NCBI GenBank assembly: GCA_002633005.1
Contig: NMRA01000028.1
Coordinates: forward strand, 604,535-668,534
From: Phoronis australis
Lineage: Eukaryota > Animalia > Phoronida
DNA: 64,000 bases
Reading direction: 5' to 3'
In this document: in pieces, positions 1 to 64,000 of the stretch
Position numbering within the stretch: the first letter of the stretch is position 1
How the letters are laid out: every line of letters begins with the position of its first letter
Made by a program: the position numbers and the translations under genes
The notes under the pieces: generated by a model
The model's database searches: none
What the model was told of the DNA's origin: nothing
Seen by the model: the letters and a program-made list of their open reading frames with translations, nothing else

Positions 1-3000
1 ATTGTGAGTACTTTTGGCAATGCTACTGGTAATTAATTTCAAAATNGCAAGAGTGTTTCTCTTATACAAAAAGAATTCAAAAACTGATGTCAGTAATTGC
101 AGACCAGTTTCAAGTTGAAGTGTGATGTCTAAGGTTTTGACAGAGTAGTATTTAACCAATTGTGTGTATATCTAGTCAATTCCAACCTGTTATGTGCATT
201 TCAATTAGGGGTTTGACAATCATGTTCCACTGACACGTGTATTGTCCAGCCTACTGATTACATAGCGTTTAAAATTGACAGTGAAAATCTTGTGGGAATA
301 GTTTTGTATACTTAGAAAAAGCTTTTGATTCTGTCAATCACAACATAATCATTGGAAAATTGGATGCAATTGGTCTGAATAACCTCGCTTCACGTCAGTA
401 TTCGACAGAAACAGCTCGTTGATCTTCATGGAGAAAAATGCTGTTTTGAGATGATAAGTTGTGAAGTATTACAAGGACCCATCCTTGATTGGGCCACTTG
501 TCAATGATCTGGAATTGGTCATTACATGTAAACTAGTGTAAACTGATCTGTAACTCTTTCTGATCTCTAGTAAGACACATAGTGATATGAAAATGTTTCA
601 TTGGCAGATGAACTCAAAGCTGAATTTCAACCTGTTTGGCTAAAAGAACAAATAATAGGCCTTTAACTCGCACAAAATCAGTCTCATAATAGTATTCCTT
701 TCCATGATGAGACTTCCGTTCCATCTCAAATCACAAGCAGTCCGTTTGTGCACCTCCGTTTGTACACCTCCGTTCGTGTACCTGTCTCAAATTTGCAGTT
801 TGGTTGGATTGCCACAGTACACTGGGAAGGGTTTCTTGAATCCACGGATGGTTTCTATGTTCTTGTTGCTAACAGAAATGGAATTGTGATTGCATCAAGG
901 AATGTTATGAGACTGATTTCATGAGATTAATATGCCCAATTGGATTTTCGTTGTTTAGCCACCTGAGTGTGATGAATTGCAGCTTTGAGTGAAATTTGAT
1001 TTTGTCCCTGTGTTTGGGTAAAACTAAGTTGATTTTGTTTGATTAATGGCAAAGTCACCTAATCCTAATCGTGGTTTAAACATTTCCTGTCTTGGTACTA
1101 TGATTCACAGTACCATAGGAGAGACTATGAAAATTAAGATATTCCAAAAAGTTTATTGTGATGTAAATTTCTATATGGTAGTACTGTATTCCTTAATTTT
1201 TCACTCAGTGTCATTACAATAGTTACTACTGGTATTACGCCGCCTATCTAAAACATGCTAAATCTAAACTTCACATTTCACATACCGGTATCAAAAATAT
1301 CAGTTTTGTTCTGAACCTGCGGAATAGCTTTTTAAATGTTAAGTTTTAAAAATCTTACTTATGTTGATTAAGTGCTGAGTTAAATGAAGCCTCCAATAAC
1401 AAATCTGATAATTTCTGGTTCTTTATAAACTTTGATGGTCATAACACTTAAATTTCACTCCACCGCATGGTAGTTGTAGAAATACCTTTGCTAAACTGTT
1501 ACGTACTATAATATAACTTATTCAACTCATTAAACAAAATTTTTAATAATATGATGTTAGATGACAAATTTATTAATATATTAATTTTTTTCAATACTTT
1601 ATGTAGGTTACTAATTTTCATTTACACTTTTGTTAATTTATTTAATGTATTTGTTCTTATTTTTGTGCTTCATGTAAGGCCATAATGTAAACAAGCCAGT
1701 GAGCCTTACTGTGTCACCACTAATGTACTTACATAAAGTATGTATTTTAGTGTACATTGCATAAATTTACTTGAGATTTGCTAGACATCTATTTGTCTAA
1801 TTGTCTAACACCTTATGCTTATCATAGGTGGTCCAACTAAAATGCCTTTCGCATGAATGGTGTTTCATGTCTGTCAACTTGCCATGAACTCGACCAGCCT
1901 TGCATACCAGAATTAGAGATTTTGTTCTCACGGTGTTCAAGTTTTGTACATAGAACGTTACCTATTTTGACAACAGAATGTTTACTATGCTTTTGTGGGA
2001 AAGACATCAGTTTACCACTGTGGGATATCTTGCTAACTGAAATTATGTTGCATCCACAACCTGTAGTCCGCAAACTCTATTGATACAGACCAGTGAACTG
2101 ATGTTCATGGTCCACTGTTGTTGTTGGGTCTAGTATGAGAAATGCTTGGCTATACTCGAAGGTTAGCTTGCTTCTTGTCAGTCTGGCAACATCAGGCTAA
2201 TGTTCATGAAATACTACCATGTATTAGCACATGATTTCACTTAGTTTTCATTCATGTGTGTCATGCATTGTGTAACAGCCGCAGGTCTTGGCTTTGACTG
2301 GGTGATACCGTAGTTGTGATCACCCACCATCACTGGATTCATTTGACAGGACTGAGTACTAACCGTGCGTGATACTTGTGGAGGAAGCTGGTGTGATCGC
2401 TTGCTTCATATTTAATTCATGTTGATATCTCATGTAGTCTTGCATGATTTTGTGTTTTTGCAATAATTCTCGCATCTACTGAGCACATGCAGGCCCGGTG
2501 ACCATATCATCCCTGTTGAACCATTATGTAGCAGCCCACACTGAATGTTGCCTCACACAGTGGGATCTATCAGGCTTTGAGTGTTTAGCCCCCTGTAAAA
2601 TTTCTATTATGCAGTTACACTAATTTATATGGAGTACAATTCATTTGCTTTCATCGCAAGTATTCCATTCAACTCATTGTATTCAGAAGTTGAATCTGAA
2701 TGTTTTTAGTTTATTTGTCTTGTCCTACTATTGTTGACTCTATACAACCTACCCTTTAGTCTTGTGTTATTGCTTTCAATTAGTGATATTTATCAAGTAT
2801 ATAATAACTACAAAATAACATAATCAATTAATTAACACATAGAAGTAAGTATGAAGTAAACAGTTGAATTGAAAACAGTCTGAATGAACCAGCTACTGAC
2901 CAACTGGCAATAATGATTACTCACCTGATTAATAAAAACTTCAAACAAATTCGTTTAATCTATCTAGGCAATCTATTGAGCGGTCTCTTTTTGTATTGTT

Positions 3001-3242
3001 TTGATATTATTACCGTAGGTCGACATAATCTGATAAGTTACACAGATAAAACTGGGGCCAAGGTTTTATCCCAGCATTGTGGTGAGTTTGGACTGAACCT
3101 GTTTCATCTTCCTGCTCATGCACATTATATAGTGCTGTTGTGGAGAGGCTGTTATGTTTGAGCTGCTTTTTCCACTGTTTGATAATCCCCTCCACTGTCA
3201 CTTGACGTGTGTACACTGGCTTATATTACAAAAGCCAGCACA

Positions 3243-6200
3243 ATGTGTTTCAAGCGTCTCTATCTACCTGTTGTGTTTTCACAGCTCCGACGACCCTCCA
3301 GTGCAGCAGACCTTGAACCAGAGAGCGCTAGCACTAAGTTCTATATTGAGGACATGCCATGCTGCTCAGAGACCACACCGGCAATGAGTAGCCACAGGAA
3401 GTCATTGTCGTCGCCAAAGAAGGGTCGACCCAAGTCAGCAGACTGCCTTCTGAATGACAGCAATCTTGATGACAGTGAACTGACCCGGATACCCAGTGAT
3501 AGCTCACTCAGTTATGGACAGCTGTCGCCCACCTCCAGTAATTCGGGTTTTGGTTTCTTCCGGTCGTTTTTCTATCGGACATTTTCATTTCGCGATAGGC
3601 GACGTAAGCCAACAGTAAATGATAGTGATAGTACTTTGAGCAGTGTTAGTCTACCAACCAGTGTTGAAGATTTATCAGTGTCAGATAAGGCAGACATCAG
3701 TTTGAAGACATCGGCTGAAAGTGGCGCTCTTGTTCACAAGAAACGTCCCAGCCGTAGGAAGTCCAACGATGTGTCGCCGAGGGAGCTGGAAAAAATTGCT
3801 GCTGAAGTGAGGCGGTTACACGAACAGCAACAGACAGAGACAAGCAGCAGTGGATCATTAGATCAACAGGATGCTATGTGGGAGGATAGTGACAAGGTAA
3901 ACGGATTAACTCCGGTTTAATGTCCAGGAATATACAGATGTATTGTTAGAAGGGCAATTCAGTGAAAAGGTCAGTCTCGAGACAAAAAATTAAAATTAAC
4001 ATTTCTGGTCTCATCTGAAGCCCCATTCTCTCTAGTTTCAGGATTCACATTTGATTGTCCTATAACTTTCAGTTTTTTTACCTAAATGGACCCATTTATG
4101 GGGTCACTTGACCCTAAAAAATTTGCTCTAACTATTTTCATGTGTGTTGCCAATTATTGTCATAATTATGGGCTAATTATGGGTATTTCACAATACTATC
4201 AAATTTGTTCAATCACATGAACCCCAAACTTTCTAAAAATAAGTAACATTCCAACTTTAGGACATCATTGACCACATGGTCAAACGTCAACTCCAGGAAT
4301 TCATGGTGCTTAACGTCCATCACAAAAAGTGTTAAAAAGTTTAGTTTCGTTAAGTTTTCAATCAAGACTAAAATAATTTCCGATTCTCTTTTAGATCCCA
4401 GGTATTATTCGTTTAGTCAGAAATTGCATGACAGACATACAGCAAATTTGTACATCCGTCACGTACATCCGATACGCCATTAAAAATAACCTTAGGTCAT
4501 ATTTTAGCTTTCTAGCCTTGCAGAAGATAAAATGTATCTCACACCTAAGATCCTTAAAACGATAAAATATTACAAAGGCAGCTTTAAAATTATGAGTAGA
4601 AGTTGCTACAGATTTAAACTAATTGCATTGGACTTTTTCAATTTCAAAAGTATTTGCAGAAAAGTTATAGTTTACAATGTCATCTAGTTATTTTTAGAAG
4701 AATTCAACTTATTAAAATCAGACAGTTGGACCACATTATAAAATGTAAATAAAACAAAATGTTAATTTTATGAACTTATTGTTTTTCTGTTGGTACCCCA
4801 TGTTTGTGAAGAAATACTTAGCTTTTGGGAAATTCAAGATGCAAAAATATTCATACTTTCTAGGGTGGTCTAGAGTATAAATAACAAGAGACCCAAAGGA
4901 ATACATGTCAAGTTGCTACTGCGCTGGAATCAACATGTTATTTCTGCTCTGACCTGCTACACTGTGTTTTGTGTTGAAAAAGCCGATACTGGGCATTTTT
5001 AAGCGGTAGGAACCTGTCACCTACTTTATTGAGCATTTTTGTCACACCCTCACAGACTGTAGTCACTCTTTTCGTGTTTTTCAGTGTTTTGGATGGCTAA
5101 TGATTTCAAAGCAAATTACATTGTCTCATCTTACATATTTTTGATCCCTCAATCTTTTTAAGAAATACACAAATTTTTTTCTGCTGATCTTCGAGGATAT
5201 TAAACAAGCATTTAGAAACGATAGAGGAAGTTATTGTAGACCTTTGGAAGAACAGATGCAACTAGGAGAAGAATAAATATCTGCCGGAATATTCTCTGAA
5301 ACTCGATGCTGTCTACTAAACCATGCTCCACACTTTGTTTTAAGAAGATACTGAAGTCATATTACTAATACTTTTAAAACATCACCATTATTACTTAGAT
5401 GGGCATGCATCAGAACCATCAATGTCATATTTCAGAGAATAATCTTGTACAAGCTTAGAGCGAGTTGTAATTTAAAAGCTAATTAATTAAAATGCATTTT
5501 TATGACAGTGATTAGTTCTGTTATAAACTTTTATTTCATATTTTATATTTTGACAGTCACATTTACTTATTAGTTTTGAATTAGTATTCTATTTAACGCA
5601 ATGGTTTTCCTGATAACTAATAGCTGTCAAATACAAAATGATTATTGCCCTCATTCCCATCTATATTGCTTACCATATTCAAGGGGAAGTGAAGATTTTA
5701 GGGGGTTGTTTTATATCTTCAATCAAATGTATTGAAAAGTTAAAATCCTAGAGTATATTCTTAGTTTAGGCCTACCTGTGATGATTTCGTGCAAAGGGTT
5801 AATCGGTACATTTTAATTAAGAAACATTGAACTAGTAGCAAAAGACCAATATAGTGTAAATACTGTAAAAGTTTGAGTCATTCTGAATTGATATCTTACT
5901 CACAATAAACAATTTAAAACTAGAAATTCAGAGCGTATGTCCGTTACATACGTCCGTCACACTAACTCAACTTACATCGAGCTGTTTGCGAAAAAATTCT
6001 TTACAGATATCATCAAAAACAGGTGTGTGTTGTACTTTGCAAACATTCCACTAAATCATCATGTGAAACAAAACATTGTAACTTAATGCAGCTCACAGAA
6101 AATTAACCTTAAAAATTAAAAAATAAAATAAAATTCTCTTTGGACGTCCATCAAACCCCTTTAAAGACAATTTTCTCAGTCGGATTAAAAGATAGGGGAA

Positions 6201-9200
6201 AAGTTGATACATGTTTTGAAAGCTATTAATGATACCTATCAATTGATGTATAAATTATTTTCCTAGGATGGACACTTTTTTCACAATTGATCAAAATGTT
6301 CTCTGATTGTACATCCGTCACAAATGGAATTGCCCAGAATATTTGTAAAGTTTTAGGGCAAAAAAATTATATGCGTTGTAAAGGTATGCATACATTTTCA
6401 TCTCTGTTTGCCCAGATTTAAGACAGGTGTTTTACTTGAAAAGAACCAGTATTAATAAATTACTAAACATTCTAAATTATCTTGGGATGTGCTATTTCTG
6501 AATCTCATTTAATCGGCTACTAAGTAATTTTGTTTCCTGTATGTGAGCACCAAATAGTCCAACCCTGATGTTTTGCAATGCTGTGAAATTAAGCACTTAG
6601 TGAAACTTGGAACATTGGTGCAAATATCAAAATATGTTATTTGCCATTTAAGCTCTCAGTGGATGTATTGTAAATATTCAGTTAGTGGTAATTTGGTGTT
6701 TTTAAAATATCAATGATTGCTATTTGTAGTTAATTTTCAATGAAATGATTTTTCATTGCCTTTGGTGACAACAAGGTGAATTAGCTAACTAGAAATTTGT
6801 TTCATGAAAATATTCAAGGTATCATTTATCAAATTTATAAAACTTAAATATGTAGTAAACATCCGGTTTGGTGAATGGAGCATACATTATTTTTTTCGAA
6901 GTTGGAATCATGCATTTTGAAAAAAATGTCGGATGTTTAATAAGAGGTGTAAGTTTTTGGTGTCCAAACTTGCATAAAAATATAACTAATGTAGTAGTTG
7001 GTTACCTTTGTGACTATCCTATGTTTCAATTTTTAGAGACTGGTATGGTAATCAGCCACAGGCCATATTTGTGGGTGTTGAGTTAGGTCAGTGACCCATC
7101 TTTACAGTAATTTTTCAAATGGGCAATCACTATTAATTCTTGACCTGTTTAGCTCACTATATGGGGGAAAGGGGAATTTTGTGGACAAGTTGTGCTTCAT
7201 TTTAGCTTGAATTGTACTTAATGACTGTCATAAAAATTACTTTGTCAAAATTTTTAATATTTGCCACAGTGTAACCAGCCATTGAAAAATCAGAAAAATG
7301 AGAAGTTTGTCAATTGGTTTTTGCAAAATAACATAAACATAAGAATTATCCTAAAATGTTATTTACTATGTTTATGGGTTAATAACTGTGTTGTTACAAA
7401 TGCGTGTGTTGATATGGTATAAGTAAGAATATTTAGTTTCAATATGTACGCCCTATTTGTAACAGCAGTCTGTGGCTATAGTGTTGACAACTTGTTTATT
7501 GTGGTTATTTTTAAATTGGTCTAATTACAGGTGTGTGAACTAGAAACATGCAGTCGTCTGACTTGGACAGAGTCAGTAGGCAACATTAGTCATGAGGAGA
7601 ACTCACTTAACTATAAGAGGAAAAAGCGGGTGTACAAACAACGTGGAAGAACAGACTTGGGTATGTAGACATTGTCAGGTTTGTGTATTTAGTGCAGTGT
7701 GAGGGCTTTACCAGGCTATAGTGTTGCTAACTGGAACTGACATGTTGGCTGAAATATAAAGGTTACATATTAGTTGAATGATGATTTTAGCTCTTTATAT
7801 CTTTTAAATTCTCTTGTTTGGAGATAGAGGAGGTCCTGAATCACTGTTTGTTGTTTATTGACATGATCCACCCAGTGTTTTCACAACAGCTAGTACATGG
7901 AGTAAGAACATTACAAGTCCTGTACTATCCTGTAATCAAAAGGCATTGAATTCCACTCTCAATTGTGGAAAGAGTTCTTCAGTTTGGGACACTAAATGGC
8001 AGACAACTGAAATTTCATTTTGTCCAATTTCTCAACAAGTTAGTTTTCATGAAAATTTACTTTGCTTTTAGCATGGTTTGTTTGGCTAAGAATTTTGAGC
8101 ATTTGCAACAATTTGGTAAGTTTCGAAAAAATGGAAAAAAGACAATTTCAGCATTTTTTGTCTCAAATTGAACAATTTGTATCTTATAACTAAAGGAGTA
8201 CAATCCACTTTTCAAATTACTCAACAATGGGGATTTGTTCACTAATCCAAAAGTCCTATAGGAAAACTGACTGTGTAAACTGGGCTTATGACATCATTTG
8301 TAAAATAACCATTGACTACTGTTGTCCAGGCTTGGCTAAGTGTGGACACAAGTGGTCATTTACCTTTTAGTATCAATGGGACCAGTGAAATGAAGCGTGA
8401 AATGCTCAGCAGGCTCTCCCCACCTTGTAACCCCATCAGCTATTGGCAACAAATCTGAATAGTTTCTACTAAACTTCATTCACACCAGACTACCAGGTCT
8501 TATGTAAGGAAACTTTTTCCTCATTCTCTGTAACCATCCTCACTGGGGATTAATCCCAAAAGTGTTAAGGTGCCATGCTCAACTGTTTCACCTTGAGGCT
8601 ATTGTACATAATTGACCAGACTGTTGAGCTGTGTTAGCCCACAGTGGATACACTGGAACATGGAGTGGTTAGTGAACCAGTATTAGCCCACAGTGGATAA
8701 GCTCGCTGGAACATGGAGTGGTTAGTGAAAGAGTGTTAGCACACAGTGGATACACTGGAACATGGAGTGGTTAGTGAAACAGTTTTCTGTCTTGTTAGGT
8801 GCCAATCCTCTCGTCAGTCAGGTGCTGAAGAAACATGAGAATAACAACACTGTATTGGATAACGGCAAGAATAGACGGGTGAGTTGGTCTGTCAGTCATT
8901 GTGAGTCAGTATATGTTGCATGGTTATAGTGTTTTATGGTAATGGTCAACCTTTGGGAAAATAGTTCTAGAAAATGCAATATTCGCATTTTTTTTTCACT
9001 GCTACCTAGTCTAGCTAACTTTTTAAATGCATTATCTATGTCTGAGACAAAAAAATCAAAATAATCACCTAGATTGTTAAATTTTTTGGCCTGTCTAGAC
9101 TTCAGATCTTGACGCAACAATTTTTCAACATCAGATTTTTTCATGGTGTGACAAGATTGATACAGTAATGTGCAGACCACTTTTGTTGTGAGTCTTTCAG

Positions 9201-12200
9201 CGACAGAATTTTTGATTTACAGTAATTTCTTTTCAATTTTGCACAAAAAAGTGCTTCCTGAAGCATAATATCCATTTTTCATATATTCATAACATTGAAA
9301 AAATTACCAAAATTTTGTGCAATGAAAACTGTTTTGTACAAATCATGCTGATGATGATGTCAGTTTTCTGAAAGTTTATTTTAATCAAGAAATGTTACAA
9401 AATTGAATTACACATGGTTGCCATCTTGTGTGGTAAATTGAAGAGCATTTTAACAACTTAAGCATTAGCCATGAAAAATGAAAGCGTAGCATATTGCTTT
9501 AAAAAGAAATTTTATCTGTTATTAGAGAGTAAAACACACAAGAGGCACAGTTTCTCTAGTATAGACCTTAAAAAGATATGAATAAACACTTTCAAAAAAT
9601 GTGCAATCATTAGAAATGATTTTTTGGTCTGCATTCAGATTTTCCTCTCTGAGCATTCATAAAATAGCACGCTGGATACTTTTCCAGTCCTGTTGACTTG
9701 GAAAAACTAATGAAACTAATAACAGATTGGAAGAGAACAGAAAATTCTTTCTTGATTAGTTGTTGTGTGGGAAGTAAACATAGAATGGACCAAAATAGAA
9801 TTCTGTGTCATTTTTTGTCTAATTAGTAATTTGTTTTACATGTGAAACATAATGTTCGTGGTGTAGGATTAAACAGATCAGTGGGATTATTTACGAAGAA
9901 AGAAAACCGTTTCAAAATTGAAAGTTGGCAAAAGTTGTCTGTGTCAAGTGTGGGAAACAGGTTATCACAGGATTGGAAGCATATCAATAGGATAAAGTTA
10001 AGATTTATGAGTTGAATAGATGAAATTTTGTAGGGAAAGAGAGGTTTTTGTTTTATTTCATTTTTTTCAAGAAATTGAATCATGCTAGTGTCAAAGGCAA
10101 GGTTTGCGTTATGAGGCAGACTGAATGTGAATCTATAGCAAGTTCTGCATTCATTTGTCATTAGTGTAATAGCAGTTTATAAACTGGTTTATAACTCCAT
10201 AATGTGTCCAAATTATATCATAATTTGAAATTCACTGCTTTTACTGTTAGTTATTCATGTTATTGTAGTAGTCTTGTTACACTGATGTGCCAGTGATTTA
10301 TGTTTACTGAGTGACTGACTGTTCAACTCCATCATGCACTTAGTCTGCAGTCTACAAACATTCTGTTCTGTATTTTAAACAGCTTTTCAGAACGGTAATT
10401 AAAGGTTTGAGGTTCCTCTGGCTTCTCCTGGTCTTCAGATCTATTTTCCTATAGTCATTAGCTTCATGGGATATAACCTGGGCAAAGAGTGAACTTGTCT
10501 GTTTAAGAAATTTCATTCATTGTGTAAAACACTCGTTTTGTATTCACTTGTAGCTTGTATGGTGTGAGGAAGCTGTGAACAGAACACTGTAGATCAAAGT
10601 AGTGCATTTGTTGTCGGATTTTGTTCAAATGTGGCACGTTCAATTATACTAGGCACTCGCAAGTGACTGGTGGTGAGATTACGCGCTCTGCTTGAAACAA
10701 ATGGCGATATCTGGTGGAGGCGGGATCTCACCAAACTTGCTAGATACTCGCCTTACCGTAATCTCTCCTCACCCATTTGAAGCACGTAATAAATGCTTTT
10801 AAGCTCTATATCATAGCTACCATCAGACATTTCAGACTGAGAGCTTTAGAAAATGCTAGATGCCTGTGAAAATGAAGAAAATCAATTTTGTCCATTATTT
10901 TTTATTGAAATTAGTGAGATTTCACCGTATTGAACGTGCCACTGTTTAGTTTCGTCTTGCGACCATAACCTGCTGCTTCATGACCTACCAAAACTACTGC
11001 TGTTTGTCCTTTATCTTTCTTTATTCAGCCTCACCTCAGTTGTGTTGGAATTAACGACTTTCAAAAGTCAAATTGACCTTCATTTTCTCCTCTGGGGACT
11101 TTGAAGACGGGCAATACTTGTTCCTAAAAATTATGACAATTTGGGTGATAATTGCTTTCAAGCTTTCTAATACATAAGTGCCAGAAGCTTGGCAATGACT
11201 TAATGCTGGCGCCATCTGTGGGTTGCTAATTATTGGCTTCTGCGCAATATTTGACTTTAACCAAGGTTATTATATTGTTTTTTGTTCCCAATCAGGTGGC
11301 ACCTGTTCAAAAACATAATGAGCAAAATTTCAGTAATTGCATTTACCCGGTATACCTTATTTGTGATTATTATTTTGCAGATATCAATAACTGCATTCAT
11401 TCATGATTTAAGATTTTTTAAGGTGAGATGACTCTGACGCTAGTGCTCCTTTAAGTGTCATAAGTCATCCAAGTTAACACTCACACTCAGCTGACTGCTC
11501 AACACCAAAGTTTCAAAAGTTTTCACTAATTCCCATGCTCGACTAACTGTCCACCCAACCCCCCCCCNTTACGTTAATTTTCACTAATTCCTATGCTCAA
11601 ACCCCCCCCCCCAACTTGTACTTCTTAGGCTTCCCTGCTAGGTAGTGCCTGTCGGCGTTTTTGTGACTGTCCTTCGCATAAGAATTTTAGCCCCCAAAAT
11701 GTATGCGAGTCGCTCTCCTTGGAGTAACAATCAGTCAGTTGAGCAGGCAGAACAATACTCATTCTCTCCTGCTCTTTACTGAGGACTGAGGAGACATAAC
11801 AAGGTTTTTTGACTCTTGTGGTCTTACACATTCTAACATCATCATTCTCACTGAGATATTTATTTTATCTCATTGATCGTACCCTTCTACTAAAATTGTG
11901 AAAGTTATTTGCAAGAACAGCACATTGTCAACTCATTAAGTGCACATAATGCTTACATTGAAAACGCTGCGTAGACAGCTTCTAGGTCGGACTATTATTG
12001 TGAGTGGTTATATCATTCTAGACGGTAAGCCCTCCGCTACATTGTGTAAAATCTGCCGTGAAGCTTCTTGATGTAAGTGTAGCTCCCTAGGCCTAAACCA
12101 ACCATTCATGTGAGCTCTCACCCCCATCACTTCAAACATTTAGTTTTTAAGGGCCCATGCTCAGTTTAAGACCCCCCTCCTGACTTTGAATTCCCCACTT

Positions 12201-15200
12201 AAAGCACATCTGGTTGTTATCTGAACTTGAACAAGTACACTAAACAATGATAAACTTGGGCAAAACAACAAATACTTTTGAGTGATATGCATGTACACAC
12301 ACGTCAGCAATATCTCCTGAAATTTCTGATGTTACCATAAAGAGCAGTCAGTGCAATAGTCTTTGCATTTTACTGAACATTGATAATTTGTGCCCATTAA
12401 TCATTATTAAGTCAATTCATTTGTAATATGTTCTTTGTTGATGCTACATTGAATGATTTATTTGTTCATTGTCTATATTTTGCATTGTTAACTTGTTTGT
12501 TCTTCAGATGTCAACACCACATCCTATCAAGAATCGCAAGAAGAATAAACCAACGGCTACATCAACGGCAACAACAACAACAGTAAAGAAAGTGAAGCCA
12601 CTAGTCAAGTCTTGGAGTGTTCCTGAGAACTTGAATCAGTCTGTGTTGTTAAACCAATCTGCTGCCAGTGGTATGTGCAACTTTGTGCCCAAATAACACA
12701 CACCTTTGTAGACAAATTGAATGTACTGAGCTTTATCACGTTGTTGGTGAGAGCCAGGGCCCTCGATCCCATGAAATTGGAGGCTGAATATCGCCACCAT
12801 TCCCCTCTCAAAAGTACTTTAAAATCACACAAAATTCCCCTCATCAGGTCAAAAAATCCNNNNCCCCCCCCCCCCTGAATGATCAAAAATCCCCCTCATG
12901 GTTTAAGCCTCAGACAACCTCAAATATATCGTATTCAAACCCACTGACTTTAAGTCACGAGGCCACCAGACACCAGAAACATCACAAACTGGTTTCCTTA
13001 TACAGCAATGCCACATAAAGGAGTGCAACGACCAGTTTTGCGTTACTTCACTCTCGTGTATTGAAAACACAAAACTTATAGAAGACTTCCATGCGTCTGC
13101 GGCTCAAAATGGCGCACAAACAAGTTCTATAAGAGGATAATTACGAAAAGTCTTGCGGCGGACCATAGAAACAAGCAGGGAGGTGTCTTTTCACAGATGA
13201 ACTTGCTGTGCACTCCTCTCAGCAGCAGTCTCTTGCAGACCACATTTGAACACCTAGCTCATCACGATTATTCTGTGGGGTCAACAACTCTGTTAGCTAA
13301 GAACAGCTAAGCATTGCTCTTCATGTCTATTCGCTGAAGTGGAAGAAGTACTGAATGGCTAAATTTGAGGATGTGTGACACTATACACTGTTGGAAGATG
13401 AAACATTGTTTAGCTAAACCTTTATTGTGGCAGCACTGTTCCATACAAACGTTACTTCACTCTAAGGTGTTGGTAGTGCTGGCATATTTAGTTTTGAAAG
13501 TTTTTTCCCCAATGTTTCCTAATTAGTCCATAGATCTGTGCTTGTGCAAAAATGAACCATTGTCTTGGTGCAACCTTCATAAGCCAAGCTGTGTGATGCT
13601 TGCTTATTTGCGGAAGCATAAAATAGTAATAAGCAGTACAGTAAATAAACATCTCAAAAATTACCCTCTAAGTGAAAAACGACGCAGAAATTCCCCTTTT
13701 AGAAGGTACAGGCACCTTTCCTCAGATGAGTGAGGGCCCTGAGAACTGACATGAACAAATGCTTGTAAGTTAACAGTTGTTTGAAATACTTGCTTCTGTA
13801 ATATGTAGTTTTTACACCAATGTGCTTCAGGCAAAAGTCTATATGGAGGATCTGTGAGGTCTGAACACTCACTTTTTGTCATCAGACATTTTTGTATTCA
13901 TAGAGTAACACGAAGCACTCCCGTGTTTGTCTATTACCAGATTTGACAATTGTATTACTATGAACCTGACATCGAATGACGACCACTTCCAGACAGATCC
14001 GAGTACTAGTGTGCTCCCAGTGTCTATTTTAATTGTTTTACTTTTTGCCTGTGTAGCTTCAGAGTTCCTTGATGATGGCTTTCCTGTGACAGTTGTTGCA
14101 TCTGCGGCTGTATCTCTTAAGAAACTCTTGCGGGATTTTTGTGAACAATGCCTTGATGGATTTTCAAGAGATTTTAACAAATAAGATGCTATTAAGGAGA
14201 TGATGAAGCATTCCCATTTTTATGCACCCACATATTTATATGTGGATGCATTATGCTGTCATCTGCATCCGTCCGTCCAGGCGGCGTCCGTCCGGCGTCT
14301 GCTGCTCTATCTCCAAAACCGATTGACATATGTTCATGAGTTTTTGCACGTGTGTTCCTTTTGTAGATGGGACGGCATGAGTGAACTTACGGACGGATCC
14401 GACTACCGGTGTGCCCCCTAATGGCAATTTTAGTTTTTTACGTTTACCTCTGTATCTTCAAAGGTCCTCATCGTATTTTCATAAAATTTGGTATATAGGC
14501 ATCTATTAGTGAAACGATGGTATCCTCCCGTTTTCGGGTGGATTGGACATAGTTTATACCACCTGGTGGCCATTTTTACTGTTTTCGAGTCTGTTTTTGA
14601 CGTCCACCCCTCTATCAACCAAACCGCTTTTAAGCATGATTGTGAAAATTGGCATGTATGTTCTTACTATGAGGAGGACGGTAAACAATGGTTTTCCGAC
14701 TACTCTGACTACTGTGGCGCCTCCTCGTGGCAGTTTTTTTTGCGCCTATGGCTGTATATCCTAAACTGTTTGCAGCATCTTTACTAAATTTAGTAAGTGC
14801 ATTTATATGATGTTGATAGTGGATGACGACGACTTTCGGACAGATCTGACTACTGGTGTGCCACCTAGTGGCAGTTTTATTTTTTTTATGTTTACCTCTG
14901 TATCTTCTAAGGTCCTCAATGTAATTTCATAAAATTTGTTGTACAGGCGACGCTATATTTCTGTTTTCAGATGGATTCGACCTAGTTTGTGCCACCTAGT
15001 GGCCATTTTTACTGTTTCTGAGTCTGTTTTTTGGCGTCCACCCCTCTATCAACCAAACCGCTTTCAGGATAATTGTGAACATTGGCATGTATGTTTTTAC
15101 TATGAAGTGGACAGCTGAGGATGATTTTCCGATGACTTCGATTACTGTGGCACCTCCTAGTTGCAGTTTCTTTTTTGCACCCATGGCTGTATCTCCTAAA

Positions 15201-18200
15201 CCGTTTGCAGGATCTTTACTAATTTTAAGAAATGTGTTTATGATGTTGACAATGGACGACGATGATTTTGGGATAGATCTGACTACTGGTATGCCCTCTG
15301 GTGGCAATTTTAGTTTTACGTTTACCTCAGATATTTTCAAAGGTCCTCAACAGATTTCATAAAATTTTGAATACGGGCATCTTTTGGCGAGATGACGCTA
15401 TCCTCCCGTTTTCGGATGGAATCAAGGTACCTTGCGCCAGCTGATGGCCATTTTTGCTGTTTTCGAGTCTGTTTTTTGGTGTTTGCCTCTCTATCAACCA
15501 AATCATTCTAAGAATGGTTTTGAAAATTGGCGTATATGTGCTCAGTGTGAAGAGGACGGTTGATGATGACGACTTTGACTACTCTGGCGCCACCTAGTGA
15601 TAGTTTTGTTTTGTTTTGCACCCATACCTGTATCTCCTAAACTCACTGCAGGATCTTTATTAAATTTAAGTAAGTGTATTTATATGAAGCTAACAACAGA
15701 CATTGACGACTTTCAGGCGGATCCAACGAACACTGTGCCCCCTAGTGGCAATTTCATTTTATTCTGTTTTCCTTTGTTTCTCTGAAGTTCCGTGACGGAC
15801 TTCTATGAAATTTGGTGTATAGCTTTCTATTAAGGAAGCAATGACATGTTCCCGTTTTCAGATGAATTGTATGTTTTTGTGCCATCTAGTGGCCATTTTT
15901 ATGACACAAATAAGCAACCCTATAAGCACACCATTTGCGATGCATTCGTGGGCGCATTTCAACGCTCCGCGTTGCTCTTGTTGGATGAATTTGACCTATT
16001 GTAAGCCAGCTGGTGGCCTTTTCATTATTTTTGATGTTGGCCTCTCAATTTGCCAAACCTCTAATATGATTGCCGTGTAAACTGGCATGTGTTCCTGTCC
16101 CTTTTGATAATTTTGGACAGGTCTGAGAACTGTGATACCACCTAGTTAGTGGCGGTTTTATTTTTTTGCCTGTGGCTCAATATCTACCCCTAATCCCTTT
16201 ATGGGTCGCCATGAAATACAGTATGTATTCCTATTGAGGATAGTACAGCTGGCACCTATTGTTGGGACGACTCTGACTACTGTGGAGTGGAAACCTTGGT
16301 TTTCTTTGTGTTAATTTCGATATTTCTTAATTGGTACATGTTCATCAAATTGGGCAAATATGTTACTATTCTGGAGACAATGACTCCTACCCGATTCAAG
16401 TTGGGTGCACCAAAAAACTGTGCCCCCTAGTGGTCTTTTATGTCTTGTTCATCTTCCACCTGGCTACATTGTCAGACTGCTTACAGATGTGTTTATGTTG
16501 AGGAGAGCCTTGCTTCCTTCTTTGCACTCCCTGGAGTCTTGTGTGTGTTTTAACTAGTAGTGCTTCTTTTGGTGCGAAGTACTGATCATCACTGTGTACA
16601 ACTCACTCAGCGGACACATATCGGCACTGTGTGTTGCAGTTGTTAGTAAAACCAATGTAAAAAATGTTTGCTTTCCCTTTTAATTCCATTTTAGTTAATA
16701 GTCAATTGAGCTATTTGAGGATCATGTCCTGCAAGGAACTATTTCCCTAAGAACTGTGCAATTCCTAGTAAATTGTTGTCTTTTGTAGGCAGTACATGTG
16801 ATGATATGAGTCTTACTCAGGCCAAAAGGTGGAGTGCTGCCGAGGACATGGTTGGCAGGATGACTACGTTTTATGAGGTGGGTAGTGTAGAGCAATGTTT
16901 GGATCTAGTAGTGATGTTGTTAGTGGATGTTTATACATCCTGTTACTTGTGTTGATCGGACCCTGAAGTCTCGAGTTTAAACACAAGTTTTGGGTTCGAG
17001 GTTGGCTTCATGTATTTTGTTATTGTTCCACATTAATGTTGATGTGAATTCGTACAATGTGAAAACCCCACTATATGTTCCTTATTGTCACATTAATGTT
17101 GATGTGAATTCGTACAATGTGAAAACCCCACTATATGTTCCTTATTGTCACATTAATGTTGNTTTTCACTAATTCCCATGCTCGACTAACTGTCCACCCA
17201 ATTATCCATGTGCTTGATTGCATATTTAAATATTTTGTTCATTCATCGGCTGATTATGACACTGGATTAGTCTTTAAAACACATCAGCTGTGTTAGTTAA
17301 AGTTCTGTAGGAACCTCAAAAGTGGCCAAATTTGACTTATTTCTGAACGTCACATCTCAGAACTGGATGATCAGATTCACATGAAACTTTCACATCCCAT
17401 GCTATACACTGGTCTCCGAATGGTTGTTAGGAATTCTTTTTCCACTTTTGCATGAGGGCTCTCAAAAATAAGACAAAACTAAAATGATAATATAGAAAAC
17501 TGTTACAGGTTTTTAAAGACTTCATTTTGAACATTTATATCGAAGAAACTTTGATACTGTTATTGATACCTTTGTTTTGCCATGGATGTGCCTTTCTTAT
17601 TTTTGTAAATTTTACTAAAACGACATGGTCACGTGGTCCAGTTAATACAAGATTGGTATGGAGTCAAAAATCAAATTCTACACCCTTTCTACTTTCAGAA
17701 GATATTTATGCATAATTTTGCTGAGTTAAAATTTATTATAGTTTTGTAAATAATTGGCTTAATACACCAAGTCTGTATAGTCCTGCTCCAAGTCAGTATA
17801 GTCCTACACCAAGTCTGCATATTCCTACACTAAGTCAGTATAGTCCTACACCAAGTCTGCATATTCCTACACTAAGTCTGTATAGTCCTGCACCAAGTCA
17901 GTATAGTCCTACACCAAGTCTGCATATTCCTACACTAAGTCAGTATAGTCCTACACCAAGTCTGCATATTCCTACACTAAGTCTGTATAGTCCTGCACCA
18001 AGTCAGTATAGTCCTATGTAATGTTAAGACATGTCGCACACTCACTGAGAGGTACCATCATTTTATCTCATACAGATTAATTCGTTGACCTACGCTGAAG
18101 CATTGTGGGATCACGTGACGATGGACCAGGAGGAGTTAGGGTTCCGCGCTGGTGACGTGATCGAGGTGATCAACATGGCTGACAAGGACTGGTGGTGGGG

Positions 18201-21200
18201 TGTAGTGGAGGGTCTGCAGGGTTGGTTCCCAGCTGCCTTTGTTAGGGTGAGTTGTTTTGAGGTGTTGGCTGAGGGTGACAGGCCTTTTGAGCCGTATGTA
18301 AATGATTGATAATGTGCTTACTCAAATGAATAATTTTCTTGGAAATAAATTTTATGTCAAGGGCATGAATAAACCTTGAAAATGTCAAAATTTGATAAAT
18401 TGCTAAGCATCACACATAGGAATCTTAATCTAAGAAAATTTCCATGTGATTTATGCTCTGTTCTTCTAAACATTCTAGACATTCTCATATATGAATTTTT
18501 ACTTTGGCTAACTATGCAGATTTGCTCATAAGATTACTTGTCAGGGTAATTTTAGTGTCTTCAGTATTTAGATTTTATATAGAAAATTATGGGTGAAATT
18601 GACAGGGATTGGACAAGCTCATTAATTAGATGGTTGTTTTGCTGTTCTTGTTACTAATTTTTTAAACATCACTTTCAACACAATTAACTTGTTTTTCCTT
18701 ATTAAATGTCAAGATTCAACAAACAATAGCTGGACACAAAATTGATGACTGTTTTTGACATTGCCTGTCATGTTCATTGTACTGACAGGTGTGATTAACA
18801 GTGTTCAGGTGTGACAGCAGATCAGAGCTGCCAGAATTAACTCAGTAGACCATTCAGGGAGTAAACCCTGGGAATGGTAATCTGTGATAATCCTTTCTAT
18901 TGTGTTGTCAGTATGGACTAGGACACAGACTCTTTGTAGACATACCTGTTTATGCCAGTATGGGCTGGGGCATAGACCCTGTGTAGACATATCATGTTTA
19001 TGTTAGTAACAAGAGAAGACTGAGACGACAAGGACTCGATGTTCTGAGTCTGGACATTTGTTAAATTTATTCTATTCATTTTTTTATTAAAAATACACGT
19101 CATGTTCTGTTTTGGTTTTTATCAGTTGCGTGCTAATCAAGAGGACACCGCGGAGGAGTTTGTGCAGAGGGTGAAAGATGGCGCTGTCGACACACAGACG
19201 GTGATGAGGCGGTACAGTGTGAGTTTTGTCAGCAAAGATCAGGCGCGGACAAATGTGGTGAGGGAGATCCTGCAGGCTGAACGGGACTATGTGAAGCAAC
19301 TCAATGATGTTGTGGAGGTACGTGGGCCGTGTTTGCTGGTGATTGGCCCAACTTGTCAAACACTCAAACTTACATCAAACGGGGAAGTTTTGAGCATGTT
19401 TGACTTGTGTGTGCAAAATCTTGATAGCTAATTCTAATTGTAAAGTGCTTAGCTTAGGCAGCTGTAGTAGAAGCTTGGGGATTATTGTATTTTGTGAAGC
19501 GTAATGATCTGAATATTTTATTAAACTTTTTTGTCTTGAGTTTGGTTGTTTCCTTACTTCAACAAATGTTGTTTGATATTGGCGTGACATGGAGCACAAA
19601 TCAGTCTTGTGTATGATGACACCAGCTGCTAGACTATAAATGTGCCAGTTTTGTTTACCTCACTATGGAGTGTTCAGTTTGAATGCTGTATCGAGAAACC
19701 TGCATCCTGAAAAGAAAATATTTACTTTGAGCTTTATTGCACAAAGTGATTGGTACCTGCGTTAAGTTTTCATAGCTGTTTTTGTATTTCAGGGTTACTT
19801 GTCCCAAGCTAGGAACAGGCCGGCCATGTTTTCTCCCGAGTCTATTTTTACCATATTTGGTAATATTGAGGAGCTACGTGATAGCAGCCAAGAGTTCCTG
19901 TACAAACTGGAGAAATGTATCGACCACAGCCACCTTCACCTGAGTGAGATAGGACAGTGCTTCCTTAGCCATGTAAGTACTCTGGCAGAACTATGCAATG
20001 GTACAGTAAACTGCTATTTCTGGGTGTAATGTCTGTTAGGCAAGCTTTCTGCCATCACTTTTAATGTAAATGTAGAGACTTGGTTCATTTGATGTCATGA
20101 ACAGTGTCCGTTAAGTGGTATAGACTTTATTGTACCACGGTGTTACCTGTTTATGTATGACTGTGTTGCATTTCAGCCTGTGTACATTAAGTGCAGTTAA
20201 AGCCACTTGTTTGCATACCTCTTACTAGTGATTGTTCTCTACATCCAAGGCTATATTCCCACTGTGTGACGAGCAGACCTGTTCTTTGTAATGCAATCAT
20301 CTGGCCCTCTAGGGTTAGAAGAATAAGTCGCAGGTTTCAAATTTGAAAATGTTATTTTGTGCGCCTGAACTGTGGAGCTAATATTCCGGTGACATTTTGA
20401 TAATTACAGAGCAGTAACTTTGAGCTGTATTCAGACTACTGCAATAACCAGCCTGCTGCCTGTGAAGAGCTGGGCAAACTACAACAGCAGGATAAATACA
20501 AACACTTCTTTGAGGTATGTAGTCCCTTTTTAACATGGTTATGTGGGTGAGTTTAATAGCATCTGACTATTTTAACGATTGTGCTTCAGTGAGTTGCCAT
20601 TTAGAATGTAATCCAACGGGTAAGTTCATTCTTCTGGTCTGAAATTTTAGGCTTATTGTATGTTTTGTAGAAGCTAACTGCAAAATTGTTTCATACTTGC
20701 TGGTTTTAAGCATATGAAAATGAGAACATCTGACCTAAATGAATACAAATTTTACGTAAACAAACGAGCAGAATTTTGAATCAGAGTATTAATTGTAACG
20801 TGAATGATACTGCTGTATGGGTTGTATAATGTTTTTGTGCTGAATGTTTTTGTTCGTGACTAGATTTACAGTTACCAATTGTGACTCCTGTATCATATTT
20901 AACCCAGTTTCTTTCCCTCCACCAGGCTTGCCGGCTATTACAACAAATGATCGACATCCCCCTGGAGGGTTTCCTGCTCACTCCCATTCAGAAGATCTGC
21001 AAGTATCCCCTGCAGCTGGCTGAGCTGCTCAAGTATACCCACCCCCAGCATAGAGACTATATTCACCTGGAGAGGGCGCTAGTGAAGATGAAGAAAATGG
21101 CCATCTTCATCAACGAGCGGAAACGACGGATGGAGAGCATTGAGAAGATAGCCGCCTGGCAGTCAACTGTTGAGGGGTGGGAGGTGAGAGTGTGCTCACC

Positions 21201-24200
21201 ACTTTGGGGTTAATTCTAATCAATTTGCTGTACTTTGAATGTTCACCCAAATCTCATGAATTGAGTGCAAGATTTTTCAATGATCTATTGATAACCATTT
21301 AACGCAGTAAGAAAACCAATGAAAATATGTTTAGATGATATGCAACTGTGACCAGCTAGCTTTATCCAAAACTTGACTTTGAAATCAACCAGTCACATTG
21401 TGTGCAATTTGAAAGTTTGCTTGGTGTGTGTTTCACGCTTGGTCAAGTTTTTAGTTGAGTCTCTAGTTAGTTTGTTGGTCACAGGCTCTGGTTTACAGCT
21501 TTGATCTAAGTATGAGAAATACAAATGATCCCCTCCTGACACAGCTTGGATCAACCTCAGTCCCACCTTAGTGTGTTCATGCTTAACATGTATATCTGGT
21601 GAGTTAACCTTTCTGATACATGAACATTGTAGTGTAGTCTCCTTGCATGTTTAGGTCAACTTGTATTTGTAGGGTGCTGATCTCTTAGACACAAGTAGCC
21701 AACTGATACACAGTGGAGATCTGAGTAAAGTCACCTCCAATGGATGGTCCCAGGAGAGGATTGTTTTCCTGTTTGATCATCTCCTAGTTTATTGTAAAAA
21801 GGTAAGCGTACCTGGAAGGTGGTGTGAATATAATTGATGTTTATTTGTATGTTGTGTAAAAGGCCACCAGCCCACATATGCAATTATACAATACATTACA
21901 AAAATTCACATGTCTACATTGATTGTCCTGCTACCTGCTGCTAACAATTACTCATTGAGCTAAATATAATTTATCACATTTTAGCGTGGCATTTTCTAAA
22001 GTTAAGTTCACAGTTCATGCTTACAATCTTGAAAGTTGTTAGACCGCAATACATGAACCACCAACTTCGTATTCTTGCAAGAATCATGCTCGTAATTTTT
22101 GCGCAAAAGATATAACAAAATGAAAACTTGTTCACGTCAGGCTTTCTGCAGACATCGTCATCATGGCAACAAGTAGAGTCAATTACCAATTGATTACAAT
22201 AGATAGCAAACTACTAGCAAATTAGTGAGACCTTATCCATGACCTTGTAACAGTGTTAAAGTGAGTTCACCCAATGCAGTAAACTTGCAATGTTATTTTG
22301 TTTTAATCATGTCTTTCAAAAGATTGATGATTGGTTACGTGATCGTTTTGGTTTACTTCCAGGATTTGTTAAAAAGAGGTAGCTTATACTTCAAAGGCAG
22401 GGTCAATATGGATACCTGTGATGTGATATCAATAGAAGACGGGCGAGGTGAGTAGTTGAAACAATCGGATGATAGCTTTATTCTGTATTACAGCTGTTTT
22501 GATGTGAGTAATTGTGGGTACGCTGCGCATTCTCAACTACAAAAGTTTCAATAAACATGCACATTAAAAAATTATGACAGAAATAAGTTAACCTGGTACT
22601 CAGGACTTCTATGCTATGTTGCGTCCTCGCCATGCATTTCAGTTTTTTCATATTTGTAAAATCCTCAAGTAGTGGTGGTCTAAAAACAGTAGATATTTCC
22701 ATTCAGTTGGCCTCTGGTGTAACAAAAGGTTAAGCAGTGCTCGCCCTTTCACTGGCTGTTTCAAAAATGACAGACCAGGACTCCGTGCTTAATCTCCGCA
22801 CTAGAATCCAAATAATATTTGACATTTTTGTTTTTCAGTACAAACTTCAGTTATTAAGCATATGTTTTTGTAGATGAATGTTTCATCTTAGTTCCCACTT
22901 GGTGAGCCTGGCATTAAGGCTGCAGTTTCAAGTTGGAACTCAGAACCTCAAAATGTAAACTTAAGTTGGTAGCATAAATGTAAGGAAAAGTAATATGACC
23001 TATAAGTTGCATACAAATTAAACCCCACTCACCCCGATAACCTGCCGACAGCACATTACTACACCCTTTGTGTTTAGAATGCAATAAACCTAATCTGATG
23101 GAAATAATTACCAGGTGCACTACATTCTAATTAAGGGGCACTTGAAATCCCTTTATCAATACCTTGTTGGTGCCAGAGTTCTTTTGATGTCCTAAGAGAC
23201 TGTAAAGTATCTCATCTAGACTAGTCTTGGTGTAGCAAGGTCCTTAAACGCTATTCCCATTTCGTGAATCTTTGTTAACTGTGATGTACTCGAGCACTCA
23301 ACCTTGTCTGTGTGTCTGTTGGTCTCCACTAGTTAACACATGTCTGTGCTTGTAGACGCAGACTTTGGTGCTAGTGTGAGGAATGCTGTCAAATTGCACG
23401 ACCGTGAGAAAGACAAGTGGTATCTGCTGCACGCAAAGACGTCGTCGGAGAAACACAAATGGCTGGCAGCATTTGAACGTGAAAGGCGATGTGTACAAGA
23501 GGATATGGAGAGTGGTAAGGGGGTGTGCTTAGTGGGGAAGGAGTGCAGACACTGGCAAAAATAGAAGTTCAAGTAGTACATAGATTTGATTCTTAAAAAT
23601 TAGGTTCTTTGTCATTACTGGTACTATTACAGCTGGGTATTGTGTCAACTTGTACCCTTGAGATTACAATCTTCTGGGGGGCAATATGCATGATGTTTGT
23701 GCATAAATTTCATAATCTTAAATTTGTTTTTCTGCAGGGTTGAAGTTACCCAAAGTGTCAAAAATGCTTACAACATCTCTGCCAGAGAAGCCAAAAGGTG
23801 ACTTGACTTATATATGTTATGGTACTATATAATACGATAATAGTCTAATATAATGTGCCCACGTTTTGAGAACCAGTTTTGTCCACTGAATAACTGGCAT
23901 CAACTGGTTCTCTAAATACGGGCACATTACATCAGACTATTGCTATATAATACTACAGTGGTATTATTTTCATGGTTTCAGTAACAAGTTTCTTTGACAG
24001 ACATAGTTTGGCTGAAAATTTTGTCATCGTTGTTGTGTGGAGAACTCTTTAAGGTTGTTAGGCATCACAAAGCATCTGCGTTTACTGGTCTTGTTATTGT
24101 TTACAGCATTTCTGTATTGGAACATGTGCAATCAGAATATCAAATAGCAGAACAGTCAAGTATTTCAAATCTTTCTATTTGTCTGCCACTTGACATTAAA

Positions 24201-24491
24201 ACTGGAGAATACTCAAAATATATCCCATGCACCGAAAAATCGTGGAAAATGAAAAAAAGTGTGATTTTGCAATAAGTGAAGAATTATGATCTCTTTATGT
24301 TTCAAGGTAAAAATATAAAGGGTCACCGCAATACATACTCCAACAAGAGCTGTGAGAGTCCTGCCAATGCTCCTGTCTCTGTTCCTGTCCGCTCTGTTAC
24401 GTTACCTCGGGCCATCTCAAGTCAAGACTATAACAACAAGCATAAGAAACAGAACTGGTTCAACTTTGGTTGGAAAAAGTCAAAGAAATGA
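3243..24491 (+). CDS. ARHGEF4/ARHGEF9/SPATA13: Asef/collybistin-family Rho GEF (SH3-DH-PH), pro-orthologue of ARHGEF4/ARHGEF9/SPATA13; 15 coding exons
   Basis: Phase-consistent GT-AG exons: 3243-3896, 7531-7660, 8799-8878, 12508-12670, 16789-16877, 18076-18246 (SH3: [39 protein letters not shown]), 19126-19317 ([24 protein letters not shown]), 19793-19972, 20410-20514 ([10 protein letters not shown]), 20926-21183 ([41 protein letters not shown]), 21673-21801, 22363-22447, 23356-23514 (PH), 23738-23797, 24307-24491. The core is family-diagnostic. The first five low-complexity exons rest only on splice signals and phase continuity. Confidence 0.9.
3952..6335 (+). mobile_element. Non-autonomous DNA transposon, Sola2-like (GGG termini, 4-bp TSD)
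   Basis: Ends GGGCAATTC...GAATTGCCC with AGAA on both flanks; internal ccgtcac motifs; related shorter inverted copy at 33205-33938. Superfamily inferred from termini and TSD only. Confidence 0.7.
8631..8782 (+). repeat. ~48-bp tandem repeat x3 abutting the GEF exon 3 acceptor
   Basis: gttagcccacagtggatacactggaacatggagtggttagtgaa repeated. Confidence 0.9.
14217..15982 (+). mobile_element. Helentron-associated non-autonomous element (HINE/DINE-1-like) with an internal satellite
   Basis: 5' TTTTATGCACCCACA..TGTGGATGCAT hairpin, then (GTCC)n; ~145-bp tandem units; 3' subterminal IR GTGGGCGCAT, stem-loop CAACGCTCCGCGTTG and CTCTTGTT end. More degenerate units continue to ~16440. Confidence 0.75.
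17029..17161 (+). repeat. 60-bp perfect tandem repeat ending at an N
   Basis: cacattaatgttgatgtgaattcgtacaatgtgaaaaccccactatatgttccttattgt x2.2. Confidence 0.9.
17763..18016 (+). repeat. 21-bp minisatellite (~12 copies) ending ~60 nt before the SH3 exon
   Basis: (TACACCAAGTCWGYATAKTCC)n. Confidence 0.95.
18076..23514 (+). CDS. SH3-DH-PH core exons of the Asef/collybistin-like GEF
   Basis: Motifs [33 protein letters not shown] and [13 protein letters not shown] match the ARHGEF4/9/SPATA13 family. Confidence 0.95.
23836..23944. mobile_element. ~110-bp hairpin MITE (MULE-like, 9-10-bp TSD)
   Basis: Arms aatagtctaatataatgtgccc..gagaaccagtt / aactggttctc..gggcacattacatcagactatt; (t)atataatac on both flanks; diverged relative at ~35420-35528. 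Confidence 0.6.
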
Positions 24492-25374
24492 CTATCTGGT
24501 GCCGTACTTGTAAAAATACTGGGTACAAGAGCTAACTTGAATACATTAAAATTTTAAAACGTAGTGCATGAAAATCCCAGTATTAGAATGGTGCTCAGCA
24601 ATCAGGATTCTAATTAATAGTATGTCTATTCCAGTGTAATAACGCCTTTCACAGTTATCACCACATTCACTAGTGTACATTTGTGCATCCTCCCTACTAA
24701 AAGAGACCAAATAATGTGTTTTTAGTTGAAAACAGTGGAAATGAAAAGATATTTTATTGATTTTGAATTTTCACTGTATTCTAGTCAATCGTTTTTTCGT
24801 CATTGCAAAAATGTACAGATGTTCCTGGAATGTACTCAGAATTATGGCGACATAAAGTTTTTGAGTGTTTTATCAGACTTGTTAACAATGTGAAAAATAA
24901 TAGACAAGAAATTTAATATTTTCTATTTGCATCGCCATTTTGTGATGTCAAAGCCATACACTAAGAGCAATCTCCGAACCCTCCCTCCATCTCTGAATTG
25001 AAGCATACTTTTTGCACACTCATGAAAGTAGCTCTAGAGCAAATTCTTGTAAAACTGTCACCAGTATTACATTCACTCATCTCTGCACACAAGTTATTAC
25101 ACTCTGCATTTGTAAAGATCATATCCTATTTATACATACTTAAATTACTACATCTACACTTGCCATTAGTTATCAATATATTATCAGTTGTTTACTCAAA
25201 TTTACCTTATGACAGAATATTCTATTTGACAAAGTCATCCAATGTACCTAAGGATAGATTTATAAGAGAACAAACTAGTTTACTGGACTGTTAACTTTAG
25301 TAATATGTTTGTGATTTGTGCATTCCACACACTGTGCTTGTCGCTGCTTTTTCAACTATGAACAATATTTATGT

Positions 25375-25380
25375 AATAAA
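25375..25380 (+). terminator. Candidate poly(A) signal of the GEF gene
   Basis: AATAAA ~880 nt after the stop codon, followed by T-rich sequence. Confidence 0.45.
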
Positions 25381-26372
25381 GTACTTGTTACTTTTTCAAC
25401 AGTTTTCATTTGCTCACAACCACAGTGTTTCCTGTTGTCAATAGACGGAAATTCTGTCAACAAAATATAATGTCTTTGAAAGTATAAAATTTTTCAAGAA
25501 TTGTGACTTGAGTGTATCCTGATTATTTGCCGGGTTTTCTCAGTAAAAGAAAACACGGTAATTGAATGTCTATTTTTTTAGCACGGCTGAGGACTGCGTA
25601 TAATGAACTTACAGTGAGTGTGTACTGAACGGAAACGCACACACGTGTACACGCATGGGTACCAATCCACGAGCAGGACTTTGGATGAACAATATCTTTG
25701 CATATTTGACGATCGCTTTCTATTCAAAAGTTTAAAATGCCTGCACTTGACCGTACTATGCTAGCAATTAAACCACGCCAGTCCCCTCCCCGTGCTTGCG
25801 ATGCCACCATATTTTGTGTACCAAGTCTCCCACGTCCGCCCTAGGTTGGGACACAGCGGCTGATTTAGGGGAGGCATGGCCCCTCTAAAATTCTCCCAGA
25901 TTCCATTTGGCAGTTCGGGGGTGCGAATTTCTGACGGCTAAAACAATGGCTAATACTCTGCCCTCCCCCACCTCAACTTAAAATCCTGGTTCCGCCCTTG
26001 GGACAATCCCTGGAATCCAGCCATCAAGAGTTGAGTAACCGTGAACCAACACGGAGATTAAGAATGGGCCTAAGACCAGTATACTGACCGGTAGCGAGGA
26101 GCTGCCTCAAGTAGCTATAGCTGAGATCTAACTGAAAATACGAAATTCCCGATAAACTAAAGCTTGTTGCTGGCCAGGTAATCTGCGTTCGCTCTAAGGT
26201 CAAGATTCCTTATATTGTGCTCCAGTTTTATTTTGGTCATTCTTTGAAAGAGCTTTTTTCGAAAAGGTGAGGTGCCGAAATCCCTGGTATAGTGCCTTTG
26301 GGGCTGTTTCAAAATCCCTCGTTGAAACACTGATTACCGGTATGAATCTAGTTTCTGGTGGCTGGGGAGAAT

Positions 26373-26620
26373 GATACAGAGTATGTCCTAAAAATGTACA
26401 CAATTCAACGCCTGGAGTTCAAATTCAGTTTCCGTGGATCACTGAGATTCTGCGCGGGCCTACTGCATGGTCAAATCTTATTTTTAACGTGGGTGCGTCA
26501 GTCATGACGTGCATGACGGGAATCTGGTCAAGCAAACAATTCAGTTTTGAAAAACAAAAATTCATTGCTCAATACTACTGGAAACTAAAACACCAAGAAA
26601 GTGCAAAGACAACCTTCCCA
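26373..26620 (+). mobile_element. Degenerate Tc1/mariner-like 5' fragment
   Basis: TA-CAGAGTATGTCCTAAAAATGTACAC terminus, then a frame reading KQFSFEKQKFIAQYYWK that resembles the DUF4817-type N-terminal HTH (recalled from memory). Confidence 0.4.
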
Positions 26621-28587
26621 AGCAATGGGTTTAATTATATTCATTTAATTTTTTTACTCAAACGTTTTTTCGATCTACGGTTTGTGAGTCCGAATTTCAC
26701 CAATGTCTTTGAGAGTTATTTTAGATATCACAATCTTCTAAGTGTACTTTACTATTTGGGGATCAGATTATAGAGTTTTCCAACTTCAGGTTGAAATTAA
26801 ATTCTCGGAAACATCATCAACTTTTATAAGATTAGCTTCTAATTGTCAAAAATCATCTATGAATCTATCGATTTTCGTAGATACATACAATGGCAAGTAA
26901 AAAAGAAACCAGCAAATTTATTTATCTAAACGGAATGTTATAAGCAATGCATGTTCGCAGACTTTGATGGGTAACCGCGAAGTATGGGAGATGGAGCAAT
27001 CGTACTAAGGTGTGTTGTTGCTCAATTCAGAGGCCCCTATAGCGGTTCACGGGGTAAACTTGAACTCCACTGACAAAGAAAAACGTTGAAATGTGATTGC
27101 GAGAGTTGTTTGAGTACCCCTTTCGACAAGTACACGGTCATTACAAATAGTAGCCTAGACAACAGTGTTTACCACACATTTTGGGAATTCCTTACAAACA
27201 ACTCATAGTAACCATCTTCAAAAGAGATACTATTCTTGTGCATACTACGCAAAACAGTAACATTATTTTGTAACTAATCATCTGAAATAGTCCTTTTGTG
27301 TAATTCACAGATGGCGGTCTTCACGTTCTTCAAAATTACACGCTTTCAATGGCGGTCAATCCTATTGTATTTTTTCACATTTTGGTTGTTTGGGTCTAAT
27401 GTCTTGATACTGCTGTGCTGTGCACGAATGTGTGTTTTTTGATGAATTTGGAATCTCATCTTCCCTCGTCAATACTTGGCAGTGTCGGATTTACATGTAT
27501 AGAGGGACAAAGGGACATTTCTCCCGAAATTCTCCACCGAGAGAAGGTACCGCCTGAAATGGGACACCTTAAGATGAAAGGCTAAATATCATTAAGCTTG
27601 GAAAAAGGAGTGGCAGTTCATCCCAGCGTAGTGTGGTCCCAAAACGATGCAGGGAGTGAACTCCTTCAACAAGAAAGCCGGTTGCACGATTTCACAAAAA
27701 AAAAGGAAAATAGAGGTAATAGATTCTGGCATTGGGCCCTCCGTGAGCGGCGCCTTAAGAATTTGTCAATAGAAACACAAAAATGAAAGGATGACAACTT
27801 GAATGCCATGAATGGCTTCTTTCAAAGCCGTGGCCCTTAAATATAAAAATATCTATATTTTCGAAAATCAGGAAATTCGCAACAATTGATGTTATATATC
27901 AGGACATCAATTTTTCTCAAGTACTATACAATGTTGAGAAAAAATAGTGCGAAAGTTGTCTCTGGCGTTATCCCTTGCCAGAGAGGCGCCTCTGGAAAAA
28001 TATAGTTTTGCATTCGCAAAATTGACTTATTGAATTTAAAAATCCAGTAAATTAGCACACTCCGCAAAAGCTTCGCTTTACAAATTTTCTCGATGTTGCT
28101 CTGTATCGGATTGATTACGTACACGTTTTCACTGAAGTGTTTCTAAGACGAACTGTGCTGCTGAAAAGAGGAACCCTAACGACAATGTCCTGGCCAGGGT
28201 CCTCAAAAGATAAACTATGCTCTGATACAGAGTTGTTAATTGTTTCTCTTGAATTTTCTCTCATATCCATATTTTGCAATCTTTCGTTTCTCAACTGCCT
28301 TGTCCGCGGCCCTACGCCTTTGTCGGTTGCCACGGTTTAACCCTGACGCGTCTTTTGGGGAACCGTGGAAATTGCACTATTTAGTCTCAGTACTACAAAA
28401 ACAAAAAACAAAAACGCTTGTTCAATCAAAATGATAGTTTAATCTCAAAATCACGTGCGTCAACTTGGAATAGAAATTTATTCCAAATTCACTCAAGATT
28501 CCAAGTTCACAGACGTACCGGTGGGTGCCCGGCCTCTCCACAAAATTAACAACAGGTGTCGTTTTTAGCAAAGCCGCTATGTGTCGC

Positions 28588-28676
28588 TAACGTCACTTTT
28601 CAACCAATCAGCGAACAGACGGCAATTTTAAAAGGTTCGATAGTAAGTTCGTGTGTTTTGTCTGGGTATCGTAAGT
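28588..28676 (+). promoter_or_regulatory. Putative KIF4 core promoter and non-coding exon 1 (CRE-like, NF-Y CCAAT, CDE-CHR-like)
   Basis: TAACGTCA 28588; AACCAATCAGC 28602-28612; GACGG-caat-TTTAAA 28618-28632; GTAAGT donors at 28643 and 28671. The ATG exon is preceded by an acceptor (AG 31127-28), so an upstream UTR exon is implied. Confidence 0.55.
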
Positions 28677-29501
28677 GATATTTCTATAAAGATCTCAATA
28701 GTTTGGTCATTTTTCAGTGCAGTTGTTATTTTATGTATATAGTTTCGTTGAATCAGTATTTATTATGATTTGTGTCCAATTTACTCCCAATTTGAACCTC
28801 CTGTAGGAGCTCCACCATCTCTTCTGAGCCAGCTAGAATTAAGAAACAATGATCACTGAGTGATAGTAGTGATACTGATGGCTAACTCGGTCCCGCTTCA
28901 CCTCCAAAATAGGGCCTACCTAATTTCAGTGGTGCATTATTTATGATTGTGTTGTGTCTTACCCCGACCACGTTAGTCTAATATACACTAGAACTATAAG
29001 ACAGCTTACCTAACTGGTTATGGAATTGGAAAAGTCTCTAGAGTCGATAGTAGATATGCGTTGGAGTCTTTTCAGAGTTCGGCTTGTCTCTCTCGAGTTT
29101 CAAGTGCGAAGAACGAGTGAACCACGAGGTTGTGACGTCATCGTTACATCATGTTACCCAGCAGGTTCCATCTATTCTCCAATCCCAGCCAAGATAACAG
29201 AGAAGCCCGCGAACCTGACTATCCAATCAAACCTCACGTAACATATGCACTGGTTCACTACAATTGCTTAACTTGGGTAAACAGGCTCAATAAAAGACTT
29301 CATATTTTTTTATGGATTTGTCTTGAAAAATATGCAATTAGATTGTAATCAATGCAGGGAAGCTGAGTGATGAAAACATCATTTTAGCGATCCCAACTGG
29401 ATTTTTATGTTTTGTTAAAATGAAATGCGATTCGCTAGTTAAGCAATCACTAATTATGTACTGAGGTAGTTGAGGGAATCACACATATCACCCATTTGTA
29501 T

Positions 29502-31055
29502 TCGGTCAAATCACAATCAAGGTCCATATTCGGTGGCCACTTCTGGTGAAAAATTAAGGTTGTAACTGTAAAAGCTGGGTTATTTTAAAGTATCACCATT
29601 CCAGGTTTGTAATCTAAAATATTTTTGCACAAGAACCACCAAATAAATTTTTATGGCATAATGCATCGCAGTTGTACAAAAGGGTATGTACACTGCAACT
29701 TGTGGTCACAACCCACTTCTGCAAAAATTCATAAGGTAGCTGTTAATTTAATAAGTTTTTGATTAAATTGAAGAAGTATCACATTATTACTAAAATAAGC
29801 AAAGTTATTATTGCTGATCAAGTTGCTCTAGATGATGATACATTGCATATTTTAACACAATATAATGAGAACTTCCTTCTTTTGCAATATGATTCTTACA
29901 AAAAGAAAATGACAAGTAACTATTTTTTCAAAAACTTTATTGGTGCTATTTGCCTCATTTTCAATACATTCACCAGTTGGTCAAAATAGTTAAAGCAATG
30001 TTAGGCCTGGTGTTCCAATTGTAAACAGTAAAAAATGAGAGATAGAGAACCTGCCTCTGCAACATCAGTTGTCACATGACGTGTCTTCTAGGATTTTCAG
30101 TACGAGCCATGAGTCCTGTGTGGCATTTTATTGTCCACAAATTTGATAATGTTCATTGTTTTTTTTTTGTCAGACTGTATTCATTTTGGAAATATCAGTA
30201 TTGTTCATGAGAACAGCAGTATTTAAAAATTCTTGTGGGCAATACTTTATAGCACAGAGGCTGGAGGTACGTACACTACAAAAAGGGGTACGTACACTAC
30301 ATCACTGTTTCTGCATCACATGGTAACATAATGTTGTATGGCCATTTTTTTTTCTTTGGTAATAATAAGCACCATGTTGTTATTTAAAAGGAAATAATTT
30401 CATTTGCAATGGCCACTTGTGTTACTGAATTCCACATGGGGGTATGTACACTACATTTTGTTAGCCTTTTTGGCCCATTTTCAACATAGCAGAACCTATT
30501 CAATATCCAAACTTTTGGTTTGTTTAGATATTGAATAATTTGCTGTGTTGCCTAGGCTGACATATTTTGCAGTTCTTTTTGTTACAAAGTGTGAATTTTA
30601 GTTTTTAACCTTCTTTACAGTAGGTGAGGGTTAGAAACACAGAATTTACAAATTTCGTAACGAGTGCCTGTTTTATGATGAACCCTACTATTTCTCAATG
30701 ATTAAGCACAACTTCATCTAATTGACTCTGAAAATGACTCAAGTTATTCCCAGTCATATCTAAACAAGTGCTTGCTTGATAAAATAAATTTCTTTTATAC
30801 TCTTGACAGTTGAAAATTGTTATTTTTAAAATTGCCTCTTGTAACGCTAAAAATGCATGAAATTCATAGACAAAAACATGCATAAATTTCTCAAACATTG
30901 TCCAATTTTGATGATTCTTTTTTAAGTTGCACAACTAAATAACCTTTTGCATAAATAATGAGATTCAGTTGGCATTTAGTAAGTGACCAAAAAAATTATT
31001 TTAGACCGTAACACAGTCAACTCTCAAATATGGACCTTGATTGTGATTTAGCCGA
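29502..31055. mobile_element. ~1.55-kb TIR element in the putative KIF4 5'-UTR intron
   Basis: Perfect 20-bp inverted repeat tcacaatcaaggtccatatt (29511) / aatatggaccttgattgtga (31027), extending degenerately outwards; internal gtaYgtacact repeats. Confidence 0.6.
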
Positions 31056-31135
31056 TAAAGAAGGGCGATTCAGCATCTGAAAGTAAGATACCATGGTTTT
31101 AGTACTTTCCATATTTTATGGTTATTAGGTCAGCC

Positions 31136-34100
31136 ATGCCTTCCGAAGACAAGGTTATCCCTGTCCGAGTGGCTCTACGGTGTCGCCCTCTAGTGACCAA
31201 GGAGGTGGCTGAAGGATGTCAGACATGTTTAAATTTCACTTCAGGTTTGTTCAGTTTTGTCTGTTTACTAGTACACATTTATAAAATCCATTCATTGATA
31301 CTTTACAATTGTATTTTTCGTAATTGATACGCATTTTTCTGATGTTCAAACCTTTGCTTTGTCTTTTACTGACAATCTCTTTTGTCGAAATAATCTCATA
31401 TCAAGCAGGTACATGCAATGTATTTTTACACTTGACCATATTTTGTCTCGTTTTCATCAGTGTTATGGTTTGCCATGGTTTTTTACAAAATTGCTATGGT
31501 AGAGCAAAAAATGGTTGATATATGACCTTGCTTTCTTTCTGCCTCCATCAAAATAGTCTTGACATTGTCACTGGCAGCACCTACTCACTATGAGCACTGA
31601 CCCCCCTACACAGTTGAACATTTCGTTGTGGTAAAAGAGTGATTTCATGGGAAGTGACGGACACAAAATGGAAACTCGCTAGCTATTTTTAGGACTCAGA
31701 ATTGAAGTAAGAATGTTGTTTGCGGTGCGACTTGATTTGAGCTGACTGTGAGTCGACACGCGAGTAGGTTATACAAAATTATTTTTATTGTCAAGTTGCA
31801 AAAGCATTTGCCAAGCTGGTGAATGGACTTAGCTCTACCATCGGTAGCACTGCTCAGAATTCACTGCTTGCGAGTGGCTAGCATGAGCCTAGTTCTATTC
31901 TGCATTTTTGTTTTGTGATAATTTATTTTCTTCCAAAAGAATCTGTAAGTAACGAAGACTTGATAGTACTAGGCATTAGTTTTGCCAGTCTTTCAAGATA
32001 TTAGCTGATTTTCTGTCCATTATTATTACAGGGGAACCACAGGTGTCGGTGAGCAACAGTAAGTCATTCACATATGACTTTGCATACTCCCCAAAAGTTG
32101 ACCAAGAAGAGGTTTACAACCAAGCTGTGTCACCGTTAGTCAAGGAGATTTTTAAAGGTTTGTGCAAATGCCTTATTTAAAGTATACTTTATTGGATGTG
32201 TCTAAACTCACAAATCTGATGTTTTTATTTATGGTAAAAATTTTGGGACAGTCTGTAGAATTTGAGACAACAAAAGTTGAATTTTTTCATTCTGAAGTTT
32301 GGCACAAGGGCAGTTTTGGCATTCCTATTTCTTAAATTTCACACAATGTGCTTTCACTCTTCGAAGTGGGTAATTTTGCCACTTCTTCTATGATATTTTA
32401 ATTTTAGGATGGTCTTTATCGCCTGTTTCTAGATTTTGGGACAAATTCAGACCTTAAGCAAAATAATTAATTTTCACTCTCCCAAATTGGAGAATTTTTC
32501 CATATTATATATATTATAAATTGTATTTTTGGCAGCAAATTTTCTTTTAAGCAAGCGCCATTGAACACAACGTGGCTTCTGCAGATTCTAACTTCCTGGG
32601 AATCCTCTCGTAAGCTCGAAAAGATACACACTCTTGTACACGTGCACACTTGATGTCATGTGTTCATTTCTGATTTCAACAGTACTGTGTAGTTGATGTC
32701 ATGTGTTCATTTCAGGTTACAACGCCACTGTGTTGGCCTACGGACAAACCGGAAGTGGGAAAACGTTCACGATGAGCGGCGTGATACCTCGCGTGATCAC
32801 AGAGCTGTACAGTACGATGGTACAGAGGGCTGAGTACAGCTTCACTGTCAAGGCATCCTATCTAGAGGTAACAAGCCAGTGCCTGTAGCCGTACTGGATT
32901 ACGCTGCCAAGACCATATTAAAACCTGCTAATCCTACAGGCTGTTGCTCATTACTAATTCAATCTGCTTTTATTCTGATGCACCTCTCCACTAAAGCCCT
33001 AACAATAAAATAGTTGAAAATATCTCTCCCTGCTGCCTCTGTGTTTAGATAGTCGCATGAAGTTTCAATTGTTTGACAAGCATTTTATCATTACTGTTTG
33101 GACTGCAACTTTGGCAGCTTCCGTTAACACTTGGTATCTTCGGACTCGGCTCAGTCTAAACCTGTGCAGTTCCTTGTAACTCTCAGAATGTATTTGATAT
33201 ATTGGGGCAATTCCATTTGTGACGGACCTAGAATCAGGTAATGTTTTGATCAAATGCAAGTAGTTTAAATCCGTAGCAACTCCTTTACTTGATTTTATAG
33301 CTGTTTTTGTAACATTTAATTGCTTTAATTTGTCTTTTGTAAGTTTGGAAAGCACAAATAAGACCTAAAGTTATTTTTATTGATTGAAAATTGTAATTTC
33401 ATGGGTAAGTGACGGACGCAAGATCTGCCTCGCGATTTCTAACTCAACAAATGTTCTCTGGGATCTAAAATTTTGGTTGACAGTAGTTTAAAGAGAATCT
33501 GAAATTATTTTAATTTTGAGTGAAAACTTTTGACGTAACTAAACTTTTTAGCACTTTTTTGTGATGGACATACAGCACTTTGATATCCAGGAGTTGGCCT
33601 TTGACTCCAAGAGGTCGACGATGTGCTACGGGTCAAGTGATATTTTATGAAGTATAGGCTTCATGCGATTGCACAAATTTTATAATATAGTGAAATACCT
33701 ATACTTAGCTTATTTATGACAATAATTAGCAACGCACTTAAATATCGGAGGTTAGTTCTAGGGTCAAGTGACCTCCGAAAATGGATCTATTCAGGAAAAA
33801 ATTGAAAGTTATTGTGAAAGTTATTGGAAATTCAAATATGGGTCTTGAGAATCTGGGTTTTCAGATGATACCAGAAATGTTAATGTAGACACAATTTTGA
33901 TTTGTTGTCTCTAGGTTGACCTTTTCACATAATTGCCCCTAGTTGATAGCTTGTGTGCTACACACTGGTTAGGGATGTGTTGTGATACATGATGTTGCTA
34001 AATTTCATTTGCAGATTTATAATGAAGAGTTGCAAGATTTGTTGGCTGGTCGCAAGGAAGGTGACTCACTCGCCATCCGCGAAGACAACGGAGGCATAAA

Positions 34101-37100
34101 GGTACCCTTGTTTTGATGAATGATCTGTCCGTGTCAGGAACAAATTGTTAGAAAGGAATGATTTGTGCCATACAATTTATCTATGCAGTTAGAACAAAGA
34201 GTTTATTTTTAATCTGCTTCGATTTGTCCACCTTGCTGTAATTAAGAACTACCATAGTAATCTTTTTTCAAAAAAGTGCTGTCATTTTTGATTGAATTGG
34301 TAAGTTTTACTGCATCTGATTATTACCAAAATTCTCATGAAAACACTGTTGTTTGTTCATCATAGTGCAAAAAAATTGAAAAATTAGATTTTGAACAAAA
34401 GTCAAAATTTTCAAATTTTCATTTTATTTTGCTTCCTGAGAATTAAATTACTGGAACCCATCATCACTGTTGTTCTTTATACTCGCTCCATGTGACTTCT
34501 CCTTGACACATCAAAGCATTCTCCTTATACCATATTTCTCAGATCCCTGGTCTGACTGAGACAACAGTGTCGGGCCCTCAGGACCTGCTGGACTGTCTAG
34601 AACGTGGCTCCATAGGCAGGACCACTGGCTCCACGGCTATGAATGCTACCTCTAGTCGGTCACATGCCATCTTCACCATCAGTTTGGAGAAAAGCAAGAA
34701 GGATGACCCGTAAGTTACTACTATAACGTGCTTCATTTAGTCACTGTTTGTGCCTGGGGTACATAACATTTCAAAACTGCATTTGTTTTCCTCTAAAATA
34801 AGAATATGAAATAACTCTTTTGTCAACTATATTGTATGTTGTGAAATATTTCCATACCATGAAATCAATTTATTTCTCCTGTCAACAGGAATAGAGACGG
34901 TACCTATAAAGAAAGTGAGTTGAGCCAAGGGCAGATCAATTTAGTGTATTTCGTTGGTCCTTTTGCTTGGTAGTATAGTTGTGCAGTGACAGACAATCTC
35001 TGGGCCGCATCACATTCTCACGTCTGACATTCATTTACACTTTTTTGAGGCACTAGCTCTGCTGCTGCGTAAGTTGTTGACAAGTTCAAAAGATTCTGGT
35101 GTGTTTTCAGGAATGACACATGTCGCTCAAAGTTCCACCTGGTTGACCTGGCGGGATCTGAAAGAGTGAAGAAGACTCACGCAGAAGGTGGAAGATTTAA
35201 AGAAGGTGATTGCTTTCAACCAGCAGCCAATCATTGAAGCACAAAATATGATTGTTATTGAAATTGTGTTTCTAAATTAGAATATTAAAGTCAACCTGTT
35301 TTCTGTTTAATACAATGTGCTAAACTCCAGTATTTCATCAGAAAACAATCAATCTAGTCTACTGCTATTCTATGAGCTACTTATGTTGGGAGAATGGTTT
35401 GTATATTACTTCATTGTTGGACAATAGTCTTGTATAACATGCTTGTATTCTTAGAACTTATTAATGCCTGTTATTCAGTGGAGAAAACTGGTTCTCAAAA
35501 TTCTGGCATGTAATATCAGACTATTACCCATTGATGTGTATGTGTATAAAAAGGAACACAATCTCAGGTATTCAACTGCACTATTGAAACATTGACTGAT
35601 CACATTCCTTTATTCTGCTTGTAATGTTGGTGACACTGCGCCTGTTGCAGGTGTCAATATTAACCTGGGTCTGTTGGCTCTTGGTAATGTCATTAGCGCT
35701 CTTGGTGACGAATCACAGAAGAGGAACCACATTCCATACAGGGACTCGAAACTCACACGCATTTTACAAGGTGATTGCTTGCTTTGACTCTTGTTTTTCT
35801 GGTAGTAGCTTGTAGTGGTGATTATTTAAGTGTATTTATACTTGAATTTGACACCAATTTAGCTGTCATTATAGGTGTGGAGAGCAACTTAAAATGATAT
35901 TTAGGTATGAAAGTTGACTGTGTTGAATTAGTGAAGAGCTGAATGTGTGAGTGACAGAGCAGGTTGACAACTGATTTGGACTTTACATCTGACCCCTTAC
36001 AGATAGATTGTTTTGTTTCTACCACATTAAGTGGATAATTATTGAGGGCTGTTCCAGTAAAATCCGTGTGGGAGGGGGGGACGGCAGTAGAAATAAAAAT
36101 TCATGGGTGGTGGTCTTCAGAAAAAAACTCAATTTATGGGTGGTCGTTCCTGTAAGAAGTGGTGCATTAAAAACGGGTGGTATTTTTTGACCTGTTAATG
36201 TTGACAGGATGGTTACTTCAGCCAAACACATCTTCAAAGAAATCAAAACTCAAAAAATGCAATTGGCATATATCCTAACTTATCCCAATGCAAAAAAAGC
36301 CCATATTGCCAGTGAACAGAGTGCAATATGTTCACTAAGCCATTAATCAAGTCATGGGCAACTTGATTTAAGCCAACTGTTTGTCTGCAGTCCTATTGAA
36401 TTGAAAAGTTATGCAACACTAAACTGGTGTTAACACATATAGAAAAATTGATGATTTTTAAATAAAAAGTATGAGGAGTAAGATAAACAAGTTCCGATAT
36501 TCACTTGACATAGAAGTATAAAAGAGTTCGTGGAGACAGTTTGAGATTCATAGATCCTTATAATTGAAAAAATGTTCATTGAAATTATAGACACATGGTG
36601 AACAGAGACACCTGGTGGCTGCCAAAAGTATTGCTCACAGGCTACTTTAGATTTTGACAATATTGGACAAGACAACTAGTTCTTGTCTGTCAATCATCTA
36701 AGTTCTTAACAGGTCCTCCTGGAGGCAATTTGTTTGCAAGTGTTCGATTTTATATTTTAACCTATTAAAAATAATTAAAAAATTATGGGTCATGGGTTGG
36801 AGAAATAAATGAAAAGTATGGGCGGTGGGTACGAAATAAAAGTGCCTTCCTCCCCTCCCATACAGATTTTGCTGGAACAGCCCTAAAGGGATTCTAGTCA
36901 TTAATCAAAGAATCTTGTAACTTGTTGCCTAACCATTCGGTTGTGGATAACTTTTGACATGTTAACGGTCACTTCTGTGCGTTCTTGCTTCATATATCTG
37001 TCATGACTGACTCGTATGCATAAACTCTGAACATCCAGTTGCACAGATCCATTTGATGGTGTGTATAGCTAGAGTACGAATTTTTTATTTTTAAACTGAC

Positions 37101-40100
37101 CCGTATTTCTGTGCTTTCAGATTCCCTGGGTGGTAACAGTCACACTGTGATGATTGCCTGTGTCAGCCCGGCTGACTCCAATATGGAGGAGACTATCAAC
37201 ACACTACGCTATGCTGATCGGGCACGTAAGATCAAGAATAAGCCAATCGTGAACAGAGACCCTCAGGCGGCCGAGATACAGCGACTGAAGCAGCTGGTTG
37301 GACAATTGATGGCCAATGGCAGTACAGCTATTGGGTATGTACAGAACATGCTGGTTAGTGTGGTGTTCGGCACACAAACATTGTAGGCTTTGGTTTGGAT
37401 ATGCTCAACCCAGTTTTAGGTGTTGAATGATTCTTTCATCAAACTAGCATTTCTTTTAAAAAGGATCATCAATCTGGCTTTTGTCAAAGCTTATGAAAAT
37501 TTTCAGCGGTGTTGGTGACTCCATTAAAATCAGGCATGTCAAAAAATGACAGCTGATGCTTTTGCTTGAGGAGTTCTGTGGGAATTTGTCGTAAAGAAGC
37601 TTCAGGCATCCAAAACTGCAAAACAATTACTGTTGAAGATCTTCAGCATTGCACTTGTCCCAAAACAATAAAACAATGACAACTGAACATATACAACATT
37701 GTATTGTTACACTCTGCAGTGCTGGAGTGAGTACGGAGCGACTTGCTGAGCTGGAGGAGGAGAACCGTAAGTTAAGCCAAGAGCTACAGATGTCTGTGGA
37801 CCAGAATGCAGGTCTTTGTGAGAAAGTGATAGTTCTGGAGATGGCCAGAGAGGCGCTCAAGTCAAGACTCGAGGAGATGGCTCAACAGGCAGGGTAGGCA
37901 GTGTAGTTAATGTTTGGAGGTTGGTGACAAACTGTCTCCATGTAGAAGTAGACGTCTGTCAACTTTACTGTTGATTTTTGATCTAGTTTCAGTTTTGACT
38001 ATGTTTATCCACTCGAGTTTGCAAAGTCATTAAATGGGGAACCTCCTGTGGTATTATTGTTGAATCATCTTGGTCTGTTCACACCTACTACTCTACACTA
38101 GGAATTACTCAAATCATTTAGTATCATAATCATGATTGTCAATTGTTTATCATTTTTCCCGTTCATCTACAGAACTGCTCATGAGGTAATGGTTGTAAAC
38201 ACATCCATAAAGTTTGTTTCTGAATTGTATAATATTTCTAGTTTCTGATCTCTTCAGTCAATCAACTGACAACATCAACATTGATGAGTTACCTGACTTG
38301 CAGAAAACACTGAATGAACTAGAGGTATGTCATGTGACTGTTTTAACCTTTGAACTGGAGGTCACATGTCATGTGACTGTATGTTGTAACATTGGAAGGG
38401 ATTTTGAGCATTGTGTACTTTTTTACCCATGTCTACACTGGAATCATCCTTAAACCTTCTTAGTAATGTTGTGGATCACAGTAAGGAATTCACATTATAA
38501 AAAGAAGAGGTTTTCATCTTAAGCTCAGTGGCGCTCAGAAAGTGCGTCAAACGCATAAATTTCCAAATACTGTCAATTGTGCACCCCAAAAGATAAATAA
38601 ACCGATAAAAGTTATGTAAGACTAATAAGCATATTGCTAGAGAGTGATTATAGGTGTCGCAATAAGTGTACATAAAAACACTTGCTCAAAACCTGTTTAA
38701 TTCTTTTACACATTTTGATTTTTCAGAAAGAAATATCTCTCATAGAAGAAGACAAGGTAAAATTTTGTGTATGCAACTTCTGTAAACATCTTCAGAGAAA
38801 AATAGATTTTATGCGTGTTTGTGTGTGTCCTTATTGACTGATGTAAAAGTTGACTTGGTCAAATGTTGACTCGTGAAATTTTTTGGAGTCAAAAATGGAT
38901 GAAAACATGTCTTTATAGAAAAAATGCATTTACACATTCCGTTTTATACCACTTGATTCCCTGGGGACTGAAAGATGAAAAAAATGTGTTTTCAAAAATC
39001 ATACTTTGCTGCTCTCTGTCAGTGTCACGTTACTTGTTATTGACTGTGCTATATTCCTTGTTGGATTGTGTCAATGGTTTCTACAGGAGAACCCCATGAC
39101 TTCTGCCCCAGGGTCCCCATCTTCGGACGCCCTGTCGGCCAAGTATGCCCTGCGTCAGGCTCAGATGGGCCGGGAACTGCAGGAGTTGAATAAGATGTTG
39201 AGTAAGAAGCAGGAGTTGGCAGAACACATGAAGAATAACGATAAGAGGATGGATGTGATGAAAGTACAGTATGAGGTGGGTAGTGTCTACAGTATGAGGT
39301 GGGTAGTGTCTACAGTATGAGGTGGGTAGTATATACATTATGAGGCAGGTAGTGTATACAGTATGAGGCGGGTAGTGTATACAGTGTGAGGTGGGTAGTG
39401 TATACAGTATGAGGTGGGTAGTGTATACAGTATGAGGTGGGTAGTGTATACAGTATGAGGTGGGTAGTGTATACAGTNTTTGACTCTTGTTTTTCTGGTA
39501 GTAGCTTGTAGTGGTGATTGTTTAAGTGCATTTATCCTTGAATTTGACACCAATTTAGCTGTCATTATAGGTGTGGAGAGCAACTTAAAATGATATTTAG
39601 GTATGAAAGTTGGCTGTGTTGAATTAGTGAAGAGCTGAATGTGTGAGTGACAGAGCAGGTTGACAACTGATTTGGACTTTACACCTGACCTCTTACAGAT
39701 AGATTATGTTTTGTTTCTACCACATTAAGTGGATAATTATTAAAGGGATTCTAGTCATTAATCAAAGAATCTTGTAACTTGTTGCCTAACCATTCGGTTG
39801 TGGATAATTTTTAACACGTTAATGGTCACTTCTGTGCGTTCTTGCTTCATATATCTGTCATGACTGACTTGTATGCATAAACTCTGAACATCCAGTTGCA
39901 CAGATCCATTTGATGGTGTGTATAGCTAGAGTACGAATTTTTTATTTTTAGACTGACCTGTATTTCTGTGCTTTCAGATTCTCTGGGTGGTAACAGTCAC
40001 ACTGTGATGATTGCCTGTGTCAGCCCGGCTGACTCCAATATGGAGGAGACTATCAACACACTACGCTATGCTGATCGGGCACGTAAGATCAAGAATAAGC

Positions 40101-43100
40101 CAATCGTGAACAGAGACCCTCAGGCGGCTGAGATACAGCGACTGAAGCAGCTGGTTGGACAATTGATGGCCAATGGCAGTACAGCTATTGGGTATGTACA
40201 GAACATGCTGGTTAGTGTGGTGTTCGGCGCACAAACATTGTAGGCTTTGGTTTGGAGATGCTCGACACAATTTTAGGTGTTGAACGATTCTTTCATCAAA
40301 CTAGCATTTCTTTTAAAAAGGATCATCAGTCTGGCTTTTGTCAAAACTTATGAAAAATTTCAGCTGTGTTGGTGATTCCATTAAAATCAGGCATGTCAAA
40401 AAATGACAGCTGATGCTTTTGCTTGAGGAGTTCAGTGGGAATTTGTCGTATAGAAGCTTCAGGCATCCAAAACTTTGCAAAACAATTACTGTTGAAGATC
40501 TTCAGCATTGCACTTGTCCCAAAACAATAAAACAATGACAACTGAACATATACAACATTGTATTGTTACACTCTGCAGTGCTGGAGTGAGTACGGAGCGG
40601 CTTGCTGAGCTGGAGGAAGAGAACCGTAAGTTAAGCCAAGAGCTACAGATGTCTGTGGATCAGAATGCAGGTCTTTGTGAGAAAGTGATAGTTCTGGAGA
40701 TGGCTAGAGAGGCACTCAAGTCAAGACTCGAGGAGATGGCTCAACAGGCAGGGTAGGCAGTGTAGTTAATGTTTGGAGGTTGGTGACAAACTGTCTCCAT
40801 GTAGAAGTAGACGTCTGTCAACATCAGTGTTGATTTTTGCTCTAGTTCCAGTTTTGACTTTGTTTATCCACTCGAGTTTGCAAAGTCACTAAATGGGGAA
40901 TCTCCTGTGGTATTATTGATGAATCATCTTGGTCCGTTCACACCAACTACTCTACACTAGGAATTGCTCAGATCATTTAGTATCATAATAATGATTGTCA
41001 ATTGTTTATCATTTTTCCCGTTCATCTACATAACTGCTCATGATGTAATGGTTGTAAACACACCCATAAAAGAAAAGTTTGTTTCTGAATTGTATAATAT
41101 TTCTACTTTCTCATCTCTTCAGTCAATCAACTGACAACGTCAACATTGATGAGTTACCTGACTTGCAGAAAACACTGAATGAACTAGAGGTATGTCATGT
41201 GACTGTTGTAACCTTTGAACTGGAGGTCACATGTCATGTGACTGTATGTTGTAACATTGGAAGTGATTTTGAACAGTGTGTACTTTTTACCCATGTCTAC
41301 ACTGGAATCATCCTTAAACCTTTGTTAGTAACATTGTGGATCACGGTAAAGAATTCACATTATAAAAAAGAAGAAAAGAGGTTTTCATCTTAAGCTCAGT
41401 AGCGCTCAGAAAGTGCGTCCAACGCATAAATTTCCAAATACTGTCAATTGTGCACCCCAAAAGATAAATAAACTTTTAAGTTATGTAAAACTAATTAGCA
41501 TATTGCTAGAGAGTGATTACAGGTGTCGCAATAAGTGTACATAAAAACACTTGCTCAAAACCTGTTTAATTCTTTTACACATTTTGATTTTTCAGAAAGA
41601 AATATCTCTCATAGAAGAAGACAAGGTAAAATTTTGTGTATGCAACTTCCGTAAACATCTTCAGAGAAAAATAGGTTTTATGCGTGTTTGTGTGTGTCCT
41701 TGTTGACTGATGTAAAAGTTGACTTGGTCAAATGTAGATGCGTGGGATTTTTTCTAGTCAAAAATGGATAAAAACATGTCTTTATAGAAAAAATGTATTT
41801 ACACATTCCGTTTTCTACCACTTGATCTCCTGGGGACTGAAAGACGAAAAAAATGTGTTTTCAAATATCATACTTTACTGCTCTCTGTCGGTGTCACGTT
41901 ACTTGTTATTGACTGTGCTATATTCCTGGTTGGATTGTGTCAATGGTTTCTACAGGAGAACCCCATGACTTCTGCCCCAGGGTCCCCATCTTCGGACGCC
42001 CTGTCGGCCAAGTATGCCCTGCGTCAGGCTCAGATGGGCCGGGAACTGCAGGAGTTGAACAAGATGTTGAGTAAGAAGCAGGAGTTGGCAGAACACATGA
42101 AGAATAACGACAGGAGGATGGATGTTATGAAAGTACAGTATGAGGTGGGTAGTGTATACAATGTGAGGTGGGTAATGTCTACAGTGTGAGGTGGGTAGTG
42201 TATACAGTATGAGGTGGGTAGTGTATACAGCGTGAGACGGNATGAGGTGGGTAGTGTATGCAGTATGAGGCGGGTAGTGTATACAGTATGAGGTGGGTAG
42301 TGTATACAGTATGAGGTTGGGTAGTGTTCGGATTTGAATGGTAGACTTCAACTCTGTCTACAAGGTTGGACCCTGTAAGCATACCAACTTCACCCAGTCT
42401 GGTGGCTTTTTATCTACAAGATGGCAATCCACTGATGACATGAGGTCATGATACAATACCAAAACATAAGAGTACTGTAGTTCAATGTGATTACAGACAA
42501 CAATGAAAGAGCTAGAACAAGAAGTTGACCATCTTCAGAAGGAGAAAGAAGAGCTACAAAGTCAACTACAGCAAGTGAAGACTAACAGTAATGCTAACAA
42601 GTAGGTGTCTCCGTGATAGTGCAAAACCAAGTGTTGTTAAGTGTATGTAGGGAGTTGAAAGTGATCCAATATATTTACATGGTGTCTCAACATTGTGGAC
42701 CTGGTTACAAAGATATGGGATTTTTATTGGGTTCATATTTTGAAGCACCCGATATTTAGTTTTTGTACCATTTTGATAAAAGTTGAGACAGGTGGTACTG
42801 GTATGTTGGTCTCACAACTATGCGTGTGTATCACTCTGAAAGTAACTGGAGACGCAGAATGAACAAAAGCTGCCTCGAGGTTTCAAGATGATAACTTGGT
42901 TTGACGCACTCCCCTTGTTGTCTTCCAAGACAAGCGGAAGATAATTGGACCTTGTGTTGATGGTGTAAAGGAGATCTCATCTATCTGCATTATCTTGGAA
43001 AGTTAGTTTTAAATTTAATTTGTTTTGCAGACTAAGTGAACAAAGACGTCAACGTTTGAAGGAGTTGGAGAGTAAGATGGCTGAACTGCGCAAGAAGATG

Positions 43101-46100
43101 TTGGAACAGTCCAAGATTGTCAAGTTGAAGGAACAGACTGACAAACAAGTGACCAAACTCAATCAGGAAATCACGGTATAACTTAATTTGTTGACCGTTT
43201 ATTGTTTAAAGTAAATACTTGTCTAAGTAGTGTGCTGTTCCATCCTTTAGAACAATTATTCAATTTACTATTTGCAAGATAGTTTATTTTTAATACTACT
43301 GACCTTACATTTTTGAGTTCCCGTGACAGGGCTCATATTGTTCCTTTTTTAATAGAATTTCCTCTTTTTTGATTTCAATTTCTTCTTGTTTGATTTCCTG
43401 ACCAGTTTCCTCTTTTTTGTCTTTTTATCATTATTTTGACTTTATTCATGTTAAAACATTTAGGGCTGTTCCAGCAAAATCTGTGTGGGAGGGGGGAAGG
43501 CAACTGAAATAAAAATTTATGGGTGGTTGCGTTTGATTTAAATTCAAAATGGCTGGTGGTCGCACTTCAAAAAAATAAAAATTTACAGGTCGTTGTTTCA
43601 TTGGGCCATAAATGTTTGATGGTGGATAATTTTAGTAAATTTTATAAACCGGACAGAATCAAAAACTGAAACAAAAATGCAACTTGCAAAGAGCTCCGAC
43701 TTATTCACTCCCTCCGATCTCCTCATCGGCATGCCCATAACACCATTTAACCACAGGTGCTCGAATTTCTCGATGGCTAATAACCATATATAAGAAACAT
43801 ATGTTTTCTTAGTAATGAATGACGTTAGTGGTGATGGAGGAACAGATAAACTCAAGCGCCTGTGCAGTCAACCACAAGAATAAAAAAAAATTACGGGTGG
43901 TTGCATTTCAAATTACGGGTGGTAGGCTGAAGAAATAAATGAAAAATATGGGTGGTGGGTGCGAAAAAAGGTGCCTTCCCCCCTCCCATACAGATTTTAC
44001 TGGAACAGCCCTTATTGCAGTTACTTTTTACAACACAAAATTATTTATACATAAGCCAGCCCTATTTATTTGTAATACAACTTATTACCATTGAAATTTT
44101 TCCTCTTTTTTGTCTATTGTTTATTACCGGCCTTTTTGAAACCAAATGGTAATTTTTGTTGTTGGAGCAAACTGCAGTGCATGACCACTAATAATGACAT
44201 TGTCTACATGTTGTCATGCAGTTCATGAACACTAATGACATTGTCTATATGTTGTCATTCAGGATGTGAACACTAATAATTTCACTGTCTACGTGTTGTC
44301 ATGCAGGGCATGAAGCAACAGAGAGTTAAGCTGATGAAACAGATCAAGGAAGACGCTGACTCATTCAGGAAGTGGAAACAAGAGAAAGACAAGGAGATTA
44401 TGCAACTTAAGTCTAAGGTATGTTGTGTTAGTAAATGCAACAACACTTATGCAGTGTATCTATGAACACTAGTTGTCATTTGGAATAACAACATGTTTGT
44501 ATGAAAAACAACATGAAATTTATGACAATAATTTCCCTTTAGTTTTCTGAAGCTGTGTTGTTCGTATGTGCTGATGTTCAGCCACCAGTGCCCTAAAAGC
44601 TTTCTGTCAAACACCCTAAATGATAAGTCGACTGTACATATTCTCTTGTGATGCAAAACTAGCTTTCCTTCAGGATGAGCCCAACATCATCTCAAATATC
44701 TTTTGCGTTCACAATGAGCTTTGTGTGGTCTGACTCCTCACTCTGCATTCCATCACAGGACCGTAAACGACAGTGTGAGATCGTCAAGATGACAACCATG
44801 CACAACCGCCAACAGGCGGTGCTCAAGAGAAAGGCTGAGGAGGCTGCAGCTGCCAACAAACGCCTTAAGGAGGCGCTAGCGAGACAGAACAATATTGAAA
44901 AGGACAAGGATATCACAGGGATTGGAGCCAAGGTCAAGGTGAGTTGGCTGGTTAACGAATATTCATGTTTTTATTGTAACACAATAATCTGGAACTGTAA
45001 TAGTGACTTTGACATACTTTTTGGTATACGGACATTTGTAAGAAACGAACTGTGGTACACTTACAAGGATGTGTGTATGTTAGAAAAAAAAGGTATAAGA
45101 GAACACTCCTGAGATAAGAATTGTCTGGGAGGGTCACTCACTTGTAAAATAACTCCAATCTGTAATGTTGTCTGTAGCTCCTAAAGTCATCATATTGTTT
45201 TCAGAACTTCCTGACTCAAGAAGTTGAAGTTCAAGTGAGTATCAAGACTGCTCAACATCACCTGGACTCACAGATCAAGGACCGTAAACAGCTGTCTGAG
45301 GAGCTGTCACAGTTAAAGAAGCAGGTGACTGAGACGCCACCTACCAAGAAGATAGCGTGGGGTGAGCAGCGGACACCCACTAAAACAGCGGAGGATTGTG
45401 ACATGTTGAGGAGACGGGTGGAGAGTCTGGAACAAGATATAGAGCTGAGGTTAGGCAATATGTTATTGCAGGTGTGTTTTGTCAAAGTTGTGGTGAAAAT
45501 TGGCAACAAAGGCATTGGTGGAAGTCACTCACTAATTGTCGCTCCAATTCTTTTTTGAGCCAGCAGAGACGGAAAACTGTTAAGACTGTAAGTCAAAGCA
45601 AATCAAACAGGTTTTATAACTATCGTGTGAAGTTCCACCCTCAAGGGATTTTGTCACTCTTTATATAATTTCTAGTCTATTTGCACTGTTGGTAGCTAAA
45701 AGTTTTATAGCACATGCCTTTTGCCTCCTTCTTTTCCGTGAAACAACTTTTATGTTTTAAAAACAGGAATTTACTAGAAATGACAAAGCGTGCTCACTGT
45801 CTGTGTTTTGCATTGTTATTCCCTCAGGAACGCCCAGATTACAGATCTCCAGCAGAAGCTGATTGACGCAGACCAGGGTGAAAAAGTCAAGTCTCGGTGG
45901 GAGAGCATTCACACTATGGTGGAGGCTAAGTGTGCCCTCAAGTGGCTTTTTAATTCGGTAGGTACGGTCTGTAGCTCAGCTCAACCCACCAACTTTACGG
46001 AATGCTTCAACTTGTTGCTTTTGATAATTTTTTTCTAATCATTGGATGTATAATGTGTAGAGTTATGGGCAACTCTTGTGATGATTGGTTTACTGGTGAC

Positions 46101-49100
46101 CACGATGGCGTCATGATGGTGGTGGTGATGATGGTGATGACTATGACGGCGACAATGCTTAGAGTCTTGTTCTTTCGTTTCCAAAACGACCTTGTAGATA
46201 AAAGCAAACGATACCAGAGATTATTCTTGGTTTTAGTTTCTCTAAACTCTATACCAGATCTGTTACTTGCATTCGAACTTCCCGTCCATCTGTTTCAGCT
46301 GATAGCCAGTAAGTCACGGGAGGTGGGGCTTCACACAGACATTAGTGACATCAAGTCAGCTATGGATGAGAATAATGAAAAGACAGAGAAGACACAGCAA
46401 GAAATGAAGGAGTTGAAAGTGAAGCACCAGGAGGAACTCACCATCATGCAGAGGGAGCATGAAGATAAGGTGAGCTGAATGGTTGATGAGGTGATCAAAT
46501 ACTTCATGGGCTTGTGATATTTATGAGCAGGTCACCCCAGGTAAGAGCCCACAGGTAGGTTTCCCAGTCAAACATGCAGTGTTTGCTAAGTGCCAGTAAA
46601 GTGTCAAAGTTGAGTTTCTTCACAATCACACGTGTTGGAAAATATTTTTGATTTTGGTGAAATCGTCTGGACATAGTCAAGGACATAGTTTCTCAACTCC
46701 CAGTGGCAGAGCTTGGAATTTTCCGCGGAAACGCGGATTTCAGCTTTTTTCAAATGTTCTGTCCGCGCATTTTATTATATTTCCGCGTAAAAAAAATTGG
46801 ATTTGATATAAAATTTCCGCGGCAAATTCCTTTCTTACCGCGGCATTGCCGACGACGTTCACCTCGAAAAGCTTAAGTTGCTCTTTATGTTTCGGAGGAA
46901 CATAAATTGTCAACATTGCCGGGGCATCTGGGATAGCGTGGTGGGATTTTCAATGGCGTCTCGTGTGATTTTAAACCGCGGTGACAAATACTACGGCTCT
47001 GCAGCCAAAAATGTGTGGAGGTGGGAGTGGAGGAGTGGATGGACGAGATAAAAAGACGCGGGCGCATGCTACTGATGGTGGTAACGTTTCTTTTTTTATG
47101 TCCTACCGATTTTTGTCGGCGAAAGGCTCACATTGACCATTTCAAGGCTGGGTAGCGTGCATGTTTTGGGCTGTAAAAAAGTTTCCGCGTTTTTTGTCAT
47201 TGGTCATTCCAAGCCCTGTAGTGGACAAGTAACAAGTCACTATCGTATTGTTTGCAATACAATGTGATATCCAGTACCACTTGTGTAATGGAGTATTTCT
47301 GTGTATCCCCTGTGTCATTCACAATGCCAATACATTATGGTCATGTGAATCCTAGCATGCTCTTCATTTTGTACCACATGTCTTCAGGTACTGTTCCTGT
47401 TACGTCAACTGAGGACGGCAGAGACAGACGGACACAACACGACCCTGGAGGAGGAGGCAAGACAGAGGCTGACCTTTCAACACAACGAGATTGCCAAGTT
47501 GAGCAGACTGCATGAGAAGCTACAGGCCAAGATCAGGGAGTGTGATCACTACAAGAAGGTACTCAAGTGATTGTATAATTTAGTTTTTGCATTCAGTTGT
47601 CTTCAAGCCGAGTACCAGGCAACGATATTGAATGTTACACGAGTATAAAACCATCAGAGGTTTATGTAAATCTAGTTTGAAATCTTTGATGCATTCCATG
47701 GAGCTAATACATGCGAAACATTCATGGCAAGAGGCTTTGGCTCATGGAATGGAAACCATGTATTCTATTTCACAATTCAGCATCCCAGCCTCCAACCAAA
47801 CACTTCGGGTGCTGCACTTTTGCTAGAGTAAGCTTGTAAGATCCTGAGCATACTTGCAAAATATCATTCATTCGTGTGATTTGTTGTGATCTTGCTTGTA
47901 TGCAAGATTCTTGCGTCGATGGTAGTCACCCCTGGAACAGCACACAAGTTCTTGTGCAGACATCCTTCACTGTAATCAAAACTGGAAAAATTCCGAGTAC
48001 TTGAGCGTGACACTGACAATCATATGGGGACATAATACCTAAGCCACCTTACTGGCAATTCAATTACATCATCTTCTAAAGCTGTTTAAGTCTCGTGGGT
48101 TCATACTTGTTCAGTGCTTCAGATGTAATTATGTGGTAATTCTTCACAACAAGATTTAGAACATCTTATTACAAGCATGAATTGTAGTGTGAAGATGTCA
48201 TAAAAACATTTTCTGAAACTTACATTATTAGTTAAAACGTAATCAGCCTTTGAAAAATAAAAAATGACCATTTTGCAATTATTTTTGTGCAAAATTAGGA
48301 GAATTACGGTAGCAGTTAGGATTAGAACAGTGTTAGCATGTCCACCATAGCTGTTATTACAATACTTGTAGGAACTGACCGTGGCCAAGTATTCTGGTAA
48401 GATGTCATTGATGCCAGAGTTTGGTGCCAAGTCACCATTCCTCTCACCAGCACCACGTATGATCGACTCTGACGGGGATGACCCTGAGTACCAGCCGACC
48501 GATGACGGTGAGGAGTCAGACTACTGGACGCCTCACATCAAGAGGGTGGTCAGGAAGACCCAGCGGCAACGCAAGGTCAGCACAGCGGCGCAGTCTTCTG
48601 GCCAGAGGGTTAGTAAAGAGCGCTGTTCATATCTGTGGTTATTCACGCATTAACTAGTTTTCATGAAGTACACTTGCCACTATAATGCCGAAGGAGTTTA
48701 CAACAAGAAATTCTTTGGCTCAAGAATAGTAAAAAGTTGTCTGTGTAATCCTAGGGTCAAGACCTGGAGATGGTTTATTCAAGCCATACTTTCAACAATT
48801 TTAGCAGTTGGTTGTATGTTTTGAATTGTATACTTGACATGGCTTGTTACTAATCTTAGACAGAATGTGAGGCTACACATTGAAAGAGTGAACCACTGGT
48901 CACTTTGTTTGACAAGTGGAGTTGCTTTGCTTAAAAAATTTACTTGTGATTCATGTATTGTAACTGTCTGTATTTCCAGCGGTCTAGCAGCCCTGTAGGT
49001 GGCAGCTGTAGCTGCCGCGGAGACTGCTCCAAGAAAATCTGTGGATGTCGTAAGCGAGGAGGATTGTGTTCTGAAGATTGTAACTGTCGCATAGAGGCTT

Positions 49101-50437
49101 GCTTGAACAGACACGGCAGTGCACACTTACTGGACTCTACGGATAATGTAAGCAATACCAGTTTGACATGGTTGTATATATCTCCCAGATGACATGTAAC
49201 TCATTCTACCTCACTCATCTTGGTTGTGCCAAGTTCATTAACATTAAGAAGTTCAAACATTTGTGTGTGTGTGTGTTACACTGAACATATGTCTTGACAT
49301 GGACACAGTAGTCACAGTTATCATTAATTGTTCATCCTTGCAATCCAACACGATTTCTAAACTTGGAGTTCTACTTCAGAGGTCAAGAAATGTGAGAAAA
49401 TTATGAATTCAACTACGACACTGTAAAGCTTGCTTACCTTGGACAAGTTAGACTTTCACTTAAAAGCGAAGGCAACCTTTTTTCATGTCTTTTTTTAGCA
49501 AAAATAAGGTTCGTTGGTTATCCCAGACATATTTTCCCCTTAATTACAGCTTTTTGTAATTTGATTAACTATTCGTTCACTGCTCTGGAAGTGACGTTTT
49601 GGTAGGCAAGAATTTCCCGCCTATTTCTTTTCGTATAGTCCGACTGTGAGAGCTTCCCAGTCAGTCATTTTGCTATCTCGCGGTTTTGATAAGTTCGGTC
49701 ATCGTGTGCTTTTGTTTACGAGTCAGTCAACATGCCACACTGTTGCTGCACACGGGGATGTACTCATTATCGGTTGAACATATCAGACATCGTCGCGACT
49801 ACTGCACTGACACACGAACTATTTACACCTCCTAAAACGTCACTTCCAGAGTAGAAAACGAATAATTAATCAAATTATGAAAAGTTGTAATTAAGTGGAA
49901 AATATGTCTGGGATAATCAACAAACCTTATTTTTGCTAAAAATGACATGAAAATAGGTTGCCTTCGCCTTAACTCTGACAAAGTTCTGCAGTACACTTGT
50001 TCCAGCTGGAGCGTTCAGTCCTTCAGATCACCATACTTGGATGAAATCTTTGTCCAGTTTTGCTACATGTGATTTTCAATTAAATTCAAATACTAAGGGA
50101 ACTACTTACCAATGACTTATTTCAGCACCTTTGCCACTTAACACAATTTGTATGATTGCAGAGTCAAAGTTCGCTCAACACCACGTTCAATGTGTCCGAA
50201 AACAAGGAAAACAGTCTTGAATCTCACAGCCCGGCCAAGTCACCAGCAAAGCCCCTTGTCAGCACAGAGAATGTCAACAAGGCGACAAAACTTTCCAAGA
50301 AGTCGTCGTCTGCCTCTGCTCTGTTCAAAAAGAGGTCAAGCAATGATGGGGGTCAGGAAGTGGGAATTCTGGGAGGAGGTTTGAAGAAGAAACGCAAGCT
50401 GCTCAACTCAACAAATTTCTTTAACCCAATAGTTTAA
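31136..50437 (+). CDS. KIF4: Chromosome-associated kinesin KIF4 (kinesin-4)
   Basis: Exons 31136-31244 ([12 protein letters not shown]), 32032-32157, 32716-32867 (P-loop GQTGSGKT), 34015-34101, 34543-34709 (NATSSRSH), 35111-35205 (LVDLAGSE), 35651-35770 ([14 protein letters not shown]), 37121-37334, 37720-37893, 38258-38324, 38727-38756, 39087-39275 [the last five repeated at 39978-42144], 42497-42600, 43031-43175 ([14 protein letters not shown]), 44307-44417, 44759-44938 ([19 protein letters not shown]), 45205-45449, 45828-45957, 46299-46469, 47388-47558, 48372-48608, 48980-49147 (9-Cys CRD), 50162-50437. Confidence 0.96.
33205..33938 (-). mobile_element. Shorter inverted member of the 3952-6335 family
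   Basis: Starts gggcaattccatttgtgacgga (reverse complement of 6314-6335). 33540-33938 is the reverse-complement homologue of ~3952-4360. Confidence 0.75.
36046..36883. mobile_element. PIF/Harbinger-type MITE, absent from the duplicate copy
   Basis: TIR GGGCTGTTCCAG(T/C)AAAAT..; flanks TGA/TAA; the empty site ataattat-TAA-agggattc is visible at ~39733-39751. Confidence 0.85.
39267..39477 (+). repeat. 23-bp minisatellite spanning a KIF4 splice donor (also 42136-42327)
   Basis: (CAGTATGAG|GTGGGTAGTGTATA)n, ~9 copies; the first copy contains the real donor at 39275/76. Both arrays contain or end at an N. Confidence 0.95.
39978..42144 (+). CDS. KIF4: Second copy of five KIF4 exons (probably the alternate haplotype)
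   Basis: Exons 39978-40191, 40579-40752, 41123-41189, 41596-41625, 41956-42144 have the same lengths as copy 1. Differences are mostly synonymous, plus I>V and K>R. Confidence 0.85.
43463..44011. mobile_element. PIF/Harbinger-type MITE of the same family
   Basis: TTA-GGGCTGTTCCAGCAAAATCTG...CAGATTTTACTGGAACAGCCC-TTA; perfect 3-bp TSD. Confidence 0.85.
44173..44314 (+). repeat. 41-44-bp tandem repeat spanning a KIF4 splice acceptor
   Basis: Three units plus the real acceptor; AG at 44176, 44220, 44261 and 44305. Confidence 0.8.
46707..47218 (+). mobile_element. hAT-like internal-deletion element with a 6-bp TSD
   Basis: TIR CAG(A/G)GCTTGGAAT; flanks cagtgg/tagtgg; inverted homologue at 61242-61744. 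Confidence 0.75.
48980..49147 (+). CDS. KIF4: KIF4 cysteine-rich domain exon
   Basis: [35 protein letters not shown] has nine Cys in the KIF4 CRD spacing. Confidence 0.9.
49464..49969. mobile_element. Long-TIR MITE at TTAA (Kolobok-like)
   Basis: ~140-bp inverted arms (gcgaaggcaacc...ctctggaagtgacgtttt / aaaacgtcacttccagag...ggttgccttcgc) flanked by TTAA. Confidence 0.75.
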
Positions 50438-51961
50438 GTCCGAAGGGCTTGCATCATGCGTTGCTTTCAAGACCATTTTGAAATGACCACATCAGAAGCA
50501 GGATTGGACTGTTTAAACTTCAAGCATGTTTTGCCATGTTTAACTGATACTTTAAAGATATGTACTCATTAAGGAAATGGTCATTGTGTCACATGATTGA
50601 CTTATTTTGACTGGAAGTCCTTGCGTGTCACTTTTTAATTTTAGGGTTTGCCAACCCCCCAAAAATGAACAATTTCCTACACATTTCTTGACCTGTTGAG
50701 GACTTGCCAGTCAGATTAACAGGGTGAAATGCACCCTTAACTTTGAAAGTTGAAGTAAGCTTTTTGCAGGCAGCAGCATTTCATTGCTTCTCGTCTCAAA
50801 GCCAGCATACAAAATTGGGAAAATCGTGGGCATTGTGCCCCTAAATGAAGACACTACAAAAGTTGTGTCCCCTACTCAGTGTCTCCAATGTGTCGAGGTG
50901 CAAATTGCAATTTGTACCTGGCAAAAAATACCACAAGTGGTTTGGACTCATTTTGATACCTGCCTCACAAAGTTGACATCAGGTGGCGCTGGGTAAAAAA
51001 TAATTCCAAGCCAGTTCAGCTGGAATCAGTCACTAAACATTTTCTGTTTAAAAATATGGACATCTAAAAATACATGTTTTCAAAAATAATAGAACCAATA
51101 ATGCTACTGTTTTATTGGCAATGAATGCACTTCTAATGCTGATACATTGTTTTGTGCAGCTGTATTCTGTTTCAATTAATTTGCTATCTTAACTGATTTG
51201 TTAATCATGAAGAAATTGAGTTTTCCCACACGAGGAAAAAACTCTCAGTGATCAAGTATTGTTGTTTTACCATTTCCCTCCGTAAATCGAACCAGTTTTT
51301 AACCCTTTCACTTTTATTACCCACACAGATGTCAATGTCTCTTAAAGTAAAACATGTGCCAATAGACGATACATTATACATGATATACATTCCAGTAGTT
51401 CCTTGCCACTTTTACATAGACTTAAAACAATATTAAGATGAAATCCACCTGGCTAATAGTTTGAATGTGTACTTTTGTTGACTGTGAAGAAGAAGTGTTG
51501 AATGTACATAAATGATATCTTAATGAAATATAGTATGTGCAGTACTGACAGTTGTGGAGTCATTGCGTACAAGTACAATACCAATAGTTACTGACACATA
51601 TAGTGCACATAATGCTGCCAAGGTCGCCACTGGACTGGAAAAGGTGAAACATTCCAGTAAAATGTGAGGAAAGGCATTAAATGGAAATGTGTGAATTCAA
51701 AATATGACTCTGTTTTAGTGTCTTCTTATAACAATTTAGCATAGTTTATCAACCTCAACTTGTAAATCACCCATACACAGTGGGATGAGCTTCTCTACCA
51801 GATAGACACCTGCATACTACGAATGGAATTTCGCCACTGCCATATTTCCGATTACCCATTGTCACAAAAATGCACTCAAATTGAACACTGCTAATAACTG
51901 AGAAATGACCAATGCATAAAATGCCATTCATTCAACTGTTGCTCAAACTGTCCATAATGCC

Positions 51962-54900
51962 TCAATGTTTAGACTTCTTGCTACTACTGCCTCCTCCTCC
52001 CATCTCCTTCCGCTTGTGCATGATATTCTGGATCTGCTGCCATTCACGATCAAGAGCCGCCTTCTCGTCCTTAGGTCCTGTGCGTCGGGTTTTACGACCG
52101 TCTGACATCTTGACACCGTATTGGAAAGCAGCTCTGGAAAACAATGAAATATTTGTGCAAATAGTACGGACCACCAGTTGTCTTTCACAGCAGTATGTTT
52201 AGATTTATGTGAATAGATCTACTAAGTGACGGACACCTTGTTGCAACTGCAGTTACACAAAAAGCTTAAGAATGACCACATGTAAGCAATGTGTGTTCTC
52301 ATGACAATGCTCATTCTTTCCACTACAACGTAGTACACAAATAAACTTCTGTTTTCTGTGAAAGACAAAATACAAGAACACAATCGCCACCAATTTTAAC
52401 AGTTGTCACACTATCCAAAGCTGATGGTCAAAACAATCGTAACAATGAGAGTGATTTCCCCTGTTAACAAGCAGTCACAAAAGTTTGCAGTGCGATCTGT
52501 TTCCGAAGTCAGCCTCTATTGTTTCGATAAAAATTGAGAGTGATAATTACTTCTGGCCAATATTTAGACGCGTTGAAGCAGCACTAAACTCATGCTTTCT
52601 GTCAACAATAGTTTGGTTTAGTCCTCTTACCATTATGTTAAACCGATCTTGTCTTGCTCCTTAATGAATTTAGAAGAGATCTCTGAACTCAGGAACAACT
52701 AAATGTGTTATTGATTCAGACCAAGTTAATCAAATTTCAGATCGCGTCATGACCTAAAATTTTATGAACTTGTTCTGAAGAAGTAATCATCTGACAGTTC
52801 TTTGGAACCTTGAAATCATTTCTATTGACTAAGAAATTTGAGATCGCTTGTGTTACGGTCAGTGGACTAAATCAAGGCTTTTTTGACAGAAACCATCGGT
52901 TTAATGGCACAGTAACTTTAAATTGTTCAATAAAGTCGAAGCCTACACCATCTACACCATCTAGAAATAATTCATAGAAACCATCTCAGTGTCTAGCATT
53001 GATTCGTGTATATTCTCAGAGACTTAGAATTTTTGCTCAAGTGAGACTATTTATTTTTCAGACATAGCATGTATGTCTTTCAAACGTCTCAAGTCACTTG
53101 CCATGACACAGACCCCAGACAGTAACACTTAGACACCTGCATACACAATAACACTTAGACACCTGCATACACAATAACACATACTTGGGTAAAGCCTCCT
53201 TGTTGGACATATAATCACTGTACTCTTCAGCAGTTTCAAAGTCCCACCGGCCCACAGGTCCCTTCTTGTTACCCAGGTCCATCTTGGTATAATCAGCCTC
53301 CTCGTCACTGTCATCTATAGCATCAGCTGATTCCATCATACTGAAATAGAAGTCATCTTGTTAAATCATAGACAATAGCAGTGGCTGCAACTCATCACAG
53401 ACAAGATGGCTCATGTACAGGGACACACCAATGCCTCATTTTATCACATGTCAAAGTCTGGTCGAAGCTAAGATGGTCATAGGCATGTTCTTATGAAAGT
53501 GGTGTTGCACTTTTAGTAAGAGCACAACACTGCTAACAGTCAACATCCTCCTAATTCAAGTTAAGTGCACATTTTCACAAGCCACATTTAAACAAAAATT
53601 CCAGATACGATCATCCCAACCAGCGCTCAACACTAAACTTAACACAAAGTCGCATTTGGTGACCTGCCAAAAATCCCAAGTCACCAAATGAAATATGAAA
53701 ATCCCAGATTGGCCAAATGGAATCTATGAAATCAGAGCTTGTTGATCCAGCGCAGAAATCGTTGACTAAAAAAAGGAAAAAGGTCATAGTTTCTAGAGTC
53801 TTACGCGTACCTCTCCAATTTCTTCCCGTAAATGTACAATCATCCTGTAACGATAGCATACACTAGTGGCGCGCATTTCATCGATCTTACCAGATTTTTG
53901 CATAACAATTCCGACTTCAGTCTGTTTACTGCCTGTTGTAATTTAATAGCATGTTTGATGTGTGCTGCTGTGGTAGCAAATGCACTGATTTCACAAAATA
54001 AACCGAACAATTGTGAATCAAAGGTAATAAATCAAGGAAAACTGTTTAGAAGCTAACACCAACTTAGAAACGAATTTAGTTGAAATCATTGTTTGCTACT
54101 CGCAGTGGCAGGTCGCTTAACACAATCTGAGGTCGCATCGTCTATCTGCAGGTCACCAAATCGAGCACTGCCAACTAAGATCAAGAATACGGCCTTTGAT
54201 AAAACCGGTCCCTGGTGTGTAAAATGTGTATAAACTGTACAACACTAACATGGCATTATCTCACCATATCAAGTAGCCATTATTGAACATTGCAAACGAC
54301 ATCAAGTAAAGTAAGACTCGTCTTTTTATTATGTACAATTCAGTCCTGAACAACAAATTCAACTAATGAACAGGTATGTTTTGGAATGTCAAAGAACTTC
54401 CTTGGATTACTTCGATTAATAATTATCCCAGTTTTGTACACACCATGAGTGCAACAGAGGAAAGCAAAATTCTACAAATAACTGAGCAGTACATCTTGCA
54501 AATCCGAGAGTCCTCTGAACCAGCAATGACAATCTTACCCAGGGTAACATTCAGCATAACTGTCGATTTCTGTTTTGCGCTTCAGTTTCTTCATTTGTTC
54601 ATCGTCTTTCTTCTTGGGTACAGCGTCTTCCTCAGGTTGGGTCCAGCCCTGAAGTAATGACGATCAATACTACAAACAAGTCTGTTAATGTCACAAATAT
54701 GCCACTATTTATGAAGACGTGCAGTGTAGCTACTGAGCCATTTGAATTAAAACTTAGTGGTCATCGTTCATAAACAATTTCTGCTCAATTCCAGAAGTCT
54801 TCAAGTTAAATTACATCAACCCTGTAATGCTTGAAATAAGAAGAATTAGCCAATAAAAGGTATTTGAGCATCAGTACACCATAAACCATCGAAGTGAAGG

Positions 54901-57900
54901 GAGCTCCCCCTAATGTAATCGATGTTAAACAAAATTAAACTTCAACAGACTTATGTCTTCCAAAGTTCCTACAACAGACAGCTGCAGTGGGTTGACATGT
55001 AACCACTGCACAGGCTGACACAAGTCTTTTTAAGCTTTAAAAGCTTTCCTTCGGTATGAGACATAAAATATTCAAAGGTGTGCAAAAGTACCTTGGAGAA
55101 CTTTTCATTGATGGATCTGACCAGGTCCTTGGCAGACTCCTGGTGTTCAGGCTTGACATCATCCTGAGGAGAGAGGTGATCATTATCTCAACATGCCCGA
55201 CATAACACACGGCACACTCATTGAAAAATAACAAGATTGCTTTAATGTAAAACATGTCTCAGATGTGCATTTGGGTGCACGGGCCTATATCAGAAATAAC
55301 GCTTTTAAGAAAACTTTTAACGCAAGCGTATTGGTTCATGCGTCTGTTTCACTTGTGGTTTTAGGAGTCTGCCTCTTGTAATGTGCGTCTAAACTTATTT
55401 GGATATCTTTCATTCAATCTCAGTACTTTTCATTTAAAGTTAGCTTTAAATTGATATTAAATAAACATCTACCATTACGTAATGCATAAGACAAGTTCAA
55501 CTCACAATATTTCAAAAACTAGTTTCTTGGATTTTGTTTATTTAGAGTTTCTAACTATGGCCTACGAGCTTCATTCTTAACATTTTTTGCACATGAGCCT
55601 ATGAATATGTGGATATATGACATGAACACTCAACTGAAATTTGCTCACTGTTAGTCAAAACCTAATAGCTAATGCTTAATGACAACACAAAATACAAGTG
55701 TAAGACACTGAAGAATGAGAAACAATTGTCAGAGACACACACCTCATCTGCTGGTTTTTCAAAGTATGACCTCTTCTCTTTACGACCCCGGTCACCGTCC
55801 TTATCCCTGTCACGTCTGTCTCGGCCACGGTCACGGTCACGGTCCCTATCCCTAAACACAAATCAATCATCAGTAGCACACGTGACATGCACAATACTGA
55901 ATGCACAACACAGGATGCCATTTGAAAAAATCACTGCTGTAAACCTAGCAAACAAACAGTTTTTGTTGTATGTTTTTAAGTATTTTTGGCCAATTGAATA
56001 TGATTTAAACAGATCTTTTGAAGCCATAGTAATAATATGAACATATTTACAATGTCACCATAACTCTCTGTGACACCTGAACAGTAAATACTGACCATCA
56101 CACCAACTGACTACATGATGACAAAAATTAAAAAATAGAGGAAAAGTTGCAAAACACTAACTAGTGATGAATTAAAATGAAAATATGACCAACATAATAA
56201 AAACAAGAACAACGCAGAGTGCTGGAATGTGCCCACAATGGCATCGTAAACAGTGCGCTTCTAGGGGTGTTTATTTGTATCCTAAAAATGGTCATTAAAC
56301 CCATCCAAAAATGGGAAACTGTCATCAACCCATAATATTATTTGAAAAATTTTAGGAAATCCATCAAAGAACTCCAAAGATACAAAGGCAAATGTAGAAA
56401 AAAACAAACTGACATTAAGAAACACAGCAGTATTCAAATCCATCCATCTGCTGTCAAGTTAATAAGAATACAATTGCAAAATTTCAAAAACATCTTGTAA
56501 AGGGTATGGAGATACAGCCATAGATGTGCAAAAATGTCCCTAGGGGGCACCACAGTAGTTGAACCTGTTTGAAAATCCATGTCAGTATGTTCTAATCAGT
56601 AGGAACACAACGAGAATCTGCAAAGTTTGGCAGATACAGAAGCAAAACAAAATAACAGACTAAAATAGGTATACAATGGCCATTGGTAGGTGAAGAATCC
56701 GTCGCAAAAAGGAAAGATACTGTCATCTTCGTAACAGAAAGTTGTTTGCCCAATATCATGAAAAAGCACGAAAGAAACTTTTGAAATTACAGAGGTAAAA
56801 CGTAAACAATAAATTGCCACTAGGGAGCACAGCTGTAGTTGGATTGGTCTGATACTGGCCATCTCCGAAGGAAAACATCAGCTAAATTTCAGAAAGATCT
56901 TGCAAAGCATAAAGGAGATACAACCATGGATGCAAAAAAATTCCACTAGGGGGCAGAGTAGATGAGCATGTCTGAAAATCAACGTCAACCTCGGTCTTCA
57001 TATCAGGAACACAAATCGAAATTTTAATAATGATCCTTCAAATGGTTTGGTGGATGGAAAGGGTAATGTCAAAAACGTAATAAACAGTTTTTAAAATGGC
57101 CACTGAGTAGTGCAGAAAACATCAAATTCGCCCAAAAATAAGGGGGCATCGTCATCTGCTTAATAGAAACCTATATGCAAAGTTTCATGATAATAAAAGC
57201 AGCCGCTATATGTTGAATCTATTCAAAAACATTAACCTGTGTACTCTTTAATTGAAGCATATATTTTATTAAATTTCATAAAAATATGCCAAGGAGTTTC
57301 AAAGATAACAGAGGAAAACGAAAATAAAATTGCTACCAGGGGAACAGCGGCACTCAGATCCATCCAATGTCGCCTTTTTCAGTTAACTTCATATAAATAC
57401 ACTTGCTAACTTTAAAAGATCCTGCAGAGGGTTTGGGAGATACAGCCATAGATATAAAACAACTGCCTCTAGCAGACGCCACAGTAGGCCGGGCTGTCCG
57501 AAAATCGTCATCACCCGTCCTCTTCAAAGTAGAGACTCGCCAATTTTCAAAATCATCCTTAGAGTGGTTTGGTGGATTGAGGGGCGGATGCCAATAACAA
57601 ACTACAAAACAGTAAAAGCCACAAGATGGTGCAAAATACGTTGAATCCATCCAAAAGCGGAAATATGTTGCTGTTTTTTTTAATAAAAGGCTATTCACCA
57701 AATTTCATAAAAGTCCGTCAAAGAATTTCAGAGAAACATGAAAATGGAAAAAAAAAGAATTGCCACTAGGGGGCACAGCCATCGTCAGATCCGTCTGAAA
57801 GTCGTCGTAAGCTTGATATAATTACACTGGCTAAATTTAATAAAGATCCTGTAGAGGGTTTAGGAGATACAGCCTTGGGTACAAAAAGCCACTAGGAGGC

Positions 57901-60900
57901 GCCACAGTAGTCTAAGTCATCGGGAAATAATCATCTTTTGAGTGCTTTGGTTGACAGAGTGGCGGATGCAGTGAAAATGGCCACTAGGTGCCTCAAAATA
58001 CCTCAAATCCATTTGAGGACAGCGTCATCTCGCTAATAGATGCCTATCTGCCAAATTTCATGGCAATCCGAAGATACAGAGATAAACGTAAAAACTAAAA
58101 TTGACACTAGGAGGCACACCGGTAGTTGGATCCGTCCGAAAGTCATCGTCGTCAACTTCATATAAATATGCTTGCAAAAGATCCTGCAGAAGATTTAGGA
58201 GGCGCCGCACAGACGGCAGACAGACGGGGATGACGGCATAATGTGCCCACATATAAATATGTGGACACATAAAAATGACCAACTTCAAACAATAATAAAG
58301 TGAGGTGAGAAACAAACCACAGAACTAAATAATAACTCCACTTTCTATGTAGTGTAACAGTTAAAAGTTAGAGAGGCTTGTCGAATTAAGAAACCTTTAG
58401 ATTGTTGTCAGTCCTTTTTGGCATTTGTTACAGTGATGCCTGCCACATGTGTCTTCATTTTAACTGTTTTTATTGCAATACTTTTGAGGGCAGCCTCAAT
58501 GTAGCATGGCAGCCCTTCTCATGGCAGCGGTCCAGACACTCAAAGTAATATTTGTGTAACACCAATAGTCATGTAGCAGGACCAAACTTTACTGACTTGT
58601 CCCTATTGCTACCATGGTTCCTATCTCCCTCACTCTCCCTAAACGGTGACTTTACATTACTGACCTGTCCCTATTGCTACCTCGGTCCCTGTCCCGCTCT
58701 CTCTCCCTATCTCGACGGTCACGGCCACGATCCCTATCCTTGTCCTTTGACGTCTTATTATAACTGGGTGCATATACACCAGTCTCAGCATAGATACTAC
58801 AATGTAAGTCAAACAAACATCAATTCCAGCAAGCAACTCCATACAGAGAAGATGCTCAGCACTGCCACTAGATAGAGAACATTGCAAAACATTTTTGAAT
58901 AATCAATGGGTAATACAAACATTAAAATGTAAATCATGAATCAATTGAACACGACAGTAGACCATTAAAATTAATACACTTCAATTTACACATCCTACTG
59001 GCTGGGAGACACTGGGTTGCAAGTCAACGTGAATAGAATGTTTCATGTTGTTTTCATTAGTCATCGAATTCAACTGAAGGTGGCACCACAGCTTCTTTTC
59101 TGACCAACTGCCTCATGACATTATTAATTACACTAAAGGCATCAGCAGCATTCAAAGCAGCCCAGATTAGACTTACGCTTCATCATGGCCTGGCATTTTT
59201 TCCTTCACAGTATCTTCATCTTTAACTTTCACACCTGACAACATAGGTTGAACTCTTATTATTAGATACGAGGGATACTATGTGGCCAGTCTTGTTATAA
59301 TATAATAGTCAGCCATGCAAACCTGTCGTGTTATAAATATAATAGTGAGTAATGCATACCTTTGTCTTGTTATAATATAACAATGAGTAATGCATACCTT
59401 TTTCTTGTTATAATATAACAATGAGTAATGCATACCTTTGTCTCATTATAATATAACTGTGAGTAATGCATATCTTTGCCTTGTTATAAATATAACAGTG
59501 AGTAATGCATACCTTTGTCTTGTTATAACATAACAATGAGTAATGCATACCTTTGTCTTGTTATAAATATAACAGTGAGTAATGCATACATTTGTCTTGT
59601 TATAATATAACAGTCAATCATGCATACCTTTGTTTTGTTATAATTTAGACAAGCTCAATACACTAGAACCTCATGGATTAAACATAAAAACTTCTTAAAT
59701 TACATCATTAAATTTTTTCCGCAACCATGTATCACATTCATTACGCCACATCTTAAATGTCAATTGCCATATAGTGTTTGATTTTACTTTATTTATGTTT
59801 CTGTTGACGAAGTATGTTATATCCAAAAATTCCAGTTGATCCATTTATTTGTTTTATTTACCTATATATATTCTACATTTCGTGAAATAGTATCCTTGCG
59901 AGGATCTGGATCACCTTATTTAGTTTCAGATTTACTTTCTACGTTATTTGTCTTGTTATAATATAACAGTGAATAATGCATACCTTTGCCTTGATAGAAT
60001 ACAACAGTGAGTAACACATATCTTTGCCTTATTATAATATAACAGTGAGTAACGCATACCTTTGTCTTGTTATAATATAACAGTCAGCCATGCATACCTT
60101 TGTCCTTCTTTTTCTTCCTGTCCCGTCGCCCTTGCCGAAGATAGGACAGAATCTGGGTTAACTTGTTGATAACAATGTCATTGGATGTTAATGTTGTCGT
60201 TGACTGGAAGAAAGCAATTTTGTCATTCCAGTGTTGGTTGAATACTTTGAGATTAATGTATTGTAAACATCAACCATGAAATCCATTAAGATCTATGGTA
60301 AACCTTAGTATTCTCATCATAATTCACTGAAGAGGCAACATTTTGTAGCATATATTAACTGACGTAGCATGAAGTATGACAGCTAGAACTTCAGGGGAAT
60401 CACAGATTGAAAATGAAGTCAAAACAAGCACTAACAGACTGAGTATAGACAAATCACACAGCCAAAATACTTAAAGAACAAGTAAATGGCCAAAGATGCC
60501 AGCCAGAAAATGACAGCATTCACACGTAAATCTGTGCTGATAATTTAAACTAATGCTTGCAGCTTCAAGAACTTTGATTTGTTTACCTCTAGACTGGGAC
60601 AGTCCGCCTTACTCCTGATTAGTGTCGTAGGTACATCTGTCTCCACGTACTCATCTTCCAGGTCAAACACATACGCCATTCGACCCGGCAGGAACAGTTC
60701 ATTCCTCTCAAATGTCCTCGGTTTGAATAGAGTGCGAAATATGTTTCGCCCTGAAATCAAGAATAATTGAAATTCATGTTCAGTGCTAGAGGAGGTTAGA
60801 ATGTAGAGCAATTATTGGGAAAAAAGATTTGACATATGATATGTTACTTCAGACGGACGAAATGAGGGAAATGAATAATTAAGCAGAATCTGCAAAAGGA

Positions 60901-63583
60901 ATCTTCAGAATAACCGGAAGTGTCTTATCACCGCTCAAGTCCATATTATAGACAGGAATATAGAGTTTTATATAATTATGCCGTGATCATGTATTTTACA
61001 CAGTTTGGTACATTTCGGGACACATTTTCTTTAACAAAGCATAGTTTTACACATTTTATTTTTTTTTTAATTAATTTTCTGCAACATACTATGTATGTCT
61101 ACACACTGCCAAACCAATAACAAATGGAATACAGACTAGCAACAGCAGGTTAACAGTCATTAAATGTTAGTGGTTATTACCACACTCCCTGGTACTATAC
61201 CACCTCCTCCATCTACAAGTAGTTCTCAAATCACCCTTAATCAGGGCTTGGAATGACCCATGACATAAAAAGCGGAAATTTTTACGGCCCTAAACATGCG
61301 CGCACCCAGCCTTGAAAATGGGGGGGGACTCGAATTTTTGTCGATGTGTACCATAACATCAGAAGGACTAAAAAAAGGTACCACCTCCAGAAGCGTGCGT
61401 TTGCGTCTTTTTAACTCGTCCGTCCACTCCCACCTCCACACATTTTTGGCTGCAGAGTCGTAGTATTTGACACCGCGATTTACAATCTCACGAGACCCCA
61501 TTGAAGAAAACCACGCTATCCAAGGTGCCCAGTAACGATGACAATTTACGTTCCTCCGAAACATAAAGAGCAACTTCCGCTTTTTGAGGTGAAAGTAGTC
61601 GGCAACGCTGCGGTAATAAAGAAATTCGCCGCATATTTTATATCAAATCCGATTTTTTTTTACGCGGAATTATAATAAAATACGCGGACAGAACATTTAA
61701 CAAAAGCGGAAATCTTGAGTTTCCGTGGAAAATTCCAAGCCCTGCTTAATCTTAACAGACATTAGAAGAATGAATCAACATCTCACCAAGTTTGGTTGAG
61801 AAGTGCATGCCTTCCTCAGGGTTCTTCTCTTCTCTACAATAACATCACATGAATCAGCATTAATACATCTGGCGGTGTTTTACATTACAATCAAATGCCC
61901 TGACCAATCATCGCCACAGATGATCACTATTAAATTAGATTCTAAACATCCTATGTCCAGGCAGCACGTCTCTACTCTGGCAGTTTAAATCAAAAAGCAC
62001 AAGTGGACTGATATGGTTATGAAGTACAACTACGTTGTGACATATCATGCGCATGTGATATTTCATTTTATTTTACAAGACAGTCTGTTTTATGAGCCCG
62101 GAACGAAAACGGTGACGCCAACAGACATAGGAACTACACTTAAGTATCCGAGAAAATAGGCATAGGTGTCAATTACTGATACAAATTGCACAAATTATTT
62201 TCAGGCAGTGAAGTTGTTCTAATGATTCCATAACTAAATCAATATTGAATAATTGTCAAGCAGCAGGGCGAGACCACATTTCTGTCTTAGGTCTCAAGTC
62301 AATTTTCAAAAAACAGACTCCAGAACTTCGCTCTACAGTCAATGACTTGAAAAAAAAACATCACCAGTGATATCTCGTCCCAAACATACAGGCAATTCAC
62401 TTTACTAAAGACAGTTTACGGGCAGTTACGTAAGATATGTAGTGGAGCCCACTCACTTAGTGTTAGAGACTGCTTCCTCCAACAAACTGTCTTCTTCCAG
62501 TTCCTTAGTGCTGATCTCAGCTCTCACCTGTAAAACATTGTTGACTTCTTTAAATAACATTCATATCCACCACTCACAGTTTGGCTCCCAATAACAAAGA
62601 AGCACAACAGTTTGAAAGCATACATCATCACTCATTGGAACTGCTAATCCCATGAACAATCATTTTTGATAATGTCCTAGAGACTTGGAGGAAGACTTGT
62701 AATGAGGCCAGTAAGCCATTGTAAACAGTTGGAATTTTGCAACATGAACTTAACATGAACTACACTGCTTTCAATTTAAACTCGCATTATTGACACATCC
62801 ACAATATCATGATCTAGGCTCATGTATACAATGACATCACTTCTGTTAATTCAATTCAATACTTGACATGCCTGTATGTGGTACAAAGTGTGCTAACTCA
62901 GCCACCAATACCATCACAGTCTCCAACAGGGACATCAATCCTGTTGGGACTTTGCAACATGAATCTAACATGAGGTGCGCTGCATTCAAATTAAACATCC
63001 TGAATAAAGTACTCTAGGCTTCTATACATACCAATATGTCATCATCACTCATGTTTATTAATTTCAAGACTTGACAAATCCACATACTGTACGTAACGTG
63101 TTATCAAAGCTACCAATACCCTCATCCTCTCCTACACAGACAGTGGCAGATCTGTTTTTAGGAAGCTGAAGGTTTTAGGATTCGCACAAATCCAAGGCAC
63201 ATAGCACTGAGTGGGGGGAGGTCGGGAGGGGGTTTCCTCCTTCCCGTGTAAGATTTTTTTTTGTTTTTGTAGCTGTTTTCATTTTCCTAGTGACGTTTTT
63301 TTAATTTTTATTTTTGATCCTGTCCCTGGGTGGAGGGATTAAACCCCTTAAACTCCCACCCCAAATAAATCCGCCTCTGACGGGACATCACCCCTGTTTA
63401 TTCATTCCAAGATTTGACACATCCATAGATTGTACAAAGTTTACTAGTACAGCCATCAGTACCCTCACCTTCTCCAACAGGGCATAGTCCAGCCCCTTCA
63501 CCAAGTGGGTGTGTTCCATGTCTCCACCCAAGTATTTGGACTCTTGAATCAGCTGTTTACGCCGCTCCGCATAGTTCTCACCA
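51962..63583 (-). CDS. IK: Protein Red / IK (spliceosome B-complex, SMU1 partner); 5' end lies outside the window
   Basis: Minus-strand exons 63583-63469 (ESKYLGGDMEHTHLVKGLDYALLEK), 62527-62457 (VRAEI), 61833-61787, 60750-60587 (ERNELFLPGRMAYVFDL..DVPTTLIRSKADCP), 60203-60098 (NDIVINKLTQILSYLRQG), 59234-59177, 58796-58665 and 55851-55743 (RD/RE repeats), 55163-55092, 54648-54539 (SYAECYPG), 53340-53185 (DDSDEEADYTKMDLGNKKGPVGRWDF), 52133-51962 (AAFQYGVKMSDGRKTRR). All phases are consistent. Confidence 0.97.
52575..52920. mobile_element. Decayed palindromic MITE
   Basis: ttctgtcaacaatagtttggtttagtcc and ggactaaatcaaggctttttgacagaa are imperfect inverted arms. Confidence 0.45.
53621..54170. 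mobile_element. hAT-like non-autonomous element with a 5-bp TSD
   Basis: CCAAC-CAGCGCTCAA...TCGAGCACTG-CCAAC; subterminal inverted tttggtgacctgc / gcaggtcaccaaa. Confidence 0.65.
56203..58274 (-). mobile_element. Second HINE-like element of the same family, inverted, in an IK intron
   Basis: acaagaacaacgcagagtgctggaatgtgcccac (56203) and aatgtgcccacatataaatatgtggacacataaaa (~58240-58274) are the reverse-complement 3' and 5' ends; same internal units. Confidence 0.75.
59290..60105 (-). repeat. 38-39-bp minisatellite spanning an IK splice donor, interrupted at ~59646-59945
   Basis: Minus-strand unit GACAAAG|GTATGCATTACTCACTGTTATATTATAACAA, ~13 copies; the real donor is at 60098/97. Confidence 0.92.
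61242..61744 (-). mobile_element. hAT-like element of the same family, 6-bp TSD CTTAAT
   Basis: CTTAAT-CAGGGCTTGGAAT...ATTCCAAGCCCTG-CTTAAT. Confidence 0.8.
62725..63485 (-). repeat. Diverged ~215-bp tandem repeat that includes an IK exon end and donor
   Basis: cagccatcagtaccctcac|cttctccaacaggg (real junction 63468/69) recurs as cagccaccaataccatcacagtctccaacaggg (~62899) and aagctaccaataccctcatcctctcctacacag (~63107). Confidence 0.7.
63141..63379. mobile_element. Small CAG-terminated MITE-like insertion
   Basis: CAGTGGCAGAT...ATCCGCCTCTG; interrupts the ~215-bp tandem repeat; TSD not evident. Confidence 0.4.
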
Positions 63584-64000
63584 CTGAAAACAAAAAACAA
63601 CTTGCAATGTCCCACAATGCAGTGCAGCTAATGCATCTGTCAAAACTGTAAAACCTTTAGAAATGAATGACAAATTCATAAGCCAGTTACCATTCAATTT
63701 CAAGTTTATGACCACTCAAAAATCTGTAGAGAAAAGTTTGTGAGAAATGCAAACTACCAGAGTGCGTCAAGCAGGGATTGTAGCACCATGTCACAGCTTG
63801 GCGTGCTTCACATTGCACATACATCAATGCATGTCTAAAAATGTATCATTAAACTACACTCTGGCTTTAAGATGAATCACTACTTTTGCTTCTAAACCGC
63901 CTTATCACTATTGTTACTTGAGCCTGGTCTGCTGGACTGTATTTACCTAATTCCCATATGCTTAGAGATGTCTCGCTTCCTTCAATGACATCTCCAAGCA

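What the first reader, a model, noticed from the sequence alone, without database searches (positions are those of the whole stretch)
32650..63485. Systematic copying of exon-intron junctions into tandem arrays (splice-site-anchored duplications)
Seen: many intronic tandem repeats here have a unit that straddles a functional splice site, contains a piece of exon, and expands only into the intron. Cases: KIF4 acceptor 32715 (43 bp x2), donor 38324 (36 bp x2), donor 39275 (23 bp x~9), acceptor 44306 (~43 bp x3+); IK donors 63469 (~215 bp x~3), 60098 (38 bp x~13), 58665 (~68 bp x2). Further repeats abut junctions at 8798 and 53185 or lie close to one at 18075. The units are unrelated in sequence and range from near-perfect to decayed, so this is a recurring process and not one TE family. 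Inference: either a mutational mechanism is targeted to splice junctions (e.g. spliceosome- or R-loop-coupled repair), or junction-spanning duplications survive because one intact site always remains. It would supply decoy splice sites and raw material for intron sliding or gain. I know no named system for this, but could not check the literature.
Basis: partly seen in the sequence, partly recalled or inferred. Interest (0 to 1): 0.85.

Follow-up and report, generated by a model that had tools for sequence, protein, structure and literature searches.

The report
Splice-junction "mirage" repeats, KIF4 and IK
In two neighbouring genes of an invertebrate, seven exon edges with their splice signals are copied head-to-tail into the next intron; this repeat type is already known from lancelets, chickens and a human gene, the RNA examined at three of the sites uses only the copy next to the exon, and the repeats are likely harmless duplication debris.

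Summary
All seven arrays span a splice site of an open-frame KIF4 or IK gene model (7 of 94 sites; 0 of 28 in the neighbouring ARHGEF gene). They are 2-5 times more frequent than random placement predicts (7 of 17 arrays, P 0.002-0.05), in a window chosen for this pattern. It is not new. The anatomy is that of amphioxus 'mirage' minisatellites, chicken 'exon stuttering' and the human F7 intron-7 VNTR. This scan has already noted it on other DNA (47 findings, at least 13 genomes). The host is a lophotrochozoan, not Branchiostoma. RNA reads at three IK donors use only the exon-proximal copy (60, 38 and 31 reads), although 8 of 12 spare copies at 60098 keep an identical donor 9-mer. 26 of 27 spare sites would give a premature stop. 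Spare GT/AG decay no faster than the rest, and no intron-gain signature was found. Growth 'only into the intron' follows automatically from using the first site. Most likely these are ordinary local duplications that are tolerated and retained beside exons. A junction-targeted mechanism is not excluded and could not be tested, as no genome is held.

The parts
32650..32733 (+). KIF4 exon 3 acceptor (32715|32716) duplicated, 43 bp x2; the spare copy has lost its AG
38315..38397 (+). KIF4 exon 10 donor (38324) duplicated, 36 bp x2.3; the spare donor keeps GT but is weakened (score 3.2 against 11.3); the only spare site that would stay in frame without a stop
39265..39477 (+). KIF4 exon 12 donor (39275) array, 23 bp x9.3, cut off by an N; 6 of 8 spare copies keep the donor 9-mer
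39479..42327 (+). Second copy of KIF4 exons 8-12 with its own versions of the 36-bp (41180-41265) and 23-bp (42134-42327) arrays; likely an uncollapsed second haplotype
44173..44314 (+). KIF4 exon 15 acceptor (44306|44307) array, 41-44 bp x3.3; both aligned spare copies keep AG
53119..53183 (-). 26 bp x2.4 array that starts just inside the intron after IK donor 53185; abuts, holds no exon
58586..58709 (-). IK donor 58665 duplicated, 68 bp x2 (45 nt of the Arg-Asp-repeat exon); spare copy not seen in RNA
59286..60104 (-). IK donor 60098 array, 38 bp, real site plus 12 spare copies, split by a high-copy insert at about 59650-59946; 60 junction reads use the real site
62728..63479 (-). IK donor 63469, decayed array with three junction copies (spacing 343 and 208 nt) and a repeat element at about 63140-63375; 38 junction reads use the real site
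8631..8786 (+). 49-51 bp x3 intronic array ending 12 nt before ARHGEF acceptor 8798|8799; holds no exon
31137..50437 (+). KIF4-like kinesin gene model, 23 exons, 1154 aa open frame (name from recalled likeness; not searched)
51970..63583 (-). IK/RED gene, 12 exons inside the window; five junctions confirmed by RNA joints in 58270-63900

Best explanation
These are 'mirage' minisatellites: seven unrelated local tandem duplications that each span an exon-intron junction, which likely arise by ordinary slippage or repair-type duplication, are likely tolerated because the copy next to the exon is the one spliced, and likely pile up at junctions because sequence beside an exon is kept longer than intron interiors. 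Shown: the anatomy, the local origin, use of the exon-proximal site at three IK donors, and premature stops for 26 of 27 spare sites. Inferred: (1) birth by untargeted duplication of 20-200 bp; (2) later copy-number turnover as in any minisatellite; (3) rare mis-spliced RNA removed by nonsense-mediated decay; (4) excess at junctions because the founding copy is held fixed by selection on exon and splice signal, cannot be deleted, and keeps reseeding the array, while interior arrays decay at both copies and are overwritten by transposons and deletions.
For: All 7 arrays span junctions, with unrelated units. RNA: 60098>59234 27+24+9 reads; 63469>62527 21+13+4 reads; 58665 19+12 reads running on into the next exon. 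None of the 11 listed joints starts at a spare copy, and RNA depth is 0 in the bins 58458-58645, 59398-59585 and 62594-63157. The same first-site rule was shown by mutagenesis for the human F7 VNTR (PMC1557585 abstract) and reported by RT-PCR for amphioxus mirages (PMC3087553 passage). Spare GT/AG positions differ at 6 of 54 (11%), exon parts at 32 of 283 (11%), intron parts at 127 of 729 (17%), so there is no selective killing of decoys. The two KIF4 copies differ in the order of 23-bp variants, as turnover predicts. About a quarter of the gene bodies is other repeat by my rough mask (12,240 of 49,273 nt), and masking it raises the expected count to 1.7-3.1.
Against: Enrichment remains after masking (7 of 14 against 1.7-3.1; P 0.0005-0.017), and the retention step has no direct test. 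Junction arrays are not clearly older than the others (crude identities, Mann-Whitney P 0.06). Exon overhangs are short (7-18 nt in six of seven; P 0.05 against uniform), which selection or a breakpoint bias could both give. The RNA runs come from other samples than the DNA and may carry different arrays. Joints with fewer than 3 reads are not listed, so use below a few percent, or RNA lost to decay, is invisible. No read evidence was seen for the four KIF4 arrays.
Confidence: 0.65

Rival explanations
1. Duplications are born preferentially at exon edges, for example through nicks or breaks linked to splicing complexes, R-loops or nucleosome borders, with one breakpoint about 10 nt inside the exon.
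For: 7 of 14 non-transposon arrays span a site against 1.3-2.9 expected, and 9 of 14 lie within 15 nt. Overhangs are 7-18 nt in six of seven whatever the unit length. Unchecked notes of this scan report above-chance placement in other genomes.
Against: The window was picked for this pattern. ARHGEF has 0 of 28 sites spanned. Differential retention predicts the same excess. The overhang bias is borderline (P 0.05). No call here tests a molecular link, and one literature search with 'R-loop' gave no paper that proposes it in its listing.
Confidence: 0.17
2. There is no real enrichment: junction-spanning arrays are just the share of all intronic tandem repeats that happens to overlap a splice site, seen in a window selected for many of them.
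For: Under the most lenient null (whole array length, all 17 arrays) 3.6 are expected against 7 seen, P 0.049. Half of the non-transposon arrays (7 of 14) do not span a site. The chicken preprint treats exon stuttering as a subset of general intronic stuttering (passages).
Against: All 11 null variants for spanning give P below 0.05 (9, 2). The founding unit, not the grown array, is the fairer measure (P 0.0016 or lower).
Confidence: 0.12
3. The spare sites are functional: they tune expression through unproductive splicing or seed new introns and exon extensions.
For: 21 of 27 spare copies keep GT/AG; 8 of 12 at 60098 and 6 of 8 at 39275 keep the full 9-mer. PMC3087553 proposes intron gain from mirages as a hypothetical model.
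Against: No spare-site joint in three RNA runs. The signals decay at the background rate. No donor-acceptor likeness marks an intron gained by duplication (47 introns, mean score 4.9, against 4.9 for 2,256 unrelated pairs).
Confidence: 0.04
4. The arrays are assembly artefacts.
For: Single Ns lie at or in the 23-bp arrays (39478, 42241), and the KIF4 segment is likely duplicated by the assembler.
Against: Copies differ from each other by 5-25%. Contigs built separately from raw reads cross the 68-bp pair (58270-59373) and the first four 38-bp copies (59905-61296) with 0 differences. These runs may be the assembly's own sample.
Confidence: 0.02

Closest known systems
Amphioxus 'mirage' minisatellites (Adh3, globins BflGb6/BflGb9, troponin C, PGBD5). 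Seen: passages of PMC3087553 and PMC3902484. The original paper (Canestro 2002, PMC117041) is not held.
   Same: [quoted passage not shown]
   Different: The host here is a lophotrochozoan, not a lancelet. One unit is about 210 bp, and two arrays are interrupted by repeat elements. Somatic instability was not tested.
Chicken 'exon stuttering' (bioRxiv 10.1101/2025.09.16.676548; passages)
   Same: Local expansions that copy the edge of an exon with its splice site into the neighbouring intron: 236 introns, source within 1 base of the exon border in over 90% of cases, 1-44 copies; mechanism left open.
   Different: There concentrated on GC-rich dot chromosomes (190 of 236), with spans up to 23 kb. 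Here the DNA is 32-43% GC and arrays are under 1 kb.
Human F7 intron 7 37-bp VNTR (PMC1557585; abstract only)
   Same: The first unit spans the donor; downstream identical pseudo-sites are functional but silent; the most upstream site is chosen. This matches IK 60098 (38 bp).
   Different: A single locus tested by mutagenesis in mammalian cells; it makes no claim on enrichment.
Intron gain by tandem genomic duplication / internal tandem repeats at exon-intron boundaries (PMC2812944 passages; PMC4974935 search listing only)
   Same: Tandem duplication of sequence holding splice signals.
   Different: There the duplication creates a new intron or alters the exon. Here existing junctions are copied, exons are unchanged and no gain signature was found.

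Membership tests
Mirage minisatellites | Head-to-tail repeat whose unit spans an exon-intron boundary | tested here: met
   7 arrays, exon overhang 7-45 nt; junctions confirmed by RNA for the 3 IK arrays, by open frame only for the 4 KIF4 arrays
Mirage minisatellites | Occurs at both donors and acceptors, with locus-specific unrelated units | tested here: met
   5 donors, 2 acceptors; units 23-210 bp, no match between arrays in the self-comparison
Mirage minisatellites | Many but not all copies keep GT/AG | tested here: met
   21 of 27 spare copies
Mirage minisatellites | Normal splicing is not disturbed | tested here: met
   At 3 of 7 sites only: 60, 38 and 31 reads at the real donor, no spare-site joint listed; the other 4 were not seen
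Mirage minisatellites | Length or variant polymorphism between haplotypes | tested here: inconclusive
   The two KIF4 copies differ in 23-bp variant order, but both hold an N and their allelic status is inferred
Mirage minisatellites | Somatic instability (reported for Adh3) | not testable with these tools
   Needs single-molecule or long-read data
Dispersed transposon or satellite family | Same unit at many loci, high read depth | tested here: not met
   DNA depth 13 over the 38-bp copies against 8-10 in flanks, and 16,000 in the insert; units unrelated. Tested for the IK arrays only
Intron gain by tandem genomic duplication | Donor and acceptor junctions of one intron are copies of each other | tested here: not met
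   Best own-intron score 14, equal to the 99th percentile of 2,256 unrelated pairs

The most novel reading that the evidence does not exclude
Across invertebrate genomes, short tandem duplications are born preferentially at exon edges, with one breakpoint about 10 nt inside the exon, because splicing or exon chromatin focuses DNA breaks there. Mirages would then be the visible record of a splice-site-targeted mutational process and a steady source of spare splice sites.
Probability: 0.15. Interest if true: 0.7.

Novelty: new member of a known kind. Interest (0 to 1): 0.2.

Why it matters
As it stands it adds one more lophotrochozoan to a repeat class described in lancelets, chicken and single human genes, with RNA support that identical spare donors stay silent outside mammals. 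The open point is why such arrays are 2-5 times over-represented at junctions. The papers read leave the mechanism open. If a birth bias rather than retention were shown, splicing would be shaping mutation at exon edges, which bears on intron gain and sliding. In practice these arrays can break assemblies and mislead gene prediction: the likely false KIF4 duplication here ends at one.

Tried and rejected
Genome-wide test: impossible, no whole genome is held. First array catalogue inflated array ends and was replaced by maximal-scoring segments. Of 23 clusters, one outside the gene models and two in the second KIF4 copy were dropped, and clusters of one element were merged (3 to 1, 2 to 1), leaving 17; three of these were classed as transposon-derived by eye. 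Read laying on 44000-63900 was swamped by transposon reads: no splice joint was among the 15 shown of 601, so acceptor 44306 stayed untested. No RNA holder was listed in the index; the RNA runs used were added by species label. Selection against spare GT/AG: not found. Age difference between junction and other arrays: inconclusive, P 0.06, crude identities. Non-spanning arrays nearer to exons than random: median 117 against 170 nt for unmasked intron, n=7, not tested further. Intron-gain signature: none. The maximum-likelihood tree did not finish; FastTree was used and held no brachiopod or phoronid row, so the phylum is open. Canestro 2002 and Zhuo 2007 are not held. Seven paper searches showed no listing with a genome-wide enrichment test against intron interiors; only listings were seen for most hits, subscription papers are missing, and no supplement was read. 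No other note on mirages in this genome and no look-alike stretch in the scan.

Full report
Setting. No whole genome is held. The window holds three spliced genes, modelled by hand: an ARHGEF4/9-like gene (+, 15 exons, open frame of 865 aa), a KIF4-like gene (+, 23 exons, 1154 aa) (both names rest on recalled likeness) and IK/RED (-, 12 exons, open after correcting one acceptor to 58796). One IK exon finds IK/RED proteins. The IK model is 55% identical to Branchiostoma IK and about 59-77% to mollusc, annelid, nemertean and unnamed proteins in its two conserved blocks. In a FastTree of 46 rows it falls in the lophotrochozoan clade (support 100) beside Tubulanus and Owenia. No brachiopod or phoronid row was in the set, so the phylum is open.

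Observation. TRF reports 4 of the 7 cited arrays. I scanned all offsets of 10-460 nt with a cut-off that 0 of 8 block-wise dinucleotide shuffles reached and found 23 clusters. All seven cited arrays span their splice site, with 18, 10, 11, 8, 45, 7 and 11 nt of exon. The arrays at 53185 and 8798 stop 1 and 12 nt short and hold no exon; the one near 18075 is 59 nt away. The 38-bp array is split by a high-copy insert, and the 63469 array has a repeat element in its first unit. KIF4 exons 8-12 occur twice, 95-97% alike and joined at an N at the end of the 23-bp array. The copies differ at 12 of 674 exon bases and 2 residues, and splicing both would stop at residue 518. An uncollapsed haplotype is the likely cause; I did not test it with reads, and counted those arrays once.

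Are they real? Contigs assembled from raw reads cross the 68-bp pair (58270-59373) and the first four 38-bp copies (59905-61296) with 0 differences (similar). These runs may be the sample the window came from, so they exclude assembler error but are not a second animal. Depth over the 38-bp copies is 13 against 8-10 in flanks, so the unit is local and not a dispersed family. The KIF4 arrays were not seen in reads.

More than chance? After removing duplicates, 17 arrays lie in 49,273 nt of gene body with 94 splice sites. 7 span a site (KIF4 4 of 44 sites, IK 3 of 22, ARHGEF 0 of 28) and 9 lie within 15 nt. Random placement expects 2.1 (founding unit), 3.2 (two units) or 3.6 (whole array): P 0.0016, 0.022, 0.049. 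For the 14 non-transposon arrays it expects 1.3-2.9 (P 0.00005-0.012). With 12,240 nt of other repeats masked it expects 1.7-3.1 (P 0.0005-0.017). The excess is thus 2-5 fold. The window was chosen for this pattern, so these P values are too small.

Are the spare sites used? Three RNA runs from other samples (about a fifth of each read) were laid on 58270-63900. The joint from 60098 to 59234 has 27+24+9 reads, and that from 63469 to 62527 has 21+13+4. At 58665, 19+12 reads run on into the next exon. None of the 11 listed joints begins at a spare copy, and RNA depth is 0 in the bins that hold only spare copies. Yet 8 of 12 spare copies at 60098 carry the same donor 9-mer as the real site. Limits: joints under 3 reads are not listed, the animals may carry other alleles, and 26 of 27 spare sites would cause a premature stop, so their RNA would likely be degraded. 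The exception, 38360, adds 36 nt in frame and has a weak donor (3.2 against 11.3; one case only). Across 27 copies GT/AG positions differ at 6 of 54, exon parts at 32 of 283 and intron parts at 127 of 729: no sign that decoys are selectively destroyed. No intron shows donor-acceptor likeness above unrelated pairs, so there is no trace of intron gain by duplication.

Mechanism. A unit [exon end][intron start] repeated n times reads exon, site, then copies. If the first site is used, all copies are intron and the protein is unchanged. One-sided growth therefore needs no directed process. That explains tolerance. The excess over intron interiors needs more. The simplest account (inferred) is retention: the founding copy is fixed by selection and cannot be deleted, while interior duplications decay at both copies and are overwritten. 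A birth bias is the rival. Short overhangs (P 0.05) and a trend to lower identity in junction arrays (P 0.06) do not separate the two.

Known? Yes. PMC3087553 (passages) describes tandem repeats spanning exon-intron boundaries in amphioxus globin and Adh3 genes, 'termed mirages': units of 10-160 bp, at both boundaries, without disturbing splicing, unstable in length, mechanism unclear, proposed as a route to intron gain. PMC3902484 (passage) adds troponin C and PGBD5. A 2025 preprint (passages) screens chicken for 'exon stuttering' and finds 236 introns; it does not use the word mirage. PMC1557585 (abstract) shows for the human F7 37-bp VNTR that downstream identical donors are functional but silent. 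This scan holds 47 findings with these words in at least 13 genomes, of which 8 were shown, among them brachiopod, mussel, sea urchin and a probable annelid (unchecked AI notes). I had found the name and the two amphioxus papers before reading them. They gave the leads to the chicken and F7 papers.

Verdict. Real, correctly located and modestly enriched, but a further member of a known repeat class. What is new here is RNA evidence at three sites and decay counts that argue against function. The cause of the enrichment stays open. Interest 0.2.

Noticed in passing
window 16872-16889 and 39270-39287 / 42139-42156: The ARHGEF exon 5 donor and the KIF4 exon 12 donor, in unrelated genes, share 17 identical bases across the junction (18 with the second KIF4 copy and most array copies). 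The longest such match among 1,081 donor pairs; P about 0.001 in column shuffles, post hoc. Unexplained. KIF4 donors 35205 and 35770 share 13.
   Followed up: partly
window 35783-42327: KIF4 exons 8-12 are present twice, joined at an N at the end of the 23-bp array. The first copy has an ~840-bp insert (36043-36884) that the second lacks. Likely two haplotypes left uncollapsed.
   Followed up: partly
window 14215-15982 and 56202-58277: Two inverted members of one repeat family built from decayed ~430-bp units, in introns of ARHGEF and IK; high DNA depth and transcribed.
   Followed up: no
window 3952-6335, 33205-33938, 36043-36884, 43458-44046, 46706-47218, 49463-49970, 61242-61745, 59650-59946, 63140-63375: Many repeated elements in introns; several have inverted ends (MITE-like), and those laid with reads have DNA depth hundreds to thousands of times the single-copy level.
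   Followed up: no
window 11520-11558 and 17163-17201: An exact 39-bp match between two places 5.6 kb apart, each beside a single N; possibly a scaffolding join.
   Followed up: no
window 50437-51970: KIF4 and IK end tail to tail; stranded RNA depth shows their 3' regions meeting near 51300 with little overlap.
   Followed up: no
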